Source: an uncultured Planctomycetales bacterium (GTDB lineage Bacteria; Omnitrophota; Gorgyraeia; Zapsychrales; Fredricksoniimonadaceae). Taken from it: DNA of 64,000 nucleotides. The translations under genes and the position numbers were made by a program. Where the stretch lies: assembly GCA_964583975.1 (NCBI GenBank), contig CAZOXU010000010.1:9779-73778 (forward strand), given 5' to 3'. Within the stretch, counting starts at the first letter, position 1. Every line of letters starts with the position of its first letter. The notes under the pieces are model-generated. The model was not told where the DNA came from. It saw only the letters and a program-made list of their open reading frames with translations, and searched no databases. This document shows, in pieces, positions 1-64,000 of this stretch.

Positions 1-354
1 TTTGTGGTAGGAACCATCAGCCACAAAATGGCCCCGGTCTTAAAGACAGTTTATGATCAAATGTGTGAACCCAAATGGGTAGTTGCTTTTGGCGTTTGCA
101 CCTGCACCGGTGGTTTTTACGATAATTATGCAACCGTTCAGGGGATTGACACTATTATTCCGGTTGATATTTATATCCCTGGTTGTCCTCCTAGACCTGA
201 AAATGTTATTGATGGGTTAATGAAGCTTCAAGAGAAGATTCAAAAAGGTGAGCAATCGCGTACGCTGTATGATCCACGCACCAAGGTAGGACGCCCTGCA
301 GAATTAAGTCAATACACCATTGAGAAACATATTAAACATATAGAAACAAAATGA
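1..354 (+). CDS. nuoB: NADH-quinone oxidoreductase subunit B, 5'-truncated at the window edge
   Basis: The ORF 4..354 translation carries the NuoB C-terminal motifs ([28 protein letters not shown]). The N-terminal half of a normal NuoB is missing, so the gene starts upstream of the window. Confidence 0.9.
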
Positions 355-845
355 CGCCTTTAGAACGAGTTCAAGAACAATTTACGCAAGAAATAATCGA
401 AACCCATGCCTTTAGGGGCGATGAGACGATTGTTATTAAACCCAACGCTTTGCGCAGCGTCGCTCAATTTCTAAAAACCACCCCTGAGCTAGATTTTAAT
501 TATCTGATGGATTTAACAGCAGTCGATTATCTTTTCTTTGCCGGTGGAAGAATCCAAAAAGAACATCGCTTTGAAGTGGTCATTCATTTTTATTCAATCA
601 AATACAATCATCGATTACGTGTGAAAGTTCCTGTCGATGAAAAGAACCCTGAAATCGACACTCTTTCGGATGTATGGCCATCCGCCAATTGGTATGAAAG
701 AGAAGTTTGGGATATGTATGGCATTCGTTTTAAGGGCCATCCAAATTTAAAACGCATTTTGATGTATGAAGAATTTCAAGGACATGCTTTACGCAAAGAC
801 TATTCTTTTAATAAGCGTCAACCATTGATAGGACCAAAAACGTAA
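351..845 (+). CDS. nuoC: NADH-quinone oxidoreductase subunit C
   Basis: 164 aa, 30 kDa-subunit-like sequence with a 4 nt overlap to nuoB. It is separate from nuoD, so not a fused nuoCD. Confidence 0.85.
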
Positions 846-2170
846 TGGCAACAAAAACGCATACAATGTTATTAAACGTAGGTCCTTCGCATCCAGCTAT
901 GCACGGCGTTATTCGCATGGTGATGGAACTTGAGGGCGAGAAAATCAAAGGTGTCGATGTTGAAATCGGATACCTGCATCGCGCCTTTGAGAAAATGTGC
1001 GAGACTGTCATGTACAATCAGTGCTTTCCTTACACAGACCGTCTCAACTATGTTTCACCGTTAATTAATAATGTTGGTTTTGCCATGACAGTTGAGAAAT
1101 TGCTTGGCATTGATATCCCCGAGCGCGCTAAGTATATCCGTGTCATCATGAGTGAAATTTCTCGTGTCACCGACCATTTGACTTGCATTGGCGCTTCAGC
1201 CATGGAATTAGGTGCTATGTCGGTATTTTTGTACATGATCAAGGCGCGCGACATTCTTTATGAGTTGGTTGAAGAAATCACCGGTGCTCGTTTGACCATT
1301 TCCTATGTACGTATTGGCGGTGTGAAGGCTGATTTAACTCCTAATTTTACTGATAATTGTTTTAAAAAGATTGCTGAAGTTCGCAAGGTTCTCATCGAAG
1401 CGGATGAGCTTTTAACACGTAACCGTATCTTCTTTGACCGCATGAAGGATATTGGAAAAATTTCTGCTGAAGATGCCATTGCGTACGGAATCACAGGCCC
1501 ATTTTTAAGAGCAACCGGCGTTGCCTATGATGTACGTAAAGCCAGCCCCTATTTGATTTATGATCGCCTGGATTTTGAAGTTCCTGTTGGTACCAAAGGT
1601 GATAACCTTGATCGATATTTTGTGCGCATGGCTGAAATGGAACAATCGCTACGCATGATTGAACAGTGCTTTCAACAAATTCCTGATGGTCCAGTTTCTG
1701 GAGAATTAACTGGTGAGGTGATGTCCGCCGCTGACATGGTCGATCATGCCAAGATGGGCGAAACCCAAGGCTTAAAAGAATTCGAAGTAGATTTGGATCC
1801 AACCTTGCAAGGCAGTACTAAAAAATATCACGATGCAGTTTATGCAGATCAAAAAGGTGTAGTCCTGCCAGCTAAGGAACAAACCTATGGCAATATTGAA
1901 GGCCTTATGAATCATTTCAAATTGGTCATGTATGGGCATGGTATTCGCCCACCCGTAGGAGAGGTTTATTTTCCTGTGGAAGGGGCCAATGGAGAACTTG
2001 GATTTTATATTGTCTCTGATGGCCGTGATCATCCTTGGCGCGTCCGAGTGCATCCACCATGTTTTCCTATTATGGGAGCTTTGCACAAGGTATTAATTGG
2101 AGATTCGATGGCAGATTTAGTTCCGACGTTCGGATCAGTCAATATGATCGCCGGGGAATTAGATAGATAA
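845..2170 (+). CDS. nuoD: NADH-quinone oxidoreductase subunit D (49 kDa)
   Basis: 441 aa with strong NuoD/Nqo4 similarity (NVGPSHPAMHGV, RIGGV motifs). Its start overlaps the nuoC stop. Confidence 0.92.
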   Translation: MATKTHTMLLNVGPSHPAMHGVIRMVMELEGEKIKGVDVEIGYLHRAFEKMCETVMYNQCFPYTDRLNYVSPLINNVGFAMTVEKLLGIDIPERAKYIRVIMSEISRVTDHLTCIGASAMELGAMSVFLYMIKARDILYELVEEITGARLTISYVRIGGVKADLTPNFTDNCFKKIAEVRKVLIEADELLTRNRIFFDRMKDIGKISAEDAIAYGITGPFLRATGVAYDVRKASPYLIYDRLDFEVPVGTKGDNLDRYFVRMAEMEQSLRMIEQCFQQIPDGPVSGELTGEVMSAADMVDHAKMGETQGLKEFEVDLDPTLQGSTKKYHDAVYADQKGVVLPAKEQTYGNIEGLMNHFKLVMYGHGIRPPVGEVYFPVEGANGELGFYIVSDGRDHPWRVRVHPPCFPIMGALHKVLIGDSMADLVPTFGSVNMIAGELDR

Positions 2171-2184
2171 AACAATTATGGCAT

Positions 2185-2242
2185 CCCCGAATGTTTTAAT
2201 CGGGGATCCAGGCACTAGATTCCCGACAAAAGCATTCGGGAA
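2185..2242 (+). repeat. two tandem similar hairpins in the nuoD-nuoE gap
   Basis: CCCCGA-atgttttaa-TCGGGG and TTCCCGA-caaaagca-TCGGGAA, ending at the nuoE start codon. Confidence 0.6.
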
Positions 2243-2718
2243 TGACAATAGAAACTATGGCTCAAGATTATTCACAAGAGATCGATAAAATTGTAAACCT
2301 TTACGAAGATAAAAGAGCAGCGCTTCTGCCCGTGCTTCATTTGATTCAAGAGAAAGAAGGTTTTATTTCTCCTGAAGCTGAACAGCGAGCTGCCGATCGC
2401 CTACAGGTTCCTGTAGTGCAGGTCCATCAAGTTGTTTCTTTCTATCATTTGTTTCACCGAGAAAAGAAGGGCAAATGTCATTTTTCTGTCTGCCAGACTA
2501 CTGCCTGCGCGTTGCTCGGAGGTGAAGATGTGATTGAACATATTGAAAAACGTTTAGGCATTAAGCACGGCGAAACAACCAAGGATGGCAAATTTTCCTT
2601 AAGCGTGGTTGAGTGTCTTGGTGCCTGCGAACATGCACCAGTCATGCAATGCAATAAAGATTATGTGGGATTGTTAAATAAAAAGAAAATCGATGAAATG
2701 ATCGATAAGAATAAATAA
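2242..2718 (+). CDS. nuoE: NADH-quinone oxidoreductase subunit E (24 kDa, 2Fe-2S)
   Basis: 158 aa thioredoxin-like 2Fe-2S ferredoxin pattern with the cysteines in place (CQTTAC ... CLGAC). Confidence 0.88.
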   Translation: MTIETMAQDYSQEIDKIVNLYEDKRAALLPVLHLIQEKEGFISPEAEQRAADRLQVPVVQVHQVVSFYHLFHREKKGKCHFSVCQTTACALLGGEDVIEHIEKRLGIKHGETTKDGKFSLSVVECLGACEHAPVMQCNKDYVGLLNKKKIDEMIDKNK

Positions 2719-2719
2719 T

Positions 2720-3988
2720 ATGGAAAAAATCGTTTCGAGAAATTTTGATCGACCTAATTCGTACCGTTTAGAAACCTATGTGGCTAATCAAGGTTATGAA
2801 GCGGCGCGTAAGGCTTTACAAATGACGCCAGCCGCCGTCATTGAAGAGATCAAAAAATCTAATCTTCGGGGGTTAGGTGGAGCTGGCTTCCCAACTGGGA
2901 CCAAGTGGGGTTTTATTAATCCTGCCATCCCTAAGCCAAAGTATCTGGTTGTTAATGGCGATGAAGGTGAGCCAGGAACGTTTAAAGATAAATATATTCT
3001 TGAGTTAGATCCGCATGCCTTTTTAGAAGGCGTTCTCATCACTTGTTATGCGATAGGTTCTCACAAAGCCTATGTTTATATTCGCGGCGAATATGTTATT
3101 CCAATTCAGCGTTTAAGAGATGCTATTGAAGAAGCTCGCCAAAAGAACTTTTTAGGCAAAGGCATTATGGGAACCGGTTTTGATTTAGAAGTGGTAGTTC
3201 ACCAAGGGGCAGGAGCTTATATTTGTGGGGAAGAAACAGCACTCTTGGAATCTTTAGAAGGCAAAAAAGGATTCCCTCGTCTGAAACCACCATTTCCAGC
3301 TGTTATTGGGTTGTTTGGATGCCCTACGGTTATCAATAACGTTGAAACCTTGGCTTGCGTGCCGCCGATTTTACAAAAAGGCAGCGAGTGGTTTGCAAAA
3401 TTAGGCTCAGAGAAAAACGGAGGCAACCGATTGTTCTGTGTCAGCGGACATGTCAATAAACCAGGCGTATACGAGCTTCCCAATGGAACGACCTTACGTG
3501 AAATCATTTATGAACATGCTGGTGGCATTCGTGGTGGACGAAAACTCAAAGCAGTTATTCCAGGAGGAATCTCAGCGCCTATTCTCACCCCAGATCAGTT
3601 AGATGTAAAAATGGATTTTGATTCGCTCAAAGCGATTGGTTCGATGGCGGGCTCCGGGGGAATTATTGTTATGGATGACACTACTTGTATGGTCAGGGCT
3701 GCTTTAATTGCTGCTCGCTTTTTTGCTCATGAATCCTGCGGCCAGTGTTCGCCTTGCCGAGAAGGCTCGGGCTGGGTATATCGTAATGTGAAAAGAATTT
3801 ATCATGGTGAAGGCCAACCGCATGATTTAAAAAATTTACCAGGCATTGTGAATAATATCGGAGGCAACACGATTTGTGCTTTCGGTGATGCTGTAACGAT
3901 GTCAGTCGGTAGCTATGTGTCTAAGTTCCGTAAAGAATTTGAAGATCACGTGAATTCCAAGAAATGTGAGCATGTATGCCAAAATTAA
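2720..3988 (+). CDS. nuoF: NADH-quinone oxidoreductase subunit F (51 kDa; FMN, NADH, 4Fe-4S)
   Basis: 422 aa with the GLGGAGFPTG FMN/NADH motifs and a C-terminal CxxCxxC cluster (ESCGQCSPCREG). Confidence 0.92.
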   Translation: MEKIVSRNFDRPNSYRLETYVANQGYEAARKALQMTPAAVIEEIKKSNLRGLGGAGFPTGTKWGFINPAIPKPKYLVVNGDEGEPGTFKDKYILELDPHAFLEGVLITCYAIGSHKAYVYIRGEYVIPIQRLRDAIEEARQKNFLGKGIMGTGFDLEVVVHQGAGAYICGEETALLESLEGKKGFPRLKPPFPAVIGLFGCPTVINNVETLACVPPILQKGSEWFAKLGSEKNGGNRLFCVSGHVNKPGVYELPNGTTLREIIYEHAGGIRGGRKLKAVIPGGISAPILTPDQLDVKMDFDSLKAIGSMAGSGGIIVMDDTTCMVRAALIAARFFAHESCGQCSPCREGSGWVYRNVKRIYHGEGQPHDLKNLPGIVNNIGGNTICAFGDAVTMSVGSYVSKFRKEFEDHVNSKKCEHVCQN

Positions 3989-5532
3989 CCATTGATGGAC
4001 GAGAGATTGAAGTTGCAGCAGGCACAACAATTATTCAAGCGGCGGATAAGCTAGGAATCACCATCCCTCGCTATTGTTACCACGAAGCCTTACCTGTCTC
4101 AGGAAATTGTCGCATTTGCATGGTCGAGGTAGAAAAACAACCCAAATTACAGATCGCTTGTTATACACCTGTGGCTGATGGTATGGTCGTTAAAACTACT
4201 TCACCCAAGGTCTTAGAAGTACGCAAATCTGTTTTAGAATTTTTGCTGGTGAATCATCCGTTAGATTGCCCTGTTTGCGACCAGGCTGGCGAATGCAAAT
4301 TACAAGATTATTACATGGATCACGGTCAGTATGACAGTCGTCTTGATGATGTTAAGGTGAAGAAAGAAAAGAAGGCGGTCTCGATAGGACCGACTGTGAT
4401 GCTTGACCAAGAACGCTGCATTTTATGTACACGTTGTGTTCGTTTCACCGATCATATTAGTAAGACCCATGAACTCGGTGTATTTGAACGCGGCGATCAT
4501 TCGCAGCTTGATGTGTATCCAGGCAAACAACTAGATAACAATTATTCAGGAAACGTCGTTGATATTTGCCCAGTCGGAGCGCTGACCGATAAAGACTTCC
4601 GTTTTAAATGTCGTGTGTGGTATTTAGAGAAGACCAAGTCGGTTTGTCCAGGCTGCAGCAATGGATGCAACATTACTGTTGAATGGGATAAATCACGACC
4701 TCATCAAGATAAAAAAGAACGTGTCATGCGTTTAAAACCAAGGTTAAACGGCGAAGTTAATAATTGTTGGATTTGCGATGAAGGTCGCTACAACTATCGT
4801 TTTATCGACGAAAATAGAATTACAACTCCTCAAATTAAAGATGATTTAGTTAGATGGGATGCAGCTTTAGAGACCGTGGCTTCAGCCATTACGGCAGCCG
4901 GGAGTAAAGTCGGTGTAATAGCTAATGCTCAATTGACCAATGAAGATCTTTTTGTGATTCGTAAATTATTCAAAGATGCCTCAGTTGGTTTTAAGGTTCC
5001 CCAAGCTTTAGGTAAGAGCGATGATTTCTTATTGAAAGCTGATCGCAATCCCAATACGGCTGGTGCGCAAAGTATTCTAGGTGACAGCGATGCCCAGGCC
5101 ATTATCAAAAAAGCCCAAGAAGGGCAGCTAGATGTTTTATATGTCTTTGGTCATGATTTGGTCAAGCTTTTTGGTAAAAGTACGGTTGAGACAATCGCTC
5201 GCAAAGTCAAATTATTCGTTTATCAAGGTAGCAATGTTAATGACACAGCTTCTTACGCGCATGTGATTTTGCCAAGCGCCGTTTATGCCGAGAAAGATGG
5301 GACCTTTACAAATTTCCAAGGCCGGGTGCAAAGAATTCGACCAGCTTTCTTACCCAAAGCCGAAGCTAAGGGTGATTGGGAAATCCTAAAACTACTAAGC
5401 CAAAAATTAGGCAAGGCCCTCGAATACAACAATTCTCAAGAAGTGTTTAAGGATGTAGCCACTGCTATAGCTGCATTTTCCGAAATGTCGTATGAAAAAA
5501 TTGGCGATCAAGGAATGTTGTTTAAAAAATAA
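3976..5532 (+). CDS. nuoG: NADH-quinone oxidoreductase subunit G, short form (518 aa)
   Basis: N-terminal 2Fe-2S and 4Fe-4S binding motifs are present (CYHEALPVSGNCRIC, CPVCDQAGECKLQ, CILCTRCVRF). The protein is much shorter than the roughly 800-900 aa canonical NuoG, so most of the molybdopterin-like C-terminal domain is absent. Confidence 0.8.
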   Translation: MPKLTIDGREIEVAAGTTIIQAADKLGITIPRYCYHEALPVSGNCRICMVEVEKQPKLQIACYTPVADGMVVKTTSPKVLEVRKSVLEFLLVNHPLDCPVCDQAGECKLQDYYMDHGQYDSRLDDVKVKKEKKAVSIGPTVMLDQERCILCTRCVRFTDHISKTHELGVFERGDHSQLDVYPGKQLDNNYSGNVVDICPVGALTDKDFRFKCRVWYLEKTKSVCPGCSNGCNITVEWDKSRPHQDKKERVMRLKPRLNGEVNNCWICDEGRYNYRFIDENRITTPQIKDDLVRWDAALETVASAITAAGSKVGVIANAQLTNEDLFVIRKLFKDASVGFKVPQALGKSDDFLLKADRNPNTAGAQSILGDSDAQAIIKKAQEGQLDVLYVFGHDLVKLFGKSTVETIARKVKLFVYQGSNVNDTASYAHVILPSAVYAEKDGTFTNFQGRVQRIRPAFLPKAEAKGDWEILKLLSQKLGKALEYNNSQEVFKDVATAIAAFSEMSYEKIGDQGMLFKK

Positions 5533-5534
5533 AT

Positions 5535-6620
5535 ATGCTAACCGATATCCTTATTAAATTTGCATTAGCCAGCGGCACGATATTCATCATGTTTAATATC
5601 GCAGGCCTCTTGACGTGGGTTGAACGCAAGCAATCTGCGGTCATGCAAGATCGTATTGGAGCGAACCGTGCTTCAATTTTTGGTTTTAAGGCGTTAGGAT
5701 TATTTCATGCGATTGCCGATGTGTTAAAGATGCTCAGCAAAGAAGAGTTCATACCAGCGGGGGCCAATAAATTTTTATTTAATATTGCTCCGTATCTATC
5801 AGTGGTTTTTGCCTTGGTTGGTTTTGCAGCTATTCCAATTGGCAACCAGTTGATTGTAGGAGATAGAATCATTGAACTTCAAGCTGCTAATATCAATGTC
5901 GCCTTACTTTTTGTTTTTGCCATGATGTCGATGGGTGTTTATGGGGTGGTGCTTGCTGGATTTTCTTCGAATAACAATTATGCGTTTTTAGGTGGTATGC
6001 GTGGCGCAGCTCAGATGATCGCCTATGAAATCACCATGGGGGCAGCCATCATGGGGGTCATCATGGTCTACAATACCCTTGATCTTCAAGCATTGGTACG
6101 GGCCCAAGGAGATTATTTATTAGGTGGCTGGCTTCCTAAATGGGGTATTTTTGTCCAGCCTTTAGCGTTTTTATTATTCTTTACAGCAGCCACAGCGGAA
6201 ACCAAACGTACACCTTTCGATCTTCCTGAGGGAGAATCAGAAATTATTGGATATTTCGTTGAATACAGTGGCATGAAATTTGGCATGTTCTTTTTAGCTG
6301 ACTTAATTGAGACGGTGTTGGTGGCAGCTTTAATGACAACATTATTTTTAGGCGGTTGGCAAGTGCCTTATTTGATGCCTGATGGATTTCATTTCCCATG
6401 GGGTGGACATATGGCGATGGGTAATCTGGCTGTCACGCTCCTTGGAGTTGGCGCCTTCTTTGCCAAGGTCAGCATATTTATTTGGGTGCTGATGGCTGTT
6501 CGCTGGACCTTACCTCGATTTCGTTATGATCAATTGATGCGTCTAGGCTGGCAGATATTGCTTCCGGCTTCACTTTTTAACATCGCAATCACAGCTGTTG
6601 TGATTACTTTACTTAGGTAA
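5535..6620 (+). CDS. nuoH: NADH-quinone oxidoreductase subunit H
   Basis: 361 aa polytopic membrane protein with NuoH/ND1-like conserved stretches (GYFVEYSG, RYDQLMRLGW). Confidence 0.9.
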   Translation: MLTDILIKFALASGTIFIMFNIAGLLTWVERKQSAVMQDRIGANRASIFGFKALGLFHAIADVLKMLSKEEFIPAGANKFLFNIAPYLSVVFALVGFAAIPIGNQLIVGDRIIELQAANINVALLFVFAMMSMGVYGVVLAGFSSNNNYAFLGGMRGAAQMIAYEITMGAAIMGVIMVYNTLDLQALVRAQGDYLLGGWLPKWGIFVQPLAFLLFFTAATAETKRTPFDLPEGESEIIGYFVEYSGMKFGMFFLADLIETVLVAALMTTLFLGGWQVPYLMPDGFHFPWGGHMAMGNLAVTLLGVGAFFAKVSIFIWVLMAVRWTLPRFRYDQLMRLGWQILLPASLFNIAITAVVITLLR

Positions 6621-6623
6621 ATT

Positions 6624-7226
6624 ATGGAAAACCCCAACGAAAAGCGTCGTGCCGAGCTAGAAAAATATTTTGATGCGAAAAGTCCTTTTGCACTTTTACG
6701 TGTCGCTCAAATGAAGCGTGCCTGGAAGCAGAAAGACCGCCGAGAACTGACCTGGTGGGAAAATACCTATATCCCCATGCTTTTAAGCGGATTGTATTTA
6801 ACCTCTAAGCATTTCTTTCATAATTTAAAGCTGCATATCTTGCATGTGTTTGGTCTGTACAAAGATGTTCCAGCTGCTGTGACCTATCAATATCCCGAGC
6901 AAAAAAGACCATTGGCCCCACGCACACGCACACGTCATCGTTTGATGAAGCGAGAAGATGGTTCGCCTCGCTGTGTGGCTTGCATGATGTGTGAGACGGT
7001 TTGTCCGGCCCGCTGCATTGAAATTACTGCGGCCGAGCATCCTGATCCTAATATCGAAAAATATCCTGCTGAATTCATATTGGATTTAGGAAAGTGTGTG
7101 TACTGTGGTTTTTGTGTTGAAGTCTGCCCCGAAGATGCCATCCGCATGGACACTGGCAAGCTCGATACCGCCGAATACTCCCGCGAAAGCATGATCTACA
7201 ATAAAAAACGTTTGATGAACGACTAG
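6624..7226 (+). CDS. nuoI: NADH-quinone oxidoreductase subunit I (2x 4Fe-4S ferredoxin)
   Basis: Two CxxCxxCxxxCP motifs (CVACMMCETVCP, CVYCGFCVEVCP). It has a roughly 30-40 aa N-terminal extension relative to a typical NuoI, so the true start may be an internal Met. Confidence 0.85.
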   Translation: MENPNEKRRAELEKYFDAKSPFALLRVAQMKRAWKQKDRRELTWWENTYIPMLLSGLYLTSKHFFHNLKLHILHVFGLYKDVPAAVTYQYPEQKRPLAPRTRTRHRLMKREDGSPRCVACMMCETVCPARCIEITAAEHPDPNIEKYPAEFILDLGKCVYCGFCVEVCPEDAIRMDTGKLDTAEYSRESMIYNKKRLMND

Positions 7227-7269
7227 TCTTGATATTTTAAGTCTATAAATTAAGATTGATACGTTTCTG

Positions 7270-7315
7270 ATTCATCCGATTTCCCCAATCGGAATTAAAA
7301 ATCCCCCAAGTTTAA
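7270..7315 (+). promoter_or_regulatory. conserved hairpin-containing element upstream of the ORF6N gene (copy A)
   Basis: ATTCATC-CGATT-TCCCCA-AATCGG-AATTAAAAATCCCCCAAGTTTA. It is homologous to 22388-22430 upstream of higB, where the stem covaries (CGCAT ... ATGCG). Confidence 0.5.
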
Positions 7316-7346
7316 TTCTTATAAATCCCCGCAAAAGGAGACATCT

Positions 7347-7922
7347 GTGTCTAAGAAAATCCAATTAGCAAATGTAGTACCGGTTGAAATTATCCAGAAT
7401 AAGATTTATTTAATTCGGGGAATGAAAGTAATGTTTGATAAAGATTTGGCAGAATTGTATGGGGTACTCACGAAGAATTTGAATAAAGCAGTTAATCGAA
7501 ATATTGAACGCTTCCCAGAAGATTTTATGTTCCAATTAACGAAAGAAGAAATGGATTCTTTAAGGTTCCAAATTGGAACCTTAAAGAGAGGACAGCATAT
7601 TAAATATATGCCGCATGTTTTTACTGAACAAGGAGTTGCCATGCTTTCAAGCGTGCTCAATTCTCAAAGAGCTATTTATGTCAACATTCAAATCATGAGG
7701 ACGTTTACAAAACTAAGAGAAATGATGGCTTCGCATAAAGATTTAGCCCGTAAGATTGAAGAGATGGAAAAGAAATACGACCATCAGTTTAAAGTCGTTT
7801 TTGATGCTATTAAACAGATCTTGCAGGTGAAGGAAGAAGAAAACAAAAATCGTGGACCTATAGGTTTTCAGCCACCACCCAAGTCAGCTGTCAAGCAATC
7901 GAACCGAGCTGCGAAGGGGTGA
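7347..7922 (+). CDS. ORF6N/KilA-N-like DNA-binding domain protein (phage antirepressor-like)
   Basis: 191 aa whose N-terminal sequence resembles the ORF6N family, followed by a coiled-coil tail. GTG start with an AAAGGAG RBS. It overlaps the 3' end of sixA convergently. Confidence 0.6.
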   Translation: MSKKIQLANVVPVEIIQNKIYLIRGMKVMFDKDLAELYGVLTKNLNKAVNRNIERFPEDFMFQLTKEEMDSLRFQIGTLKRGQHIKYMPHVFTEQGVAMLSSVLNSQRAIYVNIQIMRTFTKLREMMASHKDLARKIEEMEKKYDHQFKVVFDAIKQILQVKEEENKNRGPIGFQPPPKSAVKQSNRAAKG

Positions 7923-8406
7923 GGAGCCATTGCAAGTTGGCAGAGTCTGTCTCGGCGCGTCCTCGAATAGTTAAATGAGCTAGTCCACCTTTTTTGAGAG
8001 TCAAAGGGAGGCTCGTTTCACCTATCAGCAAAAAAGAGATCAATTCACTTAAATGTGGCTCGTGTCCTACTAAAAGGATGTTAGAACCCTTGCGGGCATG
8101 CTTATTGATTTGGGTACAAAGATCCTCAAAGGCTGCACCAGGAATGAGATTATCTGATAGCAAGATCTGCGCAGGAGCATTCTCGAAGGTTTTAGCCACA
8201 ATGGCAGCAGTCTGCTTGGCACGAACAAAGGGGCTGGTCAGGATTAGATCAAAAGACAGCTTCAAAGCACTCATGCCAAGGGCATTTTGCCGCATTTTTT
8301 CACTACCTTCTCTAGTAAGGGGACGTTTGCTGTCATCTTTAAACCCTTTTGTGCCTCGTTCGACCGCAATAGCATGTCTTAAGATGTAAAGATTCATAAG
8401 AAGCAT
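7891..8406 (-). CDS. sixA: phosphohistidine phosphatase SixA
   Basis: RHG phosphatase motif (LRHA..E..T...RPLTREG...HEP); about 165 aa after trimming to the MNLYILRHA start. Confidence 0.8.
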   Translation of the reverse strand: MLLMNLYILRHAIAVERGTKGFKDDSKRPLTREGSEKMRQNALGMSALKLSFDLILTSPFVRAKQTAAIVAKTFENAPAQILLSDNLIPGAAFEDLCTQINKHARKGSNILLVGHEPHLSELISFLLIGETSLPLTLKKGGLAHLTIRGRAETDSANLQWLLTPSQLGSIA

Positions 8407-8427
8407 TATAGATTAAAAGGCCTATAG

Positions 8428-8486
8428 GGGCAATCCCCCGTGGTTGCCCAATGATAAAAGGGCAGGCACAGGGGCCTGCCCCTACG
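8428..8486. repeat. REP-like element, family A, two-hairpin module, copy 1
   Basis: GGGCAA-TCCCCCGTGG-TTGCCC, then a spacer, then GGGCAGGC-ACAGGG-GCCTGCCC-CTACG. The second hairpin recurs at 16764-16790 and both recur at 23808-23864. Confidence 0.8.
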
Positions 8487-8496
8487 AGGAGCCTGT

Positions 8497-8543
8497 CAAG
8501 GCTTCAGAGCGTTTTTGAGAAAACGGTATCTATTGACGACAAA
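8497..8543 (+). promoter_or_regulatory. conserved roughly 47 nt element upstream of secreted paralog 1
   Basis: CAAGGCTTCAGAGCGTTTTTGAGAAAACGGTATCTATTGACGACAAA is about 80% identical to 13011-13058 upstream of paralog 3. It contains a TTGACG/TTGTCG -35-like hexamer and a CGTTTT..AAAACG palindrome. Confidence 0.5.
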
Positions 8544-8657
8544 AAGAGATTAGATTTTAGTTAACTTAGTTTTTGTTAGTTATGTATGGTATCTTTGTTA
8601 ATAGATGCAATTATTAGTTATTATAAATAAAAATATAAAAATTCCGAAAGGATCAGC

Positions 8658-10883
8658 ATGAAATATAAAAATCTTACAAGAATTTTAATACTGTCCTTTG
8701 GGATGTTCTTTTTGTCTTCCAATATTTATGCTGCAGTGAATAACATGTCAGTGGTGCCGTTATTCGAAACTAAACGACCCGTCAAAACATGTAATCAAAA
8801 AGTAGTTTTCGCTAATACCTATCCGGAAGGAGTTACGCCAAGCGCACTATATTATCTGTTGGCTTGGAAAAATCCTGCCGTACCAATGCCAGCAGCCTGT
8901 TTAAGAGCCCCTGATCTTTTTGATAATTGGGGAACGGGTGCGATGTGTAAAGATAGGTTTATGGTGCTTGGAAACTCATTGCCGGAAAAATATTTAGTCC
9001 AAGCTAATCTTATGTCAGGATTTCCTAGTTTTTATTTAATGGCCATAGCTTTTACTAATCAAGATGTGTCATATTCAGTACCTCTTGCTATAGATACCAA
9101 TACAGATCCTGCAGCATGTACTTCTGGAGCGCCAATTCAATACTTGGTTCCTGGTAATGGTCTTCCAGCTTCACTTAATTTGGGCTTACAGGGAGCCCCA
9201 TCAAATCGTTATTACACTAGAAAGGTCGTCGGACGTGTTGTCCCATTGGAAGATTATATTATAGGGGGAACATTGAGCGATGGCTCTGTTGTTCCATCTG
9301 AAGTCGAGTTAAGTGTTGTTGCTTTCCATCCCGCTGGAATTGCCTACGTTGATTTTATTAATATATCAAGGGATCATCCAGCGGAAGCTGGATACAGAAG
9401 AGTTTATACAAAAACGATCGATTCTCATGGTATTGAGGCCTATGTTGTCAAAGCGAGATCTGCAGATCTTCTTGCTGGAGGCAACGATATAAAGATTGTT
9501 ATAGTGCCTAATGTTGGAGAAAAGTTGGTTATAGGTAATGATCTAACACCTGCTACAGCCGAAGACGGTACGGCAAAAATAACTATTTTTAATAATAAGC
9601 CAAATTCCTTGGGAGTTCAACCATTGCCTAGAACTAAAATTGCTATTCTTCCAGGGGGCGGTTATTCCTATGTATTTGATCTATCAACCCTTAACGCACC
9701 TGTTTGCGGAAGTGTATCTCGTCCTTGTAATAATATGGGGAGCGCTATAGAAGCAGCCAGAAGAGCAGCTTATATTTCTGGATTCGGGAACGATCTAAAA
9801 GGTGCTTATCTATATTATGTTGGACCAGGAACGGATACTTTTGGAGCTGTCCAAAACTACGGTAATCATACAGATGCCAGCTATCCTTTAATTATTCAAG
9901 GATTTGGAAATAAAAAGACAGTATTTGATAGAACCGCTTTAAATCCTAATGTTAATGCTTCTTTCTGGGGACAAATGGAACACGTCATCATTAAAAACGT
10001 GACTCTTAAACATCCTGGATTAGGAGAAGGACCTACTCCTGGTCTGCCAATCATACAGAGCGCCGGTATGCAATCTATAAGAAGATTGACCTTAGTCGAT
10101 GTTTATGCCAAGGGTCGAGGTATAAATCCTCCTGACTGTAATAGAATTGGCTATAGCCCAGCAGCTAGCGAAGTTGGTTTTGGCGCTGGAGGAATCGTAG
10201 AATTCAATGCCATTCGCTATTATAAAGAAAGTAACAGAGAAAATAGTTCAAGGACAAATTCTCTCTGGGCTTTTATATCCAATCATTCAGGAATAGCATT
10301 TAATGACAAGGGTATTTTCAATAGTGGAGTGTCTAATATTACAGGTGGAGAAGGAATAATTACATACTGTACTAATGATATGCCGCATCCAGACCAGAAT
10401 TATAATACACTAGGCAACCATGTTACTTCAGGTTTTTATGGGCTTGAAACAGCGTCCGGATCAACTCGCGCCCAAGGGCTTTTTATACCTTCACCTACGC
10501 ATGATGCACGAGGAGGTTATTTTCAAAATGGTCATTATAGTTCTCCAGGTAATAACGCTTTAATGCTTGGGAGTATATTTGATGTGGACTTTGTAGATAG
10601 TGAGTTTTTGGGTACCAATGGTAATCCATTAGAAAGCGGTAAAAGGTTTCAATCTACGGATAGCAGTGCGGCGAATGCTGCACACTATGATCCAACGTAT
10701 GCTTCTAATCCAAATAAAGGAGTAAGATTTTGGAATTCTTTAGAACCCCTTGCTGGTTCTACACAACTAGCTCCATTCCCATATTCTCAAGGAGCTACTC
10801 AAGTAAACGTCCCTTCACTTTATAATAACGCTGAACACACCTATACATCTGCCATCTATGTTGATTATACGGATAACCCATAG
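8658..10883 (+). CDS. secreted protein, paralog 1 of a three-member family with a predicted pectin-lyase-fold / parallel beta-helix
   Basis: 741 aa with an N-terminal signal peptide (ILILSFGMFFLSSNIYA). It shares domain order and motifs with the next two genes: VPL..(CN)QK, VPGNGL, SNRxY..K(V/P)(V/L)(G/A)R(V/W), a CG...PC..M.(S/G)AI-type N-cap, NNK. AAAGGA RBS. Confidence 0.7.
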   Translation: MKYKNLTRILILSFGMFFLSSNIYAAVNNMSVVPLFETKRPVKTCNQKVVFANTYPEGVTPSALYYLLAWKNPAVPMPAACLRAPDLFDNWGTGAMCKDRFMVLGNSLPEKYLVQANLMSGFPSFYLMAIAFTNQDVSYSVPLAIDTNTDPAACTSGAPIQYLVPGNGLPASLNLGLQGAPSNRYYTRKVVGRVVPLEDYIIGGTLSDGSVVPSEVELSVVAFHPAGIAYVDFINISRDHPAEAGYRRVYTKTIDSHGIEAYVVKARSADLLAGGNDIKIVIVPNVGEKLVIGNDLTPATAEDGTAKITIFNNKPNSLGVQPLPRTKIAILPGGGYSYVFDLSTLNAPVCGSVSRPCNNMGSAIEAARRAAYISGFGNDLKGAYLYYVGPGTDTFGAVQNYGNHTDASYPLIIQGFGNKKTVFDRTALNPNVNASFWGQMEHVIIKNVTLKHPGLGEGPTPGLPIIQSAGMQSIRRLTLVDVYAKGRGINPPDCNRIGYSPAASEVGFGAGGIVEFNAIRYYKESNRENSSRTNSLWAFISNHSGIAFNDKGIFNSGVSNITGGEGIITYCTNDMPHPDQNYNTLGNHVTSGFYGLETASGSTRAQGLFIPSPTHDARGGYFQNGHYSSPGNNALMLGSIFDVDFVDSEFLGTNGNPLESGKRFQSTDSSAANAAHYDPTYASNPNKGVRFWNSLEPLAGSTQLAPFPYSQGATQVNVPSLYNNAEHTYTSAIYVDYTDNP

Positions 10884-10911
10884 AGGTTTTAAGATTTTAA
10901 GGAGCATAAAA

Positions 10912-12972
10912 ATGCAAAACAGCAAATTAGTCAAATATTCTTATATAACTATAGCTGCAATTTGCTTGTCATTGTTATTTGCTAGCCCAAGCTTTGCGGT
11001 GGATCGAAATGATTTAGAGTTGTTGCCACTTGTGGATTCTAATAATATTGAAGCCTGTGGGCAAAAAATTAATAGTGTGATTGACTATAAAGTTGAAAAC
11101 TTAGAGGTGAGCAAGACTTTTTTATTTGCAGCTATAGATGATGGTACTATGCCTCAGATATGTAAGGACAATCCGTCAGGAAGTTCTCCAACGGGAGTTC
11201 CATGTGTTTATCGATTTCCTTATCAAGCTGAATTAGGTGATTCGCATATGCTTAGATTTTTAGCCCAAAATCAACCGAATGTCTATCTTTTTGTAGCTGG
11301 TTTAATCAATGCAAGTGAGGACAGAGTTTATTCTAAAGTGAAATCTTATAGATTTACGCCTTGTACACATACAACTCCAATGGTTAATATAGTTCCAGGA
11401 AATGGTTCGTTCACTGAAGATACCGTAGCCCCTCGTGGAAACGCATCGAATCGTTTATATAGTGTGAAACCACTTGCTAGATGGATTTCTTCAAATTATG
11501 GAATTTTTGGTGATGCTGAAAGCTCGAGCGAATTTGTTGTCAGTGTCGCAACTCGTGCCGATAACATTGAAAAAGTGGTGTTTGAAGTAAGAGATGTTAA
11601 TGATCATATCGGGCACGTAAATGTGCTAGCTTCACAAAAACGCATTGACCTAGAGGCAGGAGTTGAAGCTTATGTTGCAAAAATAAACAAAAATGCTTTC
11701 GATGCTGGAAAATTAACCATAAGAGCTTTTGTTATTCCAACCGTTGGGCTGCCTCTTAGCATGAGCGGTCCCTTGACTAGCCCGACACAAAGAAGTACGG
11801 ATGAACATGAAATATCTGTTTATAACAATAAGGATTCTAGCATTGTCAGGAAACATTTTTATATTGAAACCACTGGAGCAGACGTGGCAGGGTGTGGAAC
11901 TTTGGCGTTTCCTTGCGCAACGATGAATGGTGCAATTGATAAAGCTATGAATGCTGGAGTGACTGATTTTTCAGGTGCAACCTTGCATTTTGGTGAAGGA
12001 ACCTTTGCCTATGGTTGTACAGATCGGCGCTATCCAGGTCCACATACGGATAAGGCCACTATGATTTTTGAAGGGAAAATGACATCCAATGGTAAGAAAT
12101 TAACAACGATTAATCGAGGACTTGATTTGTCTCCGTGGGGTTGGAATGGTCAACAAATCACCGCGGTAACAAAAGCCGTATTTAAGAATTTTCTTATACG
12201 AAAAGATCCAACTAGTTCAAATCCTAGGGCAGCTATTATAGGAATAGGGGATAATTATGGTGTAGACACATCATTTTTAGTGGAGAATATTGATTTTAAA
12301 GGCTTGGGCAGAAATCCTGGAACATGCTTAACTGAAAATCTTCCATTTTCAGCAATATATGCAGAAATTCGAGATTCTTATATGGCTGGTTTCCAAGGAA
12401 ATGGAGCAGGGGAAAAAAATATTAGAAATTTTGTTTCCTGTTCTAGTATTGCATATTCTAATTCTGCAACAATTTTAAATTCTGCAGCGAAGGTGGATCA
12501 AACGGTTGGAGGTTGTACTATTCCTGGAAGCAGTCCACATGGCGATCTTATGAAATCATATAACGGGCATTTATATGTGAATGGATTCTGGTCTACACTA
12601 GAATCCTTAATTGTCTCTCAAGGACTATTTATTCAAGATTCTGATGTTGATATTAATAATGTTCATGTGACAGTGGGTGGGCCTAATGAACCTTCAATAG
12701 CAGCTGCTTTTTTATTTGGAAAACCAGATGGAGCTCCTGTTACAAATGTTACTTTTAGAAATAGCACTTTTGACAATGGGCCACGAAGAAATACCAGACT
12801 CGAAGCAGGGTTAGGAGCCTATCCTGGGACATCTGTAATAAGATTTATAAATACTCCTGGGGATAGCAACACGCCTTTTCTAGTGCCGGATAATGCGCAT
12901 ACTTGGGCCAATACATCATCAAATCCTTATTATTCCTCAGCGAGCGGTTTGGAATACTCTAGAGAGCAATAG
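10912..12972 (+). CDS. secreted protein, paralog 2 (parallel beta-helix-like)
   Basis: Start trimmed to the ATG at 10912, preceded by an AAGGAG RBS. Signal peptide present. Closest paralog is the third gene (HVGHVNVLASQKRID, KKDPTS(S/P)NPR, GLGR(N/D)PGTCL(T/S)E). Confidence 0.75.
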   Translation: MQNSKLVKYSYITIAAICLSLLFASPSFAVDRNDLELLPLVDSNNIEACGQKINSVIDYKVENLEVSKTFLFAAIDDGTMPQICKDNPSGSSPTGVPCVYRFPYQAELGDSHMLRFLAQNQPNVYLFVAGLINASEDRVYSKVKSYRFTPCTHTTPMVNIVPGNGSFTEDTVAPRGNASNRLYSVKPLARWISSNYGIFGDAESSSEFVVSVATRADNIEKVVFEVRDVNDHIGHVNVLASQKRIDLEAGVEAYVAKINKNAFDAGKLTIRAFVIPTVGLPLSMSGPLTSPTQRSTDEHEISVYNNKDSSIVRKHFYIETTGADVAGCGTLAFPCATMNGAIDKAMNAGVTDFSGATLHFGEGTFAYGCTDRRYPGPHTDKATMIFEGKMTSNGKKLTTINRGLDLSPWGWNGQQITAVTKAVFKNFLIRKDPTSSNPRAAIIGIGDNYGVDTSFLVENIDFKGLGRNPGTCLTENLPFSAIYAEIRDSYMAGFQGNGAGEKNIRNFVSCSSIAYSNSATILNSAAKVDQTVGGCTIPGSSPHGDLMKSYNGHLYVNGFWSTLESLIVSQGLFIQDSDVDINNVHVTVGGPNEPSIAAAFLFGKPDGAPVTNVTFRNSTFDNGPRRNTRLEAGLGAYPGTSVIRFINTPGDSNTPFLVPDNAHTWANTSSNPYYSSASGLEYSREQ

Positions 12973-13010
12973 GTAAAATTTTATGATGCATGTCAAGGCT
13001 TTGGGAGTAT

Positions 13011-13058
13011 TCTTAAGAAAACGGTTTCCATTGTCGACAAATATGTAAAGATTTGATT
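13011..13058 (+). promoter_or_regulatory. conserved roughly 47 nt element upstream of secreted paralog 3
   Basis: CAAGGCTTTGGGAGTATTCTTAAGAAAACGGTTTCCATTGTCGACAAA. See 8497-8543. Confidence 0.5.
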
Positions 13059-13181
13059 AAAATTCGGCCTCAAATTTGACTTTGACAACCAGGCATGTTA
13101 TGGTTGCCATAAGAGCAGTTAAAAGGCATACATACGATAATATTATAAGGAAGGTAAACTAAATTTTTGGGGGAGATTAAA

Positions 13182-15218
13182 ATGCTAATAAAGAACCTAA
13201 TCAGAAGCTCTTACATGACAATAGCTGCGTTTTGTTTGTCTTTGTCATTGACCAGCTTAAGTTATGCGGATTTAGAACTTGTTCCTTTGTTAGATTCAGA
13301 ACATATTAAAGCATGCAATCAAAAAGCAACCTTCATTGTTCATAATAATACTGAAAATGAAACGCCCGGCCTAACGGTTTTATTTATGGCCTTTGCTGGA
13401 ACTGTTTCAGAACAATGTTTAGCTAATCCTTACGCAGGAAACTGTGTAAATTCATATCCGTACAGGCTAGTGTTAAACAATAGTGGTTTATACACAATCC
13501 CAGCTGCACATCTCCCTAATTTAGTACTATGGGTTGGGCAAGTATTAACTAGCACCGCAAATCCAACACCACATGTGGCAGTTTCAAAAACTGTAAACTT
13601 TAATTTTGAAGCATGCCCATATGATCCAACAACAATTACTAAGGTAATCCCAGGCAATGGATTATCAACAGAAAATGTCACGCTTCCTCGTGGAAGTGGC
13701 CGATTGGCTAATAAACGGGTCGTAGCCAGATGGCTTTCCAAAATGAACCAAATCTTTGGCGACTCAGTATCTCGTGATAAATTTACAATTTCTGTAGGCA
13801 CACGAAAATCGGATGTATCAAAGGTTGTCGTAGAAGTTAGTGATTCTACAGGGCATGTTGGTCATTTAGACATTCTGGCTTCTCAAAAACGTATTGATCC
13901 AGATACAGGAATTTGGGCCTATGTAACAGAAATAGATAAGAATGATTGGGCTGCTGGCGATATAACCATAAAAGCAAAGGTTATTCCTACCAATGGCATA
14001 CCTTTTGTCATGGCTGGTTCTTTTGCTGCAGCAAGTAATACACAAAGATTAGACAATGAATTTGAATTGAAGATAGTTAACAATAAAAACAATGCTATCC
14101 CAAGATTAACTCACTTTGTAAATGCCAATGGTTCTGATACTCCAACATGCGGAACTACTCAAACTAATGCTTGCGCTAGTATGGATGGAGCTATCAAAAG
14201 CTTCCATAATCTTTATCCCAACAGTAAGTACGATGGTTGGAAAATTAAATTTGGTCCAGGAAATAACTTTGTATGGGGGTCAAATTATACCTACCTAGGT
14301 CCTCAAACAGAAAAAGTAGGATTTTTAGTCGAAGGGACCTTGTCTGATCTTGGTGAAAAACAGACAGTCTTTACCAGAGCAGTTGATTTAACCTCTGCGG
14401 GATATCCAGGCAATATATTGCTCACATCAATGGTAGAGGTGAAGGATGTAAAGTTTAAGAAAGACCCAACCTCTCCTAATCCGCGATCTTCCATTGTTGG
14501 TCCGTCTTGGGGTGGGTATCTTGGTTTAGAAAATGTGGAATGGATTGGTTTAGGGCGAGATCCAGGCACATGTTTATCTGAAGGATTTAGTACCACCGGC
14601 CTTATCGATGCAAGAAGACTAATGCTTAAAAATTCTTTAACTAATGGACAGTTCTTTAGTGTTGTTCAAAGTGCTGTTCTTGCTAACTCAAGCATTAGTT
14701 TTATTGACTTTTCATGGCTTGCTGGTGCAACTAGCCAGGTCAATCATGATGTCATTAATTGCCCTCCCAATGGAAATCCCCATGGTGATAAAGTAAAGCT
14801 TCAAGGCGGACATGGAGCTATATGGGGCTATAAGGATGGGAAAACCTTCGTCAATCATGCCCAAGGCTTATTTTTACAGGGCAATGATATATTGGTAGAA
14901 GACTCCTACGTTAGAATGGGTGATCCTGGTCAGCCTGCTATAGGAGGTAATCTATTTTTAGCAAATTATTCTGGAGGCTTCTTAGATAATATTCTTATGG
15001 ATAATGTTAAGACTGATGCTGGATGGACCAGATATGGTTGGATGGAAGGTGGTTATGGGCCGTTACCAACCAATAATGTTATAAAGTGTAATAACTGTAC
15101 TTTGTCTACTTATCCTAACGAGCCAGGAGGCACGTTACCTTCACAATCTGTATCGATAGGTGCGTGGAACTATGTATCACCCTATACGGGTGTTGAATAT
15201 TCAACAAGCAGTAATTAA
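13182..15218 (+). CDS. secreted protein, paralog 3 (parallel beta-helix-like)
   Basis: Start trimmed to the ATG at 13182 (GGGGAG RBS). Signal peptide present. Conserved blocks shared with paralog 2 throughout. Confidence 0.75.
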   Translation: MLIKNLIRSSYMTIAAFCLSLSLTSLSYADLELVPLLDSEHIKACNQKATFIVHNNTENETPGLTVLFMAFAGTVSEQCLANPYAGNCVNSYPYRLVLNNSGLYTIPAAHLPNLVLWVGQVLTSTANPTPHVAVSKTVNFNFEACPYDPTTITKVIPGNGLSTENVTLPRGSGRLANKRVVARWLSKMNQIFGDSVSRDKFTISVGTRKSDVSKVVVEVSDSTGHVGHLDILASQKRIDPDTGIWAYVTEIDKNDWAAGDITIKAKVIPTNGIPFVMAGSFAAASNTQRLDNEFELKIVNNKNNAIPRLTHFVNANGSDTPTCGTTQTNACASMDGAIKSFHNLYPNSKYDGWKIKFGPGNNFVWGSNYTYLGPQTEKVGFLVEGTLSDLGEKQTVFTRAVDLTSAGYPGNILLTSMVEVKDVKFKKDPTSPNPRSSIVGPSWGGYLGLENVEWIGLGRDPGTCLSEGFSTTGLIDARRLMLKNSLTNGQFFSVVQSAVLANSSISFIDFSWLAGATSQVNHDVINCPPNGNPHGDKVKLQGGHGAIWGYKDGKTFVNHAQGLFLQGNDILVEDSYVRMGDPGQPAIGGNLFLANYSGGFLDNILMDNVKTDAGWTRYGWMEGGYGPLPTNNVIKCNNCTLSTYPNEPGGTLPSQSVSIGAWNYVSPYTGVEYSTSSN

Positions 15219-15244
15219 TAGGGATTGAGTTATAAAAAATAATT

Positions 15245-15279
15245 AAGCCGGCCTTATTTAAGGTCGGCTTTTCTTTTTG
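15245..15279. terminator. bidirectional rho-independent terminator between convergent paralog 3 and nuoN
   Basis: AAGCCGGCC-ttatttaa-GGTCGGCTT flanked by an A-run upstream (AAAAAATAATT) and a T-run downstream (TTCTTTTTGT). Confidence 0.7.
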
Positions 15280-15292
15280 TATCTGTAAATTT

Positions 15293-16741
15293 TTATCGAG
15301 TTAAATACATTCCTTTAACAGCAGCAATCGTAGCTTCGAAAAACGGTCCTTGGAAGATACCAATGACAACGATGCCTAGCATGGCCAAGCCCAGCAGCCA
15401 GCGCATGGGAACGGAGACCACAATAGGTGTATTGTGGCGAGGAGGTTCATCGACATAAAGACGTCGAGCGACCATCAAATAGTAGTAAAGTGAAATGACG
15501 ATATTAACAACAGCTACGATGGCCAACCACATATAGCCGCTTTGGACAGTTGCCATCAACAGTGTAAACTTACCAAAGAATCCAGCCAATGGTGGAACCC
15601 CAGCCAGAGAAACTAAAGCCAACAAAAGAGCAGCACCTAAAATCCCTGAACGTCGAGCCAGTCCAGTGTAATCTTGGATCTCATCCGACTTGGTTGCCAC
15701 AAAAAAGAGCACAATGACTAAGAAGGCGGCCATGTTGGTAAACAAGTATCCTAATAAATAATAATTCATGGCCGAGGCGCCTAGCACGCTTCCTGCAGCA
15801 GCCCCCATCAATAAATATCCAGCGTGAGAGATCGAAGAATAACCTAAAAGACGTTTGATATTCGTTTGGAACATGGCAACCAGATTACCATAGGTCATGG
15901 TGACAGCAGCCAGGGCAGCCAGCATCAAGCCCCATTCTTGATGCCAGGGAGCCAGAATACCAAAGAAGATGCGAATCAGGGCCACAAAGCCAGCTGCCTT
16001 AGAACCAACCGATAAAAGAGCAGTGACTGGGGTAGGTGCGCCTTGATAAACATCAGGAACCCACATGTGAAACGGTACAGCTGCAATCTTAAATCCAATA
16101 CCTGCGACCACGAGCACTAATCCAAAGAGCATCATAGGTCCCATTGAATGAATACTGACATATTGTAAAATCGCATCAAAGCGAGTTGAGCCAGTAACGC
16201 CATAAAGAAAACAGATACCATACAGTAAGAAGCCCGAAGATAAGGCTCCCAGGATTAAATATTTCATACCAGCTTCGATCGAGAGCTTATCACTTTTAAG
16301 ATAGGCTGTTGTGACATACAAAGAGATACTAAGAATTTCAATCGAGATAAACAGCATGAGAAAGTCTGCGGAAGAGGCAACCAGACACATACCAAGAAGG
16401 GCGAGCCACAATAAAAGGTAGAATTCTCCTCGACGGCTGCCTAACGATTTAAAGTATTCTTGGGTCATCCCAAAGACAAAGAGCATAGCCGTTAAGAAGA
16501 GCGCTTTAAAGAACCAGGCCAGTGAATCCATGACAAACATGCCGCTGAACGTAGAACCAACCAGCGATTGCTTTGTAAACCAGAAACACAGCAGGCCAAT
16601 GGTCGCAAGCACGCTTAAGATACCAAGCGTGTCACGGGTTTCATCCTTGGGTGTAAACATTTCAATAAGTGTCAAACCCACAAGGATGCAGGTAATCAGC
16701 GATTCTAAGGAAAATAAATTCCAATCAATGACGGGAAACAT
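15293..16741 (-). CDS. nuoN: NADH-quinone oxidoreductase subunit N
   Basis: 482 aa antiporter-like membrane subunit, last gene of the - strand J-K-L-M-N run. Confidence 0.88.
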   Translation of the reverse strand: MFPVIDWNLFSLESLITCILVGLTLIEMFTPKDETRDTLGILSVLATIGLLCFWFTKQSLVGSTFSGMFVMDSLAWFFKALFLTAMLFVFGMTQEYFKSLGSRRGEFYLLLWLALLGMCLVASSADFLMLFISIEILSISLYVTTAYLKSDKLSIEAGMKYLILGALSSGFLLYGICFLYGVTGSTRFDAILQYVSIHSMGPMMLFGLVLVVAGIGFKIAAVPFHMWVPDVYQGAPTPVTALLSVGSKAAGFVALIRIFFGILAPWHQEWGLMLAALAAVTMTYGNLVAMFQTNIKRLLGYSSISHAGYLLMGAAAGSVLGASAMNYYLLGYLFTNMAAFLVIVLFFVATKSDEIQDYTGLARRSGILGAALLLALVSLAGVPPLAGFFGKFTLLMATVQSGYMWLAIVAVVNIVISLYYYLMVARRLYVDEPPRHNTPIVVSVPMRWLLGLAMLGIVVIGIFQGPFFEATIAAVKGMYLTR

Positions 16742-16763
16742 ATTATTTAATCTTTCTTGTACA

Positions 16764-16790
16764 GGGCAGGCACAGAGGCCTGCCCCTACG
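16764..16790. repeat. REP-like element, family A, second hairpin only, copy 2 (nuoM-nuoN intergenic)
   Basis: GGGCAGGCACAGAGGCCTGCCCCTACG, 26/27 identical to copies 1 and 3. It fills most of the 52 nt gap inside the nuoJKLMN transcription unit. Confidence 0.8.
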
Positions 16791-16793
16791 TAA

Positions 16794-18272
16794 TTATTTC
16801 TGCAATATGACAGCTATGGGTTTGGTGCTTTTCTCGATATGTTTAATTAATGTCGATGGAAAACAACCAACCCAAATTAAGACAATCAATAATAAAATAT
16901 AAGGAAATCGACCTGCTAAGCCTTGAGCATCTACCAATTTATCCATTTTAGGCCCTAAAGGTCCCTGTAAGCCTAAGCGGATGATTTTAAGCATATAGAT
17001 AGCGCCAAGCACAATACCTAGAACAGCTAAGACGGTCAGCCAGCGATATTGATCCCAAGCGCCGAGCAACACCAACACTTCAGCAACGAAATTAGCAAAT
17101 CCTGGAACCCCTGCTGAAGCCAAGGCGACCATCATAAAGCAGGTAGAGATAAAAGGCATGCGTTTGGCAATACCGCCTAATTCATCCAAATTGCGCGTAC
17201 GTGTTTGATCTTCAATAAATCCTGTTAAGGCAAAGGCTAGGGTTGCCATAATCCCGTGGGCAAACATTAAGAACACCACCCCATTAAGGCCAATGACGTT
17301 ATAGCAAGCCAGACCTAATAGAATATAGCCCATGTGGCTGCAGCTCGAATACCCTAAGATATATTTGATATCGCGCTGGGTTAAGGCAATCAAACCACAG
17401 AAAAGAATGTTGACGATGGCTAAGGTGGCAATGATTGGCATCCAGGTATGGGCCGCATCAGGCATTAACTGGATGGCAAAACGGATAATGGCATAAGCGC
17501 CCATTTTCTTAAGTACACCGGCGTGTAACATGCTTACAGTTGTAGGTGCTTCAGCATATCCTACAGGGGCCCAGGTATGAAAGGGGAAAAGAGTCAGGGT
17601 GATGCCAAATCCAACCACAATAAATGGGAAGATCCAATTTTGCACAGCCACAGGTAAAGGGTGGCTCGCTAAATGCTGTTGGATGGCGATCAAATCAAAG
17701 GTGCCCAGACCAAGACTTAAATACAGGGCAATTAAACCAATCAAAGCAATCGAGGCACCAGCGGTTAAATATAAGGTAAGTTTCATCGCGGCATAATCAC
17801 GATGCTTCGATCCCCACATGACCATCATTAAGAATACAGGAATAGCAGCAATTTCATGAAAGAAGTAGAAAAAGAAAATGTCAACGGATAAAAAGGCGCC
17901 ATAGGTTCCAATCACGATTAAAAGCAACATGATGAAGTATTCTTTAACGCGATCTTTAATGGCTCCAGAAACCATTACAGAGGTAAATGAAGCGACACCT
18001 AAGAGGACTAGCAGCATGGAGTTAATGCCATCCACCCCTAAATGATAAGAAATTCCTAAAGGTTTGACCCAGGGGATTTTTTCAATGAATTGATAACCAC
18101 CAGCTAAGGGATCGTAGGCCCCAAAGACCAGGACCGATAAAGCAAAAGGCACGAAGGTCGCCCAAAAAGCGATCTTGCGAATTAAATCAGTTTTTGTAGG
18201 CTGGACAAAAAATAATATTCCCAGCCCCACCGTTGGAAGCAAAAGAATCCAAGAAAGAATGTTTGGTATCAT
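16794..18272 (-). CDS. nuoM: NADH-quinone oxidoreductase subunit M
   Basis: 492 aa with NuoM/ND4-like conserved segments. Confidence 0.9.
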   Translation of the reverse strand: MIPNILSWILLLPTVGLGILFFVQPTKTDLIRKIAFWATFVPFALSVLVFGAYDPLAGGYQFIEKIPWVKPLGISYHLGVDGINSMLLVLLGVASFTSVMVSGAIKDRVKEYFIMLLLIVIGTYGAFLSVDIFFFYFFHEIAAIPVFLMMVMWGSKHRDYAAMKLTLYLTAGASIALIGLIALYLSLGLGTFDLIAIQQHLASHPLPVAVQNWIFPFIVVGFGITLTLFPFHTWAPVGYAEAPTTVSMLHAGVLKKMGAYAIIRFAIQLMPDAAHTWMPIIATLAIVNILFCGLIALTQRDIKYILGYSSCSHMGYILLGLACYNVIGLNGVVFLMFAHGIMATLAFALTGFIEDQTRTRNLDELGGIAKRMPFISTCFMMVALASAGVPGFANFVAEVLVLLGAWDQYRWLTVLAVLGIVLGAIYMLKIIRLGLQGPLGPKMDKLVDAQGLAGRFPYILLLIVLIWVGCFPSTLIKHIEKSTKPIAVILQK

Positions 18273-18287
18273 AGAATTTTTATATTT

Positions 18288-18358
18288 GTCATTCTGAGGA
18301 GTGCAACGACGAAGAATCTTAAATCAATTATTAGATCCTTCGCTACGCTCAGGATGAC
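18288..18358. repeat. inverted pair of roughly 28 nt hairpin units in the nuoM-nuoL intergenic region
   Basis: Left unit GTCATTCTGAGGAGTGCAACGACGAAGAATC. Right unit, as reverse complement, GTCATCCTGAGCGTAGCGAAGGATC. Each unit has its own 5 bp stem (ATTCT/AGAAT versus ATCCT/AGGAT) with compensatory changes. Confidence 0.7.
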
Positions 18359-18367
18359 ACGTGTTGA

Positions 18368-20209
18368 CTACAAACTTTTAACCATCACATAAAACAAATA
18401 CACAGCACCTAAAATAAAAATCAAAGCATAAAACTGAACGAATCCAGTTTGTAATAAGCGAAGCACGCGGCCAGAGGCCTTGGCCATACTGGTCATGCCA
18501 TGTACACCTAAGCGTACAATGAAGATTTTTTCAAATCCCGCCAAAATGTAAGCAAAACCTTGTTGAATATAGTCCACATAAAAACCATAGACGATATCGA
18601 AATAATATTTGTTCGTTAAGACCGGATACAGAGGACCTAATTTTTTAGGTAAAGGATCACTTTCAGGTCTGCGTCCGTAAATGGTATAAGCGATGATCAG
18701 CCCAGCAACACCGATTACAGTAGAAACGCTGGCAACTGTCATATTTAAAGCTTCAGCAGGATGGTCTGGGAAAATCAAATGTGGAATACCAATGACCCCT
18801 CCAATCACCGAAAGAATCGCTAAATAAATTAAAGGCAAGGTCATGATGGCTGGCGATTCGTGAGTGTGGTCATGTTTCGATGGGGCGCCCCAGAATGCCG
18901 TGAAAAACAAACGACCCATATAAAAAGAAGTCAGACCTGAGGCAAAGCTAGCAACAATGTAAAGAAAGATATTATGTTCAAAAGCTAAGCCCAGCACTTC
19001 ATCCTTGCTCCAGAAGCCACTTAAAGGGAAGATACCACACAAAGCCAATGTTCCAATTAAAAAGGTGATACCAGTCACAGGCATGGTCTTAAGAAGCCCG
19101 CGCATCTTCCAAATATCTTGTTCATGATGCATAGCATAGATGACTGAGCCGGCGCCTAAGAACAACAGAGCTTTGAAAAAAGCATGTGTCGTTAAGTGAA
19201 ACATGCCTTGCATCGGTCCGCCAAGTCCTAAGGCCATGACCATCAAACCTAATTGGCTTAAAGTTGAGTAAGCCAGGATTCGTTTAATATCATTTTCAGC
19301 AATGGCCAAGGTGGCTGCCATTAAAGAAGTCAGAGCACCGATGTGGGCAATCACATTAAGCGCATCATGCAAAGGTTCAAAAATAAAGAAGGTACGGGCC
19401 AATAAATACACGCCAGCAGCCACCATGGTTGCTGCGTGGATCAATGCGCTAACCGGTGTGGGGCCTTCCATGGCATCAACCAACCATACGTGTAAAGGCA
19501 CTTGGGCTGATTTACCAATAACTCCGCAAAATAGTAAAAGGGCCACAACGCCTAGGATCTCATGAGGAATGCTGCCGGCAGCTACAGCCAAATCAGTTAA
19601 CTGAAAACTTCGTCCGTGACCAACATCCGAAAGGCTCCATAGAAGAAGAATACCGCATAAAAATCCAAAGTCAGCCAAACGATTGACCATGAAGGCTTTT
19701 ACCCCCGCATCAGCCGCGGAAGGTTTGTGATACCAAAAGCTGATTAATAGGTAGGAGCTTAAGCCCACTAATTCCCAAAAGATAAATAATTGAATGAGAT
19801 TATTCGATAGAACAATGCCGATCATTGAGAAAGCAAAGAGGCTTAAAAAAGCAAAGAAGCGAGGCATGCTGGGGTCCTCAGCCATATATCCTCGAGAGTA
19901 TATAAAGATCGCACTACCAACACCAGTGACAACTAAAAGCATCATGATGGCCAGCGGATTGACCAAATAACCAAAATTAATCGTCAGAGCGTCAAATTGT
20001 ATCCAGGGAATAGATTGCTGAGCTTCTAAGGCTGGGTGGCCTTGAAAAATTTGAATGGCAGTTAAGACCGTACAGATAAATGAAGTGACAATGCCAGCGA
20101 TGGCTGTTAGCGAGCTTAAATTTTTGGAACGCAGGAAAAACAGCGTAATGATAATACAGGCGACCAACGGCGCAAAATAAGCTGTCCAGACAAGTGCGGG
20201 GTTTACCAT
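18368..20209 (-). CDS. nuoL: NADH-quinone oxidoreductase subunit L
   Basis: 613 aa, NuoL/ND5-like with a C-terminal extension helix. Confidence 0.9.
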   Translation of the reverse strand: MVNPALVWTAYFAPLVACIIITLFFLRSKNLSSLTAIAGIVTSFICTVLTAIQIFQGHPALEAQQSIPWIQFDALTINFGYLVNPLAIMMLLVVTGVGSAIFIYSRGYMAEDPSMPRFFAFLSLFAFSMIGIVLSNNLIQLFIFWELVGLSSYLLISFWYHKPSAADAGVKAFMVNRLADFGFLCGILLLWSLSDVGHGRSFQLTDLAVAAGSIPHEILGVVALLLFCGVIGKSAQVPLHVWLVDAMEGPTPVSALIHAATMVAAGVYLLARTFFIFEPLHDALNVIAHIGALTSLMAATLAIAENDIKRILAYSTLSQLGLMVMALGLGGPMQGMFHLTTHAFFKALLFLGAGSVIYAMHHEQDIWKMRGLLKTMPVTGITFLIGTLALCGIFPLSGFWSKDEVLGLAFEHNIFLYIVASFASGLTSFYMGRLFFTAFWGAPSKHDHTHESPAIMTLPLIYLAILSVIGGVIGIPHLIFPDHPAEALNMTVASVSTVIGVAGLIIAYTIYGRRPESDPLPKKLGPLYPVLTNKYYFDIVYGFYVDYIQQGFAYILAGFEKIFIVRLGVHGMTSMAKASGRVLRLLQTGFVQFYALIFILGAVYLFYVMVKSL

Positions 20210-20505
20210 TTTAAATCCTTTAAATCGTCAGCCATGATGGTGTTCAAACGACGATACATCAAAACAATGATAGCTAAACCAATGGCGACCTCAGCCGCAG
20301 CTACCAAGATGACAAAAAACACAATTAATTGCCCGGCGTAATCACCATTAAAACGTGAGAAGGCTACAAATAATAGATTTGAGGCTGCAAGTAAAAGTTC
20401 GAGTGATAAAAGCACCTTTAACACTGAGCGGCTGGTCATAACCCCAATCAAACCAATAGAAAAAACGATGCCGCTTAATATTAAATAGGAATGTAGAGTA
20501 ATCAT
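20203..20505 (-). CDS. nuoK: NADH-quinone oxidoreductase subunit K
   Basis: 100 aa three-TM protein with the conserved glutamates; short overlap with nuoL. Confidence 0.88.
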   Translation of the reverse strand: MITLHSYLILSGIVFSIGLIGVMTSRSVLKVLLSLELLLAASNLLFVAFSRFNGDYAGQLIVFFVILVAAAEVAIGLAIIVLMYRRLNTIMADDLKDLKW

Positions 20506-21032
20506 GCGCGTTCCTCAGCTTTGCCTGTGCTAAAAGCTCCTTGGGCCAGTGATACAATCCCAAAGACCGCAATCAGCAAAAGAAGAGAGGTTAATTCAAA
20601 AGGAAGTAGGTATTCCGTAAAAAGAATTTGGCCAATGGTTTCAATGGTGCCTCGTACGTTGGATGGCCCCATGCTTTGGGCCATCATAAAACCTCGGGTG
20701 CCAATCAAAAATTCCATTAAGAAAGCCAAGCCCACCAGGGTTCCTAGTAATTTTAAGCGGCCTTGTTGCATGGAGGTGATGGCTGCAGAGTTAAGATTTA
20801 AACACATGACCACAAATATAAAGAAAACCAGAACAGCACCAGCATAGACCAGAATGAGAATCATGCCTACAAAATAGGCTTCCATAAGTATGAAAAGAGA
20901 TGAAAGACAAAAGATAGCAACAACTAATGACAAAACATTATAAAGTGGGTTGCGTGCTAAAATCACCGTCAAGCTGGCAAGTATTAAAACGGTTGAAAAA
21001 AAGTAAAAAAATAAATCAGACATAGTATCCAA
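20502..21032 (-). CDS. nuoJ: NADH-quinone oxidoreductase subunit J
   Basis: About 173 aa membrane protein, first gene of the - strand half. The true start is probably the MSDLFF Met. Confidence 0.85.
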   Translation of the reverse strand: MDTMSDLFFYFFSTVLILASLTVILARNPLYNVLSLVVAIFCLSSLFILMEAYFVGMILILVYAGAVLVFFIFVVMCLNLNSAAITSMQQGRLKLLGTLVGLAFLMEFLIGTRGFMMAQSMGPSNVRGTIETIGQILFTEYLLPFELTSLLLLIAVFGIVSLAQGAFSTGKAEERA

Positions 21033-21111
21033 TATATAAACAAAGATTATAGTGTCAAGAATATTGTACTATTTGTTAGGTAACAAACAATCGGTAAAAC
21101 AACAAAATTAG

Positions 21112-21140
21112 TTGTATCGTGAAGAAGCGGTGGATATAAT
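21112..21140 (+). promoter_or_regulatory. sigma70-like promoter (TTGTAT-17-TATAAT) giving a leaderless transcript for the ANTAR regulator
   Basis: The -35 is TTGTAT at 21112-21117, the spacer is 17 nt, and the -10 is TATAAT at 21135-21140. The ATG at 21148 lies 7 nt after the -10 with no room for an SD sequence. Confidence 0.55.
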
Positions 21141-21147
21141 ACGCCCT

Positions 21148-22383
21148 ATGAAAAATAAGGCTCCCCAAAAAACTTTGAACATTTCTTCGAATGAAGAACT
21201 TAAAGTGCTTCGTTCGGTGGTAGACATTGCCTCCTCTGAACTGGATTTAAATCTCACCCTACAGTTGATTGTTAAAATTGTTAATGAAATGACCAAGGCT
21301 GACTCGGTTTTTATTTATTTGTTTGATGATAGAAAAGAATATCTCGTTTTGATGGCTTCTAAAACAGCGCATACTAAGGAACTTGGCAAGGTGCATTTGG
21401 AAATTGGTGAAGGTATTACGGGTTGGGTAGCGCGTGAAAGTAAAACTGTGGCCATTGCCAAATTGGCCTACAAAGACCAGCGCTTTAAGAGCTTTGATGT
21501 TTTACCTGAAGATCGTTATGAAGCGTTTTTGTCAGTCCCTGTTATCTTCAAGGGGAAAGCCATTGGAGTTATTAATGTGCAGCATAAACGCGAGCAGGAT
21601 TATTCAGCGACGACAGTTAATCTGATTGAAATGATTGCCAAGCAAGTTGGTGGCGTTATCGAACACGCCAGGCTTTTTGAAGAAACTAAGAAGAAGGCCT
21701 TACAATTCGATTCGTTGGTCAAGGTTTCTCGTTCAATTACCTCCGAACATTATCTCGATGAAATTTTAAATTTGATTGTAGTTGTGACAGCTGAAATGCT
21801 TAATTCTAAAATTTGTTCGATCATGTTATTAGATGAGAAGGGCCAGGAACTGGTCATTAAAGCGACCCAGTCGCTCAATGAAGACTACAAAAAGAAACCG
21901 AATATTAGCGTGGAAAACTCCTTAAGCGGAACAGTTCTTAAGACGCGTAAACCCATTGCAGTTTCGGATGTCCGTCACGAAAAAAAATATGCGTACCCAG
22001 ATTTGGCAGCCAAGGAAGGATTGACCTCCATGGTGGCTGTGCCGATGATTGTGAAGGACAAGGCTATTGGAGTCATCAACGTTTATACCAAACAACCGCA
22101 CAAGTTTACCGATGAAGAGGTCAATGTGTTACAAATGGTGGCCAATCAGGCAGCGGTTGCTGTTGAAAATACCAAACTAGTTGAAGAAGCGATCAAAGCT
22201 AAGGAAGCCCTTGAGACCCGCAAGGTCATTGAGAGGGCTAAAGGCATTATTATGAAGATGAACAATCTTTCCGAAGAAGCCGCCCACCGACTTATTCATA
22301 AAAAGAGCATGGATGCCAGCCGCTCCATGAAAGATGTGGCCGAATCCATTATCCTCATGGCAGATTTACAGAAGTCGTTATAA
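21148..22383 (+). CDS. GAF-GAF-ANTAR RNA-binding antitermination regulator
   Basis: Two GAF-like domains and a C-terminal ANTAR-like helical domain (residues about 360-411, KVIERAKGIIM..L.E.EA...I...S). The start is set at the ATG at 21148 because the ORF-track start at 21112 lies inside the predicted promoter. Confidence 0.75.
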   Translation: MKNKAPQKTLNISSNEELKVLRSVVDIASSELDLNLTLQLIVKIVNEMTKADSVFIYLFDDRKEYLVLMASKTAHTKELGKVHLEIGEGITGWVARESKTVAIAKLAYKDQRFKSFDVLPEDRYEAFLSVPVIFKGKAIGVINVQHKREQDYSATTVNLIEMIAKQVGGVIEHARLFEETKKKALQFDSLVKVSRSITSEHYLDEILNLIVVVTAEMLNSKICSIMLLDEKGQELVIKATQSLNEDYKKKPNISVENSLSGTVLKTRKPIAVSDVRHEKKYAYPDLAAKEGLTSMVAVPMIVKDKAIGVINVYTKQPHKFTDEEVNVLQMVANQAAVAVENTKLVEEAIKAKEALETRKVIERAKGIIMKMNNLSEEAAHRLIHKKSMDASRSMKDVAESIILMADLQKSL

Positions 22384-22387
22384 AGTA

Positions 22388-22430
22388 ATTCATCGCATTC
22401 CCCATGCGATTTATATAATCCCCCAATTTA
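22388..22430 (+). promoter_or_regulatory. conserved hairpin-containing element upstream of the HigB-like toxin gene (copy B)
   Basis: ATTCATC-GCAT-TCCCC-ATGCG-ATTTATATAATCCCCCAATTTA, followed by a TTGACA ... TATGCT promoter-like pair. Confidence 0.5.
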
Positions 22431-22498
22431 TTAACAGGAACGTTGAGCTGTCTTGACAATCATACTTCATTGAAGTATGCTTTGAAAGAAGGTGAATT

Positions 22499-22807
22499 GT
22501 GGAATTTATTGAAACGCTTTTGTTTAGCAAAGCAGCAAGAGGGCTACTAAATGAGGAGGAAATAGCCCAATTACAAATGACATTGATGTTTTATCCGGCG
22601 ATGGGGGCGTTTATTCCCGGCTCAGGAGGCTTAAGGAAGCTCCGATGGTTAGGGGTTGGAAAAGGCAAACGCGGAGGCTTAAGAATTATTTATTATTGGG
22701 TCTCACAGGACCATCAAATTTATCTTTTATATGTTTATAAAAAGAATCAACAAGAAGATTTGACTGCCGAACAGATTGAATATTTAAGACGATTACTGGA
22801 GGAATAA
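22499..22807 (+). CDS. type II toxin, RelE/ParE superfamily (HigB/Gp49-like)
   Basis: 102 aa with a GGLRIIYYW..........LLYVYKK motif. GTG start with an AAGGTG RBS. Directly followed by a 96 aa HTH protein. Confidence 0.65.
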   Translation: MEFIETLLFSKAARGLLNEEEIAQLQMTLMFYPAMGAFIPGSGGLRKLRWLGVGKGKRGGLRIIYYWVSQDHQIYLLYVYKKNQQEDLTAEQIEYLRRLLEE

Positions 22808-22808
22808 G

Positions 22809-23099
22809 ATGAATAAGAAGGATTTTGATAAACTCGTGACCAGCATTAAACAGATGAAGCAAATAAAGGCAGGAAAACTTAAGGCGGCCAAAGCAACAAA
22901 GTTTAATCACATAGAGATTAAATCTATTCGTCAGAAACTGCATCAATCCCAGTCAGAGTTTGCTTTTATGATTGGCGTTAGCCCTTCGACTTTGAAGAAT
23001 TGGGAACAGGGCCTTAGAACTCCAATGGGGCCAGCCATGGCTTTACTAACTGTCGCACAGAAAAACCCTCATGCCGTCTATGATGCTTTGCATTCTTAA
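22809..23099 (+). CDS. HTH XRE-family antitoxin (HigA-like)
   Basis: 96 aa, helix-turn-helix (SQSEFAFMIGVSPSTLKNWEQGLRTP). Its start is 2 nt after the toxin stop. Confidence 0.65.
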   Translation: MNKKDFDKLVTSIKQMKQIKAGKLKAAKATKFNHIEIKSIRQKLHQSQSEFAFMIGVSPSTLKNWEQGLRTPMGPAMALLTVAQKNPHAVYDALHS

Positions 23100-23153
23100 G
23101 TTGTTGCCCTAGTTTGTTTTCCCCATACCCATCGGGTATACTTACCTATAATT

Positions 23154-26100
23154 ATGTATATATACTTAAAGAAACCCCTTATATGTCTCCTTTTGTGCGC
23201 TTTTTTCTTCCAAAACTTGGGTTTTGGTCAAGGGACTGCCTCAGCGCAAGCTTTGCCCGAGCCAGGCATATTGCTTGAGCCCAGTGCAGCTTTTTCTCCA
23301 GCCCTGATGACTGGAATGACCATCCATCCTGAAAACCCGCTCGAATTTGATTTCATTGTTGATACCGGAGAAGACCATTTGCAAGGTGAAGAACTTAAAG
23401 CCCAAGCCCAGCGAATGGTGAATTACTTTATGGCAACCTTGACTGTTCCAGAAGATGAAATGTGGGTTAACCTTTCGCCTTATGAAAAGAACCACATCAT
23501 TGCCGATGGATTAAGCGTCACGGAAATGGGGCGTGACATGTTAGCCCAGGACTATCTTTTAAAACAGTTGACTGCCTCGCTCATTTATCCGGAACGAGAT
23601 TTGGGAAAGAAATTTTGGGAAGGTGTCTATAAAAAAGCCCAGGCCCTCTATGGCACAACCGAGGTTCCCGTAAATACGTTTAATAAAGTTTGGATCATTC
23701 CTGATGAAGCCAGCGTCTACAGCAAGGACAATAAAGTTTTTATTACGAATAGTCATTTGAAGGTGATGTTGGAATGCGATTACCTGGCGATGTCAAAACA
23801 AAATGTAGGGGCGACCCCCCGTGGTCGCCCTCAAGAAGGGCAGGCACAGGGGCCTGCCCCTACGGATACCAATATAATGGCCAATCAAATCGTCCGCGAC
23901 TTGGTCGTCCCCGCAATCACCAAGGAAATTAATGAAGGCAAAAACTTCGCCAATTTGCGCCAGATTTACAATTCTATGATTTTAGCAACATGGTATAAAC
24001 GCAAATTACACAAATTTGTACGGGCTGGGTCTCCCAGCCCTAACGCAAAGGGTGGGGAAACCCCACCCCTACAGAATTACATCGACCATAACAAAACCAA
24101 CGGCATTGAAATAGATGATAAAACCATCAAGGAAAAAATCTACAATCAATACCTGGCAGCATTCAAAAAAGGTGTGTTTAATTTTATTAAAGAAGACTCT
24201 TTGCCTACAGGCCAAACCATTCCTCGCAAGTATTTTGCCGGAGGCTTGGTCGCTCCAAAAGTGATCAAAGATGCAGCTACGCTATCTCCTGACTATTTAA
24301 TACAAGCCCAACGCAATCCGAAGGTGGTTGTTAGTGTTGATGCGCAACCGTTGAAAGAAGGTGTGGCTGATCAATCGATGGTATCAGAAGTAATACAGCT
24401 TTTATTTGGTCTTGATCAAAAGATCCTCGAAGAAAATTTTGGGTCAATGGACAATGTTATTGCTGCTGGCAAGGCCATGGCAGCTCTGAAACGATACGAT
24501 TGGAAGTCGGTGAGACATTTATTGAAAGGCGACGCTTTAGAAGTAAGGACTAAAATGCGTAATGAAGTTCGTACCGGTCAAAATAGCAGCACTCGCTTTG
24601 GAGGCCAGTTGGCGACTGATATTTTATTGGCCATTGGTAAATTTGCAAACTTGAATCCCCCAACTCAAAGTTTTATGTGGGAAGTGTTTAAAGACAAAAT
24701 AAGTAAGCTGCCTTCGGAGGTCGATAAATCGTCTTTGATGATCGGCTATATCGATGGACTGACGTCTCTAGAAGCAATGATTACCTTGGGAACTTTAACC
24801 GAAGATCGATTTAAAGATCCTACAGAAATGAGCACTAATCAAAGAGAAATATTGGCGCATGCTTTAGAGTTGAACCATGGAGATTTTAAACAGGCAATAG
24901 GTTACGTTCGTTGGATTCTTCCAGAAACCGGATTGTCAGATGCGGCGATGGCGGCTAATAAGGCGAAGAAACCATTGTCTGATTTATCCGAGGCAGAATT
25001 AAAAACTGAAATTATAGAACATATCTTTAAAGGGACACCATTAGATGGTGTTATCGATGATGTGCTGACTGTTTTTAATAGACAAGGTGGTTTTAGTGTA
25101 ATCCTTAAGTCTAAGCAAATGGATTTTTCTGTTTGGGATTTTAGCTACAATAAACAAAACATTACTTCGTGTACGTTTACCGGCAATAAATTTCGTAGTA
25201 AATATAATCGGGTACTACTGGGGTCCATTTTGTATTGGGCACAAACACGATGGGGTATGACCCGAGGCAGTGATTGGGCAACAGATCAGAAAGCTGCACA
25301 ATTCTTTGTCGATATTTTTGATGGTTGGGCTCTGCCAGGGCAAAATCCTGTCACATTCAAAAATGCTAGAATTACAGGTGGTTTTTTAATGAGTGTAGAT
25401 CTGACCAAATTAGATCTCGCTTCGCACTGGCCGTTTACAAATTTTGTGAATAAAGATAGGGCGATGGAGAGCCCCCAAGAGAATAAAGAGGCATTGCTAC
25501 GTGAACTTTTTCAAAATGAATTGCGTAAGATGACATCAGGCCTATTGTTTAGAATACTGCACAGATTATCTTTGGTTAATCCTATTCAAGCTGTTGCCCA
25601 AAGAGTAGTTGATTCGATTCTAGAAATGGAAGAATCTCCTCAAAGGGAAATGATGTTAGATTCAATTCGAAATTTCTCGCCTGCAGATTCAAGTAATTCA
25701 CTTATAGATCCAACCGACGCTGTTCTAATTCAAGCTAAACATTATCTCCAGGCTTTTGATTACCGCAGAATGATGCTGGCAGGGGCAATAAATGGCATGG
25801 CTGTATCTCTAGTAGAAGGTGTTCCTTTGTCGAAGACATTTTCATTTGGTGTAGATATTTTGGAAACCCCCAACGGTTTTCGTAGGTTTCAATACCTGGT
25901 TCGAAATGCCATGTTTCATCATGCAGATCATCTTAATTGGGAGCTACAAAAGCAATATCCAACAGATGGGCGCCAGTTAATGATTTTTGATTTGTTGCCT
26001 GATTACGCTAGATTTGGTTTCGATCCACCAGTAATCATTGCTGGTGAAGAGATTTCCAATGTCCCTTACGATCAATTGACTGTTGAGCAAAAAACATTGC

Positions 26101-27974
26101 TTAAGGTTGAAATGCAACGGTATGAGAATCGTGCACGCAAGGTAGCTGAATTCTTAGAAAGATTTCCTCCTCAAGTTGCCAATACGATAATGAACATTAA
26201 TGACGAAGACTTCCGGACACGTTTAACTCGAGATCTCATGAATAAAGATTTTAGCAACGCAAGGCAAAAACTTTTGGAACTCCAAGTTGAGCAAGATAAA
26301 TTAGCGGTAAAGATTGAAGAAATTAGTAGGACTATAAAATTAGAAGAAGCATTGTTAGAAATGAAACTGAGCGGTTCTTATTATCATCCTGAGGCCGTTG
26401 AGGATTTGTTAGAATTTGAAAAAGAACAAGAAAAGTTGATTTTTGAATTATATACGGAAAAGTATAAATCCTCTGATCAGCATGAGTATGTTATACATCT
26501 AATAAGGAATCTCTCAACCGATATCGAAAAACTATCGGCTACTGACAAGGCGATGGTGGCCAGTGGTGTGAAGAAGAAATTATCGGATTTATCCTCCACA
26601 GAATTAAGAGCTGAAATTATGAAGCATTTGATTAAAGGAACACCGTTGGAAGGCGTTGTAACAAATGTGAGAATTATTTCTAACCAAAGCGGAACGTTTC
26701 ATGCCATTTTTGATTCAGATCGATTTGGTACTTTGTATTGGGATTTTACTTATAAAGACCAAACCATTACTGAATTGACAATGACCGAAGGTGTGTTTCG
26801 AAGTCGATATAATCGTGTGCTTTTGGGATTGATACTGCATTGGGCGCAAACAAGATGGGGCATGACACAAGGCAAAAATTGGCCCATGGATCAAAAAGGC
26901 TCAGAGTTTTTCGTGAATGTTTTTAGTGAATGGGCCATCCCAGGGGAAAATCCTGTCACGTTGAATGGCGATAGTATCGCAGACGGTTTTAGTGTTGTAG
27001 ACTTTACCAAATTAGACCTCGTTCGCCACTGGCCGTTTGCCGATTTCGTGAATAAAGACAAGGCGATGACGGGGGAGTATGGCGCTAGTGTTGAGCGTAC
27101 GGCGAATGGTTTTACTGTCCGTTGGAAAGTGGCCTATGATAATATCGTGATCGAGCAATTTCCTCAATTGGTAGATAGTCTTTCAGTTATGGGCCCAGTG
27201 GAAGCCGCACAGAGATTTGCTTCAGGCCAGGAAGCAGTCACCTTATTACAAGTCGGGAATAAAGTAAAAGTATTTAGGCTCGAAGATGCTGAGGCTTTTG
27301 CTGAGAAATATCAGATTGCCGTTAGAATGGGGAATAGAAGTTACCGATTCAAAGGGCACAGGATTCAGCTTTTTGATCAACAAGGAATTATGCTGCAAGA
27401 ATTTGACGATCCAGAGATTCGGAGATTCTTGCTACTAAGAATTCATTCGGTGATTGGCTCTCTTTTAGTCGAAGTAGCTCGCAAAGACGTTCAAAGATTT
27501 ATGATGAAAGTTAAAGCCATGAAAGAAGGAATCACATATCAAGTTGATTTAATGAGTAAAAGTATCAATATACACTTGGGCGGAGTAAATCCTGTTATTG
27601 ATAAATTGACGGGCGCTATTATGCCAGAGGGTTTCCCGCCTACGTTGACAGATCAAGCTTACTTGCTCAGTCGGATGGCGTTGGCTTTGAGGTATACGGT
27701 TTTGGACGAAAGGGAGCAAAAAATCGTACGCCTTCCTTCTATGTCTGAGGTCTTGGCCTACAATCCCGTTGCTGATAATGCAATGACGGCCACCCCCGGC
27801 GGTATCGACTTTAATGCAAAGAACTTGAATTTAAAGGAACAAGGCTCCCCCAGCGAAACAGCATTTAAGCTAAGTGCTGAAAACGATCAAATCAACGGGA
27901 TTCGGCCGGTTATTATCAAAATCACCCCGGTCACCAATCTTCCTCAATTACTTGGGATAGATACCACTAGTTGA
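23154..27974 (+). CDS. giant secreted protein of unknown function (1606 aa) with an internal duplicated domain of about 170 aa
   Basis: N-terminal signal peptide (LICLLLCAFFFQNLGFG). A segment (about nt 24961-25470) recurs at about 26569-27075 with roughly 55% amino acid identity (KYNRVLLG..L.WAQTRWGMT.G..W..DQK). Two GC-rich palindromic repeat elements are inserted in frame (see repeats). Confidence 0.7.
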   Translation: MYIYLKKPLICLLLCAFFFQNLGFGQGTASAQALPEPGILLEPSAAFSPALMTGMTIHPENPLEFDFIVDTGEDHLQGEELKAQAQRMVNYFMATLTVPEDEMWVNLSPYEKNHIIADGLSVTEMGRDMLAQDYLLKQLTASLIYPERDLGKKFWEGVYKKAQALYGTTEVPVNTFNKVWIIPDEASVYSKDNKVFITNSHLKVMLECDYLAMSKQNVGATPRGRPQEGQAQGPAPTDTNIMANQIVRDLVVPAITKEINEGKNFANLRQIYNSMILATWYKRKLHKFVRAGSPSPNAKGGETPPLQNYIDHNKTNGIEIDDKTIKEKIYNQYLAAFKKGVFNFIKEDSLPTGQTIPRKYFAGGLVAPKVIKDAATLSPDYLIQAQRNPKVVVSVDAQPLKEGVADQSMVSEVIQLLFGLDQKILEENFGSMDNVIAAGKAMAALKRYDWKSVRHLLKGDALEVRTKMRNEVRTGQNSSTRFGGQLATDILLAIGKFANLNPPTQSFMWEVFKDKISKLPSEVDKSSLMIGYIDGLTSLEAMITLGTLTEDRFKDPTEMSTNQREILAHALELNHGDFKQAIGYVRWILPETGLSDAAMAANKAKKPLSDLSEAELKTEIIEHIFKGTPLDGVIDDVLTVFNRQGGFSVILKSKQMDFSVWDFSYNKQNITSCTFTGNKFRSKYNRVLLGSILYWAQTRWGMTRGSDWATDQKAAQFFVDIFDGWALPGQNPVTFKNARITGGFLMSVDLTKLDLASHWPFTNFVNKDRAMESPQENKEALLRELFQNELRKMTSGLLFRILHRLSLVNPIQAVAQRVVDSILEMEESPQREMMLDSIRNFSPADSSNSLIDPTDAVLIQAKHYLQAFDYRRMMLAGAINGMAVSLVEGVPLSKTFSFGVDILETPNGFRRFQYLVRNAMFHHADHLNWELQKQYPTDGRQLMIFDLLPDYARFGFDPPVIIAGEEISNVPYDQLTVEQKTLLKVEMQRYENRARKVAEFLERFPPQVANTIMNINDEDFRTRLTRDLMNKDFSNARQKLLELQVEQDKLAVKIEEISRTIKLEEALLEMKLSGSYYHPEAVEDLLEFEKEQEKLIFELYTEKYKSSDQHEYVIHLIRNLSTDIEKLSATDKAMVASGVKKKLSDLSSTELRAEIMKHLIKGTPLEGVVTNVRIISNQSGTFHAIFDSDRFGTLYWDFTYKDQTITELTMTEGVFRSRYNRVLLGLILHWAQTRWGMTQGKNWPMDQKGSEFFVNVFSEWAIPGENPVTLNGDSIADGFSVVDFTKLDLVRHWPFADFVNKDKAMTGEYGASVERTANGFTVRWKVAYDNIVIEQFPQLVDSLSVMGPVEAAQRFASGQEAVTLLQVGNKVKVFRLEDAEAFAEKYQIAVRMGNRSYRFKGHRIQLFDQQGIMLQEFDDPEIRRFLLLRIHSVIGSLLVEVARKDVQRFMMKVKAMKEGITYQVDLMSKSINIHLGGVNPVIDKLTGAIMPEGFPPTLTDQAYLLSRMALALRYTVLDEREQKIVRLPSMSEVLAYNPVADNAMTATPGGIDFNAKNLNLKEQGSPSETAFKLSAENDQINGIRPVIIKITPVTNLPQLLGIDTTS
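23808..23864. repeat. REP-like element, family A, two-hairpin module, copy 3, inserted in frame inside the 1606 aa CDS
   Basis: GGGCGAC-CCCCCGTG-GTCGCCC ... GGGCAGGCACAGGGGCCTGCCCCTACG. The first stem covaries with copy 1 (CAA/TTG versus CGAC/GTCG). It encodes a G/P-rich peptide (GATPRGRPQEGQAQGPAPTD). Confidence 0.8.
24015..24069. repeat. REP-like element, family B (GTAC-GGGC head), inserted in frame in the 1606 aa CDS
   Basis: GTACGGGCTGGGTCTCCCAGCCC ... GGGTGGGG-aaa-CCCCACCC. Same GGGCTGGGT-N-ACCCAGCCC palindrome as the copies at 30683, 33033 and 57684. Confidence 0.75.
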
Positions 27975-28049
27975 CAGAGAAAATTTGATTATTCAAATAT
28001 AAAAAAGACGAACAATTGACTGGATAATATCGGGTGTTAAACTAAACCC

Positions 28050-28628
28050 ATGCCTAATTTATATGTTATAGCTGGACCCAATGGAGCAGGAAAGACAACA
28101 TTCGCTAAAGAGTTTTTACCTTTATATGCTCATTGTCCCAATTTTATTAATGCAGACTTGATCGCAGCTGGTATTGCTCCGTTTGCTCCCGCCAGGGCTC
28201 AAATCAAGGCAGGCAAAATATTAATAGGACAGATCGATCAGTTTCTTAGAGACAAGGTTAATTTTGCTTTTGAATCTACCCTTTCAGGCAAAGCTTATGT
28301 TTCCTTGTTTAAAGAAGCTAGAGCTCAAGGGTATACAATTACAGTTTTTTATTTGAGTATTCCAAGCAATAAACTTGCTCAAGAAAGGATTAAACAGCGC
28401 GTTAAAGAAGGCGGGCATAATGTTCCCGTTGCTGATATTAACAGACGTTTTAAGAGAAGTTGGAGAAATTTTATTAACCTGTATAAGCCGTTAACTAATT
28501 CGTGGATTTTGTTTGATAACTCAGATCTTAAACCGGTTGAAATAGCGAAATCTAATAAGGGTAAATTAGAAATCTTAAATAAATTTTTATATACTCAGTT
28601 GATGGAGGATCAAAATGGCAAGTCTTAA
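28050..28628 (+). CDS. zeta-toxin-like / AAA P-loop kinase family protein
   Basis: 192 aa with a Walker A motif (GPNGAGKTT); overall resemblance to the zeta toxin / UDP-GlcNAc kinase-like ATPase family. Confidence 0.55.
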   Translation: MPNLYVIAGPNGAGKTTFAKEFLPLYAHCPNFINADLIAAGIAPFAPARAQIKAGKILIGQIDQFLRDKVNFAFESTLSGKAYVSLFKEARAQGYTITVFYLSIPSNKLAQERIKQRVKEGGHNVPVADINRRFKRSWRNFINLYKPLTNSWILFDNSDLKPVEIAKSNKGKLEILNKFLYTQLMEDQNGKS

Positions 28629-28779
28629 ATCTAGCGCAGTAATTTTAAATAAAGCAGGGAAGGCCATGCGTAGCGCGGTACGTAAAGTTTTGGCTGAAAA
28701 GAAATTAAGAGGAGAACCTGCCATTATTTGGAGAAACGGGAAGGTTGTAAAGATTCCTGCAAAACAATTAGGGGAATAA
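28615..28779 (+). CDS. small ORF (54 aa) overlapping the stop of the zeta-like ATPase gene
   Basis: ATG at 28615, stop at 28777-28779. Translation: MASLKSSAVILNKAGKAMRSAVRKVLAEKKLRGEPAIIWRNGKVVKIPAKQLGE. It overlaps the upstream gene by 14 nt, so it may be a translationally coupled partner such as an antitoxin-like protein. It is below the ORF-track length cutoff. Confidence 0.35.
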   Translation: MASLKSSAVILNKAGKAMRSAVRKVLAEKKLRGEPAIIWRNGKVVKIPAKQLGE

Positions 28780-28787
28780 AAAAATTC

Positions 28788-28816
28788 TTGACAATCAACA
28801 TTTCATCGGATATATT
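28788..28816 (+). promoter_or_regulatory. sigma70 consensus-like promoter upstream of amtB (TTGACA-17-TATATT)
   Basis: TTGACA at 28788-28793, a 17 nt spacer, and TATATT at 28811-28816. A leader of roughly 220 nt follows. Confidence 0.6.
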
Positions 28817-28964
28817 TGCTGCGTTGTTAAAGCTCAAAGCAAAGAAGTTTTGGGCGAGATGTAAGGACAAAGATGGTCCTCTTGGAAGAGTAACGATACT
28901 CCCTCAAGAGGATTTTTTATTTTGTAGGACAGGCTAAGATAGCCTAAGTCAAGGACACAGAAGT

Positions 28965-29010
28965 CCAGTTTTCCGCAGGCAGTGAAGCGGGGGGCTGGAT
29001 TTTTTTATTG
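28965..29010 (+). terminator. terminator/attenuator-like hairpin plus T-run in the amtB leader
   Basis: CCAGTTTTCCGC-(10 nt loop)-GCGGGGGGCTGG (12 bp with G-U pairs) followed by ATTTTTTTATTGG, 28 nt before the amtB ATG. A second hairpin+T-run (CCTCTTG ... CAAGAGG ATTTTTTATTTT) lies at 28878-28924. Confidence 0.5.
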
Positions 29011-29038
29011 GAAAACAACAATAAACAGGAGGAAGTCG

Positions 29039-30286
29039 ATGGAAACAACACCAGTAAATCCAATTAATGCCGGGGATACGGCATGGGTCTTGGTCTCATC
29101 AGCACTTGTTTTGCTGATGACAGCACCAGGCTTAGCATTTTTCTATGGAGGGATGGTCAGACGCAAAAACATCTTAGGCGTTTTAATGCAATGTTTTATG
29201 TGTTTGGCTGTAGTGAGTATCTTATGGGTAGTTTATGGGTATAGTTTAGCTTTCAGTAAGGGAACCCCGTTCATCGGAGGTTTGGATTGGTTTATGTTAA
29301 AAGGCGTTGGTCAAGATCCTAACACAGACTACGCTGGAACTATTCCGCATTTAGCTTTTATGATCTTCCAAGCTATGTTTGCGGTCATCACACCAGCTTT
29401 GATCATTGGTGCTTATGCTGAACGCATGAAATTCTCCGCATTTTTACTTTTTACAGCGCTTTGGTTGACCTTCGTATACTGCCCAATTGCCCACATGGTT
29501 TGGGGTCTAGGTGGTTTTATCGGTGGTTTAGGAGCCAAGGATTTCGCTGGTGGTACCGTTGTTCATATCAATGCAGGTGTTGCAGGCTTAGTTACAGCCT
29601 TATATTTAGGTAGACGCGTTGGAACAGATAAACCTGGGATGCATAATGTGCCATTTGTTGTCTTAGGGTCTGCTTTACTGTGGTTCGGATGGTTTGGTTT
29701 CAATGCTGGTTCAGCCTTAGCTGCTAATGGTTTAGCTGCTCATGCTTTTGTGACCACCAACACCGCTACCGCTGCTGCTGCCATTAGCTGGGCTTTGATG
29801 GAATGGATCTTTGCAGGTAAACCAACCACCTTGGGTGCTGCTTCAGGTGCTATTGCAGGTTTAGTTGCCATCACCCCTGCTTGCGGTTTCGTTGATGTGG
29901 CTGGCTCATTATGGATTGGTTTATTAGTTAGCGTATTCTGCTACTGTATGGTTGCTTTCGTAAAACCAAAGTTGAAATACGATGACACCTTGGATGCTTT
30001 TGGGGTTCATGGCATCGGCGGACTTTTCGGTGCTTTAGCTACCGGTATCTTCGCTACCAAGGCTGTTAATGCTGCTGGTGTGGATGGGTTGCTTGCAGGA
30101 AATCCAGGGCAATTATGGATTCAAGCCCAAGCTTGTTTGATCACCATTGCTTTTACAGCAGTTGTCACATGGATTATCTGCTTCGTGGTTGATAAAATCG
30201 TAGGTCTTCGTGCTGAGCAAGAAGAAGAGATTATGGGGTTGGATTTATCTCAACATCACGAAAGAGCATATACAATTTTAGATTAA
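29039..30286 (+). CDS. amtB: ammonium transporter
   Basis: 415 aa from the ATG at 29039, preceded by an AGGAGG SD. Amt/MEP family multi-TM sequence. The ORF-track start at 28982 (GTG) runs through the terminator-like hairpin. Confidence 0.9.
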   Translation: METTPVNPINAGDTAWVLVSSALVLLMTAPGLAFFYGGMVRRKNILGVLMQCFMCLAVVSILWVVYGYSLAFSKGTPFIGGLDWFMLKGVGQDPNTDYAGTIPHLAFMIFQAMFAVITPALIIGAYAERMKFSAFLLFTALWLTFVYCPIAHMVWGLGGFIGGLGAKDFAGGTVVHINAGVAGLVTALYLGRRVGTDKPGMHNVPFVVLGSALLWFGWFGFNAGSALAANGLAAHAFVTTNTATAAAAISWALMEWIFAGKPTTLGAASGAIAGLVAITPACGFVDVAGSLWIGLLVSVFCYCMVAFVKPKLKYDDTLDAFGVHGIGGLFGALATGIFATKAVNAAGVDGLLAGNPGQLWIQAQACLITIAFTAVVTWIICFVVDKIVGLRAEQEEEIMGLDLSQHHERAYTILD

Positions 30287-30289
30287 TTA

Positions 30290-30325
30290 ATCGTACGGGC
30301 GGGGGGGTGCCCCGCCCGATAATAA
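30290..30325. repeat. REP-like family B variant after the amtB stop
   Basis: GTACGGGCGGGGG-ggtg-CCCCGCCCG, with a GTAC head and a GC-rich palindrome. Confidence 0.6.
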
Positions 30326-30340
30326 TTTAGGAGGTTTTCA

Positions 30341-30682
30341 ATGAAATTAGTGCTAGCAATCATACAGCCTCATAGACTCGAAGAAGTCAAAAAGGAGCTC
30401 TATGCCGCCGACGTTAACTTGATCACCGTTTCTGAGGTCTTAGGACATGGTCGTCAGGTGGGTGTTGATGAGTATTACCGTGGAGTGAAAGAAACCGGAA
30501 ACCTGTTGCGTAAGATTCAGGTTGAAATCGCAGTCAACGAAGATTATGTTGAACCAACTGTTAAAGCAATTATTAAGGGTGCTAGAACAGGTAAAATAGG
30601 CGATGGAAAGATTTTCGTCTTAGATTTGCCTCGCTGTATCCGCATCCGTACGGGCGAAGAAGGTTCCAAGGCGATTGGGTAG
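30341..30682 (+). CDS. glnK: nitrogen regulatory protein P-II (GlnK-type, linked to amtB)
   Basis: 113 aa P-II fold sequence with a T-loop tyrosine region (DEYYRG). AGGAGG SD. Immediately downstream of amtB. Confidence 0.88.
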   Translation: MKLVLAIIQPHRLEEVKKELYAADVNLITVSEVLGHGRQVGVDEYYRGVKETGNLLRKIQVEIAVNEDYVEPTVKAIIKGARTGKIGDGKIFVLDLPRCIRIRTGEEGSKAIG

Positions 30683-30723
30683 GGGCTGGGTAACCCAGCC
30701 CGTACACACACATGTGCACGGGC
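30683..30723. repeat. REP-like element, family B, after the glnK stop
   Basis: GGGCTGGGT-A-ACCCAGCCC, then GTACACACACATGTGCAC, then GGGC. Confidence 0.75.
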
Positions 30724-30731
30724 AAAACATC

Positions 30732-30760
30732 TTGACATGATTAGGGTTGTATATTAATAT
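30732..30760 (+). promoter_or_regulatory. sigma70-like promoter upstream of glnA type III (TTGACA-17-TAATAT)
   Basis: TTGACA at 30732-30737 and TAATAT at 30755-30760. The leader contains a hairpin AGGTTCTTC...GGAGAACCT (30786-30819) followed by TGCTTTTTAGA. Confidence 0.5.
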
Positions 30761-30883
30761 TCGACTCTATTCAATATAAACAGTGAGGTTCTTCTTCGAT
30801 TCATTCGCAAGGAGAACCTTGCTTTTTAGACACTAAATTTGAGTTAAAGCTAACGATAACATAATCAAAAAGGGGGAATCATC

Positions 30884-33028
30884 ATGGGGCAAGGACGTCA
30901 CGAAGTTTTAGAAGCATGTGCCGAAGAAGGCAGCTGCTGTAACGGCTCTTTTTCTCAGCACCTTCCTGATCATTTCGGGGACAATGTATTTAATTTGAAG
31001 GTCATGAAGCAAGTTTTGTCATCCAAAGCTTATGCTTCGATCGAAAAGACGATTAAAGAAGGTGGCCGCTTAGATCCAACAATTGCTGATGAAGTAGCTG
31101 ATGCTATGAAGAACTGGGCGATTTCTAAGGGAGCGACCCACTTTACACATTGGTTCCAACCAATGACCGGTACCACCGCTGAAAAGCATGATTCTTTCAT
31201 CAGCTGGAACGATGAAGGTGGCATTATCTTAAGCTTTGGTGGTAAAGAACTTATTCAAGGCGAGCCAGATGCTTCATCTTTCCCTTCTGGTGGTTTACGT
31301 GCAACTTTCGAAGCTCGTGGTTATACGGGTTGGGATCCAACTTCTCCTGCCTTTATTAAAGAAGGTCCCAATTGCGCCACTCTTTGTATTCCTACATTCT
31401 ATATCGGTTATCATGGTGAAGCGTTAGATAAAAAGACACCTTTATTGCGCTCCATGAATGCCTTATCTAAACAAATCTGTCGTCTGGCTGTGCTTTTTGG
31501 TATTGATACCAAAGGCAAACGTGCCTATTGCACTTTAGGACCAGAACAAGAATATTTCTTGATCGACAAAGCTCATTTCCAAGCTCGTTTGGATTTAGTC
31601 CAAACCGGCCGCACTTTGTTTGGCCGTAAACCAGCTAAACATCAACAACAAGAAGATCATTATTTTGGAGCTATCAAGCCCAGAATTATGGCTTTCATGG
31701 AAGATTTGGACCGCACCTTATGGGGCTTAGGAATGCCTTCTAAGACTCGTCACAATGAGGTTGCTCCTGCTCAATATGAAATCGCTCCTATCTATGAAGA
31801 TTTAAACACTGCTGTTGACCACAACATGATGGCCATGGAAATCATGCGTCAATTAGCGGATAAACACGGTTTGGCATGTTTGTTACATGAAAAGCCTTTT
31901 GCTGGCGTTAACGGATCAGGAAAACACAACAACTGGTCTGTGGTTGGTCCAGATGGTAAGAACTGGCTTTATCCTGGAAAAACACCCCATGAAAACGCCA
32001 AATTCTTAACCACCTTGTGTGCCATCATCAAGGCCGTTGACACCTATGCTGATTTGCTTCGTGTCACCGTTGCTTCTGCCGGAAATGATCATCGTTTAGG
32101 GGCTAATGAAGCACCGCCCGCGATCATTTCTATTTTCTTAGGCGAACAACTTTATGATATCGTCGAGCAAATTGAAAAAGGTGGCGCTAAGAGTTCAAAA
32201 CAAGGAAGCGCGATCCACGTTGGGGTTGATTCATTGCCATCGTTGGCTAAAGACACTACGGATCGTAATCGCACCTCACCATTTGCTTTCACTGGTGCAA
32301 AGTTTGAATTCCGTGCGCTTGGTTCTAATATGAATCCTTCATCTGCGAACATGGTGCTTAACACCATCGTAGCTGAAGCGATCAGTGATATCTGCGATCA
32401 ATTAGAAGCAGAGAAGAAATCCGGAAAAGATTTCAACAGCTCATTACAAAAAGTTTTACAAAACATCATTAAGAACCACAAGCGCGTCTTGTTTAATGGT
32501 GATAACTATACTTCTCAATGGCATGCTGAAGCCAAAAAGAGAGGTCTTCCTAACTTGAAAAATACTCCTGATGCTTTGGAAGCGATCAAAGCTAAGAAGA
32601 ATGTTCAAGTCTTAGTGAAGCACGGCATCTTAAGCGAGAAAGAAGTTGCTTCTCGTTATGAAATCAATGTGCATGCTTACAATACTGTGATTGCTTTGGA
32701 AGGCAGCTGTGCAGCTACCATGGCAAGAACACAATTAATTCCAGCAGCAATCGAATATCAAAAAGAACTAGCTGATGCCATCAAGAGCGTTGGTTCAGTA
32801 GGTAAAACTGCTAACCAAAAGAAGCTTTTGAAGGAGATCTCTGGATTAATTGATCAAGCATTAGCGATCACTGATACTCTAGAAGCTTCCATTGAGAAAC
32901 ATGATTCTGCTAAAACCAGTGCAGCGATGGCTAAATTACGTGAAGCAATCGATGCGCTTGAAGGTTTTGTGCCTGCATCGATCTGGCCCGTTCCTTCTTA
33001 TGCAGAAATGCTCTTAATGAACGCATAA
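30884..33028 (+). CDS. glnN: glutamine synthetase type III (GlnN)
   Basis: 714 aa, the length and N-terminal region typical of type III GS. GGGGAATCAUC-type RBS (AAAGGGGGAA). Confidence 0.88.
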
Positions 33029-33032
33029 AGTA

Positions 33033-33070
33033 AGGGCTGGGTTACCTGCCTGCCGGCAGGCGTAGCCCTT
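33033..33070. repeat. REP-like element, family B-related compound hairpin after the glnN stop
   Basis: AAGGGCTGGGTTA-CCTGCC-tgcc-GGCAGG-CGTAGCCCTT. Contains a GTAG motif on the right arm. Confidence 0.7.
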
Positions 33071-33080
33071 AATAATATAA

Positions 33081-33116
33081 AAAGGGCGGATAAACTTTAT
33101 CCGCCCTTTTTGTTTT
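33081..33116 (+). terminator. rho-independent terminator after glnN
   Basis: Perfect 12 bp stem AAAGGGCGGATA / TATCCGCCCTTT with a 5 nt loop, followed by TTTTGTTTT. Confidence 0.8.
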
Positions 33117-33135
33117 AGTGTATAATCTCGAGAAA

Positions 33136-33879
33136 ATGATTACTATCATCAAACACATTGATATCGAAGGCCCGGGGACCTTGGGAGACTTCTTAGAATA
33201 CCGATCAATCCCTTACCAAATCATTGATTTAGGAGAAGGCGAGCGTCTGCCTGAAGACTTTGCTAACATCGATGCCGTGGTTGTTCTTGGCGGCCCCATG
33301 AATGTCGATGAAGAAGATAAGTATCCATTTTTAAAGCAAGAAGATAGATTTATCAAAGAGATTTTACGACGCGAAATTCCTTTTCTGGGAATTTGTTTAG
33401 GTTCACAGCTCTTAGCTAAAGCAGCAGGGGCCAGAGTAGTTAAATCACCGGTTAAAGAAATTGGTTGGTATACGATTCAATTAACGCCGCAAGGCCAACA
33501 AGATCCTTTGTTTAAAAACTTTAAAGAAGATGAACCGATCTATCACTGGCACGGGGATATGTTTGAAATTCCATTGACAGGTCAGTTATTAGCAACAGCC
33601 CAAGGTTGCCCACACCAAGCCCTCAAGATAGGTGAGAAAGCCTATGGCATACAGTTTCATGTAGAGGTCACCGATAAAAGCATTAAAGACTGGTGCGAGG
33701 AATATTGCCAGAACGACCTGCCCGGTCGGCCTGAACATGCCAAGAGCATGCTGGATGATTATGCGCGTTACCAAAAAGAATTCTTAAGGCAGGCTAATAC
33801 GATTTATGAGAATTTTTTAGGAATTACAAAATTAGGGACAGCGCCCTATTTTTCTAAAGTGGGAACCAACAATAAATAG
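33136..33879 (+). CDS. class I glutamine amidotransferase (GATase1-like)
   Basis: Nucleophile-elbow motif GICLGSQ with downstream conserved His/Glu (YHWHGD, GIQFHVEV). Start trimmed to MITIIKH. Confidence 0.75.
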   Translation: MITIIKHIDIEGPGTLGDFLEYRSIPYQIIDLGEGERLPEDFANIDAVVVLGGPMNVDEEDKYPFLKQEDRFIKEILRREIPFLGICLGSQLLAKAAGARVVKSPVKEIGWYTIQLTPQGQQDPLFKNFKEDEPIYHWHGDMFEIPLTGQLLATAQGCPHQALKIGEKAYGIQFHVEVTDKSIKDWCEEYCQNDLPGRPEHAKSMLDDYARYQKEFLRQANTIYENFLGITKLGTAPYFSKVGTNNK

Positions 33880-33903
33880 GGCGCTGTCCCTAATTTTAAG
33901 ACT

Positions 33904-35514
33904 ATGTTTAAAATTGCCCTAGCCCAAATCAATACAACCGTTGGAGATTTATCCGCTAACAGCGCTCTGATTTTAGATCATGTTACCTGGGCCAAGAAAG
34001 CCAAGGCGCAGGTGGTGGTGTTTCCTGAACTAGCTTTGTGTGGATACCCACCCGAAGACTTACTTCTAAAACCTCATTTTATTGAGAATAATCTTAAAGC
34101 CATTAACGCACTGGCTAAGAAAATCCAAGACATCATTGCTGTGGTTGGATTTGTGGATGCCGACGCTAAAGGGCGCATCTACAATGCAGCAGCTGTCATT
34201 GAAAAAGGAAAGATCAGCAGCATCTACCATAAAAAAGAATTACCTAATTATGGAGTCTTCGATGAGAAGAGGTATTTTACTCCTGGAGAGTCTAGTGCCA
34301 CGGATATTATTAGCATCGAGGGCGTAAAGGTAGGTCTTTCAATCTGTGAAGATATCTGGGTCGATGGTAGTATTTATGCCCGTCAAGCTAAAGCTGGGGC
34401 CAAGGTGCTTATCAATATTTCGTCTTCTCCTTATGAAATAGGTAAATTAAAACGTCGGCAAGATCTTTTAATAGCTCGAGCCAAAGAAACCCGCACCACA
34501 ATTGTTTATTGCAATTTAGTTGGCGGTCAAGACGAGTTGGTGTTTGATGGAGCTAGCATGGTGATTGGTGCACAAGGAAGAATTTTGTCCCAAGCTAATC
34601 AATTTAAGGAAGAGCTGCTTGTTTGTGATTTGTCTGCACCGCCAGCACCAGTGCTTCAGCCGCTCGATGAAACCAAAGAAATTTATGAAGCCCTCGTGTT
34701 AGGCACCAAGGACTACGTTGCTAAAAATGGTTTTTCTAAAGTAGCGTTAGGTTTAAGTGGAGGGATTGATTCAGCCTTGGTGGCTGCTATTGCGGTTGAT
34801 GCCTTAGGAGCAGAGAATGTCACAGCCATTTCGATGCCCTCACGATTTAATACTAAGGCGACCCAGGAAGATGCCAGAATTATTGCCAAAAATCTAGCAA
34901 TTGATTTTAAAGAGATCGCAATTGCTGATGTGCATACGATGTATTTGAAATTGCTGAAGAAATATTTCCGAGATCTACCTTCCAACATCGCGGAAGAAAA
35001 TCTTCAAGCCAGAATCCGCGGCAATATCTTGATGGCTTTTTCCAATAAATTTGGCTGGCTTGTTTTGACAACAGGCAACAAGAGTGAGATGGCGGTTGGC
35101 TATTGCACGCTGTACGGCGATATGTCGGGTGGCTTTGCTCCGTTAAAAGATATTTTTAAAACCAAGGTTTATGAATTGACCCGCTGGAGAAATGCTCAAG
35201 GCAAAGAAGCAATTATCCCTAAAAGTGTTTTATTACGTGCTCCAACCGCGGAACTAAGAGCTAACCAAACAGATGAAGAATCTTTGGGGGCTTATGAAAG
35301 GCTTGACCATGTACTTAAGGCCTATGTTGAGGACCACCAGTCGCAAGAAAATATGGCTGAGGATAAACATCAATTAAATTATGTCCAAAAAACATTAAAT
35401 TTAGTCGATCGCAATGAATATAAGCGTCGTCAGGCTCCCCCAGGAATTAAAATAACCGCGCGTGCTTTTGGCCGTGACTGGCGTCTGCCGATTACCAATA
35501 AATACAAGGAATAA
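33904..35514 (+). CDS. nadE: glutamine-dependent NAD+ synthetase (nitrilase domain + NAD synthase domain)
   Basis: 536 aa with an N-terminal CN-hydrolase domain (VVFPELALCGYPPEDL) and a C-terminal NadE domain (SGGIDSALVAA P-loop). Confidence 0.9.
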   Translation: MFKIALAQINTTVGDLSANSALILDHVTWAKKAKAQVVVFPELALCGYPPEDLLLKPHFIENNLKAINALAKKIQDIIAVVGFVDADAKGRIYNAAAVIEKGKISSIYHKKELPNYGVFDEKRYFTPGESSATDIISIEGVKVGLSICEDIWVDGSIYARQAKAGAKVLINISSSPYEIGKLKRRQDLLIARAKETRTTIVYCNLVGGQDELVFDGASMVIGAQGRILSQANQFKEELLVCDLSAPPAPVLQPLDETKEIYEALVLGTKDYVAKNGFSKVALGLSGGIDSALVAAIAVDALGAENVTAISMPSRFNTKATQEDARIIAKNLAIDFKEIAIADVHTMYLKLLKKYFRDLPSNIAEENLQARIRGNILMAFSNKFGWLVLTTGNKSEMAVGYCTLYGDMSGGFAPLKDIFKTKVYELTRWRNAQGKEAIIPKSVLLRAPTAELRANQTDEESLGAYERLDHVLKAYVEDHQSQENMAEDKHQLNYVQKTLNLVDRNEYKRRQAPPGIKITARAFGRDWRLPITNKYKE

Positions 35515-35519
35515 CGTAA

Positions 35520-36218
35520 GTGCTTGTCTCGATTCTTATCCCTGTCTACAACGAAGAACGAACAGTGGCTCAACTAATTGAAAAAGTCCGAGCTGTGAAA
35601 CTGGCTCCAGCATTGACCAAAGAAATAGTGATTGTGAACGATGGATCTACGGACAAAACTCGAGAAATTCTATCCCAATATGAAGGGCAAGAAGGTATTA
35701 AGATTTTTCATCAAGCCAATGGAGGAAAGACCGCAGGACTATTAACTGCCATCAAGCATGCTACAGGCGATGTATATATAGTTCAGGATGCTGATTTGGA
35801 ATATGATCCGGTTGAATATCCAACACTTCTTGACCCTATTGTTAAAGGGCAGACACATGTGGTCTATGGCTCACGTTTTTTGGGAAGTATTGAGCGAATG
35901 AAGTCCATTAATCGCTGGGCTAATGTCATTTCTAATTGGACTGTGAGTTGTTTATATGGGACAAAGATTACGGATATTAACACCTGTTATAAAGTTTTTA
36001 CCCGCCAAGCCTTTGAAGGCATTACGATCCATGGGACACATTTTGCCCTAGATACAGAATTGACTGTCAAACTCCTTCGTAAGGGGCTGTCGATCAAAGA
36101 AGTCTCTATTGGTTATGTGGCTCGGTCTCGAGCCGAAGGAAAGAAAATGCGATGGGCCACTGCTTTAAAAATGTACTGGGCCATTATCAAATATCGCTTC
36201 GTGTCTCCATCAAAATAA
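35520..36218 (+). CDS. family 2 glycosyltransferase (polyprenol-phosphate sugar synthase-like)
   Basis: 232 aa with GT2 DxD architecture (ILIPVYNE, VNDGSTDKT, QDADLEYDP). GTG start. Confidence 0.8.
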   Translation: MLVSILIPVYNEERTVAQLIEKVRAVKLAPALTKEIVIVNDGSTDKTREILSQYEGQEGIKIFHQANGGKTAGLLTAIKHATGDVYIVQDADLEYDPVEYPTLLDPIVKGQTHVVYGSRFLGSIERMKSINRWANVISNWTVSCLYGTKITDINTCYKVFTRQAFEGITIHGTHFALDTELTVKLLRKGLSIKEVSIGYVARSRAEGKKMRWATALKMYWAIIKYRFVSPSK

Positions 36219-36219
36219 A

Positions 36220-37629
36220 ATGAAGAACATCTGGATAAAAATAGCCTTTGTCGTAGGTTTCCTATGGTGGGTGTATTTATTTTTCACGACCCAGATCGTA
36301 GTTGTTTTTGATTCCGAAGGCTATGAGCAATTAGGCCGGATGATTTATACCCAGGGCTGGAGCGAGTATTTCCGCACTGGTCCAAATCGAGAACCCTTTT
36401 TTCCTGCCTTGATTGCCTTATCTATGTATTTGGGAGACATAGCGAAGGTTTCTTATTTTTATCCTTTGAAAATCATTGGGATCCTATTTTTATTCCTGAC
36501 CCTGATTTTCTCTTATCGCCTGATGAGGATGTTATCTATCCGTACATCGATCATCGTTTTAACAATTTTGTATCTGGCGTTCTCACCTGTTATGACCAAC
36601 TCATCCATGCGCTTATGGTCGGAGTTTGCAGCTTATCCGTGGGTTGTTTTGACAGTTTTATTAACGATTAAGGCTTGGGGAGCAGTCAAAGATCCTAGCA
36701 CCAAGAATTCTCAGATGGCAGGCTATGGTTTAGCAGTTGGGGGAATGTTTTTACTTGTGATGTCGGTCAAGGCTGTCGCTGAACCGATGATAATCTGTTA
36801 TCTATGGCCATTTTATTGGCAAATCATAGCTGCCTGGCGAGGCAGGAATTTCCATCAAGCTAAACGAATATTCGTATTTTGCGTGGTTGCCTTAGGGTTA
36901 TTTGAAGGAGCGGTAATTGGATATAAATGGTTGAACTATCAAGGTAATGGTTTGTATTCTTTTACCAATCGCGCCGATTACGCCCTGTATGGCTATACGG
37001 CCCGACGCACCGAGCCACTCACACTCAATCGCTTGGGGGCTGCCATCGTTCAAACACCAGGAATGGGAGGCTGTGCTGAAGTATTCAAAGAAGACGATTG
37101 TATGTTTTGGACTGCCCGCCACTCAGATGATATTCTTGAAGCCAAGAAGGTCGAATTGCATGATAAGGGAATTACAGGTCAGCAAGCATCGAATTATTAT
37201 ATGGCGACCAGCCTTAAGTTGTTTCTGTCTAATCCCCTTCAAGTGATAGGACTTATGCTGATTGAAGCACAAAAGGCTGTGTTTTGGGAATCCTCGATCG
37301 GCTTTGTAGCTTATCCGGACTGGCTCGAGAGGATTTTCTACGATCCGAAATTTTCAGGTGCCTTGCGTATCATTTTAGCTGTATTGTCCTGGCTCGCTTG
37401 TTTAGTAGCCTTATTACATTTGATGCTTTGCAAGAAAAGCCTCAAGGCCAAAGAAGCTGAAAGACCCACCCTATTTTGGATCGCAAATTTCGTTTTTTGG
37501 TTTACCGCCATGTACGCTCTTTATTTTGTCGAATACCGTTACATTTTTCCCATCGTTGCTTTATTCATGGTTCTGATCGCCTTTATGTTTAATAAATTTC
37601 TTAATAAGGTAGGGAAGCTCGGTGCTTAA
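36220..37629 (+). CDS. polytopic membrane glycosyltransferase, GT-C fold (ArnT/PMT-like)
   Basis: 469 aa with many TM helices and a large periplasmic loop. Coupled 2 nt after the GT2 gene. Confidence 0.55.
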   Translation: MKNIWIKIAFVVGFLWWVYLFFTTQIVVVFDSEGYEQLGRMIYTQGWSEYFRTGPNREPFFPALIALSMYLGDIAKVSYFYPLKIIGILFLFLTLIFSYRLMRMLSIRTSIIVLTILYLAFSPVMTNSSMRLWSEFAAYPWVVLTVLLTIKAWGAVKDPSTKNSQMAGYGLAVGGMFLLVMSVKAVAEPMIICYLWPFYWQIIAAWRGRNFHQAKRIFVFCVVALGLFEGAVIGYKWLNYQGNGLYSFTNRADYALYGYTARRTEPLTLNRLGAAIVQTPGMGGCAEVFKEDDCMFWTARHSDDILEAKKVELHDKGITGQQASNYYMATSLKLFLSNPLQVIGLMLIEAQKAVFWESSIGFVAYPDWLERIFYDPKFSGALRIILAVLSWLACLVALLHLMLCKKSLKAKEAERPTLFWIANFVFWFTAMYALYFVEYRYIFPIVALFMVLIAFMFNKFLNKVGKLGA

Positions 37630-38359
37630 GAAGAATATCTTTACGATTGTTGTTATAGTCTTGCTAGGCTCTCAATTATTGTGGTTGGCCGTGGCACCGT
37701 CTTCGTTTAAGGTTAGTTGGAGCAAGAATCCTTTGATCGCCCAAATCATTCGCGAACATGCTCTAGTTAATGAAAAAAGTAAGGCCATGACAATCAGCTA
37801 TTATTTCCCACACTTTGCTTATTTTGCGGATATTGTCTTAGGAGTGCAAAAGCCAGAGAGTGAACTGATGGATGGCTATCATGATGGTAAGCCGTATATA
37901 TTTCGCATGTACTACCAAAAGGCTGCCACGCTGTTTCCTAATAACGATGATGCCCAGGCTTTGCTGGCTTTTACTCAGTACTACCAAAAGGATATTCCTC
38001 AAGCTATAGAAAGCTATCAGCGTTCCTTAGATCGCAATCCCTACTTCTTTTGGGGCTATTACAATTTGGGGGTCATTTATTTTCAACAAAAGGATTATTC
38101 AAAAAGTGCTCAGATGCTCAGCAAGGCCGTATCCTTAAATCCAGAGATTACCTTAAGAATTCTTTATCAATCAGCTTTATACAGACAGATATGGAAATCC
38201 TTACCTAATCCTCAGGCGACTTTGCAGGTTAATTTAGAGCAAGGCCGTCAAGATGCAGGGAGGCTTCTGGCAGTGTGTTTCTTAAGAATCAAGACAGGTA
38301 ATATAGATAATTCTTTAGAAGAACAGGTGGCAAAGCAGGTGGTTGTGAGGCTTTTTTAA
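37622..38359 (+). CDS. TPR-repeat protein with an N-terminal membrane anchor
   Basis: 245 aa with one N-terminal TM and TPR-like repeats (AQALLAFTQYYQKDIPQAIESYQRSLDRNPYF...). Overlaps the upstream gene by 8 nt. Confidence 0.6.
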   Translation: MLKKNIFTIVVIVLLGSQLLWLAVAPSSFKVSWSKNPLIAQIIREHALVNEKSKAMTISYYFPHFAYFADIVLGVQKPESELMDGYHDGKPYIFRMYYQKAATLFPNNDDAQALLAFTQYYQKDIPQAIESYQRSLDRNPYFFWGYYNLGVIYFQQKDYSKSAQMLSKAVSLNPEITLRILYQSALYRQIWKSLPNPQATLQVNLEQGRQDAGRLLAVCFLRIKTGNIDNSLEEQVAKQVVVRLF

Positions 38360-38488
38360 TTTCCAACAGATGGTGAAGTTTTAATTGCATTGCAAGACTA
38401 AAAACGCTAAAATATCCGCTTTACAAATGCATAAAAGCGATTCAAAAAACATCGATCCTTATTAAATTGAAGGGGTTTAGTCTCTAAA

Positions 38489-41400
38489 ATGAACGATAGT
38501 TTTTATCAAAATCCTAAAAAACAAGGCCTTTTTGATCCTCAAGCTGAAAATGATGCTTGCGGGGTAGGCTTTATTGTGAATGTCAAAAATAACAAGAGCC
38601 ATGACATTGTGCGTGGCGGGATCCAAATCCTAGAAAACTTGTCTCACCGCGGTGCTTGCGGCTGCGATCCTGAAACTGGCGATGGCGCTGGAATTATGAT
38701 CCAAATGCCCGATGCCTTTTTCCGCAAAGAATTAGCCAAACAAGAAATAGAACTTCCTGCCCTTGGAGATTACGGGGCTGGGATGGTGTTTTTACCTCAA
38801 GATCTTTCTGATCGTAATATCCTAGAAGAATGGACCGAGCATATCATCCATGAAGAGGGCCAGAAATTCTTAGGTTGGCGCCAAGTGCCTCATGAACCAA
38901 CCAAGATTGGTCGTGTGGCCCGTTCGGTCATGCCAGCTTTTAAGCAGCTTTTCATTGCTCGTGGCAAAAACACCAAGCCAGAAGATTTTGATCGCAAGCT
39001 TTTTGTGATCCGTAAGCGCTTATGGGCTAAGATCTATGCTTCAACCATTTCCCAGAAAAATTATTATTATTTCTGTTCACTAAACAGCAAAACCTTTGTG
39101 TATAAAGGCCAGCTGATGAGCGAACAAGTTGATCGTTTCTTTCCAGACCTATCTGATCCTCTGATGGTATCAGCTATCGCTCTGGTCCACTCACGTTATT
39201 CAACCAATACATTTCCTTCATGGTCACTGGCTCACCCCTATCGTATGGTGGCCCATAACGGAGAAATCAATACACTTCGTGGTAACATGAATTGGATGCA
39301 TGCCCGTGAAAAACAATTTGTGTCAAAAGTGTTTGGCGATGATCTTAAGAAGGTTTTGCCTATTGTAGTCCCTCACGGATCAGACACAGCTACCTTTGAT
39401 AACGTTTTAGAAATGTTAGTGTTGGCTGGTCGTTCTCTACCACATGCCATGATGATGATGGTCCCTGAAGCTTGGAGTGGACATCAAGGTATGGATCCTG
39501 TCAAACGTGCTTTTTATGAATATCATTCCTGCTTGGTTGAGCCATGGGATGGTCCAGCTGCTTTGGCTTTTTGCGATGGACGTTATGTGGGTGCTGTGCT
39601 TGATCGTAATGGACTTCGTCCTTCACGTTATGTGGTGACTAAAGATGATATGGTCATTATGGCCTCCGAGGCAGGCGTATTGCCTATTGATCCTCAAAAT
39701 GTCGTCAAAAAAGGACGTCTTCAGCCTGGTAAAATGTTTTTAGTAGACACCACTGAAGGTCGCATCATTGATGACAAGGAAGTTAAAGAATTTTATGCCA
39801 AAGCCAATCCTTACGGCAAATGGCTTAAAGATAATGTGGTTGATATTCGAGAATTGCCAAAGCCAAAGAAGGTCCAAGGCTTGAATGAAAAGACCCTTTT
39901 GCAGCGTCAGCGCGCTTTTGGATACACATTAGAAGATCTGAAAATCCTTTTGATGCCTATGGCCCAAGGTGAAGAAGCCACAGGTTCAATGGGAACAGAT
40001 ACACCGCTTGCTGTGTTATCAGCTCGTCCACAATTACTTTATAATTATTTCAAACAACTCTTTGCCCAAGTGACCAATCCACCGATCGATGCTATTCGTG
40101 AAGAAATCATCATGGCTGAAGATATGATGTTGGGCCCTGAGAGCAATCTTTTGGAAGAAACGCCAGAGCATTGCCATCGTCTGTGGATCCAACGACCAAT
40201 TTTAACTAATGAAGAATTAGAGAAGATCGCACATATCAATAAAGGCAGCCTCAAAGGCGTTACCTTACCCATTTTCTTTGATAAAAAAGACGGACCCGAA
40301 GGCTTAGAAAAAGCCATGGAAATTTTATTTAAGAAGGCTGACAAAGCCATCGACGATGGTTTTAGCATTTTGATTCTTTCTGATCGTGCCGTGAATGAAA
40401 AATCCGTTCCTATTCCATCTTTATTGGCTGTTTCTGGATTGCATCATCATTTAATCCGTCAAGGAACCAGGACCAAGGTCAGTTTGGTTTTGGAATCAGG
40501 CGAAGCCCGGGAATTGCATCATTTTGCTGTATTGATTGGCTATGGAGCTAACGCAATTAATCCTTATTTGGCTTTTGAAAGCATTGAGCACATGATTTTA
40601 GATGGTCGTTTCGAAGAGCCATTGGCTTTCAAAGATGCTGAGAAAAATTTCATTAAGGCCTGCCATAAAGGACTTTATAAGGTTATCTCAAAGATGGGAA
40701 TTTCAACCATCCAATCGTATTGCGGAGCTCAAATCTTTGAGGCTGTCGGGTTAGGCACCGAGCTTGTTGAACGATATTTTACAGCCACTCCTTCGCGTAT
40801 CGGTGGAATTGATTTAAAGACAGTGGCTCAAGAAGCTTTGAAGCGTCATGACGTTGGTTTCCCAACGATCCCAAGCCAAGATCAAATGCTTGAGCAAGGT
40901 GGAGACTATCATTGGCGACGTGAAGGTGAATATCATCAGTTGAATCCTCAGACCATTGCTTTGTTGCAACACTCTGTTCGAAGTGGAGATTATAAAATTT
41001 TTAAGGCTTTTTCAAAAGCTGTGAATGAACAAAACAAGGGCGTTGCCAATATCCGCGGTCTTTTGAAATTCAAAAAAGGCCATCCTATACCTATTGCTGA
41101 AGTTGAGCCTGCTAGTGAAATCGTCAAACGTTTTGCCACCGGCGCTATGAGCTATGGATCTGTATCTAAGGAAGCTCATGAGACTTTAGCTATTGCCATG
41201 AATCGCTTAGGTGGTTTCTCTAACACTGGCGAGGGTGGCGAAGATGCTAATCGTTATAAGAAAGATCCTAACGGTGATTGGCGCCGCAGCCGTATTAAGC
41301 AGGTGGCTCAAGGACGCTTTGGGGTCACCATTGAATATTTAGTCAATGCTGATCAATTGCAAATCAAGATGGCTCAAGGAGCCAAACCCGGTGAAGGTGG

Positions 41401-43033
41401 ACAACTTCCAGGACACAAGGTGTCTAAGGAAATTGCCGCCACGCGTCATACCACACCTGGAGTGACCTTAATTTCCCCGCCACCACATCATGATATTTAT
41501 TCGATCGAGGATTTGGCTCAATTGATCCACGATTTAAAGAATGCTAATCCTAAAGCCATGGTTTCTGTAAAACTAGTTTCAGAAGTTGGTGTGGGAACAG
41601 TAGCTGCTGGTGTTTCCAAGGGCAAGGCTGATCATGTGTTGATTTCAGGTTTTGAAGGTGGTACGGGTGCTTCACCCCAGACATCAATCAAACATGCTGG
41701 TCTTCCTATGGAATTAGGTATTGCTGAGACCCAACAAGTCTTGGTCATGAATGATTTGCGTGGCCGTATTCGTGTACAAACCGACGGACAATTAAAGACT
41801 GGTCGCGATGTTGCCATTGCTGCTATGTTAGGGGCTGATGAATTTGGATTCGCTACAACTGCTCTTGTGACCATGGGATGTATTTTGCTTCGTAAATGCC
41901 ATTTGAACACCTGCTCGGTGGGTGTGGCTACACAAGACCCTGAGCTGCGTAAAAAATTTGATGGCAAGCCCGAGTATGTGGTGAATTTCTTTACCTTCAT
42001 TGCTGAAGAAGTGCGTGAAATCATGGCTGAATTAGGTTTTCGTAAATTTGAAGATATGGTAGGTCGTGTCGACATGTTGGATGTCAAAGATACCGTCGAA
42101 CACTGGAAGACCCAAGGTTTAGATCTGACTAATATTTTACACAAGGCTGATGTACCTCCTGAAGTAGCTATCCGCCATGTGGGTAAGCAAGATCATGGTT
42201 TGGAAAATGCCCTTGATAATAGACTTATTGAAAATTGCCAACAAGCCATCGAGACTAAAGCATCGGTGAAGTTTGATGCTAAGATTCGTAATACCAATCG
42301 TACGGTTGGAACCATGCTTTCATCGAGCATTGCTAGGCGTTATGGTATGGCTGGGTTGCCAGAAGATACGATCCAAATTAAATTCGAAGGCGCTGCAGGC
42401 CAGAGCTTCGGGGCCTTTTTGTCTAATGGTGTTTCGTTTACTCTTGAAGGCGAAGCTAATGATTATGTCGGCAAAGGTCTTTCTGGCGGCCGCATCGTGA
42501 TTTATCCACATAAGTCTGCTAGCTTTGTTCCAGAAGAAAATATGATTGTCGGTAACGTTGTGCTTTATGGCGCTATTGCTGGCGAGGTTTATTTTAGAGG
42601 GTTAGCTGGTGAACGTTTTGCCGTGCGTAATTCTGGTGCTTATGCTGTTGTAGAAGGCATCGGTGATCATGGTTGTGAATACATGACAGGTGGACGAGTT
42701 GTTGTTTTAGGTCCAACTGGACGCAATTTTGCAGCGGGTATGAGCGGCGGGATTGCCTATGTTTGGGACAAGGACAATGTGTTCCAAAAGAACTGCAACA
42801 CAGGGCTGGTGGATTTATATCCTGTGAAAGATGCTAAAGATATATTGGAATTGCGCTATATGATCGAGCGGCATCTTAAGTTTACCCAAAGTACGGTTGC
42901 TGATAATGTGCTTAAGAAGTGGGAGCAGGCTTTGCCTCAATTTATTAAAGTTTATCCTCGCGATTACCGTCGCGTTATTGAAGAAGCTGAAGCTGTTAAA
43001 AATTCTAGCGACACAATGAAGGTGGCAAAATAA
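38489..43033 (+). CDS. gltB: glutamate synthase large subunit
   Basis: 1514 aa with the N-terminal Cys1 amidotransferase (ACGVGF), FMN and 3Fe-4S domains and the C-terminal GXGXG beta-helix domain. Confidence 0.95.
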
Positions 43034-44466
43034 TGGGCGATATTAAAGGGTTCATGAAAATCAAACGACAGGACTACACCAAGGATCCTGTTAGTGAACG
43101 TCTAAAAAACTTCAAAGAATTTACGCATTTACCTGCAGACAAAGATTTGCAAGCTCAAGGGGCCCGTTGTATGGACTGTGGCGTTCCATTTTGCCAAAAC
43201 GGATGCCCTATCGGCAATATTATCCCTGATTGGAATGATTTGGTTTACAAAGGTCGATGGGCGGAAGCGATCGAACGTCTTCACAAAACCAATAATTTTC
43301 CTGAATTCACCGGCCGCGTTTGTCCAGCTCCTTGCGAAAACTCCTGCGTGCTTGCGATCAATGATCCAGCCGTCACCATTAAGAATATTGAACTAGCCAT
43401 TGTCGAACATGGTTATGAAAAAGGTTATATCGAGGCACATCCTCCGAAGCATCGTACGGGTAAGAAGGTGGCTGTTATTGGTTCTGGCCCTGCAGGGTTG
43501 GCTTGCGCGGATCAATTAAATAAAAAAGGCCATAAAGTCACAGTTTATGAGAAAAATGAAGTCATCGGCGGGCTTTTGACCTTAGGGATTCCTGATTTCA
43601 AATTAGAAAAATGGGTTGTCGAACGTCGTATCAAGCGCATGGCTGATGAAGGGGTGGTTTTTAAAACAGGTCAGCATATTGGGGTGAACGTTTCAGCTAA
43701 AGAATTAAAAGATAAATACGATGCGATTGTTTTATGCGGCGGGGCTGAAAATGCCAGAGATTTGCCAGTGCCTGGACGCGAATTAGAAGGTGTCTATCAA
43801 GCTATGCATTATCTGCCAATGCAAAATCGTAAGAATTTAAATATTCCTGTTGAGAATCAGATTTTAGCTAAGGGTAAGAAGGTTGTGATTTTAGGCGGTG
43901 GCGATACTGGTTCAGATTGTTTGGGAACAGCCAATCGTCAAGGGGCTGAATCCGTTCATCAGTTTGAATTGATGCCAAAACCTCCACAACAAAGAACACC
44001 AGACAATCCTTGGCCAAACTGGGCTTTTATTTTACGCACATCAACCAGTCATGAAGAAGGTGTGACTCGAGATTATTCGATTGCCACCAAACGATTAACG
44101 GGCGAGAATGGTAAGTTAAAGAAATTGCATGCCGTTCGTTTGGAATGGACTAAAGATCCTGCTACAGGACAGATGAAGATGAGTGAGATCCAAGGGTCTG
44201 AGTTTGAAATGGAATGCGATTTGTTACTTTTAGCCATGGGCTTTCTTGGGCCTGTGAAAAATGGAATGCTTGAAGAATTAGGTGTTGAGTTGGATGCTCG
44301 TAGCAATGTAAAGGCTGATGAAAATAAAATGACTTCTGTCCCGGGAGTTTTTACAGCTGGTGACATGACACGGGGACAATCGTTGGTGGTGTGGGCTATT
44401 GCTGAAGGCCGTGCTGCCGCCGAGGGCGTAGATCGATATTTAACTGCGAAGATCGGAAAAAAATAA
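43033..44466 (+). CDS. gltD: glutamate synthase small subunit (NADPH-dependent)
   Basis: 477 aa with 4Fe-4S cysteines plus FAD/NAD(P) Rossmann motifs (VAVIGSGPAGL, VVILGGGDTGSDC). Confidence 0.92.
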   Translation: MGDIKGFMKIKRQDYTKDPVSERLKNFKEFTHLPADKDLQAQGARCMDCGVPFCQNGCPIGNIIPDWNDLVYKGRWAEAIERLHKTNNFPEFTGRVCPAPCENSCVLAINDPAVTIKNIELAIVEHGYEKGYIEAHPPKHRTGKKVAVIGSGPAGLACADQLNKKGHKVTVYEKNEVIGGLLTLGIPDFKLEKWVVERRIKRMADEGVVFKTGQHIGVNVSAKELKDKYDAIVLCGGAENARDLPVPGRELEGVYQAMHYLPMQNRKNLNIPVENQILAKGKKVVILGGGDTGSDCLGTANRQGAESVHQFELMPKPPQQRTPDNPWPNWAFILRTSTSHEEGVTRDYSIATKRLTGENGKLKKLHAVRLEWTKDPATGQMKMSEIQGSEFEMECDLLLLAMGFLGPVKNGMLEELGVELDARSNVKADENKMTSVPGVFTAGDMTRGQSLVVWAIAEGRAAAEGVDRYLTAKIGKK

Positions 44467-44481
44467 AATAAGGAGAGGTTT

Positions 44482-45027
44482 ATGAAAAGAAGTATCGTTG
44501 TATTGTCCATGATGTTAGCATTAGCCGGCTGTCAACAAGCTCCTGAACAAGCTACTACGACTACAAGTAATGTTCAAAATGAACGCCAAGAAGCTGCTAA
44601 ACGATTATTTGCTCAAGCGGTGGTATTGTTACAAAAACAAAATGTCAAAGGGGCTGTCGAAAGTCTTGAAGCTTCAATCAAAGTCGATCCAACTGATCCA
44701 AATGCTTATTTGGTTTTAGGAGAGATTTTAATCAAAGCCCAGCAGTATGACAAAGCCGTTGAATTTCTAGATGGAACAGCGAAGAATTTCCCTAATAACG
44801 GAGCTGTCTTTTATATGCTCAGTTTGGCCCATAAATCAGCCGGAAAATTATTGCCTGCCGTCTTAGCAGCTAAAAGAAGTTTTGAAATATTCAAAGCTAA
44901 TGGGGATTCGGATATGGCCAAGACTTCAGCGGTGTTGGTGGAAGAATTGATCAGAGAAGGCCAGCAAGTTGAAAATGCCCAAGAAGCTGCAGCTAAACAA
45001 GCCGAGATGAAAGCAAAGAAGCAGTAA
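44482..45027 (+). CDS. TPR-like lipoprotein
   Basis: 181 aa with a lipobox (LALAGC) and TPR-like helices. GGAGAGG RBS. Confidence 0.6.
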   Translation: MKRSIVVLSMMLALAGCQQAPEQATTTTSNVQNERQEAAKRLFAQAVVLLQKQNVKGAVESLEASIKVDPTDPNAYLVLGEILIKAQQYDKAVEFLDGTAKNFPNNGAVFYMLSLAHKSAGKLLPAVLAAKRSFEIFKANGDSDMAKTSAVLVEELIREGQQVENAQEAAAKQAEMKAKKQ

Positions 45028-45054
45028 GATAGTTACAATTAGATAAAAAATCTA

Positions 45055-45087
45055 GCCCTGTACCGTTTGGTACAGGGTTTTTATTTT
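45055..45087 (+). terminator. rho-independent terminator
   Basis: AGCCCTGTACC-gttt-GGTACAGGGT followed by TTTTTATTTT. Confidence 0.75.
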
Positions 45088-45129
45088 AACTTATCTTTTT
45101 ATTCCCCCTAGTTTTGTTATAATGCTTGT

Positions 45130-46137
45130 ATGTCAGTATTCATAACTCCCATCCTTATCGCAATCATATTGATTCAATCCTCAGATGTTTTTGCAGCCGC
45201 AGCCGCGGTTGCTAAGCGCAAACAGGCCATGCAACAAGCCCAAATGCAACAGGAACAGCAAGCCATCCAAGAAGCCATGATCCATCAGTATCAACAAGCA
45301 CAGCAGCAAGCCCAAGCCCAACAAATTGCCCAGTATCAGGCTGCTCAAGTCCAAGCCCAACAACAGGCGATTGCACAATATCAGCAAGCCCAAATGCAAG
45401 CCCAGATCCAACAGATGGTGATGCAAGCCAGGCAAGAACAAATGAAAGAAATAGGCCAGGCCGTGGCCCAAGCGCAACAGCAAGCCATGATTGCCGCCAT
45501 CCGAGCTAAACAGCAACAACAAATTGATTATTCTAATGCCCAGCAAGTAGCGATGGTCAGTACCTATATGAAACAGTACCAAGAAGCCATGATGGCTGAA
45601 GCTGTGAAGCAAAAAATAACCTTAGATGCAGCTCAAAGAGAACAAATGGAACAAGTCATCAGGGCCCAAGCTGAGGCAGCTGCCGTTCAAGCGATGCAAG
45701 CCAAGGCCCAAGCTCAAACCTTTGCTGCGGGAGCAGCCGCCTCTCAAATGATGCCAGGCTTTGATCCGTTGGGAACCGATCCTGTGGCTGATGAAGTGGA
45801 TATTGCTGATGTATGGAAACGCTTAGATACTGATAGCCGTGCATGGGCTTTATTGATTGATAATCAAGCTAAGGTGGCTACCATCTCTGAATTTGTCGAT
45901 CGCTTTGCCAAAACAGGCGTCAAAATTAGTAAATCACCGATTGAGTATGTTCAAGTCATTGATCAAATGGCACTGCAAAACCCTTCTCTTTTGAAAAACC
46001 CATTCAAAAATTTGTTACAATTAGCTGCAATCATGGAATATGATTTTGATAATGGTACAGACAAAGATACTTTAGCAAGAAAATTCCTTGGATCACAATT
46101 GTATGAAGCCAACAAAAAAAGATTCACCCAAAAATAA
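45130..46137 (+). CDS. secreted Gln/Ala-rich low-complexity coiled-coil protein with a C-terminal globular domain
   Basis: 335 aa with a signal peptide. Roughly 200 aa are degenerate Q/A repeats (QQAQMQAQ, IAQYQ), followed by a non-repetitive roughly 130 aa C-terminus. Confidence 0.55.
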   Translation: MSVFITPILIAIILIQSSDVFAAAAAVAKRKQAMQQAQMQQEQQAIQEAMIHQYQQAQQQAQAQQIAQYQAAQVQAQQQAIAQYQQAQMQAQIQQMVMQARQEQMKEIGQAVAQAQQQAMIAAIRAKQQQQIDYSNAQQVAMVSTYMKQYQEAMMAEAVKQKITLDAAQREQMEQVIRAQAEAAAVQAMQAKAQAQTFAAGAAASQMMPGFDPLGTDPVADEVDIADVWKRLDTDSRAWALLIDNQAKVATISEFVDRFAKTGVKISKSPIEYVQVIDQMALQNPSLLKNPFKNLLQLAAIMEYDFDNGTDKDTLARKFLGSQLYEANKKRFTQK

Positions 46138-47608
46138 TTACATTTTAGCCTTAGACCAAGGGACTACTGGATCACGCTGCTTTATCTTTGATGGCAAGGG
46201 GCAAGTCGTAGGACAAGCCTATCAAGAATTTACCCAATACTTTCCAAAGCCTGGTTGGGTCGAGCATGATGCTGAGGAGATTTGGCGTAGCGTGTGTGCG
46301 GTCATCAAAAAGGCCGTTGCTTCCTCTAAAATCAATCCAAGCTATATTCGAGCGATCGGAATCACCAATCAACGAGAAACCGTGGTGCTGTGGGATAGAG
46401 TCACTCATCGACCATTGACTCGCGCCATTGTCTGGCAAGATCGACGGACCTCAGAAATTTGTCAGCGACTAAAGAAATTTGAACCTAAGGCCCATCGACT
46501 AACAGGTCTGCTATTAGATCCATATTTCTCAGCTACCAAGATTTATTGGGCCTTGCAAAACGTTCGAGGACTTCGTGCCAAAGCCGCCCGATCCCAGGTA
46601 GCCTTCGGAACCATTGACAGTTGGTTGATCTATAAGCTAACAGGAGGCCAGTCGCATGCAACCGACATGACCAATGCTTCTCGAACTCTCATTTTTGACA
46701 TCACTAAACGGCAATGGTCGAGCGAGCTTCTAAAAATATTTGGCATTCCAAAGAATATATTGCCCAAGGTGCTGCCTTCGGGATCATTATTTGGTGAGAC
46801 TTCAAAGGTTTCTGTATTGCCTGATGGAATTCCCATCATGGCGGTCATGGGTGATCAACAAGCAGCTTTATATGGCCAAGGTTGTTTTACAGCAGGGACG
46901 ATTAAAAATACATACGGCACAGGATGTTTCATGGTTTTAAATACGGCGAAGAAAAAGGTCATTTCTCATAAAGGTCTTTTAACCACTATTGCCTGTGATA
47001 TGCAAGGCAAACCCGTGTATGCTTTAGAAGGATCAGTATTTATCGCCGGCGCTGTGATCCAGTGGTTGCGCGATCAATTAAAAGCGATTCCAAGTTCTGC
47101 GGCCGCGGATAAGGAGATTAAGGGGCTAAGCGATAATCACGGCGTCTATTTTGTGCCTGCCTTTGTTGGGTTAGGCGCACCTTATTGGGATGCGCAAGCC
47201 AGAGGTCTTATTACAGGTCTAACAAGAGGAAGTAATGTTAAGCATATTATCCGTGCTGCTCGGGAATCCATGGCGTATCAAACCAAGGATATTTTTGATC
47301 TCATGCAAAAGGAATCAGGCCTTAAAATTAAGTCTCTGGATGTTGGTGGTGGTGCAACCCAAAGCGACTTTCTTATGCAGTTTCAGGCAGACATTTTGTC
47401 GATTAATATTGTTCGTCCCCGGATGGTTGACTCGACCGTTGCTGGCGTTGGCCATTTAGCAGGAGTCAAAGCAGGGCTTTGGAATGCCAAAGATCTTCAG
47501 AGGATGCGAGGAGCCAGTCAAACATTTAAACCTCGGATGAATAAAACAACGGCCAATCAATTTTATCAAGGATGGCAACGAGCTGTCCGTCAAGCGCAGG
47601 TCCAATAA
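46103..47608 (+). CDS. glpK: glycerol kinase
   Basis: FGGY kinase N-terminus (YILALDQGTTGSR) and full-length conservation. Start set to MKPTKK. It overlaps the previous ORF by about 35 nt. Confidence 0.9.
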   Translation: MKPTKKDSPKNNYILALDQGTTGSRCFIFDGKGQVVGQAYQEFTQYFPKPGWVEHDAEEIWRSVCAVIKKAVASSKINPSYIRAIGITNQRETVVLWDRVTHRPLTRAIVWQDRRTSEICQRLKKFEPKAHRLTGLLLDPYFSATKIYWALQNVRGLRAKAARSQVAFGTIDSWLIYKLTGGQSHATDMTNASRTLIFDITKRQWSSELLKIFGIPKNILPKVLPSGSLFGETSKVSVLPDGIPIMAVMGDQQAALYGQGCFTAGTIKNTYGTGCFMVLNTAKKKVISHKGLLTTIACDMQGKPVYALEGSVFIAGAVIQWLRDQLKAIPSSAAADKEIKGLSDNHGVYFVPAFVGLGAPYWDAQARGLITGLTRGSNVKHIIRAARESMAYQTKDIFDLMQKESGLKIKSLDVGGGATQSDFLMQFQADILSINIVRPRMVDSTVAGVGHLAGVKAGLWNAKDLQRMRGASQTFKPRMNKTTANQFYQGWQRAVRQAQVQ

Positions 47609-47621
47609 ATAACAAAATCTG

Positions 47622-49133
47622 ATGATTCGCGATCTTACTCGTTTTAAAAATACTGTTTATGATCTACTGGTGATCGGTGGTGGCATTAATGGAGCTGCCA
47701 TTGCCTATCAAGCGGCCCAGGCGGGAGCCAAGGTGGCATTGGTAGAGAAAAGTGATTTTGCATCTGGCACATCAAGTAAATCTTCCAAGTTGCTGCACGG
47801 AGGTATCCGCTATCTCGAAAATCTTGAATTTGATTTAGTTCAAGAAGCCCTCAAAGAACGGTTCATTCAATATCAAAACGCCCCTCATTTAGTTAAGCCC
47901 ATGACATTTGTCATTCCCGTTTATAAAAAGGACGCACGTCCGTTGTGGATGATGCGCATAGGAGTTTGGTTGTACGATGTGTTAAGTGGCAAGTATAGCT
48001 TAGGCGTACGTCAGAGTTTAAGTGTCGAGCAAATTACCAATATTGCCCCAGGGATCAAAAAAGAAGGCTTGGTCGGTGGAGTCTCTTATTGGGATGCGCA
48101 GATGGATGATACGCGTATTTGTTTGGAGAATGCTTTAATGGCTGATCTGAAAGGTGCTCATGTGGCTAATCATACAGAAGCGCTCGAGCTTTTAAAAGAA
48201 AACACCAGGTGTATTGGTGTGCGAGCCCGCGATGTATTGACCGGCCATGTTTTCGATATTCGGGCCAAGAAGGTTTTGGCAACAGCCGGCCCTTGGACCG
48301 ACCAGGTTTTATTAAAAGATTCAACCAAGAATCAAACATGTCTACGTCCTACCAAAGGCGTTCACATTCTTTATAAAGGAACCATTTCTGATCGGGCTTT
48401 CTTATTGCAGTCTTCCTCGGATAAGCGTATTTTCTTTGTCATTCCTTTTAAAGGTAACACGCTTATTGGAACCACCGATACTGATTACAAAGGCCGGCCA
48501 GATGATGTGCAGGTAGGTCAAGAAGACGTTACGTATTTGTTAAAAGAAGCGGCGCGTGTTTTTCCACAAGTTGAATTTAAAAAAGAAAATATTATTACGA
48601 CCTTTGCGGGTTTGAGGCCGTTGGCCTATGAACGTGGCCAGCCTTCGAAAGTTTCAAGAAAACACATTATTGATAAGACATTTTCAGGCCTATGGTATCT
48701 GGTAGGGGGTAAATATACAACCTATCGCGCTATTGCGCTCGAGAGTATCGCTAAAATATTGCCAGAGTTTAGTGGGCGATTAGCACCTTCAGAAGAATAC
48801 CCTTTGTATGGGAGCGGTGAAACCCAGACAGATATTAAAGGAGCAGCTACGCGTTTTGGGGTCGAAGCACAGATAGTATCTTACTTAATTTCTTTTTACG
48901 GCAGTCGCTACTGGGATGTTTTAAAACTGATCGATGAAGATTCTTCTTTGAGAGTAAAACTTTGCGACTGCTCACTAGCAATCCGTGCTCAAGTGGCTTA
49001 TGCCTGCAAGGTTGAAATGGCCAAGACCATCGATGATGTTTATACCCGTCGCTTAGAGCTACAGTATAATGATTGCTCCTCGCATCAATGTCGCAAGAAT
49101 GTCGAAGATGTTTTTAAAACCTATGCCTCTTGA
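47622..49133 (+). CDS. glpD: FAD-dependent glycerol-3-phosphate dehydrogenase
   Basis: 503 aa with an N-terminal FAD motif (VIGGGINGAAIA); GlpD family. Confidence 0.88.
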   Translation: MIRDLTRFKNTVYDLLVIGGGINGAAIAYQAAQAGAKVALVEKSDFASGTSSKSSKLLHGGIRYLENLEFDLVQEALKERFIQYQNAPHLVKPMTFVIPVYKKDARPLWMMRIGVWLYDVLSGKYSLGVRQSLSVEQITNIAPGIKKEGLVGGVSYWDAQMDDTRICLENALMADLKGAHVANHTEALELLKENTRCIGVRARDVLTGHVFDIRAKKVLATAGPWTDQVLLKDSTKNQTCLRPTKGVHILYKGTISDRAFLLQSSSDKRIFFVIPFKGNTLIGTTDTDYKGRPDDVQVGQEDVTYLLKEAARVFPQVEFKKENIITTFAGLRPLAYERGQPSKVSRKHIIDKTFSGLWYLVGGKYTTYRAIALESIAKILPEFSGRLAPSEEYPLYGSGETQTDIKGAATRFGVEAQIVSYLISFYGSRYWDVLKLIDEDSSLRVKLCDCSLAIRAQVAYACKVEMAKTIDDVYTRRLELQYNDCSSHQCRKNVEDVFKTYAS

Positions 49134-50073
49134 TTCTGTCATCCTCAAAACACTTAAAACCGCCCTTAGTCGAAGAGAACCTTTAAGAAAAATAACCAAT
49201 GCTATCCGTTTGGTCAATGGTCGAGGTGATGGTTTAGAGGGTTTAATTTTAGAACAATACGATAAACATTTTTTGGCGCAGGTCTTAGATCGACGCTGGG
49301 TTGCACAAGCAGAAGCTTTGAAAAGTTTTCTAGTAGAGAGTTTTCCAGTCGAATATTTTATTCTCAAAGACCGAACGCAAAGCACAGCTTCTCAAGCCGA
49401 TGGCTTTAAATCTCATGTTCTTTTAGGATCATCAAGCCAAGCCGTTATTAGTGAAAATGGTTTAAACTTTGCTGTTGATTTAAATGATGGTCTAAATACC
49501 GGCTTATTTTTAGACATGCGTGCTAATCGCAAGCTAGTAGGTCAGCACTGTAAGGCCAAGCGTGTGTTGAATTGTTTTGCTTACACATGTTCATTTGGCG
49601 TGTATGCCAAAGCCGCAGGCGCCAGCAGCACGGTCAATGTGGATATTAGCAAAAAGGTTTTAAATCGAGGTCTGCAGAATTACCAACTTAATAGCTTCCA
49701 AGAGGACAAGGGAGATTTTATGAAGGCTGATGCTGTTCAATACCTGCAGGTGGCTGTTAAAAAAGACAACCGTTTTGATGTGATCGTCATCGATCCTCCT
49801 TCTTTTGCTCGTGTGGAAGGCAAGGTTTTCAATGTGGCCAAGGCTTTGCCTGTTTTAATAAGTCACGCCCTGCATATTTTAAATGAAGGCGGTCGATTGT
49901 TTATATCGACGAATTTCAGTGGTCTTTCTTATCTGCAACTAGAACAAATGCTTAAGGATTTAAAGACCATTAGAGCTTATAAGAAGATTTCACGTTGTGG
50001 GCAAGATCAAGATTTTGTAGGCAGCGGCTCGAGCAAAGAAAGCTATCTGGCTGCCTTGTGGGTTGAATATTAG
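49123..50073 (+). CDS. class I SAM-dependent RNA methyltransferase (RlmI/RlmK-like)
   Basis: SAM-binding fold (VLNCFAYTCSFGV ... IVIDPPSF). Start trimmed to MPLDSV. Overlaps the glpD stop. Confidence 0.7.
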   Translation: MPLDSVILKTLKTALSRREPLRKITNAIRLVNGRGDGLEGLILEQYDKHFLAQVLDRRWVAQAEALKSFLVESFPVEYFILKDRTQSTASQADGFKSHVLLGSSSQAVISENGLNFAVDLNDGLNTGLFLDMRANRKLVGQHCKAKRVLNCFAYTCSFGVYAKAAGASSTVNVDISKKVLNRGLQNYQLNSFQEDKGDFMKADAVQYLQVAVKKDNRFDVIVIDPPSFARVEGKVFNVAKALPVLISHALHILNEGGRLFISTNFSGLSYLQLEQMLKDLKTIRAYKKISRCGQDQDFVGSGSSKESYLAALWVEY

Positions 50074-50124
50074 AGGGGATTACACTATAATGCCTCAAAT
50101 CTTAAACGAGAAAAAGGAGAATGT

Positions 50125-50505
50125 ATGACTAAGAAAATCATTAAAACTGACAAAGCAGCTTTGCCTGTAGGTCCGTACAATCAGGCTGTTGTTATAGGAA
50201 ATCTTATCTACACGGCTGGACAAATTCCTTTAGACCCACAAGGCAATATGGTGGCTGGTGGGGTTAAAGAACAAACCGAACAGGTGATTGCTAACTTAAA
50301 AGCAGTGCTTGAGCATGCAGGATCCTCGCTAGACAAGATTGTCAAGGCTACTGTATTTATGAAAGATCTTAATGATTTTGCTGGAATGAACGAAGTTTAT
50401 GGCAAGTATTTTAAGAACGAAACAGCCCCTGCTCGTTCAACCTTGCAAGTCGCCCGAATTCCTAAGGATTCCTTGGTTGAAATTGAAGTCGTTGCCTATA
50501 TCTAA
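50125..50505 (+). CDS. ridA: RidA/YjgF family reactive-intermediate deaminase
   Basis: 126 aa with YjgF signature regions (PVGPYNQAV, PARSTLQVARIP). AAAGGAG RBS. Confidence 0.88.
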   Translation: MTKKIIKTDKAALPVGPYNQAVVIGNLIYTAGQIPLDPQGNMVAGGVKEQTEQVIANLKAVLEHAGSSLDKIVKATVFMKDLNDFAGMNEVYGKYFKNETAPARSTLQVARIPKDSLVEIEVVAYI

Positions 50506-50516
50506 AAAGGAGTCAC

Positions 50517-51083
50517 ATGAGAATTTTTGTTCTTTGTATTATTGTTTTTGTTGTTTTAATTCAAGGTTTTTCCAAAGTGAGAGCAGAAAATATGCCACAA
50601 ACCAACAGTATCTATGATTTTGCCGTTAAAACCATTGATGATAAAGACAAATGGTTAGCAGATTATAAGGGTAAGGTTCTTTTGATTGTTAACACGGCCT
50701 CTCGCTGTGGATTTACGCCACAGTACAAAGGTCTTGAGGCCGTTTATAGGGAGTATAAGGACAAGGGTTTTGAAGTTTTGGCCTTTCCTTCCAATGATTT
50801 TATGGGCCAAGAGCCAGGGAATAATACAGAGATCAAAAATTTCTGTGAACTCAAATTCCATACGACCTTTCCGTTATTTTCAAAGATTAAAGTGAAAGGT
50901 TCCGAGGCTGCCCCGCTGTATCAATATCTGACAAACTTAAAGGAGTTTAAAGGGGATATTAGCTGGAATTTTAATAAGTTTTTGGTCGATCAAAAAGGCC
51001 AGGTGGTGGCTCGTTATGGTTCTAATGTCGACCCGCAGTCGCAAGAAATTCTTAGCAAAATCAAGTCGCTCTTAGCTCCTTAA
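50517..51083 (+). CDS. gpx: glutathione peroxidase family protein (Cys-type), secreted
   Basis: Signal peptide, then GPx motifs (NTASRCGFT, LAFPSNDFMGQEPG, WNFNKFLV). Confidence 0.85.
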   Translation: MRIFVLCIIVFVVLIQGFSKVRAENMPQTNSIYDFAVKTIDDKDKWLADYKGKVLLIVNTASRCGFTPQYKGLEAVYREYKDKGFEVLAFPSNDFMGQEPGNNTEIKNFCELKFHTTFPLFSKIKVKGSEAAPLYQYLTNLKEFKGDISWNFNKFLVDQKGQVVARYGSNVDPQSQEILSKIKSLLAP

Positions 51084-51088
51084 GGCTC

Positions 51089-51293
51089 ATGTTAAAATGG
51101 CCAACCAGCTTATGTAGCCGTAGACGGGACTATTTATGATTTAACCGAAAGCCGGCTTTGGCGTGGAGGCTTTCATGATCCTTCTGAAGGCCGTGCCCGT
51201 GCAGGAAAAGATTTAAGTAAGCTGATAAAGAAATCACCGCATGGGAAGAAAAATTTAGCCAGATTTCCCATAGTAGGTCGGCTATCTGATTAA
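51089..51293 (+). pseudogene. possible frameshifted cytochrome b5-like heme/steroid-binding small protein
   Basis: The frame 51096-51293 encodes NGQPAYVAVDGTIYDLTESRLWRGGFHDPSEGRARAGKDLSKLIKKSPHGKKNLARFPIVGRLSD, which resembles the cytochrome b5-like domain but has no in-frame start. The ATG at 51089 is in the +1 frame. Removing one A from the AAAA run at 51094-51097 would give MLNGQPAYV... as a continuous 67 aa ORF. Confidence 0.35.
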
Positions 51294-51395
51294 CAGACTT
51301 GTTTTCTTCTCGATGAGCAGCTATACTTACAGTATAATCAGCTAGACCCCATTGAAGCACGAGTAGGTAGAAAAACGAACTCTTTAAAAGAAAGA

Positions 51396-51779
51396 ATGCT
51401 TATGGCGCAAGCCAAAACAGTCCTTTTTATTGATGATAATCCAGTCGATAGAACGCTAATCGAGCGTCTTTTGTTGAAACACGAATTCAATGTTCTATTG
51501 GCCTCTAATGCCAAAGATGGACTTGATCTTGCCCAAGAACATATCCCAGACTTGATTCTTTTAGATATCCTTTTACCAGGGATTAGCGGGATCGAAGTTA
51601 GCAAAAAGCTTAAAAACAAACAAGAAACCTGTACGATCCCCATTATTTTCTACACCAGTATTGATACCCCCAAACACCTAATCGACTATGAATCATATGG
51701 TGCGGTGGATTATATTCAAAAGACCGACCCCCCTGAAGTTTTAATTAAGCATATTGAATACGCTTTAGGCATACAGTAG
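51396..51779 (+). CDS. single-domain response regulator (CheY-like receiver)
   Basis: 127 aa REC domain with a phospho-acceptor Asp context (LILLDILLPG) and conserved T/K positions. Confidence 0.8.
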   Translation: MLMAQAKTVLFIDDNPVDRTLIERLLLKHEFNVLLASNAKDGLDLAQEHIPDLILLDILLPGISGIEVSKKLKNKQETCTIPIIFYTSIDTPKHLIDYESYGAVDYIQKTDPPEVLIKHIEYALGIQ

Positions 51780-51807
51780 CGACGGGAAATAGTCTTAAGC
51801 ATTTCGC

Positions 51808-51836
51808 TTGACAACCCCATAGGCTTCGATTATATT
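51808..51836 (+). promoter_or_regulatory. sigma70 consensus-like promoter upstream of carA (TTGACA-17-TATATT)
   Basis: TTGACA at 51808-51813 and TATATT at 51831-51836. The leader contains the hairpin TTTAAGG-gcgac-CCTTAAA. Confidence 0.55.
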
Positions 51837-51908
51837 GTACCAGGCTTTAAGGGCGACCTTAAATCCCACCAAAGCATTTTTCCACGACATTTTTAAGCAT
51901 TAGGATTC

Positions 51909-53000
51909 ATGAAAGAGGCCATACTATATCTGCAGGACGGCACTACTTTCCGGGGCCGAACACTTCAAACTACCGGAGAAACACACGGTGAAGCTGTCTT
52001 TAATACAGCTTTAACCGGTTATCAAGAAGTTCTCACCGATCCATCTTATAGCGGCCAAATTGTAGTCATGACCTATCCTTTAATTGGTAACTATGGCATT
52101 AATGACCAAGACAACGAATCAGATGCGGTACATGTCAAAGGCTTTGTAGTCAAAGAATTCTGCCGCCGACCATCCAACTGGCGCTCGAAAAAAAGCATCA
52201 TCGAATATCTGAATGAACATAATATCCTGGCGATTGAAGGGGTTGATACACGCGCCCTGACCCGCCATTTAAGGCTTTCGGGAGCCATGAAAGCCATTAT
52301 TTCCACCGAAGATTTTGATCCTAAAGTCCTTAAGGCTAAGCTAGATGCCACACCTTCCATGGAAGGGGCTGATTTAGTTAAAGATGTCACCACCTCGAAA
52401 AAGTATGTATGGAAAGCCAAGGGCCTTAGACGTTATAAGGTGGCTGCCATTGATTGCGGTATTAAGTGGAATATTTTGCGTATCTTGGCGGATTTAGGCT
52501 GTGAAACTCATGTTTTTCCTGCCACGGTTACTTTTAAAGAAATCATGAAAATGAAGCCTGATGGTCTGTTTTTATCCAATGGCCCAGGTGATCCAGCTGT
52601 TGTTACATATGTTGTAGATACCGTCAAAGAATCTTTAGGTAAAATTCCTACCTTTGGGATTTGTTTAGGTAATCAGATTTTGGGCTTGGCGTTAGGTGGT
52701 CAGACTTATAAATTAAAATTTGGCCATCACGGAGCCAATCATCCAGTTAAAGACTTTGAAGGCAATCACATCAGCATTACCTCCCAAAACCATGGGTTTT
52801 GTGTCAATATCGATAGCCTTAACCAAGATGAAATCGAAGTTATTCATACCAATTTGAATGATCACAGTGTCGAAGGTATCCGACATAAGAAATATCCAGC
52901 GTTTTCGATCCAGTATCACCCCGAAGCAGCGCCTGGTCCACGCGATGCCAAATATTTATTTGAACAGTTTATTGCCATGATGGAGAAGAGTAAAACCTAA
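51909..53000 (+). CDS. carA: carbamoyl-phosphate synthase small subunit
   Basis: 363 aa with a GATase1 catalytic Cys (GICLGNQ) and a CPSase small-chain N-domain. Confidence 0.93.
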
Positions 53001-56000
53001 TGCCTAAACGTATTGATATAAAGAAGATTTTGATTATTGGAGCAGGACCTATTGTCATCGGTCAGGCGTGTGAATTCGACTATTCAGGCTCACAGGCTTG
53101 TAAGGCCTTGAAGGAAGAGGGCTATGAAGTCATCTTGGTCAATTCTAATCCAGCTACCATCATGACTGACCCAGGCATTGCCGATGGCACCTACGTTGAA
53201 CCTTTAACCCCTGAATTTTTAGAGAAAATTATTCAAAAAGAACGACCTGATGCTATTTTGCCAACCTTAGGTGGTCAGACCGGTTTAAATTTGGCGATGA
53301 AGCTTTATGAAATGGGAATTTTAAAGAAATATGGCGTGGAAATGTTGGGGGCTAAATATGAAGTCATTAAAAAAGCTGAAGACCGTTCAGAGTTTAAAGA
53401 AGCCGCCATCAAGGTTGGCTTAGATCTGCCTAAAAGCGTATTTGCCTATAATCTTGAGGAAGCTAAAAAAGGCGCTGAGGAAATAGGATTTCCTTGCATC
53501 GTGCGTGCTTCGTTTACTTTAGGCGGTACTGGTGGCGGTATTGCCCGTAATATGGAAGATTTTGAACGCATTGCCTCGCTTGGAATCGAAAGCAGCATGA
53601 TCCACGAAATCTTGATTGAAGAATCGATCGAAGGATGGAAAGAATACGAGCTAGAATTGATGCGAGACAGGGCTGATAACGTGGTGATTGTTTGTTCAAT
53701 TGAAAATTTAGATCCAATGGGAGTGCATACGGGAGATAGTATTACAGTGGCTCCTGCTCAGACTTTAACGGATGTTGAATATCAAAACATGCGCGACTGT
53801 TCGATTCGCTTGATTCGTGAAATTGGTGTTGAGACTGGTGGAAGTAATATCCAATTTGCTGTTGATCCTAAAAATGGACGCATGGTAGTTATTGAAATGA
53901 ATCCGCGCGTATCACGTTCCTCGGCGTTGGCTTCTAAAGCTACAGGTTTTCCTATTGCCAAATTTGCAGCGAAATTAGCCGTGGGATACAGCCTCGATGA
54001 AATCCAAAATGATATTACCAAGGAAACCCCAGCCTGCTTCGAGCCAACCATTGATTATGTTGTCACCAAAATCCCACGTTTTACTTTTGAGAAATTCCCT
54101 GAAGCCAAGGATATTCTAGGCGTGCAGATGAAATCCGTGGGTGAAACCATGGCGATCGGCCGTACCTTCAAGGAATCGTTACAAAAGGGTTTGAGAGGTC
54201 TGGAGATTGATCATATCGGCTTGGATAATAAACAAGATGCGCGTTATATCGAGGATGAAAAGATACGCTTGCGTTTAAGTGAACCCAATGCTTCTCGAAT
54301 ATTTTATATCAAGTATGCCTTACAAAAAGGCTATTCAATTGATGATGTGGCTGACATTTCAAAGATTGACGTTTGGTTTATTGATCAAATCTCCCAGATT
54401 TTAGAGTTGGAGGAAGAATTAAAAGCTGTTGTAGCATCTACAGGGACATTAAGCCCTTCGTTATTAAGAAAAGCAAAAGAATATGGATTCTCGGATGCCC
54501 AGCTCGCGGAGATCTTGGATAAAAGCGAAAACGATGTGCGCCAATGGCGTAAAGAACAAGGCATTGTAGCAACTTTTAAAGTGGTTGATACCTGTGCTGC
54601 AGAGTTTGAAGCCTACACACCATATTATTATTCAACCTATGAAACTGAAGATGAAGCCATCATCAATAATAAGAATCGTCGTTCTAAAAAGAAGAAAATT
54701 ATGATCTTAGGTGGTGGCCCAAATCGCATTGGTCAGGGAATTGAATTTGATTACTGCTGCTGCCATGCTTCATTTGCTTTGAAGGAGATGGGCTTTGAAA
54801 CGATCATGGTCAACTCTAACCCTGAGACAGTGTCGACCGACTATGACACTTCAGATCGTTTGTACTTTGAACCTTTGACCTTTGAAGATGTGATGAATAT
54901 TTATGATGTGGAACAACCTGATGGTGTGATTGTGCAGTTTGGCGGTCAGACACCTTTGAATCTGGCTCGACGCCTCAACCAAGCAGGGGTTCCGATCATT
55001 GGGACGTCGGTTGATTCAATTGATGTGGCTGAGAATCGCGAACATTTCTCCAAACTGATTAATGAATTGGGGATTGATCAGCCAGCTAATTCTTCAACAA
55101 CTTCCAAAGATGAAACATTGACTCAAGCTGCCAAAATTGGTTATCCGGTGCTGGTGCGACCTTCGTATGTTCTAGGTGGCCGGGCCATGCGTATTGTTTA
55201 CGATGAAGAATCTTTAAAGTCATTCTTGGATGAAGTCCACAGCGTGTCTCGAGGGCATCCAGTACTGATTGATAAATTCTTGGAAGATGCCCAGGAAGTT
55301 GATGTGGATGCGATCTGTGATGGCGAGGATGTATATATTGGTGGAGTCATGGAACATATTGAGAATGCGGGAATCCATTCCGGCGATTCAGCTTGCGTAT
55401 TGCCACCATATACGTTGCGTGAAGAGATTGTGGAAGAAATCAAGAAGCATACGGTTCGTTTAGCCAAGGCCTTAAAAGTCATTGGGCTTTTAAATATCCA
55501 ATTTGCTGTCAAAGGCTCCAAGGTCTATGTTTTAGAAGTTAATCCGCGCGCTTCACGTACATCACCATTTGTTTCTAAAGCCACAGGCATTTCTTTACCT
55601 AAGATTGCAGCTCAGATCATGGCCGGTAAAAAATTAAAGAATTTTCAACTTCCTAATGCGGATGACCTTAAGTATTTTTGTGTCAAAGAATCTGTGTTAC
55701 CGTTTAGCCGTTTCTCAGGGGTGGACATCATTTTAGGCCCTGAAATGAAATCAACCGGGGAAGTCATGGGAATTGCCAATACATTTGGGGCTGCGTTTGC
55801 TAAATCGCAAATGGCTGCCAACCAAGCCCTTCCTAAACACGGAACAGCTTTCATCAGCGTGAACGATTCGGATAAACGCCATGTGACCATGGTGGCCCAA
55901 AAATTAGCTGAATTGGATTTTAAAATTCTAGCCACCAAGGGAACAGCCAAGGTGTTGCGAGAAAACGGTATTGAGGTAGCGGTCGTAGATAAACATCATG

Positions 56001-56305
56001 AAGGTCAGAATAATGCCTTGACGCTTATTAAGAAAAATGAGATAAATCTAATTATCAATACGCCATCTGGAAAGAAAAGCCAGTCAGATATGCGGTCAAT
56101 AAGGGCAGCGTCGATTTTGCACAATATTCCTTGTATTACAACCTTGCAAGGAGCTTGGGCAGCAGTTTACGGAATCGAAGCCTCGTTGAAAGAAGAATTC
56201 ACCGTTGAGTCGTTGCAAAATTTATATCAATCTAATTCTGCTGTTCCTGCCCTGCCTCGCCGGGAGGCGGGCGACAAACAGGGGCGGGATAGCCTGAAAG
56301 TTTAA
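53000..56305 (+). CDS. carB: carbamoyl-phosphate synthase large subunit
   Basis: 1101 aa with duplicated ATP-grasp halves and an MGS-like C-terminus. Highly conserved N-terminus ([33 protein letters not shown]). Confidence 0.95.
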
Positions 56306-56307
56306 TT

Positions 56308-57684
56308 ATGTGTGGAATCGTTGGAGTCAGCCATCATAAGCAAGCCAGTCGGATCGCGTTTCTAGGCCTGTATGCGCTTCAGCATAGAGGAGAAGAAGCA
56401 GCTGGGATTGTTTCCTACGATGGCAAAGACACCCACGTACTTAAAAGAATTGGTTTGGCAACTGACCAATTTGATGAAGAAAATATCAGCAAACTTACCG
56501 GTCATATGGCAATCGCCCACACCCGTTACTCTACGACAGGTGGTTCACATTTAAAAAACGTACAACCGATCTTAGTTACTCATCGCAAAAAACCTATAGC
56601 CGTAGCACATAATGGTAATCTAACAAATACGGAAGAACTTTGTCATAGACTGGAAGAAGAAGGTTCTATTTTTCAGACTTCGATGGATTCAGAGGTTTTT
56701 GTTCATCTTCTTGCTAAAAGTCCTAATGGCGATTTAAAACGCTGGCTAGTTGATGTCTTTAGTCAGGTTAAAGGAGCCTTTTCCGTTGTTCTCTTGGTTG
56801 AAGATCATTTAATTGGAGTCAGAGATCCGCAAGGTTTTAGACCTTTATGTTTAGGCCAATTGGGGGACAGTTATATTCTGGCTTCTGAAAGCTGCGCATT
56901 TGATTTGATGAAAGCTGAATTTGTACGCGAGATCGAACCTGGTGAAATAGTGATGATTAAGGGTAATAAATTAGAATCCACATTTTTACCAGATGCCAAA
57001 AAGACCCGACGAGCCAGCTGCATATTTGAGAATGTTTATTTTGCAAGACCAGATAGCCATATTTTTGATGATAATGTTTACCAAGTCAGGAAACGTTTAG
57101 GACAGCAATTAGCCAAGGAACATCCAGCCCAAGCCGATTTTGTGATGGGGATCCCCGACTCAGGTAATTATGCAGCGATTGGTTATGCGCAAGAATTGAA
57201 ACTACCTTTTGAAATAGGAATGATCCGTAATCACTATATTGGCCGCACCTTCATCCAGCCGAGCCAGTTTATGCGTGAGTTTCGAGTACGCGTTAAGCTA
57301 AATCCTATTCGAGATTTGATTAAGGGCAAGAACGTTATTGTGGTAGAAGATTCAATCGTTCGAGGAACAACCTCCAGAAATCGTATCCAAGAAATTCGTA
57401 ATGCCGGGGCAAAATCCATTCACATGCGCATTTCTTGTCCACCGATCAAATGGCCATGTTTTTTTGGCATTGATTTTCCTTCAACCAAAGAACTAATTGC
57501 ACATAATAAAACTGTTAAAGAAATAGCTGATTTTATCGAGGTGGATTCCCTGGAGTATTTGAGTTTAGAAGGAATGACTTCGGTAATGAAAGACAAGGGA
57601 TTCTGTACGGCTTGCTTTACGGGAAATTATCCGATTGACGTCCCTAAGAACACCGATAAATTGAAATTAGAAGGTTGTAGGTAG
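56308..57684 (+). CDS. purF: amidophosphoribosyltransferase
   Basis: 458 aa with an N-terminal MCGIVG nucleophile and a PRTase domain. Possible 4Fe-4S cysteines (CPPIKWPCFFG ... CTAC). Confidence 0.92.
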   Translation: MCGIVGVSHHKQASRIAFLGLYALQHRGEEAAGIVSYDGKDTHVLKRIGLATDQFDEENISKLTGHMAIAHTRYSTTGGSHLKNVQPILVTHRKKPIAVAHNGNLTNTEELCHRLEEEGSIFQTSMDSEVFVHLLAKSPNGDLKRWLVDVFSQVKGAFSVVLLVEDHLIGVRDPQGFRPLCLGQLGDSYILASESCAFDLMKAEFVREIEPGEIVMIKGNKLESTFLPDAKKTRRASCIFENVYFARPDSHIFDDNVYQVRKRLGQQLAKEHPAQADFVMGIPDSGNYAAIGYAQELKLPFEIGMIRNHYIGRTFIQPSQFMREFRVRVKLNPIRDLIKGKNVIVVEDSIVRGTTSRNRIQEIRNAGAKSIHMRISCPPIKWPCFFGIDFPSTKELIAHNKTVKEIADFIEVDSLEYLSLEGMTSVMKDKGFCTACFTGNYPIDVPKNTDKLKLEGCR

Positions 57685-57735
57685 GGGCTGGGTGACCCAG
57701 CCCAATTAAAGGCGAGGAGACCTCGCCCGTACAGG
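57684..57735. repeat. REP-like element, family B, between purF and pyrG
   Basis: GGGGCTGGGTGACCCAGCCC, then aattaaa, then GGCGAGG-aga-CCTCGCC, then CGTACAGG. Confidence 0.75.
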
Positions 57736-57741
57736 TAGATT

Positions 57742-59349
57742 ATGAGTAAATATATTTTCGTCACAGGCGGGGTTGTTTCAAGTTTGGGTAAAGGTATTGC
57801 TGCTGCATCTTTAGCAAAATTGCTTGAAGCCCGAGGCCTCAAGATTGCCATCATTAAATGCGATCCATACCTTAACGTTGACCCAGGCACCATGAATCCT
57901 TTCCAACACGGGGAGGTTTATGTTACTGATGATGGAGCAGAGACCGACCTCGACTTAGGACACTATGAACGCTTTACCAATGCACGTCTTTCGAAAGACA
58001 GCAGCATCACAGCAGGTAAGGTTTACTATTCTGTCATCACCAAGGAACGCAAAGGCGATTACCTTGGTAAAACCGTTCAAATTATTCCGCATATCACTGA
58101 TGAAATCAAAGACCGCATCAAGAAGGTGGCTAAGGCCAATGATGTGGATATTACCATTGTTGAAATCGGAGGCACGGTTGGTGATATTGAAAGCCTTCCT
58201 TTCTTGGAAGCTATTCGTCAATTGCGTTGGGAGCTAGGTGAGAATTATGCACTTAATATTCATGTGACCTTACTGCCATTTATCAAATCAGCCGGTGAAC
58301 AGAAAACCAAACCAACTCAACATAGCGTCGGACGTCTGCGCGAAATAGGTATTATCCCCAATATTCTTTTATGTCGTACCGAGCGACCCATCACCCATGA
58401 ACAGCGTGAGAAGATTGCTTTGTTTTGTAATGTGGATGTCAAATCTGTTGTGGAAGCCTCCGATGTGAAACATATCTATGAAGTGCCTGCGAATTTGAAA
58501 AAAGGCGGGCTAGATGAATTGGTCTTAGAGAAATTGCATATTAAGTTGCCTGATAAGGGGCTAAAGTCTTGGGAAGAGGGCGTTCTTAAAAGATTACGAT
58601 CTCCCGAACACGAAGTGAAGATTGCAGTGGTAGGTAAATATATTTCGTTACAAGATGCTTATAAGTCTATCTATGAAGCGCTTGTACATGGGGGTATTGC
58701 TAATAATACAAAAGTCAACATTGTTAAGATTGATTCGGAAGATATTGAAAAAGGTGATCCCAAGAAACTTCTTAAAGGTATTCAAGGAATCCTTATTCCC
58801 GGTGGTTTTGGTAATCGTGGCATTGAAGGCAAGGTTAAGACAGTTGAATATGCCCGTAAACACAAGATACCATTTTTTGGGATCTGTTTAGGGATGCAAA
58901 TTGCTACGATTGAGTTTGCCCGTAATATTTGCGGTTTAAAGGGAGCTAACTCGACAGAATTTGATCGAGAAACCAAGTATCCTGTGATCAGTCTTTTGGA
59001 AGAACAAAAAGAAGTTAAAAATTTGGGTGCAACCATGCGTTTGGGAGTTTACGATTGCGAAATTCAAAAAGGCACCAAAAGCTCTGAAGCCTATAAAAAT
59101 CAAAAGATTTCTGAACGACATCGCCATCGTTATGAATTTAATAATGAGTACCGTTCACAATTAGAAGAAAAAGGATTTTTGATTGCTGGTCGAAATATTG
59201 ATAAAGATTTGGTTGAAATTATCGAGATCAAGGACCATCCTTGGTTTGTAGGTTGCCAATTTCATCCTGAATTTAAATCCAAACCAGACGTTGCCCATCC
59301 GTTGTTTAAAGCGTTTGTGGCAGCAGCCTTGGGGCAACCCAGAAAATAG
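57742..59349 (+). CDS. pyrG: CTP synthase
   Basis: 535 aa with an N-terminal synthetase domain ([16 protein letters not shown]) and a C-terminal GATase (GICLGMQ). Confidence 0.95.
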
Positions 59350-59361
59350 TTGATGATTTAT

Positions 59362-59443
59362 GCGCGGGTGGCGGAATTGGTATACGCGCACGTTTGAGGG
59401 GCGTGTGCCGCAAGGCTTGAGGGTTCAACTCCCTCCCCGCGCA
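59362..59443 (+). tRNA. tRNA-Leu (anticodon GAG), class II with a long variable arm
   Basis: Manual fold. Acceptor GCGCGGG/CCCGCGC with discriminator A. D-arm GCG-GAATTGGTATA-CGC. Anticodon stem CACGT/GCGTG with loop TTGAGGG, giving anticodon GAG. 13 nt variable arm TGCCGCAAGGCTT. T-arm GAGGG-TTCAACT-CCCTC. No encoded CCA. Confidence 0.8.
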
Positions 59444-59455
59444 CTGTATAAAAAT

Positions 59456-59737
59456 ATGCATTACGTTTACGTATTAAGAAGTATTAAAAATCAAAGACGT
59501 TATGTAGGAAGTACGGGGTTATTGCCTGAAGAACGTTGTCGAGAGCATAATGCGGGCGCTAGTAGGTGGACAAAAGGCAATCGTCCATTTGTTTTAATGT
59601 ATCAAGAAAGCTATTCGACAAATACAGAAGCACGGAAACGTGAGAATTTTCTAAAAAGTGGGGTAGGAAGGAAATTCTTAGATAGCCTTTTAAATCATGA
59701 AAGGGTTTCCGCCGAAGGCGGATCAGCCTCTGGCTGA
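59456..59737 (+). CDS. GIY-YIG nuclease superfamily small protein (UPF0213/YhbQ-like)
   Basis: 93 aa from the ATG at 59456 with the GIY-YIG core (YVYVLRS ... RYVGSTGLL ... R..EHN). The ORF-track N-terminal extension runs over the tRNA and is not credible. Confidence 0.7.
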   Translation: MHYVYVLRSIKNQRRYVGSTGLLPEERCREHNAGASRWTKGNRPFVLMYQESYSTNTEARKRENFLKSGVGRKFLDSLLNHERVSAEGGSASG

Positions 59738-59757
59738 CAACTCCCTCCCCGCGCACT
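59738..59757 (+). repeat. 20 bp direct repeat of the tRNA-Leu 3' end (att-like duplication)
   Basis: CAACTCCCTCCCCGCGCACT is identical to 59426-59445 within the tRNA. It begins immediately after the GIY-YIG stop codon and is preceded by a variable-arm-like hairpin CCGCCGAAGGCGG. Confidence 0.8.
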
Positions 59758-59764
59758 CTGCTTC

Positions 59765-59802
59765 GCTCCAACTGTTGTCTTGCGACAGCAAGACGTTGGA
59801 GC
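59765..59802 (+). promoter_or_regulatory. long near-perfect hairpin upstream of rpe
   Basis: GCTCCAAC-TGTTGTCTTGC-gaca-GCAAGAC-G-TTGGAGC. A candidate terminator/insulator between the tRNA/GIY-YIG unit and rpe, with no strong T-run. Confidence 0.4.
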
Positions 59803-59828
59803 TTCGCAGAAATAAACCAGGTAAACTT

Positions 59829-60539
59829 ATGGCAAAACCGATTGAAGTATCTGCAAGTATCCTTGCTGCTGATTTTGCAAATCTAGCTCGCGATATCAAG
59901 CGTTCTGAAGAATTTGGTGTCGATCGTTTTCATGTAGATTGTATGGATGGCCATTTTGTACCTAACATGACTATTGGTCCAATCATTATCCAAGCCATGC
60001 GTGGGTATACCCAATTACCCATCGAAGCTCATTTGATGATTGAAAACCCTTGGAATTATATTGAACATTATGCCAAGGCAGGTGCGGATATTATTCAAAT
60101 TCAAGTCGAGTGTTATGGGCTTCGTCGTCCGAATTGCCGCCAATTTGGTCAGTGGCCTAAGGAAATAGATGTGGTGGATATTGACGGTGATTTATTAATT
60201 GCTGATTTAAGAAAAATTCGTGCTTTAGGAAAAAAGGCTTTTATTGTAGTCAATCCAGGTACGCCGCTATTTAAGGAAATATTACCTGAGTGCGATGGCG
60301 TATTGATCATGTCTGTTAATCCAGGCTTTGCGGGGCAGAAATTTATTCCTACCGTTTTACCTAAGTTAGAAGAACTTAAAAAAAGTTTTAAGGGTGATAT
60401 TGCGATCGATGGTGGCATCAATGACCAAACAGCGCCTGGCGCCGTTGGGGCAGGAGCCAGGGTTTTGATCACAGCCAGCTATTTGTATGGAGCCTCAAAC
60501 CCTAAAGAAGTCGTTGCCTCTCTAAAGCGCCTCAATTAG
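59829..60539 (+). CDS. rpe: ribulose-phosphate 3-epimerase
   Basis: 236 aa from MAKPIEVSASILAADF with Rpe motifs (HVDCMDGHFVPN, metal His/Asp). It has a roughly 20 aa insertion (CYGLRRPNCRQFGQWPKEIDV) relative to typical Rpe. The ORF-track start at 59697 reads through the upstream repeat. Confidence 0.85.
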   Translation: MAKPIEVSASILAADFANLARDIKRSEEFGVDRFHVDCMDGHFVPNMTIGPIIIQAMRGYTQLPIEAHLMIENPWNYIEHYAKAGADIIQIQVECYGLRRPNCRQFGQWPKEIDVVDIDGDLLIADLRKIRALGKKAFIVVNPGTPLFKEILPECDGVLIMSVNPGFAGQKFIPTVLPKLEELKKSFKGDIAIDGGINDQTAPGAVGAGARVLITASYLYGASNPKEVVASLKRLN

Positions 60540-60575
60540 CTCACAGGCTGATTGTGTGGTATATTTACTATATCT

Positions 60576-61838
60576 ATGAGACTTTTTAAATTTAAGAATC
60601 CCACGGGACAAACGGTTTTGGAATATATGCTGATTTTAGCTGTCGTGGGAGTGATTGTTCTTTCCAGCTTCGCCTTTCTTGTCCCTCGAGTGAATAAAAG
60701 CTCAGAAGGATATTATAATTCTGTCTCACGCGTCATGATGGGAGAGGATCCTCAACCTATTAATGGGGGTTGGTGTCCTGTTGCAGCATCCAATATGCAA
60801 GCTGGCGCGGCGGACAATGCTACTATCTATCGAACATGTGAATGCCCGGCACCAGCTTTTGGCGGGGCTTATTGTGATCCTACCGATAGTTTTAATGGAA
60901 ATAATGTAAGTTGCTTAGGGGCAAGCTGTACTCCTACAGGCACATGTGTGCCTCAATGTGCAGGTAAACAATGTGGTCCCGATGGCTGTGGGGGCAATTG
61001 CGGATTTTGTTCTTCCGTACAATCGTGCACCGCAACGGGGCAATGCTTGTGTCCTAGTTTTGCTTGTAGTAGTCCTATCAATTCAGTACCTAATGCCACG
61101 TGTACTTCTTGTATCTGTCCACAGTATTCTACTTATAATGCGGGACCACCAGCCAGTTGCGATTATCCAAGCACCTTGGTTTGTCCCCCAGGCACAGGCT
61201 TAATTCCAAATGCCACCAACACAGATTGCATTTGTCCACAATATTCATACTGGAATTTTCAAACTCATCGATGTGTTTATCCTAGCTTCCCTTGGAATTG
61301 TCCTAATAATTTGATCCCTAATCCTTATTTTGATCCGAATGCGGCCGCAGGTACTCCAAATAGTTTCGCCTGCATTTGTCCATTAGGGTCTACTTATAAT
61401 TCAGTAGATAATAGTTGTCATTATGCTCCTATAGTGTGTGATCCATCTAAAAATTGGGCCCCTGATCCAACCGGAACACAATGTTGGTGCTATAGCGGTT
61501 TTTATTATGATTGCACATCAGACAGTTGTGTTTTTGGAACTCCACCGGATTGTCCTGCTGCATGCTCTGGAAACAATTGTGGCTGTGCACCCAATGGCTG
61601 TAGTTGCGGTACATGTGGAGCAAACTCGACTTGTTCGTCTTCCTCATCACCAGGACAGTGCAGTTTAATTTGCACAACCCAAAGCGTAAATACATCCCAA
61701 TGTGGTAGTGCGACCATGCCTGGGGCTAATAATGGAAACAATAGTACGGGTCAATGTCCTTTTGGATGTACGGGAACAATTACTGCGGTATGCAACAACG
61801 GGACGTTTAGTATTACGACAGATACCTGCCATCCCTAA
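60576..61838 (+). CDS. Flp/prepilin-like N-terminal leader fused to a large cysteine-rich extracellular domain
   Basis: From MRLFKFKNPTG|QTVLEYMLILAVVGVIVL (G-x4-EY prepilin/Flp-type processing motif plus a hydrophobic helix), followed by roughly 390 aa with about 60 Cys and recurring CICPQYS(T/Y)(Y/W)N modules, N/S/T/P-rich. Coordinates follow the ORF track. My line-based reading of the first codons is offset by 1 nt, so the start codon needs confirmation. Confidence 0.6.
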   Translation: MRLFKFKNPTGQTVLEYMLILAVVGVIVLSSFAFLVPRVNKSSEGYYNSVSRVMMGEDPQPINGGWCPVAASNMQAGAADNATIYRTCECPAPAFGGAYCDPTDSFNGNNVSCLGASCTPTGTCVPQCAGKQCGPDGCGGNCGFCSSVQSCTATGQCLCPSFACSSPINSVPNATCTSCICPQYSTYNAGPPASCDYPSTLVCPPGTGLIPNATNTDCICPQYSYWNFQTHRCVYPSFPWNCPNNLIPNPYFDPNAAAGTPNSFACICPLGSTYNSVDNSCHYAPIVCDPSKNWAPDPTGTQCWCYSGFYYDCTSDSCVFGTPPDCPAACSGNNCGCAPNGCSCGTCGANSTCSSSSSPGQCSLICTTQSVNTSQCGSATMPGANNGNNSTGQCPFGCTGTITAVCNNGTFSITTDTCHP

Positions 61839-61855
61839 TAGAATTTGGGGTTCTT

Positions 61856-62785
61856 CTAGCCTTTACGTTGATTTCTTACAAATACACTCTTTTCAATACT
61901 CTTAGCGTACTTCTTAAGCTCTGCTCCAATTTCACCTATTTGAGCCACATGAGAGATATTGTTGGCTACATTACTTACAATACCAATAGAGACGGAAACA
62001 AAACCTGTTTTGACTTCTTGACCTTGACGGTCTTTACCTATAATAAAGCCAGCATTACGATCAGCCTCGTTGTAAAAAGAAGGGGAAGCTTTATCAAAGC
62101 TTTCCACGATTTTCTGAGAGACGGCATCAGCCTTACTATCATCACAAACAAAAACAAAATCATCACCGCCGATATGACCTATAAAAGCTTCAGTCCCACA
62201 AATTTCTTGGGTTGATTCAATAAGGACGCGAGCAGTTTGACGAATGACTTCATCGCCGTGTTCAAACCCATACTTATCGTTGTAGATTTTAAATTTATCT
62301 AAATCCACATAACCAACAGCAAAAGATTTCTTTGAGTCAATTCGGTTTTGTAATTCATCCATAATGGAAGTATTGCCAGGAAGATGAGTTAAGGGATTGG
62401 CATCTAAAGAACGATTGGTTCTTTTTAAAATCATGCGGATACGTGCAAGCAAGGTTTCAGGTTCAAAAGGTTTAATTAGGTAATCATCCACGCCAGATTC
62501 AATACCAGTGACCATATCCTTGGTGTCTCCGCGGCCAGTGAGCATAATGACGGGAAGATGGGCTAAAAGAACATCTTTTCTAAGATTGCGACAAAATTCA
62601 AGACCATCCATCACAGGCATATTGTAATCCGTAATGATGATGTCAGGGTTCTTGGTTTTAACAAGCTCAAGACCTTCTTTGCCATTAGGAGCAGAAATTA
62701 CGTTAAAGGTTTCAGACAATGTTAGGTTTAAGACGTCTAAAATATCAGGATCATCGTCAATAATAAGTACTTTTTCTTTGCGCAT
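61856..62785 (-). CDS. response regulator with REC + GGDEF-family domain (signature GGDDF)
   Basis: 309 aa with a REC domain (VLIIDDDPDILD ... D at ITDYNMPVMDG) and a GGDEF domain (DLDKFKIYND ... GHIGGDDFVFV). The fourth signature residue is Asp rather than Glu. Confidence 0.8.
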   Translation of the reverse strand: MRKEKVLIIDDDPDILDVLNLTLSETFNVISAPNGKEGLELVKTKNPDIIITDYNMPVMDGLEFCRNLRKDVLLAHLPVIMLTGRGDTKDMVTGIESGVDDYLIKPFEPETLLARIRMILKRTNRSLDANPLTHLPGNTSIMDELQNRIDSKKSFAVGYVDLDKFKIYNDKYGFEHGDEVIRQTARVLIESTQEICGTEAFIGHIGGDDFVFVCDDSKADAVSQKIVESFDKASPSFYNEADRNAGFIIGKDRQGQEVKTGFVSVSIGIVSNVANNISHVAQIGEIGAELKKYAKSIEKSVFVRNQRKG

Positions 62786-62787
62786 AA

Positions 62788-64000
62788 TTATCCTTCGGGT
62801 GCAAGGAGGGTATTTGTTTTAATTTTATCAAAAGCCTCTTTGGTGGTTGGTAAGGTAAAACTAAAGGTCGTGCCTACGCCGACTTGGCTTTTAACCCAGA
62901 TTTTGCCTTGATGGGCTAAAACAATATCACGGGCCAAGACAAGCCCGAGACCGGTTCCTTTGACTTTTTGGTTAATATCATTTTCTGCTCGAAAGAATTC
63001 TGTAAACAATTTATCTATATCCGCAGGGGTCATTCCTATCCCCGAGTCAGTGACTTGAAAAGTTACAAAACCCGCATGCAAAAGCGGCAACGAAGAAATG
63101 GTGATCAAGCCGCCTTTTGGTGTAAATTTAATGGCATTGCTCAGTAAGTTTATAAAAACGCGCTCAGCTTGAGAAATGTCCACATAAAAATCTTGATATT
63201 GAGGGGCGAGTTCGATTTTTAACTTTATTTCCTTGGCCGTAGCTTGAGGTGTTAACAGATCAACAATACCCTCTAGGGTTGTTGTAATTTTTCGCGATTC
63301 AAAATGCATGTCCACCCGACCAGATTCAATACGAGCGATATCCAGCAAATTGTTGATCAGGTTGACCAAATTATCTGAGTGCAGGTTAATTTTAGCTAAG
63401 CGGTCCTTGACTGCGACAGGAATATCGCCAATTTTGCCAGCCAAAAGAATGGCTGCATAACCTTTGATCGAAGTTAAAGGTGTGCGCAACTCATGCGAAA
63501 CAGCAGAAATAAATTCGGTCTTCTTACGGTTAATTTCTTCGACCTGAGACAAGGCTGAGGCCAATTGTTTGGTACGGTCCTTGACCTTGATTTCGAGCTC
63601 CTGGCTTGAGCGAAACACTTGGTCTAAAAGTTGAGAGTTTTCAATGGCTTGGCCAATTTGTCCCGCTAAGATGCTAATAAGTTCTTCATCAGCCTGGGTG
63701 ATAGGAACAGCCGCACGACGGTTTCCCACAAAGATAAAACCCAGCGTTCCAGTTTGGGTTACGATAGGTGAAAGGATGCAATCTTCGGTTTCAAAGATTT
63801 GTATTAATTTGTCTTTGGCTTTGCGTGAAGCATTGATCGAAGAAAGTGTAAGGCCTTCATCGAGAGCTGTTTTAAGCGAAGCTTCACTCATCACAGCTTG
63901 GACTGTGGAAGCAATTTTAGTGTCCTCAAAGCCAATATGGATGCGGGCTTTGGGGGTCCGATTTTCATCATTGGCAACGATCAAGGTCATGGCAAATCCC
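62788..64000 (-). CDS. sensor histidine kinase (GAF - HisKA - HATPase_c), probably 5'-truncated by the window end
   Basis: HisKA H-box (FISAVSHELRTPL), N/G1/G2 boxes (LLSNAIKF, DSGIGM, GTGLGL). The ORF-track start at 63990 begins inside a GAF-like region, so the N-terminus probably lies beyond position 64000. Confidence 0.8.
   Translation of the reverse strand, partial: GFAMTLIVANDENRTPKARIHIGFEDTKIASTVQAVMSEASLKTALDEGLTLSSINASRKAKDKLIQIFETEDCILSPIVTQTGTLGFIFVGNRRAAVPITQADEELISILAGQIGQAIENSQLLDQVFRSSQELEIKVKDRTKQLASALSQVEEINRKKTEFISAVSHELRTPLTSIKGYAAILLAGKIGDIPVAVKDRLAKINLHSDNLVNLINNLLDIARIESGRVDMHFESRKITTTLEGIVDLLTPQATAKEIKLKIELAPQYQDFYVDISQAERVFINLLSNAIKFTPKGGLITISSLPLLHAGFVTFQVTDSGIGMTPADIDKLFTEFFRAENDINQKVKGTGLGLVLARDIVLAHQGKIWVKSQVGVGTTFSFTLPTTKEAFDKIKTNTLLAPEG

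Follow-up and report, generated by a model that had tools for sequence, protein, structure and literature searches.

Conserved ANTAR-type attenuators ahead of amtB-glnK and glnN in a member of Candidatus Omnitrophota, and their probable GAF-GAF-ANTAR antiterminator

The window, the whole stretch of 64 kb of DNA analysed here, carries the nitrogen-assimilation genes amtB, glnK and glnN on the plus strand, all three identified with Pfam and NCBIfam, and a gene for a GAF-GAF-ANTAR protein, identified with Pfam, upstream of them. A pair of genes at 28050-28779 ends shortly before the amtB promoter. The genes and the RNA structures in the leaders of amtB and glnN are as follows:

21148-22383, plus strand: gene for a GAF-GAF-ANTAR protein, candidate antiterminator
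28832-28855, plus strand: hairpin P1a, GCUCAAAGC-AAAGAA-GUUUUGGGC, canonical hexaloop (A1, G4, C-G closing pair), -10.1 kcal/mol
28865-28879, plus strand: hairpin P2a, putative antiterminator hairpin of module a, GGAC-AAAGAUG-GUCC, 7-nt loop with A1 and G4, -4.9 kcal/mol
28876-28924, plus strand: terminator T1, stem 28876-28912, -17.0 kcal/mol, then the U-run UUUUUUAUUUU
28931-28945, plus strand: hairpin P1b, AGGCU-AAGAU-AGCCU, non-canonical, -5.4 kcal/mol
28953-28966, plus strand: hairpin P2b, putative antiterminator hairpin of module b, GGAC-ACAGAA-GUCC, canonical hexaloop, -4.0 kcal/mol
28963-29008, plus strand: terminator T2, 14-bp stem 28963-29000, -20.5 kcal/mol, then the U-run UUUUUUUAU
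29039-30286, plus strand: amtB
30341-30682, plus strand: glnK, P-II protein
30778-30791, plus strand: small hairpin of the glnN leader, AAAC-AGUGAG-GUUC, 3 bp, hexaloop with A1 and G4, C-G closing pair
30782-30828, plus strand: terminator of the glnN leader, stem 30782-30823, -23.1 kcal/mol, then the U-run UUUUUAGA
30884-33028, plus strand: glnN, type III glutamine synthetase

The sequence of both leaders agrees with a preliminary description of the locus, which had reported terminator-like hairpins between strong promoters and start codons. Both promoters are near-consensus and are the top two plus-strand matches of a promoter scan within 28000-31500: TTGACA-17-TATATT at 28788-28816 (plus strand, 11 of 12 matches) ahead of amtB and TTGACA-17-TAATAT at 30732-30760 (plus strand, 10 of 12 matches) ahead of glnN. 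Among the related contigs described below, an amtB-type promoter occupies the equivalent position in L161, L162, L165, L166 and L168, and TTGACA-17-TAATAT also stands ahead of glnN in L162 and L168. The two hairpin and T-run structures described for the amtB leader were recovered as the strong terminators T1 and T2, with the ribosome-binding site AGGAGG (29027-29032) and the ATG of amtB (29039) downstream of the second. The ORF 28728-28937 had been called spurious, and the orthologous leaders bear this out: every frame contains stop codons, and there is an indel of 7 nt.

Folding of the 224-nt amtB leader gave -75.3 kcal/mol, compared with -50.2 kcal/mol in shuffled sequences (z = -6.3; none of 200 shuffles was as good). 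Ramesh et al. (2012; PMC3369931) have defined ANTAR target RNAs as the dual hexaloop antiterminators of EutV, NasR and AmiR, and Walshe et al. (2022; PMC8934654) have revised this definition, with a single hexaloop as the minimal binding motif. The linker between the tandem stem-loops is 5-12 nt in the eut targets of E. faecalis (Ramesh et al., 2012; Walshe et al., 2022). The amtB leader contains two such tandem arrangements in succession. Module a consists of P1a (9 bp), a 9-nt linker and P2a (4-5 bp), and module b of P1b (4-5 bp), a 7-nt linker and P2b (4 bp). T1 and T2 begin with the GUCC of P2a and of P2b, respectively, so that the small hairpins and the terminators are mutually exclusive structures. 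In T1 and T2 the GUCC pairs with GGAU, which directly precedes the U-run; when P2a or P2b is imposed in the folding, the penalty is about 6-7 kcal/mol and the GGAU ahead of the U-run stays single-stranded. Canonical hexaloops with A1 and G4 were found in P1a (AAAGAA), P2b (ACAGAA), the T1 apex at 28888-28901 (AACGAU in the hairpin GAGU-AACGAU-ACUC) and the glnN hairpin (AGUGAG), and P2b is the sole match to GGRCANNGNNGYCC in the 64-kb window. Both amtB modules depart from the textbook dual hexaloop, since the loop of P2a has 7 nt and that of P1b has 5-7 nt with U at position 1, reading U-A-A-G-A-U-A if the U-A pair is open.

The hairpin and T-run described for the glnN leader were likewise confirmed at 30782-30828, and the leader folds with a z-score of -2.7. 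The implied parity with the amtB leader holds for the terminator and fails for the small hairpin, which has 3 bp, has a computed stability of 0 kcal/mol and so is unstable alone, and would cost about 17 kcal/mol to keep formed in place of the terminator. The transcript contains this single hairpin and no second one, and the leader gave no match to a covariance model of published ANTAR targets (R1, below). The loop and the 3' arm GUUC of the hairpin sit within the 5' arm of the terminator, in which GUUC pairs with GAAC and the stem goes on for six bases (CUUGCU) before the U-run. Its position corresponds to that of GGGC-ANNGAR-GUCC in the glutamine synthetase leaders of L162, L165, L166 and L168. 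Where the shared segment GUCC has become GUUC, both partners have followed in mutually compensating fashion (GGGC to AAAC and GGAC to GAAC). The glnN leader is therefore assigned to the ANTAR type on account of its orthologues.

The small hairpin and the terminator were also searched for as a composite motif. It required a hairpin with a C-G closing pair, a stem of 4 bp or more and a 6-7-nt loop of the form A..G.., together with a terminator stem of 8 bp or more that starts with the 3' arm of this hairpin and leads into a U-run. Both strands of the 64-kb window contain two copies, both in the amtB leader, compared with an expectation of 0.04 per window from dinucleotide shuffles; this is about 50-fold over chance, and two or more copies occurred in none of 200 shuffles. 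A unit-like site on the minus strand (7352-7293) has no gene downstream on that strand and was judged a chance occurrence. For the covariance model R1, 31 published sequences of ANTAR targets and no others were used (Ramesh et al., 2012; PMC3369931, Fig. S1 and S2); its E-values are rough. With filters off and both strands of the window searched, its best match was 28865-28901 (20.3 bits, E about 0.003), in the amtB leader. A search with an ANTAR-target model was one of the checks that the preliminary description had proposed, and it is the one with a positive outcome. This match joins P2a with the T1 apex as second hairpin, not with P1a; P1a is covered by a second match in the leader at 28796-28850 (13.2 bits), and module b scored just 6.3 bits. 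R1 also matches related leaders, such as that of L162 at 13247-13284 (21.8 bits), and amtB leaders of Bacillota and Deltaproteobacteria loci, including L011, L013, L014 and L020. Another match in the window, 19810-19844 (17.4 bits), lies antisense in nuoL with its first stem unpaired and is probably due to chance. A strict dual-hexaloop scan (contiguous stems of at least 4 bp, loops of exactly 6 nt) picked out three unrelated sites, 2949, 33833 and 10849 (minus strand), and missed the amtB leader because of the 7-nt loop of P2a and the non-canonical P1b. The gltBD leader (38359-38489) contains no hairpin-terminator unit, and gltBD is therefore not assigned to the regulon.

Related loci have been found in other contigs. 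Searches of genome and metagenome contigs with AmtB gave at most 68% identity, and the orthologous leaders were reached through the regulator protein, whose orthologues are 70-95% identical and lie beside amtB-glnK in Omnitrophota contigs. The order regulator, then amtB-glnK, occurs in 8 of 10 distinct Candidatus Omnitrophota contigs, either directly (L162, L166 and L171) or with one or two genes between (L161, L165, L168, L169 and L170); L163, a second contig for the L162 protein, ends within the gene that comes after the regulator and was left out. A glutamine synthetase gene follows amtB-glnK in six of these eight, the exceptions being L161, which ends inside amtB, and L170, which has ptsP in its place. 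In L164 the regulator is followed by nitrate-assimilation genes, with hairpin-terminator units ahead of the genes directly downstream of it, and in L170 there are two of these units ahead of the regulator gene.

P1a, P2a, T1, P1b, P2b and T2 are all kept in six aligned amtB leaders (the window, L161, L162, L165, L166 and L168), and related units are present in the leaders of L169 and L171. The spacing is less constant: the P1a-P2a linker has 9 or 16 nt, and in L162 and L166 the modules are set apart by insertions of about 60-70 nt. In P1a every cell is paired in the six orthologues, with one compensatory change of C-G to U-A. The heptaloop of P2a is kept as AARGAYN in L161, L162, L165, L166, L168 and L171, and the base of T1 as GUCCUCUU/AAGRGGAU. 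P1b is more variable (GGC-UAUGAU-GCC, GGGC-UAUGGCA-GCUC and GGGC-AAUGAUA-GCCC); position 4 of its loop is a conserved G and position 1 is mostly U instead of A. In P2b the arms GGAC and GUCC are invariant and the loop is A..G.. in five of six, L166 having G at position 1. T2 is 95.9% paired in the orthologues, with five pairs that change on both sides, and none of 500 shuffles equalled it. In a set of 33 units chosen by eye and by a hairpin-and-terminator scan, 95.3% of the cells of the 4-bp hairpin are paired and three of its four pairs have changes in both bases, which was equalled by 2 of 500 shuffles; this statistic is biased towards pairing by the way the set was chosen. Terminator pairing in this set is true by construction, being a selection criterion, and was not counted as evidence. 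An A·C mismatch interrupts the hairpin of three related units (GGAC...GCCC). Where bases of the shared segment have changed, both of its alternative partners carry matching changes.

The regulator ORF opens at 21112 (423 aa), and 411-aa homologues suggest that the start codon is at 21148; the gene thus spans 21112/21148-22383. Pfam identifies two GAF domains and a C-terminal ANTAR domain (PF03861, E = 9.8e-20, residues 363-414), in agreement with the layout of ANTAR antiterminator proteins, whose C-terminal three-helix domain follows a sensor domain and a coiled coil. The ANTAR domain aligns with residues 130-189 of EutV, 135-196 of Rv1626 and 353-413 of NasR; where these proteins have an aromatic residue stacking on G4, namely Tyr in EutV, Phe in Rv1626 and Trp in NasR, the regulator has His. 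[quoted passage not shown] The N-terminal GAF domain of NifA is a nitrogen-status sensor in that protein. [quoted passage not shown] Both likenesses stop at the output, since the GAF domains here are fused to an RNA-binding ANTAR domain and not to a PEP-phosphotransferase or a sigma-54 AAA+ activator. On this domain composition the regulator would be a one-component nitrogen sensor, and similarity of domains suggests a glutamine-type signal. The GAF-ANTAR architecture was noted as uncharacterised in 2012 (PMC3369931), and no characterised case was found in the literature searched; at the present locus a protein of this architecture is predicted to go with specific natural RNA targets.

Taken together, the terminator hairpins ahead of amtB and glnN are genuine and conserved and belong to the known ANTAR kind of attenuator, and the RNA-binding GAF-GAF-ANTAR protein encoded 6 kb upstream most likely opens them, to judge from its domains and gene neighbourhood. 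The full reading, in which the amtB-glnK leader holds two consecutive ANTAR-type, protein-dependent attenuators and the glnN leader one, all with this protein as antiterminator, is considered probable. It gives the uncultured phylum a concrete, testable nitrogen-control circuit with a regulator, RNA sites and a regulon. In annotation, it accounts for "terminators" that follow a promoter and precede a start codon, and a spurious ORF can be dropped.

From the anatomy of the switch we infer how it would act. By default, transcription would start from the constitutive-looking sigma-70 promoters, the nascent RNA would fold into the intrinsic terminators obtained in the folding computations, and most transcripts would end before the coding region. 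A dimer of the GAF-GAF-ANTAR protein would bind the A1/G4 loops of the small hairpins; in module a the stable upstream hairpin P1a, the proposed recruitment hairpin, would be bound first and P2a second. With the small hairpin held closed, the base of the terminator would be left unpaired beside the U-run, and RNA polymerase would therefore read through. Two modules in series would make amtB-glnK expression steeply dependent on active regulator. In nitrogen limitation, RNA binding may be turned on by low glutamine, perhaps together with free GlnK or a high level of 2-oxoglutarate.

Three other explanations have been weighed against this one. It is unlikely that some other trans-acting factor, such as another ANTAR protein, another RNA-binding protein or an sRNA, binds the hairpins in place of the neighbouring protein. 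The view covers 64 kb of the genome, the regulator gene lies 6.4 kb from the amtB leader with toxin-antitoxin genes and a giant gene between, and the 7-nt loop of P2a and the U1 of P1b are unlike the targets of EutV or NasR. In the relatives, however, the regulator directly adjoins the amtB leader or is linked to it in the contigs counted above, the units of L170 and L164 precede the regulator gene and its immediate downstream genes, and the identity of the regulator across the phylum is in step with the conserved hairpin sequence. Less likely still is that the hairpins are constitutive terminators or insulators of upstream transcription, or RNA-stability elements, with coincidental A..G.. loops. 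T1 and T2 are good intrinsic terminators behind a gene pair that needs one, and the structure that competes with the glnN hairpin is weak; but all three terminators lie between a near-consensus promoter and a ribosome-binding site and would therefore block their own genes if constitutive, the leaders stay with amtB and glutamine synthetase whatever the upstream gene (regulator, giant protein or glnK), the shared segment and the 4-nt arm upstream of it show covariation, and the excess of the composite motif and the best R1 match in the window both fall here.

In cyanobacteria, glutamine riboswitches control nitrogen-assimilation genes of this type. Of the two options raised in the preliminary description, attenuation or antitermination stands on the R1 match, the ANTAR protein and the conserved design with its matching base changes, whereas riboswitches that bind glutamine, or some other nitrogen metabolite, and govern the terminators directly with no protein involved would suit the terminator-in-leader architecture and the genes equally well but are highly improbable, given separate hairpins of 14-24 nt with linkers variable in length and sequence instead of a ligand fold with a conserved multi-helix core, just about 20 nt ahead of the terminator in the glnN leader, and A1/G4 loops with C-G closure, the protein-recognition signature of ANTAR targets. 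Rfam gave nothing at gathering score in the 64-kb window and nothing but noise at E <= 10 within 28600-31000, with no match to the glutamine riboswitch (glnA), and returned no ANTAR-type family; nothing therefore supports a glutamine riboswitch. The stretch 28950-28966, which had been likened to its core, is the stem and loop of P2b.

A wider proposal is offered tentatively, as possible but a little short of probable. Nitrogen control in Candidatus Omnitrophota may have the GAF(EI-Ntr-like)-GAF(NifA-like)-ANTAR protein as its master regulator, a one-component protein that would read glutamine and/or 2-oxoglutarate directly, act on RNA and replace NtrBC/sigma-54 or GlnR/TnrA. Members of its regulon would be marked by GGRC-A..G..-GYCC hairpins fused to terminators; among them would be amtB-glnK, glnN or glnA and genes of nitrate assimilation, joined in some lineages by the regulator's own gene and the giant secreted proteins of the phylum. 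Loops of 7 nt and sites with a single hairpin would also be accepted by the protein, which, if true, widens the accepted rules of ANTAR recognition.

No new principle is involved, as ANTAR control of P-II, amt and glutamine synthetase genes was predicted in other phyla in 2012. Ramesh et al. have reported ANTAR target matches ahead of P-II, ammonium transporter, glutamine synthase and glutamate synthase genes, with predicted nitrogen regulons in Desulfotomaculum acetoxidans, D. reducens and Pelobacter (PMC3369931). Ueki and Lovley (2010) have described antitermination by GnfR at glnK-amtB in Geobacter sulfurreducens, in the GnfK/GnfR system (PMC2995071). These systems share with the present locus antitermination at glnK-amtB, GS, GOGAT and nif leaders, and several attenuators per transcription unit. 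GnfR differs in being a phosphorylated response regulator (REC-ANTAR), whereas the regulator here has GAF domains, with no kinase implied. Its site CAGGCAANGGCGCC is absent here, the consensus GGCAANGGCGCC gave no match in the amtB or glnN leader at up to 2 mismatches, and GGRC/GUCC stems carry loops that read AAAGAW or ACAGAA; GnfR-type antitermination is not supported, given the missing consensus and GAF in place of REC. The glutamine riboswitch (glnA RNA motif) is alike in controlling nitrogen-assimilation genes from the 5' leader and differs in its E-loop and pseudoknot core, which these leaders lack along with any Rfam match. The closest likeness is to the targets of EutV, NasR and AmiR, which also have hairpins of at least 3 bp with A1/G4 loops and a C-G closing pair, a second hairpin that overlaps the 5' base of an intrinsic terminator, a nearby gene for the ANTAR protein and nitrogen-metabolism genes as targets; loops such as AAAGAA are identical to those of the eut leaders of Listeria and Enterococcus. 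The differences lie in the sensor, which is GAF-GAF and not REC, NIT or AmiR_N, in the host, Candidatus Omnitrophota, for which no paper making a link to ANTAR was found in the literature searched, and in the RNA itself. The conserved deviations, namely the heptaloop of P2a, the U1 of P1b, the single-hairpin glutamine synthetase leaders and His for Tyr in the protein, constitute natural tests of how strict ANTAR recognition is.

The preliminary description of the amtB and glnN region matches the window in sequence and position. The strong promoters that it placed before these genes are the two top-scoring plus-strand sites in the promoter scan, and folding returned the terminator-like hairpins between promoters and start codons, two in the amtB leader and one in the glnN leader. 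ORF 28728-28937 is spurious, as it had said: stops interrupt every frame of the orthologous leaders, which also have a 7-nt indel. The features are as follows (the amtB, P-II and glnN genes from Pfam and NCBIfam, promoters from the promoter scan, energies from folding; P1 and P2 are the small hairpins of modules a and b, T1 and T2 the terminators).

21112/21148-22383, + strand: gene of the GAF-GAF-ANTAR regulator, 411 aa from the 21148 start, 6.4 kb 5' of the amtB leader on the same strand
28788-28816, + strand: amtB promoter, TTGACA-17-TATATT
28832-28855, + strand: P1a, GCUCAAAGC-AAAGAA-GUUUUGGGC, between promoter and T1, -10.1 kcal/mol
28865-28879, + strand: P2a, GGAC-AAAGAUG-GUCC, after a 9-nt linker from P1a, -4.9 kcal/mol
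28876-28912, + strand: T1 stem of the amtB leader, -17.0 kcal/mol, U-run 3'
28931-28945, + strand: P1b, AGGCU-AAGAU-AGCCU, between T1 and T2
28953-28966, + strand: P2b, GGAC-ACAGAA-GUCC, after a 7-nt linker from P1b, -4.0 kcal/mol
28963-29000, + strand: T2 stem of the amtB leader, -20.5 kcal/mol, U-run 3'
29039-30286, + strand: amtB
30341-30682, + strand: P-II protein gene
30732-30760, + strand: glnN promoter, TTGACA-17-TAATAT
30778-30791, + strand: glnN leader hairpin AAAC-AGUGAG-GUUC, its loop and 3' arm within the terminator 5' arm
30782-30823, + strand: glnN leader terminator stem, -23.1 kcal/mol, then UUUUUAGA
30884-33028, + strand: glnN, type III glutamine synthetase

Genes for a class-I amidotransferase, a glutamine-dependent NAD synthetase and gltBD lie 3' of glnN. 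Compared with shuffles, the amtB leader has a folding z-score of -6.3; it forms two hairpins, each followed by a U-run. In modules a and b the GUCC arm of P2 also supplies the terminator with its first four bases, where its partner is the GGAU immediately 5' of the U-run of T1 or T2. Forcing P2 in the folding is less favourable by 6-7 kcal/mol and yields a shortened hairpin parted from the U-run by unpaired GGAU. Because intrinsic termination requires a stem that reaches the U-tract, this geometry would be expected to defeat it. GC-rich hairpins without a U-run also follow the stops of amtB (30296-30322, GGGCGGGG-GGUG-CCCCGCCC) and glnK (30683-30725, GGGGCUGGGU-AACCCAGCCC, then GUGCAC...); these may be processing or stability elements, not terminators.

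A riboswitch in these leaders was rejected: the stretch 28950-28966, thought loosely reminiscent of the glutamine riboswitch core, is the hairpin GGAC-ACAGAA-GUCC and has no Rfam match, cmscan of the whole window at Rfam gathering thresholds returned only a tRNA, and 28600-31000, searched permissively (E <= 10), gave only noise (uup, mir-553, isrG, tpke11 and PhrS fragments).

Ramesh et al. (2012, PMC3369931) have described ANTAR target RNAs as hairpins with A at loop position 1 and G at position 4 (A1/G4), a C-G closing pair and stems of at least 3 bp, the second hairpin being overlapped by a terminator. A covariance model, R1, was built with the published two-hairpin structure from 31 published target sequences (PMC3369931 Figures S1 and S2, aligned as A1), all sequences studied here being left out. 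Its top match in the window, both strands and filters off, is in the amtB leader at 28865-28901 (20.3 bits, E ~0.003, the E-values being rough). This match couples P2a with the T1 apex GAGU-AACGAU-ACUC, which gives three A1/G4 hairpins in a row. A further match at 28796-28850 (13.2 bits) includes P1a. Module b scores lower, at 6.3 bits, and R1 has no match in the glnN leader at E <= 10. The glnN site, a single 3-bp hairpin without stability of its own in the folding, is the weak point of the ANTAR reading. The second-best R1 match, at 19810-19844 (+, 17.4 bits), is probably due to chance, since it lies within nuoL in antisense, with an unpaired first stem.

A composite motif was also searched: a C-G-closed hairpin with 4 bp or more and an A..G.. 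loop 6-7 nt long, the 3' arm of which opens a terminator stem of 8 bp or more with a U-run behind it. Both copies found in the window lie in the amtB leader, against an expectation of 0.04 per window from dinucleotide shuffles, and two or more occurred in 0 of 200 shuffles. The A1/G4 signature is also seen at the apices of T1 (28888-28901, with AAUGAA at the equivalent place in related contigs L161 and L165) and T2 (28980-28993, GC-AGUGAA-GC), where the closing pairs are C-G or U-A; it is not conserved at the apices in L162, L166 or L168. Farther downstream, a 24-bp hairpin at 33828-33897 (-41 kcal/mol, z = -8.8), with an A-run 5' and a U-run 3', covers the amidotransferase stop codon and ends 7 nt 5' of the nadE start. 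Its 5' arm alone can form UAGGG-ACAGCG-CCCUA, an A1/G4 loop with G-C closing; R1 has no match there, and L162 and L171 have no counterpart at the corresponding position.

The leader hairpins are conserved in related genomes. The promoter, P1a, P2a, T1, P1b, P2b and T2 all occur in L161, L162, L165, L166 and L168, and the amtB leaders of L169 and L171 carry related hairpin-terminator units. In the orthologues P1a is paired in all cells, with one compensatory change from C-G to U-A. For T2 the paired fraction is 95.9% and five pairs differ on both sides, which 0 of 500 shuffles equalled. The 7-nt P2a loop AARGAYN is conserved, and the P1b loop is UAWGRY(A) in most orthologues. Because these forms recur in orthologous leaders, the departures from the canonical hexaloop are family features, not sequencing noise. 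R1 also matches these leaders, among them those of L162 (13247-13284, 21.8 bits) and L166 (11286-11328, P1a and P2a), as well as amtB leaders of Bacillota and Deltaproteobacteria loci, consistent with the 2012 survey.

Thirty-three hairpin-terminator units were compared from the window, nine regulator-derived Omnitrophota contigs and the AmtB-derived loci L001 and L002. In 95.3% of cells the 4-bp hairpin pairs, and three of its four pairs change on both sides (2/500 shuffles equal), a figure biased towards pairing by the choice of the set with a hairpin scan; pair counts at the terminator base were circular in this set and were dropped as evidence. Glutamine synthetase leaders of L162, L165, L166 and L168 have GGGC-loop-GUCC...GGAC (GGAU in L162), and the equivalent window glnN segments are AAAC-AGUGAG-GUUC...GAAC. 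Where the shared segment has gone from C to U, both the upstream arm and the terminator 3' arm have gone from G to A, and the window glnN leader is the clearest single case of covariation with both partners. Such double compensation would reflect selection on both alternative pairings, as a switch predicts.

Two insertions were seen in relatives. An imperfect palindromic element of ~60-70 nt (GGTTCGACTCA...GAGTCGAAGG) lies between modules a and b in L162 (11376-11445) and L166 (11368-11440), and the modules are therefore separable. Between T2 and amtB, several relatives carry a small ORF of ~30-35 hydrophobic residues with its own RBS (L165 17825-17925; L166 11510-11620; L168 17825-17925; L169 11775-11870), which is absent in the window.

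A Pfam scan of the window ORFs found the candidate antiterminator, a protein in which two GAF domains are followed by ANTAR at the C-terminus (PF03861, E = 9.8e-20). Its ANTAR domain is alignable with EutV (6wsh), Rv1626 (1s8n) and NasR (4akk); at the position of the EutV Tyr that stacks against the flipped-out G4, Rv1626 has Phe, NasR has Trp and the window protein has His. GAF2 is closest to the NifA N-terminus (TIGR01817, E = 1.8e-29), and the GAF domain of NifA responds to 2-oxoglutarate and P-II. GAF1 is closest to the N-terminal GAF of EI-Ntr/PtsP (PDB 3ci6, E = 2.7e-25; NCBIfam PRK11061 positions 2-161, E = 3.9e-41), and the EI-Ntr GAF binds glutamine (PMC4848567).

AmtB has no close relative, its best identity being 68% across two large collections. 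Regulator homologues number more than 100 at 68-95% identity; those with a source name are from Candidatus Omnitrophica/Omnitrophota or bear a generic GAF-domain description only, which places the window in that phylum. Ten distinct contigs were reached through them, L163 being a short second contig with the same protein as L162. In eight of the ten, amtB-glnK lies 3' of the regulator gene on the same strand, directly after it (L162, L166, L171) or with one or two genes between (L161, L165, L168, L169, L170). Six of these eight continue with a glutamine synthetase gene, followed by GATase and nadE in L162, L169 and L171; L161 ends inside amtB, and L170 has ptsP. In the other two the regulator gene precedes a PAS-GerE regulator, nirBD and nasA-type genes (L164) or a gene of >6300 codons (L167).

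Some intervening genes encode a giant protein (window 23154-27974; L161 11498-17044; L165 11473-17262; L168 11475-17210) of 1606-1929 aa with a signal-peptide-like N-terminus and no Pfam domain, its first 365 aa in the window having 46% identity to those in L165. Because its L161 and L165 leaders bear hairpin-terminator units like those of amtB leaders, it may be part of the nitrogen regulon; the window lacks that leader. Synteny in the window is broken by toxin-antitoxin-like genes, a RelE-like then an HTH-like ORF after the regulator gene (22499-23100) and a zeta-toxin/AAA-like ORF with a 54-aa ORF just 5' of the amtB promoter (28050-28779). In L170, where the regulator gene is apparently first in an operon with amtB-glnK-ptsP, two units 5' of it (9829-9990, GAC-AAAGGU-GUC and GGAC-AAUGAU-GUCC) suggest autoregulation in that lineage. 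Many PVC/deltaproteobacterial amtB genes close in protein sequence (L005-L010, L032) are preceded by sigma-54 promoters (TGGCAC-N5-TTGC), not attenuators, and two unrelated control logics thus serve amtB in neighbouring lineages.

Leader anatomy, conservation, model score and gene linkage support the attenuation or antitermination control proposed earlier and specify it as ANTAR-type. In the mechanism that we infer, T1 and T2 in the amtB leader, and the one terminator of glnN, would stop transcripts by default. An active GAF-GAF-ANTAR dimer would contact the loops, starting in module a with the stable P1a and moving on to P2a, an order modelled on the successive binding proposed for EutV (PMC8934654). 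The bound protein would keep GUCC from GGAU and allow polymerase read-through, and two modules in series should sharpen the response. A single hexaloop is enough for ANTAR binding (PMC8934654), although it may not be enough for antitermination. RNA binding is likely on at low glutamine and high 2-oxoglutarate, as argued purely from the similarity of GAF1 to EI-Ntr (glutamine) and of GAF2 to NifA (2-oxoglutarate, P-II).

The literature searched contains no description of a GAF-GAF-ANTAR architecture with identified targets, of its role across Omnitrophota, or of conserved non-canonical loops of the P2a and P1b type. The GnfR consensus sequence is absent from the amtB and glnN leaders. The 2012 predictions across phyla placed ANTAR targets before P-II, ammonium transporter, glutamine synthetase and glutamate synthase genes (PMC3369931), and a 2010 study of Geobacter showed that antitermination at glnK-amtB depends on GnfR (PMC2995071), so this kind of switch was already known. 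The principle itself is not new; the leaders and regulator make up a well-supported, testable nitrogen circuit in an uncultured phylum.

Follow-up and report, generated by a model that had tools for sequence, protein, structure and literature searches.

Footed hairpin repeats between and within genes of an Omnitrophota genome: probable members of the GTAG-tagged REP superfamily

Introduction

GC-rich palindromes lie at the ends of amtB, glnK, glnN and purF in a 64-kb stretch of one Omnitrophota genome (the window, to whose 64 kb all window counts refer), raising the question of whether they are regulatory hairpins that belong to these genes or copies of a mobile repeat that happened to settle there. 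A first-pass annotation, made from the sequence letters, had proposed that the palindromes, with a conserved GTAG/GTAC tetranucleotide beside several of them, are candidate substrates of RAYT enzymes placed after nitrogen and nucleotide biosynthesis genes, and that they probably also act as mRNA 3' stabilisers or terminators. All four palindromes are present as described, and Pfam confirms the gene names (amtB 28982-30286, P-II/glnK 30341-30682, type III glutamine synthetase glnN 30884-33028, and purF 56308-57684 with pyrG downstream).

Results

Hairpin units of the window

The window holds 8 sites with 13 hairpin units built on the plan GTA[G/C]-GGGC-NNNN-loop-NNNN-GCCC (Table 1), a density of about 1 unit per 5 kb. 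Whole units measure 23-27 nt and the hairpins 19-23 nt, with perfect stems of 7-9 bp. In 12 of the 13 units the stem is anchored by three G-C pairs at its bottom, GGG(C/T)...(G/A)CCC, the exception being the unit at 57711, which starts GGCG. A frequent arrangement is the head-outside (HH) dimer, GTAG-hairpin-A-rich spacer-hairpin-CTAC, in which the units are inverted with their tags outside and the second unit carries the loop type of the first in reverse complement. A check for such orientation pairs, which the first-pass annotation had suggested, found four in the window, at 8424, 23805, 24018 and 57681. The minimum-energy fold of the dimer at 8424 is one long imperfect hairpin, and those of the other three are two separate hairpins each.

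The range originally given, 30290-57735, contains real sites but is too narrow, with further copies at 8424-8485, 16759-16789, 23805-23863 and 24018-24072. Likewise, a position directly 3' of genes holds for the four reported sites but not for 8424-8485, which lies in a divergent 5' region, or for the copies at 23805 and 24018, which lie inside coding sequence. Nor do the palindromes strictly follow the stop codons, those of glnK and purF being formed by the TAG of the GTAG foot.

Table 1. Hairpin sites of the 64-kb window and the neighbouring glnN terminator. HH, inverted dimer with tags outside; CM E, E-value with the family A covariance model.
Feature	Position	Strand	Structure or translation	Scores	Context
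Family A HH dimer	8424..8485	.	(A)TAG-GGGCAATCCCCCGTGGTTGCCC, 10-nt A-rich spacer, GGGCAGGCACAGGGGCCTGCCC-CTAC	CM E 5e-8 and 1e-11; fold -22.1 kcal/mol, z -4.1	intergenic, divergent region: histidine phosphatase gene 7891-8406 (-) / ORF 8658-10883 (+)
Single family A unit	16759..16789	-	GTACA-GGGCAGGCACAGAGGCCTGCCC-CTAC; canonical GTAG foot on minus strand	CM E 2e-9	between two co-oriented Proton_antipo_M genes, 15293-16741 and 16794-18272, both minus
Family A HH dimer	23805..23863	+	translated as VGATPRGRPQEGQAQGPAPT	CM E 3e-11, 1e-11	in frame within ORF 23154-27974
Family B HH dimer	24018..24072	+	GTAC-GGGCTGGGTCTCCCAGCCC-TAACGCAAA-GGGTGGGGAAACCCCACCC-CTAC; translated as VRAGSPSPNAKGGETPPL(Q)	z -5.3	in frame within ORF 23154-27974
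Single unit	30293..30318	+	GTAC foot, 9-bp all-GC stem, 5-nt loop	CM E 0.16	between amtB stop and glnK ribosome-binding site
Family B "double-foot" unit	30679-30705	+	GTAG-GGGCTGGGTAACCCAGCCC-GTAC	CM E 0.003	glnK stop codon is TAG of foot, 30680-30682
Imperfect palindrome adjoining the "double-foot" unit	to 30727 (whole site 30679..30727)	+			
Degenerate composite family B-like unit	33030..33070	+	GTAA-GGGCTGGGTTACC[TGCCTGCCGGCAGGCGT]AGCCC, nested palindrome	CM E 6.4, weak	begins 2 nt past glnN stop
Family B HH dimer	57681..57732	.	GTAG-GGGCTGGGTGACCCAGCCC-AATTAAA-GGCGAGGAGACCTCGCC-CGTAC	z -5.3; CM E 0.003	purF stop codon is TAG of foot, 57682-57684; pyrG start 57742
glnN canonical intrinsic terminator, not a family member	33077..33113	+	stem around GGGCGGATAAA/TTTATCCGCCC, then T-run		

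GC-rich perfect hairpins with stems of at least 8 bp number 9 in the window, whereas 100 dinucleotide-matched simulations averaged 0.13 and never exceeded 2. With up to 3 mismatches allowed, GGGCTGGGTNACCCAGCCC occurs 3 times in the window and 0 times in 100 shuffles, while GTACGGGC has 7 occurrences where 0.54 would be expected, 4 of them at hairpins. All six plus-strand sites of [AG]CCC[GC]TAC are hairpin tails. The 8-mer formed by GTAG/GTAC and GGGC/GCCC that had been reported as conserved is indeed enriched, but its GGGC/GCCC half is the base of the stem and not a motif beside the palindrome. DNA folding of the element-bearing segments, singles and dimers alike, gave -10 to -22 kcal/mol (z -3.2 to -5.3). 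An unfiltered scan of the window with the family A covariance model detected no additional cryptic copies, and the only Rfam match at gathering thresholds in the whole window was a tRNA at 59362-59443. Used as a full-text literature term, the 8-mer GTAGGGGC retrieved irrelevant matches only.

Two sub-families with one hairpin design

Units with a 6-nt loop, CCCYGT, make up family A (GTAG-GGGC-N4-CCCYGT-N4'-GCCC), and units with a 3-nt loop and either a GTAG or a GTAC foot make up family B (GTA[G/C]-GGGY-N4-TNW-N4'-RCCC). All 5 family A units of the window carry a GTAG/CTAC foot, one of them as ATAG, and the arm at 8428-8449 contains a G-T mismatch. In family B the foot is GTAG at 30679 and 57681 and GTAC at 24018, 30293, 30702 and 57729, the two kinds being mixed inside single dimers. 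The families share the position of the foot, the GGGC/GCCC base, 8-bp stems and HH dimers with A-rich spacers of 7-9 nt, and within one gene both are read in the same frame, GTA-NGG-GCN. The family A covariance model also detects family B units, at E 0.003-0.16. Two family A copies, at 8460 and 23838, match each other at all 26 of 26 nt, suggestive of recent copying.

When units were picked by foot and loop alone, the inner arms were perfectly complementary in 71 of 86, across at least 6 stem types. The inner stems show double changes at three pairs, with a covariation score of 0.310 versus 0.134 for shuffles, and none of 500 shuffles scored as high. As such, it is the hairpin, rather than its sequence, that is under selection.

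Comparison with close relatives

The two closest relatives, L122 and L136, encode GlnN proteins 83% and 82% identical to that of the window, respectively, and keep the amtB-glnK-glnN order, but are without all three elements of this region, the alignment gaps being clean. The unit at 30293..30318 is a clean insertion of ~25 nt relative to both, the site 30679..30727 is an insertion of ~45 nt where the relatives read GGT TAA G, and 33030..33070 is missing in them. The conserved glnN -35 box, TTGACA at 30732, follows the second of these elements. Judged by these alignments, the amtB-glnK-glnN copies are insertions, and because relatives this close lack them in the shared region, their spread in this lineage appears to be fairly recent. 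No duplication recurs consistently at the insertion junctions; one candidate, TAAT at 30289/30319, is an isolated case and lies in AT-rich DNA.

In-frame copies within a giant protein gene

ORF 23154-27974, which encodes a giant secreted-type protein of 1606 aa, carries two REP dimers in frame. The dimer at 24018 is a net insertion of 15 aa and is missing from 13 of 13 aligned homologues. The dimer at 23805 lies in a hypervariable loop of the protein, where it replaces ~16 native loop residues rather than simply adding to them, and this copy is identical to the cross-phylum consensus. In another Omnitrophota MAG (L238), two tandem paralogues each carry a related dimer at exactly this codon position. 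Between the two genomes the dimer is 76% identical, compared to 60% for the surrounding coding DNA; between the two L238 paralogues the figures are 95% and 65%, respectively.

Family A in other genomes and its RAYT genes

Family A is found again, with hardly a base changed, in MAGs from more than 20 phyla, at 39-74% GC (at least 120 loci). Among the matches listed, four loci are from Omnitrophota (L003, L089, L103 and L114), and 213 of the 223 family A units are bordered by GTAG or CTAC at one end. Left unconstrained, the loop reads ACRGGG in nearly all of these units, and a 3-nt loop is found in 1 of the 223. Of the 120 REP-bearing 8-kb loci among the matches listed, 6 contain a Y1_Tnp gene (PF01797, above the curated cut-off). 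In L057 the Y1_Tnp gene has family A elements on both sides, and in L202 a family A dimer lies 30 nt downstream of it; the pairing is also seen in L020, L035, L077, L083 and L110, with the REPs of L083 inside the RAYT gene only and none in the ~100 nt read on each side. The same REP dimer stands in frame just after the HUH motif in most of 113 parsed RAYT homologues. An association of family A with RAYT genes in other genomes is thereby established at the level of gene neighbourhood. The RAYT homologues near family A have the motifs NH[IFV]H, WQ and YIxNN[PS]; by these motifs (NH[IFV]H/WQ/YIxNNP), the stem base of three G-C pairs, the double-foot forms and the in-gene REPs, enzymes and elements match the published account of TnpA_REP/RAYT subclass 2.4 (Bertels group 4; PMC6006769).

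A phmmer search with E. coli RayT was barely sensitive, giving 2 weak matches (the RAYTs of L057 and L083), and a further search was made with a local HMM built from 113 RAYT 2.4 cores. It found no RAYT in the 64-kb window, the four Omnitrophota loci or 32 IMG/VR loci. The family B pattern was absent from the 205 loci searched and from IMG/VR, and no RAYT was seen beside family B. Given this absence, the 3-nt loop and the GTAC foot, it is by resemblance that family B is linked to a RAYT.

Discussion

The elements described here are copies of a known type of small mobile repeat, whose kind and main properties have already been published. We consider it likely that they are REPs of the GTAG-tagged superfamily: short, non-autonomous DNA hairpins which spread as singles or as REPIN-like head-outside dimers and are moved in trans by a RAYT. 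The mobilising enzyme (RAYT/TnpA_REP), a single-domain HUH/Y1 nuclease of the IS200 superfamily, would bind the hairpin in single-stranded DNA and read its 5' GTAG foot. A GTAG/GTAC foot at the hairpin base is, as the first-pass annotation had recognised, the arrangement of RAYT/TnpA_REP substrates in the published descriptions (PMC3733652, PMC6006769). Family A would be the REPs of RAYT subclass 2.4, and family B a lineage-restricted derivative that retains both the foot and the three basal G-C pairs of the stem. Copies would survive where they do little harm, that is, in intergenic spacers near gene ends, or in protein surface loops if they are read in the frame GTA-GGG-GCN; in the G-TAG frame, the foot itself would provide a stop codon. 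The suggestion that the elements are RAYT substrates is supported for family A by the Y1_Tnp genes of other genomes; the copies originally flagged belong to family B and are candidate substrates by resemblance. We infer that a RAYT mobilised the elements in this genome and that family B used such an enzyme, and the copies may have an RNA-level effect on neighbouring genes.

The GTAG-tagged superfamily, as described by Di Nocera et al. (2013, PMC3733652), consists of palindromes 20-40 bp long, each with a stem of 6-9 bp and, at one end, a GTAG tag that stays unpaired. Its sub-families are described as differing by compensatory stem changes, its dimers as predominantly tags-outside, and its copies as lying mostly near ORF 3' ends, with in-frame intragenic dimers encoding 20-30 aa, all of which is seen here. 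The likeness of families A and B to the 24 families published there is by description, not by consensus, and the GTAC of family B is not among the degenerate tags that the description lists. The REPs of RAYT subclass 2.4, in the account of Quentin et al. (2018, PMC6006769), share with our elements the 5' GT[AG]G foot at the hairpin base, the stem bottom of three G-C pairs, "double-foot" forms and in-frame gene insertions, including insertions in the RAYT gene between HUH and Y. Like family A, they are described as patchily distributed across many phyla, Omnitrophota not being among the host groups that this account names; they differ from family B in that the latter has 3-nt loops and GTAC feet. 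A high genomic copy number, of the order of at least 100, is given as a feature of GTAG-tagged superfamily/subclass 2.4 REPs.

Other systems are more distant. The REPINs of Pseudomonas (Bertels and Rainey 2011, PMC3116915) are described as two inverted REPs with a short spacer that are linked to a RAYT and held to be the replicating unit, and our dimers resemble them. In our dimers, however, the halves usually have different inner stems, so that each folds alone as readily as the whole dimer forms one long hairpin. Furthermore, REPIN-RAYT systems are described as vertically inherited, whereas family A is near-identical across phyla. The REP/BIME elements of E. coli with TnpA_REP (RayT, b0228) likewise have a GTAG foot 5' of an imperfect hairpin and an HUH/Y1 enzyme, but their stem sequence is unrelated, the elements here are without their bulged long stem, and their RAYT is placed in subclass 2.2 rather than 2.4 in the published classification. 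Rickettsia palindromic elements (RPE), as cited in PMC3733652, are also palindromic repeats found in frame in functional protein genes; however, RPE-1 is described there as longer, and the REP-like RPE-4 and RPE-6 belong to the CGTC-tagged group, not to the GTAG-tagged one.

A rather unlikely alternative is that these REPs are fossils, spread by an ancestral RAYT or by horizontal transfer, with the enzyme since lost and the units persisting through slow decay or through host use of the hairpins, e.g., as 3' RNA stabilisers or protein-binding sites. The window held no RAYT gene, REPtrons are reported in PMC3733652 as lost in many strains, and some copies are degenerate or composite (33030-33070 and 30706-30727) or mismatched (the arm at 8428-8449). 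Most intergenic copies, moreover, lie only a few nt from a stop codon. Against this stand the perfect family A copies, two of them identical over 26 nt and matching the cross-phylum consensus, and the lack of elements in the shared region of relatives with 82-83% GlnN identity, i.e., a fairly recent spread.

A bolder proposal, which we hold with just as little confidence, is that in-gene REP dimers may be actively renewed in place, not merely tolerated. The shared codon position and high conservation of the dimers in the window and in L238, and the identity of the window copy to the cross-phylum consensus, would fit RAYT-mediated REP-for-REP exchange or site-specific re-insertion where GTAG feet already stand. 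A RAYT 2.4/REP system spreading horizontally, in contrast to the vertical REPIN model, would fit as well. Family B might in that case be acted on by a RAYT with an undescribed, GTAC-reading specificity.

We think it still less probable that family B is an independent, lineage-specific palindrome family and no RAYT substrate, moved otherwise or made locally and resembling family A at its ends only. Its absence from every fetched locus and from IMG/VR, a loop length atypical of RAYT 2.4 REPs, marginal covariance model scores, and a GTAC foot that is itself palindromic and not a GTAG variant in the published descriptions all point in that direction. Nevertheless, foot position, stem base, stem length, HH dimers and in-frame reading are common to both families, single dimers mix GTAG and GTAC feet, and short loops of 2-3 nt are described as frequent among the published GTAG families.

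An intrinsic (Rho-independent) terminator is a GC-rich hairpin with a T-run immediately after it. Stable GC-rich hairpins directly past four stop codons could suggest that their primary role is to terminate or attenuate transcription and that they arose in situ behind genes of nitrogen and nucleotide metabolism, a reading that we regard as very improbable. No T-run follows any unit and a terminator scan calls none, and glnN has a separate canonical terminator (Table 1), 7 nt further on; the terminator role proposed for these hairpins is thus not supported. In addition, two dimers lie within an intact ORF, one copy separates the amtB stop from the glnK ribosome-binding site, another sits between closely spaced, co-oriented Proton_antipo_M genes, and the same family A sequence is found in unrelated contexts in more than 20 phyla among the matches listed. 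A specific tie to nitrogen and nucleotide genes is rejected as well, because 4 of the 8 sites are elsewhere (by the histidine phosphatase gene, between the Proton_antipo_M pair and in the giant protein gene) and the operon is conserved in relatives that lack the elements; the association looks incidental.

MITEs are DDE transposon derivatives with terminal inverted repeats of 15-30 bp and target-site duplications, and are ruled out here, the sole terminal inverted repeat being the 4-nt foot with no consistent target-site duplication; a CRISPR or tandem array is ruled out by the dispersal of the copies without regular spacing.

With the elements read as GTAG-tagged REPs, this genome joins the hosts of such repeats, in a candidate phylum for which we found no description of them in the literature available to us. 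It offers clean examples of what REPs do to a compact genome: they insert within a few bases of gene ends, supply the stop codons of glnK and purF, and add peptides of 15-20 residues to a giant secreted-type protein. For annotation, strings like VGATPRGRP...GQAQGPAPT in MAG proteins should be recognised as translated REPs, and hairpins of this kind should not be labelled terminators. Finally, family A differs so little among the more than 20 phyla in the matches listed that the spread of RAYT 2.4 systems merits a study of its own.

A common hairpin design with a GTAG or GTAC foot

The first-pass annotation had reported GC-rich palindromes after amtB, glnK, glnN, and purF as a REP-like family with GTAG or GTAC next to the palindrome, and the sequence at all four sites is as it claimed. 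Scanning for perfect GC-rich hairpins and then searching by pattern gave the common design GTA[G/C]-GGG[C/T]-NNNN-loop-NNNN'-[G/A]CCC; the REP family is real and was correctly recognized. The window, at 42% GC, holds nine such hairpins with a stem of at least 8 bp, whereas dinucleotide-matched simulations average 0.13 and never exceed 2; GGGCTGGGTNACCCAGCCC occurs three times (none in shuffles) and GTACGGGC seven times against 0.54 expected, and 6/6 sites of [AG]CCC[GC]TAC are hairpin tails. Folded as single strands, the element-bearing segments have energies of -10 to -22 kcal/mol (z-scores -3.2 to -5.3). The range originally assigned to the family, 30290-57735, contains the four sites but is too narrow, with copies also at 8424-8485, 16759-16789, 23805-23863, and 24018-24072.

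The REP doublets that had been proposed as a check are found at four sites in the window, as head-outside dimers in which GTAG-hairpin 1 is followed by an A-rich spacer of 7-10 nt and then by hairpin 2-CTAC. Reverse-complementing the hairpin 1 loop type gives the loop of hairpin 2 (CCCCGT vs ACAGGG; TCT vs AAA or AGA), so each dimer consists of two inverted units, each with its own inner stem. A covariance model trained on family A units from other genomes and run on the window recovered its five family A units at E-values of 1e-11 to 5e-8, the family B units at only 0.003 to 6, and no further copies.

Hairpin units of the window, neighboring genes, and related dimers of another Omnitrophota MAG (locus L238)
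Feature	Coordinates or start	Structure	Source
amtB	28982-30286		Pfam
glnK (P-II gene)	30341-30682		Pfam
glnN (type III glutamine synthetase)	30884-33028		Pfam
purF	56308-57684		Pfam
pyrG	57742-59349		Pfam
Family A	8424, 16764, 23805	8-bp stem, 6-nt loop CCCYGT
Family B	24018, 30679, 57681	8-9-bp stem, 3-nt loop TNW, foot GTAG or GTAC
Irregular copy	30293	5-nt-loop relative
Irregular copy	33030	composite and degenerate
Related dimers at the codon position of 23805-23863	L238:3657-3712, L238:10474-10529

Placement relative to genes

The 30293 unit lies 6 nt past the amtB stop codon and approximately 10 nt ahead of the glnK ribosome-binding site, the 33030 unit starts 2 nt past the glnN stop codon, and glnK and purF each take their stop codon from the TAG of a GTAG foot (at 30679 and 57681, respectively). 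The single family A unit (16759-16789) lies between two co-oriented Proton_antipo_M genes, and the 8424 dimer is placed between divergent genes, 18 nt from the 5' side of a gene for a histidine phosphatase. The proposed tie to nitrogen and nucleotide biosynthesis genes appears incidental: four of the eight sites lie away from such genes, and the operon of relatives is intact without the elements. A terminator role, also suggested earlier, is not supported, as a terminator scan of the window gave neither a T-run nor a terminator call at any unit; glnN has a separate canonical terminator at 33077-33113, downstream of the 33030 unit.

A metagenome scan with GlnN as the query retrieved two loci from close relatives, L122 (GlnN 83% identical) and L136 (82%), both of which keep the order amtB-glnK-glnN and have no GC-rich hairpin in that region. 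Alignment with these loci shows a clean insertion of ~25 nt for the 30293 unit and one of ~45 nt, placed precisely at the stop codon of glnK, for the 30679 element; the element 3' of glnN is absent from the relatives. The glnK stop reads GGT TAA G in the relatives and GGG TAG GGGC in the window; the KAIG C-terminus is unaltered, and a short distance downstream the -35 box of glnN is conserved. On these alignments, the elements of this region are insertions.

The glnN leader also contains a sigma-70-like promoter (30732-30760), whose TTGACA is kept in L122 and L136, and a hairpin with a T-run (30807-30822), at whose place L136 has a different hairpin and a T-rich tract. This comparison suggests a possible attenuator, and the leader (30732-30883) has no Rfam match. 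The sole Rfam gathering-level match in the window is a tRNA gene (59362-59443), which overlaps the mechanical ORF 59360-59737.

Dimers inside a long ORF

Two dimers lie in frame inside a 1606-aa ORF (23154-27974) that has no Pfam match, and they are translated as VGATPRGRPQEGQAQGPAPT and VRAGSPSPNAKGGETPPLQ. The first (23805-23863) occupies a hypervariable loop in the alignment with 13 homologues, and the second (24018-24072) adds a net 15 residues between invariant positions and is absent from 13/13 of them. Conservation of the ORF to either side of each dimer shows that they are true in-frame insertions. The N-terminal ~400 residues begin with a hydrophobic stretch, possibly a signal peptide, and define a very large family (at least 2004 matches among 8000 candidates scored) that is nearly confined to Candidatus Omnitrophota MAGs, by which the phylum of the host is identified.

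In L238, a related dimer occurs in two tandem giant-protein paralogues at the same codon position as 23805-23863. Conservation of the dimer exceeds that of the coding DNA around it, both relative to the window (76% vs 60%) and between the paralogues (95% vs 65%), an excess that could reflect gene conversion, site-specific re-insertion, or DNA-level constraint.

The C-terminal domains fused to members of the N-terminal family vary widely (kinase, PGK, methyltransferase, ankyrin, glycosyltransferase), and the C-terminal motif PGGIDLN..NLNLKEQGQ is conserved in most of the 13 aligned homologues. Homologues P0001, P0003, P0004, and P0105 carry FLSGIQ, VIPAKVGIQ, and IPGSPTKTFGDD at their N-termini and in the same hypervariable loop; these peptides look like translated copies of further repeat families that are widespread in MAGs, which would suggest that several unrelated repeat families invade this loop.

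Family A across phyla

Scanning one genome per species for GGGCAGGC-N6-GCCTGCCCCTAC matched at least 120 stretches, from MAGs of Omnitrophota, Desulfobacterota, Planctomycetota, Chloroflexota, Nitrospirota, Acidobacteriota, Binatia, Latescibacterota, and many others. Among the matches listed, GC content spans 39-74% and the six unconstrained loop bases are nearly always ACRGGG, with GTAGGGGCAACCCCCTGTGGTTGCCC as the usual partner upstream. Across 223 units in the listed loci, GTAG stands 5' in 106 and CTAC 3' in 107. When units were picked by foot and loop alone, the inner arms were perfectly complementary in 71/86, with six stem types; three pairs show double changes, and the covariation score is 0.310 vs 0.134 in shuffles (0/500 as high), which marks the hairpin as the conserved feature. 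Exact family A units also lie on 32 IMG/VR contig stretches classified as viral (L206-L237), none with a RAYT gene; such contigs could carry the units from phylum to phylum, or they might be host DNA wrongly classed as viral.

Link to RAYT transposases

To find Y1_Tnp genes (PF01797), the transposase class tied to REPs, we started from E. coli RayT and went on to a locally built HMM. Six occur among the 120 listed REP-bearing loci vs ~0.2 expected for a single-copy gene. In L057, elements flank the Y1_Tnp gene on both sides, in L202 a dimer lies 30 nt downstream of the RAYT gene, and the RAYT genes of L057 and L083 contain an in-frame dimer directly after the HUH motif. At least 7994 of 8000 scored candidates match at an E-value of 0.001 or better, and most of the best 113 homologues parsed carry the same translated REPs directly after the HUH motif (VGAGPRACP, VGATPRGCP, or VGAAPCGRP, then GQPQGVAPT, GQAQGPAPT, or GHPQGGAPT), the remainder having a short loop of 10-16 residues there instead.

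In homologues P0124, P0128, P0155, P0161, and P0211, the post-HUH loop is expanded into tandem peptide repeats of up to 97 residues, e.g., (GQSGIGQPQI)n and (PRGCPGSSTP)n, so this in-gene REP region appears prone to slippage; tandem partial REP copies also occur in L016, L019, L035, and L092. In L203:1-5546 (also L204 and L205), a subclass 2.4 RAYT gene sits inside a type I restriction-modification operon (hsdM-hsdS-Fic/RhuM-RAYT-hsdR, gene ends overlapping or abutting), with family A REPs also within the called hsdM and hsdR.

The RAYTs and family A REPs of other genomes match TnpA_REP subclass 2.4 (Bertels group 4) as published. That subclass is characterized by the motifs NH[IFV]H, WQ, and YIxNNP, REPs with three G-C pairs at the stem bottom and "double-foot" forms, REPs in frame inside tnpA_REP between HUH and Y, and a patchy distribution over many phyla (PMC6006769). 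The wider frame of the window units is the GTAG-tagged REP superfamily, marked by head-outside dimers, positions near the 3' ends of ORFs, and dimers lying in frame within genes, where they encode 20-30 residues (PMC3733652).

The suggestion that the window's elements are RAYT substrates holds in part: RAYT genes adjoin or contain family A REPs elsewhere (L057, L202), but the same search found no RAYT gene within the 64-kb window, and neither the other loci examined nor IMG/VR yielded family B. The putative RAYT link of family B rests on what it shares with family A, namely the foot, the base of the stem, the layout of the dimers, and the frame in which they are read. Family A is a member of a published REP/RAYT system, and family B is a variant of that design restricted to one lineage. 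For this genome, mobilization of the units by a RAYT is a probable mechanism and the best-supported one.

Follow-up and report, generated by a model that had tools for sequence, protein, structure and literature searches.

A 312-bp GIY-YIG insertion beside tRNA-Leu(GAG) as a candidate minimal selfish element targeting tRNA genes

How does a bacterial tRNA gene come to be followed by a second copy of its own 3' end, with a small nuclease gene between the two? The question arises in a 64-kb stretch of DNA from an uncultured Omnitrophota bacterium (the whole stretch that was analysed is called the window below). Here, tRNA-Leu(GAG) starts 12 nt after the stop codon of pyrG, and the neighbours of the 312-bp insert are the housekeeping genes pyrG and rpe. 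The features of the locus are as follows.

59362-59444, + strand: tRNA-Leu(GAG), the intact host target gene (ARAGORN; Rfam RF00005)
59426-59445, + strand: left copy of the 20-nt direct repeat, from the 3' half of the T-loop to 1 nt past the tRNA 3' end, inside the functional tRNA
59446-59455, + strand: 10-nt A/T-rich leader, GTATAAAAAT, from the tRNA end to the ATG
59456-59737, + strand: GIY-YIG nuclease ORF of 93 aa (Pfam PF01541)
59702-59707, + strand: tRNA-like stub AGGGTT on the ORF side of the module, equal to tRNA positions 59420-59425 (5' strand of the T-stem and start of the T-loop)
59708-59737, + strand: double-palindrome module of 30 nt, TCCGCCGAAGGCGGA/TCAGCCTCTGGCTGA, at the T-loop position of the displaced fragment
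59738-59757, + strand: second (right) copy of the 20-nt repeat: displaced 3' fragment of the tRNA, continuing into the native downstream flank
59757-59810, + strand: hairpin native to the host locus 3' of the tRNA and outside the element (DNA fold; homologue in L084)

The tRNA-Leu(GAG) of the original prediction was confirmed by ARAGORN and by Rfam, which scored 59362-59444 at 50.3 bits against a gathering score of 29, and an orthologous tRNA is present at the matching locus in L084, L086, L088, and L001. The duplication of the tRNA 3' end also stood: CAACTCCCTCCCCGCGCACT stands, without a mismatch, at 59426-59445 and 59738-59757 and nowhere else in the 64 kb. Chance alone would give about 0.01 matches to the repeat with 3 mismatches tolerated, and at least two matches were obtained in 0 of 100 shuffles. 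Because the duplication spans the region from the T-loop to the tRNA end, the host retains a working tRNA. The TGA stop codon of the ORF occupies 59735-59737, inside the last hairpin of the module, and the right repeat therefore begins at the next base. The geometry of intact tRNA, cargo, and displaced 3' fragment as a direct repeat was found as claimed. The leader measures 0-55 nt at the other config-B loci. No sigma-70-type promoter was called on the + strand between the tRNA and the ATG by a simple consensus scan, and no canonical terminator was found in the promoter/terminator scan. A search of the region against Rfam (E up to 1) returned the tRNA only, with no match for the module and the downstream fragment. 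An independent assembly (L090, from Logan SRR12487046) is identical to the window across 2162 nt. In the record of the window (P0001), a 125-aa product corresponds to the ORF with a start inside the tRNA.

Empty sites had been proposed as a check and were found in related Omnitrophota, where L084 and L088/L089 have the order pyrG-tRNA-Leu(GAG)-rpe without the ORF. The flank of the window from 59756 (TCTGCTTCGC) is the sequence that stands right after the tRNA in the empty L084. Filled and empty flanks were compared by direct reading, since the MAFFT alignment was scattered in the downstream part. Judged by this comparison, the 312 bp between the 3' end of tRNA-Leu and the native flank are an insertion relative to the empty sites. 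The strong downstream hairpin of the original prediction is real (59757-59810; DNA fold of -17.9 kcal/mol, z -5.3). A homologous hairpin, TCTGCTTCGC...CTTCGCAG, directly follows the tRNA in the insertion-free L084, and the hairpin thus belongs to the native locus.

In its host genes, the window resembles the empty L084 most (80% in rpe, 91% in pyrG) and the filled L001 least (69% and 85%, respectively). The element located at pyrG/rpe is also present in relatives at 68-76% protein identity. Its occurrence at one site in relatives of the window's own clade with only 68% protein identity may mean that the window copy is old, was inherited vertically, and was later lost in some relatives, and that it has not moved recently. 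In L086, a GIY-YIG protein of 43% identity is encoded upstream of tRNA-Leu, together with a 5' pseudo-tRNA-Leu that bears a 20-nt palindrome, CCTGCCTGCCGGCAGGCAGG. It is an independent invasion of tRNA-Leu from the opposite side, by a divergent GIY-YIG gene with a different palindrome. L001 carries a second 5' fragment with a module and no ORF, and at 3 positions where the window and L001 differ, both repeat copies have changed together.

The ORF had been called a GIY-YIG nuclease gene of 93 aa, which was borne out by a match of residues 1-68 to the superfamily profile PF01541 (54.9 bits against a cutoff of 22.6, E=1.1e-14). GIY-YIG was the sole domain found, with neither a known transposase domain nor an IS200-type Y1 transposase (RAYT) domain. 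The core of about 80 aa (59456-59695) is followed by a 13-aa tail (59696-59734), in which the tRNA stub and the palindrome module are translated, a read-through of the DNA element. The other aligned homologues mostly end near residue 80, continue into the tRNA gene, or have the module in a different frame. Among 32 homologues, R27, H31, and E63 are invariant, and Y5 and Y16 are near-invariant; by the I-TevI numbering, we take these five to be catalytic or metal-binding residues. The AF2 model (pLDDT 89.3, residues 87-93 below 50) has the GIY-YIG fold, with strands at 2-9, 15-20, and 45-53 plus helices, and a disordered tail past the core. In the PDB sequence search, the matches were 1YWL (E=3.7e-9), 1ZG2 (E=1.4e-8), SLX1 (about 1e-3), and I-TevI (0.08). 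Foldseek ranked the UPF0213 proteins, SLX1, and the I-TevI catalytic domains in the same way, with a query-normalised TM-score of up to 0.63 for the SLX1 nuclease domain. We place the protein, a bare catalytic domain, in the UPF0213/SLX1 branch of GIY-YIG, which comprises its nearest relatives by sequence and structure. With a core of only about 80 aa, it has no counterpart of the C-terminal DNA-binding region of classical homing endonucleases (I-TevI, Seg); phage T4 SegB has a DNA-binding region. The NCBIfam profile for group-I-intron endonucleases, TIGR01453, was matched at a sub-threshold 16.3 bits against a cutoff of 56, and the protein was therefore not filed as a classical homing enzyme, which was rejected as its class. 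Between the window and L001, the ORF has a dN of 0.25, a saturated dS, and identities of 0.70/0.81/0.50 at the three codon positions, so it is under purifying selection.

The module has the structure T-CCGCC-GAA-GGCGG-A / T-CAGCC-TCT-GGCTG-A (59708-59737) and a DNA fold of -11.4 kcal/mol (z -4.2). Its stems are identical in L001, and the loops alone differ. In the module alignment, 98% of the cells are paired, with 73 double-sided changes; the module is conserved and covaries as two hairpins. A variable-arm-like hairpin had been described just before the repeat. The hairpin in question, CCGCCGAAGGCGG at 59709-59721, is not adjacent to the repeat but forms the first half of the module, the second hairpin having been missed, and its reading as a degenerate variable arm gives way to that of a conserved covarying module which also occurs alone elsewhere. 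The stub AGGGTT matches the 5' half of the T-stem and T-loop, and the downstream fragment is thus a T-arm with the module in its loop; in the DNA fold, the stub pairs with CCCT at 59743-59746, which gives a closed three-way junction. Equivalent stubs of 0-15 nt are present family-wide. Different ORF lineages bear different palindrome types.

The family was surveyed at 80 GTDB-species loci of about 8 phyla, including Patescibacteria, Omnitrophota, Ignavibacteria, Bacteroidota, Dehalococcoidia, and others; together with L001-L003, L086, and the P0002 contig, these make up the 86 homologue loci examined. A tRNA gene lies on the same strand within 200 nt of the homologue in 73 of the 80 loci, with 11 amino-acid identities, and the ORF is always on the tRNA strand, at processing distance. 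The opposite side of the ORF carries a partial copy of the adjoining tRNA, with palindrome modules in its loops. Two mirror forms were found, in which the ORF stands either upstream of the tRNA with a 5' fragment or downstream with a 3' fragment. The 5' fragments begin at tRNA position 1 and the 3' fragments finish at the tRNA 3' end; they range from 12 to 82 nt and stand either 5' or 3' of the module. The two tRNA copies are usually identical across the family. Where the ORF is upstream, 29 of 34 loci lose this identity no more than 2 nt from the tRNA end; where it is downstream, 10 of 16 do. By these alignments, the duplication stops at the mature tRNA ends. Modules follow tRNA position 8, 12, 17, 33-37, or 55, which places them, as read from the sequences, at loop positions of the partial tRNA copy. 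About 24 of the 80 loci abut contig ends, as repeats do.

Two loci of one contig, L053 and L058, lie at tRNA-Ser(CGA) and tRNA-Ser(TGA), respectively, i.e., at different tRNAs with different flanks. Between the first base past the tRNA and the final base of the module, a span of about 331 nt, the two share about 96% identity, and the stub moves together with the element. This pair of copies demonstrates, by its sequence identity, movement of the element between two tRNA-Ser genes of one genome. Past the module, L058 has a fragment of the local tRNA type, and L019 one of a foreign type that does not match the local tRNA. The notion that the element always brings a replacement tRNA end, in the style of mitochondrial mobile endonuclease ORFs (mORFs), is contradicted by L058, and the notion that the duplication is always made from the target is contradicted by L019. 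Module-bearing tRNA copies were also considered as intron-like functional tRNAs, which was rejected since all inspected copies are cut short on the ORF side and have one acceptor strand missing. A search of viral contigs gave no relatives, so a phage-borne origin was dropped and no vector for horizontal spread was identified. No published description of tRNA-linked GIY-YIG elements with such modules was found in a full-text literature search that included the palindrome sequences, and the tRNA-nesting GIY-YIG family is apparently undescribed.

From these sequence comparisons, we hypothesize that the window insert is a minimal selfish nuclease element that targets tRNA genes and moves by nuclease-initiated copying, which we hold to be probable though well short of certain. 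Its 312 bp consist of the 10-nt leader, a GIY-YIG gene of about 80 codons, the T-arm stub, and the 30-nt double palindrome, bracketed by the 20-nt duplication. The nuclease would recognise the arms of tRNA genes, either by sequence (as phage T4 SegB does the T-arm) or as folded or cruciform DNA, the latter suiting an SLX1-like domain without a DNA-binding domain. It would then nick or cut within a loop, and the element would be copied in by repair synthesis on short tRNA homologies in a homing-like manner, by which the tRNA would be regenerated. In the leftover fragment, the palindrome would mark the cut position and block it; it may also be the structure that the nuclease itself binds. The promoterless gene could be expressed through read-through from the tRNA transcription unit followed by tRNA processing. 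The original suggestion of a minimal homing-type GIY-YIG element is favoured in this respect, but its specificity for tRNA-Leu did not hold, given the 11 tRNA identities and the use of either tRNA side. Some points stand against this reading. The intact tRNA beside the element keeps the presumed target sequence, which raises the problem of self-cutting, and a catalytic domain of about 80 aa without a DNA-binding domain is unlike the proven homing enzymes. A bolder version, which we put forward as doubtful, is that the bare SLX1-like GIY-YIG and its 30-nt module together make up a hitherto unrecognised class of mobile DNA that targets structure. Its nuclease would read both its own hairpin and the arms of the tRNA cloverleaf, insert the element between the loop and the tRNA end with regeneration of the tRNA, and spread ORF-less modules (in frame in proteins and in other structured-RNA genes); heavy transcription of the tRNA might displace a strand on which such DNA folding takes place.

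On the other hand, the palindrome module could itself be the mobile agent. The GIY-YIG protein would then be a dedicated nuclease or transposase (REP/RAYT-like or of the MITE/autonomous kind) that binds 15-bp palindromes or hairpins and pastes modules into A/T-rich sites and hairpin loops, and ORF copies would owe their persistence near tRNAs to partial tRNA copies, in which it is safe to land, and to expression of the gene from tRNA promoters. REP/RAYT (REPIN) and Rickettsia palindromic elements are short G+C-rich palindromes, typically doublets, which occur as solo copies and also flank a dedicated gene, some being in frame in protein genes. The module is like them in being found solo, near an enzyme gene, and in frame in proteins; unlike in REP/RAYT, the enzyme here is a GIY-YIG and not an IS200-type Y1 transposase, and its gene is tied to tRNA genes. 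Up to about 300 nt from family ORFs, a relaxed module pattern shows a 24-fold enrichment, yet the majority of copies are solo. The exact module is present in at least 120 metagenome stretches, and of the 88 module copies in the metagenome scan, 80 stand more than 500 nt from any family ORF, so the module may lead a life of its own. Dispersed solo palindromes plus copies that flank an enzyme gene are a REP/RAYT- or MITE-like trait. Solo modules have a flank consensus of A-[T/A]-T-T / module / A-[A/G]. Direct repeats of at least 5 nt span 26% of them against 3% of the controls, and they frequently lie in arrays of 7-8-nt repeats. Four long ORFs contain modules in frame, and tRNA duplications with a module and no ORF were found in L125, L133, L100, and L150. 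The covarying stems with preserved symmetry, the palindrome types that differ by ORF lineage, and the structure-specific nucleases as closest folds also fit a mobile module. However, no target-site duplication was found around modules in tRNA loops, and the module stands at one end of the element only, which does not suit two-ended cut-and-paste. Moreover, the module occurs once in the 64 kb of the window, and we know of no GIY-YIG transposase. This reading is rather unlikely in our view. Rfam returned only an unrelated TPP riboswitch for 17 solo-module loci. The idea that solo modules generally lie in loops of larger hairpins was rejected, as flank pairing was 6% versus 3% with no general enrichment, apart from individual cases (L101, L161).

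An ordinary host gene would be a small UPF0213/SLX1-like nuclease with a cellular role tied to tRNA genes or transcripts, inherited vertically and co-transcribed, the fragments and hairpins being the debris of an unstable region. The pyrG-rpe position kept in relatives at 68-76% protein identity, the purifying selection on the ORF, its constant place on the tRNA strand at processing distance, and the wide distribution of the UPF0213 family among bacteria all agree with it. It is nevertheless improbable, given that empty sites occur in relatives closer than the filled ones, one genome has two near-identical copies at different tRNAs, 11 tRNA identities are used in both orientations of the architecture, and tRNA-Leu was invaded independently more than once. 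Repeat-like contig ends at about 24 of 80 loci also speak against it, and the debris is non-random, with edges at tRNA ends and modules in loops. The original prediction had also considered the remnant of a larger tRNA-integrated island, in which an integrase made attL and attR and deletions left the nuclease gene. Foreign DNA that follows an intact tRNA and is bracketed by direct repeats of the tRNA 3' end is the classic signature, which the window shares with tRNA-targeting integrative islands and prophages, and the exact 20-nt repeat is present at both junctions. But the insertion is just 312 bp, lies between housekeeping genes, and encodes the GIY-YIG ORF with no tyrosine or serine recombinase gene. 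The 86 homologue loci have the same minimal size and architecture with no integrase noted adjoining the ORF, and mirror forms with 5' fragments are not expected from 3'-end att sites. The module, furthermore, breaks the tRNA context of the repeat in a position-specific and family-wide manner, the repeat edge being at tRNA loops with an inserted palindrome. The repeats can thus hardly be read as att sites of a site-specific crossover, with no recombinase behind them, and an island remnant is very improbable. Least probable of all, and drawn by analogy with the transposon-end guide RNAs of TnpB/IscB, would be a nucleic-acid-guided nuclease in which the module transcript and the 20-nt tRNA fragment serve as scaffold and guide to element-free tRNA genes. 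It would agree with a conserved hairpin scaffold that adjoins a target-matching segment of about 18-20 nt whose type, after a jump, is that of the local tRNA (L058), with the co-variation of the repeat copies between the window and L001 at 3 positions, and with a protein that has no DNA-binding domain. The intact tRNA in cis would, however, be a perfect target, the fragments may stand on either side of the module and measure anything from 12 to 82 nt, and that of L019 mismatches the local tRNA. We also know of no way for an 80-aa GIY-YIG domain to form or read an R-loop.

If the insert is indeed a selfish element copied into tRNA genes, it would be among the smallest autonomous bacterial selfish elements, at about 310-330 bp, and an essential, single-copy-like gene would be invaded by rebuilding that gene during insertion. 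In the lineages that bear it, the element breaks assemblies and yields pseudo-tRNAs and mis-called ORFs. It would offer a testable case of target finding by a nuclease domain without a DNA-binding domain, and the 30-nt, frame-preserving module of two covarying hairpins joins the candidates for palindromic selfish repeats as a new one whose partner enzyme can be identified.

Several known systems are partly alike. Phage T4 SegB is a free-standing GIY-YIG homing endonuclease in a tRNA gene cluster that drives its own inheritance into genomes without SegB (PMC2330249). It shares with the window element a GIY-YIG nuclease gene among tRNA genes, but it is a phage protein with no partial tRNA duplication and no palindrome module, whereas the window protein is of the bare UPF0213/SLX1 type of about 80 aa, chromosomal, and not in viral contigs. 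Mitochondrial mORFs make gene hybrids, in which the end of the gene is duplicated and the native end displaced (Allomyces atp6; Glomus atp6/atp9/cox2/nad3) and are co-transcribed with the host gene (PMC3630166). Their layout of gene core, duplicated end, endonuclease ORF, and displaced native end, with a functional host gene, is that of the window. They differ in their organellar protein-coding hosts, in an inserted end that is foreign and divergent whereas the copies here are usually identical, and in having neither a palindrome module nor a mirror form with a 5' fragment. Non-intron insertions that encode GIY-YIG proteins are known from the rRNA genes of CPR, most rRNA insertions being at the top or base of stem-loops (PMC11270868). 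These are likewise GIY-YIG-encoding and in structured-RNA genes, and CPR is the lineage of the Patescibacteria loci of our survey, but they lie inside rRNA genes and have no target duplication; tRNA and palindromes are nowhere mentioned in that paper. The present element may connect these insertions with a general targeting of loops in structured-RNA genes. SLX1 and UPF0213 (YhbQ-like) proteins are the best sequence and fold matches of the window protein. SLX1 differs from it by an added RING domain and the SLX4 partner, and resolves branched DNA in eukaryotes, and the UPF0213 entries 1YWL and 1ZG2 were labelled merely as hypothetical proteins in the PDB sequence search.

The only tRNA gene in the window, tRNA-Leu(GAG), lies between pyrG and rpe and is followed by a 312-bp insertion, which comprises a leader, a GIY-YIG ORF, a T-arm stub, a palindromic module and a 20-nt repeat:

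57742-59349, pyrG, with its stop codon 12 nt before the tRNA start
59362-59444, tRNA-Leu(GAG) (ARAGORN; Rfam 50.3 bits)
59426-59445, first copy of the exact 20-nt direct repeat CAACTCCCTCCCCGCGCACT
59456-59737, GIY-YIG ORF of 93 aa (Pfam GIY-YIG, 1.1e-14), between both repeat copies, the TGA ending at 59737
59702-59707, stub AGGGTT, matching the T-stem and the start of the T-loop of the tRNA, immediately before the module
59708-59737, double-palindrome module of 30 nt, TCCGCCGAAGGCGGA joined to TCAGCCTCTGGCTGA, with two 6-bp stems and 3-nt loops
59738-59757, second copy of the repeat
59829-60539, rpe, the next gene after the second copy

The repeat occurs only twice in the window, at a chance expectation of about 0.01 matches even when three mismatches are allowed, and the sequence is identical over 2162 nt in an independent assembly from another sequencing run. 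The original prediction of a tRNA-Leu and GIY-YIG ORF bracketed by a 20-nt duplication of the tRNA 3' end was thereby confirmed. The hairpin it had described, CCGCCGAAGGCGG, is present but forms only the first half of the module, the second hairpin having been overlooked. The module folds as DNA at -11.4 kcal/mol (z -4.2). Because the stub matches the T-stem and T-loop, the downstream fragment comprises a T-arm, whose T-loop has received the module, and the acceptor 3' strand; in the DNA fold, stub, module and fragment form a three-way junction. The record for the window carries a 125-aa product (P0001), which matches the ORF read from inside the tRNA (59360-59737).

Scanning one genome for each GTDB species with a protein pattern yielded 80 loci of this family, from Patescibacteria, Omnitrophota, Ignavibacteria, Bacteroidota, Dehalococcoidia and MAGs labelled as Planctomycetes, Elusimicrobia and Gammaproteobacteria. 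Of the 80 loci, 73 have a same-strand tRNA gene no more than 200 nt from the ORF and three more have one within 400 nt; the tRNAs concerned are Lys, Val, Ser, Pro, Leu, Gln, Ala, Asp, Arg, Asn and His. ORF and tRNA invariably share a strand, with 0-55 nt between them. Two architectures were observed: the upstream-ORF form (n = 55), in which a 5' fragment of the same tRNA is followed by the ORF and the intact tRNA, and the downstream-ORF form of the window (n = 18), in which the intact tRNA is followed by the ORF and a 3' fragment. The fragments are mostly identical to the adjoining tRNA, over up to 82 nt, and their outer edge is the mature tRNA end. Identity ends within 2 nt of position +1 in 29/34 upstream-ORF loci and within 2 nt of the tRNA 3' end in 10/16 downstream-ORF loci; most exceptions with long shared flanks resemble tandem arrays. 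Between the ORF region and the module there are just 0-15 nt of tRNA-like sequence. For about 24 of the 80 loci (e.g., L005, L006, L018, L020, L027 and L048), a contig end is no more than 2 kb away, so the elements probably break metagenome assemblies.

Going by named homologues of its rpe and GIY-YIG proteins, the organism is an Omnitrophota-type bacterium. The order purF-pyrG-tRNA-Leu(GAG)-rpe is conserved among relatives, and its occupancy by the element varies. The search for empty sites that the original prediction had called for was successful. In the related locus L084 the tRNA is directly followed by TCTGCTTCGC, which in the window comes after the second repeat copy, and L088/L089 are also empty. 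The contig of protein record P0002 and the loci L001/L002 are filled as in the window, with GIY-YIG proteins 76% and 68% identical, respectively. In another Omnitrophota MAG (L086, 2087-2482) the site is filled from the other side: a 5' pseudo-tRNA-Leu, its anticodon arm interrupted by the perfect 20-nt palindrome CCTGCCTGCCGGCAGGCAGG, precedes a GIY-YIG ORF of 79 aa (only 43% identical) and the intact tRNA-Leu(GAG). L001 (1503-1607) and L002 carry a second, ORF-less insertion upstream of the intact tRNA-Leu, composed of 5 nt of native leader, tRNA positions 1-34, a 30-nt module in the anticodon loop, GAGGG and an A-rich spacer of about 30 nt. It looks like a mirror-form element minus its ORF, in which case that tRNA was hit twice. 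The host proteins of the window are nearest to those of the empty L084 (rpe 80%, pyrG 91%) and most distant from those of the filled L001 (rpe 69%, pyrG 85%). Filled and empty states are thus interleaved, and losses, repeated gains or both are required. Three positions of the 20-nt repeat distinguish the window from L001, but inside each genome the two copies are identical, which implies homogenisation or re-insertion. On the rpe side, the Pfam match of rpe (59829-60539) is broken in two, which suggests that roughly 35-40 residues are inserted internally near VECYGLRRPNCRQFGQWPKEIDVVDIDGDLL relative to the family model. The following ORF (60552-61838, 428 aa) has a hydrophobic N-terminal segment and is very rich in Cys, which stand in repeated CP/CxxC-like contexts; the gene in this slot ranges from 153 to >1090 aa among relatives, and the slot is therefore variable.

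Movement was evident on one Bacteroidetes contig, which holds two element copies, behind tRNA-Ser(CGA) and behind tRNA-Ser(TGA). Over about 331 nt, beginning with the base that follows the tRNA and ending with the final base of the module, the copies share about 96% identity; the tRNAs and outer flanks differ. The T-stem stub is of the CGA type in both, so the stub moves along with the element. In both copies, the 18 nt that follow the module agree with the local tRNA, which favours a tRNA duplication made from the target and speaks against one carried by the element; in L019, on the other hand, the fragment after the module is of non-local type, as a carried duplication would have it and a target-made one would not. 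The element is a minimal insertion which recurs beside tRNA genes and has moved. Tandem arrays also occur, as four 70-nt module-bearing repeats (L126, 2550-2789), repeated pseudo-tRNA-Lys 3' copies (L004, 2345-2560) and a second leader and ORF start (L033, 2001-2650). They are as expected from unequal exchange between flanking repeats, the reciprocal product of which is a precise empty site.

Modules in partial tRNA copies occupy single-stranded positions of the cloverleaf, after nt 8, 12, 17 (D-loop), 33-37 (anticodon loop) and 55 (T-loop), and certain copies hold two or three. With a relaxed pattern (CC-NNN-GG fixed twice, 15 nt apart, all else free), modules were 24-fold denser within about 300 nt of family ORFs than in the remaining flanks. 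In 40 such modules, 98.1% of cells were paired in the two-hairpin structure, compared to 22-43% in slid controls, and 73 double-sided changes were counted, with covariation at 8 of the 12 pairs, the other four being fixed by the search pattern. The tRNA is preserved by the duplication, which extends between a loop and the tRNA end, and a constrained palindrome occupies that loop. Stems are CCGCC/CAGCC in the group of the window, GAGCC/GCGCC at Bacteroidota tRNA-Ser loci and CACCC/CGCCC/CGACC at Microgenomates tRNA-Pro loci. The 20-nt palindrome type of L086 is also found beside the divergent ORFs of L072 and L078, a hint that palindrome type follows protein lineage. The module stems of the window and L001 are identical, as against just 50% identity at third codon positions of the ORF. 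In the 6011 region of L169, one pseudo-tRNA 3' copy holds a 30-nt module beside the palindrome CCTGCCTACCGGCAGGCAGG, so different module families can build up in one leftover tRNA copy.

In the homologue alignment Y5, Y16, R27, H31 and E63 are conserved, as expected for an active GIY-YIG centre. In the AF2 model, residues up to about 86 are confidently placed and those beyond are disordered; the final 13 residues are a read-through of stub and module DNA. Of the other aligned homologues, most stop at about residue 80; in some the module is read in a different frame (FPPEADQPLAE), and others continue into a tRNA gene (AVSSVG...). Against L001, dN is 0.25 with saturated dS, which indicates purifying selection. 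By sequence and fold, the nearest solved relatives are the UPF0213 proteins 1YWL and 1ZG2, then the nuclease domain of SLX1, a structure-specific endonuclease, and I-TevI is distant; by homology, the protein is assigned to the UPF0213/SLX1 branch of the GIY-YIG superfamily. A classical homing endonuclease was rejected, as the 93-aa protein contains no DNA-binding domain and TIGR01453 was below cutoff. The alternative raised at the outset, a remnant of a larger site-specific island, failed for want of an integrase, none having been noted in the insertion or next to the ORF at the 86 homologue loci examined.

We hypothesize that the nuclease targets tRNA-gene arms. Such targeting has a precedent in the GIY-YIG homing enzyme SegB of phage T4, whose recognised site contains a T-psi-C stem-loop motif (PMC2330249). 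The SLX1-like, domain-only protein and the junctions at structural landmarks suggest that folded DNA is recognised, not a long sequence. Repair of a nick or break in a loop would then copy in the element via short tRNA homologies. The ORF would be expressed from the tRNA transcription unit; in the window it follows a 10-nt leader after the tRNA, and a simple scan called no promoter for it. The module may block the cut site, interrupt repeats that otherwise delete the element, or be the binding structure of the enzyme. Mitochondrial mobile endonuclease ORFs have the same layout, in which the gene core is followed by a duplicated end, the ORF and the native end that it displaced (PMC3630166). 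In CPR rRNA genes, GIY-YIG-encoding non-intron insertions were reported mostly at stem-loop tops or bases; tRNAs and palindromes go unmentioned in that paper (PMC11270868). A full-text literature search of incomplete coverage found no description of the tRNA-nested architecture or the module. We rate the element as a free-standing homing-endonuclease-like selfish element, of known kind in a new form, and there is a real chance that the nuclease and palindrome pair represents a new kind of structure-targeting mobile DNA. In the main rival explanation, which we consider rather unlikely, the module itself would be the primary mobile unit, served by the GIY-YIG protein as its nuclease in the manner of REP/RAYT systems.

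Modules also occur alone. An exact-pattern scan of metagenome contigs gave at least 120 stretches; among the matches listed (80 loci, 88 modules), a family ORF was within 500 nt of 8/88 modules and a tRNA within 500 nt of 21. Also among the matches listed, solo sites share the flanks A-[T/A]-T-T before and A-[A/G] after the module, and direct repeats of at least 5 nt span it at 26% of sites versus 3% in shuffled pairings, often inside arrays of 7-8-nt repeats. Short tandem arrays (AGGAATT, AAAAATC, AGACATT) lie on both sides at L111 3757, L096 6669, L143 3960, L144 5456, L158 647 and L167 597. The 7-8-nt arrays may have been left behind by repeated rounds of insertion and excision that duplicate 7-8 bp of the target. 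An ORF-less tRNA architecture (L133, L100, L150, L092, L125) consists of an intact tRNA, a 10-40-nt spacer, stub, module and fragment. Two non-tRNA contexts recur, GTCATTCCGG..GCTGGCGAT before and AGCTAGCG.. after the module (L093, L099, L116, L159, L170), and ..AGACCCATT before and G(A/C)C... after it (L105, L121, L136, L145, L146, L154); Rfam gave no family at gathering score for them, and they are probably other repeat families or structured elements. Four solo modules among the matches listed lie in frame within long ORFs (L096 6669, L102 761, L147 1940, L160 1371), encoding two aminoacyl-tRNA-synthetase-like proteins, a membrane protein and a methyltransferase-like protein. Each contributes about 10 residues (e.g., SPPKADQPLAE), reminiscent of Rickettsia palindromic elements.
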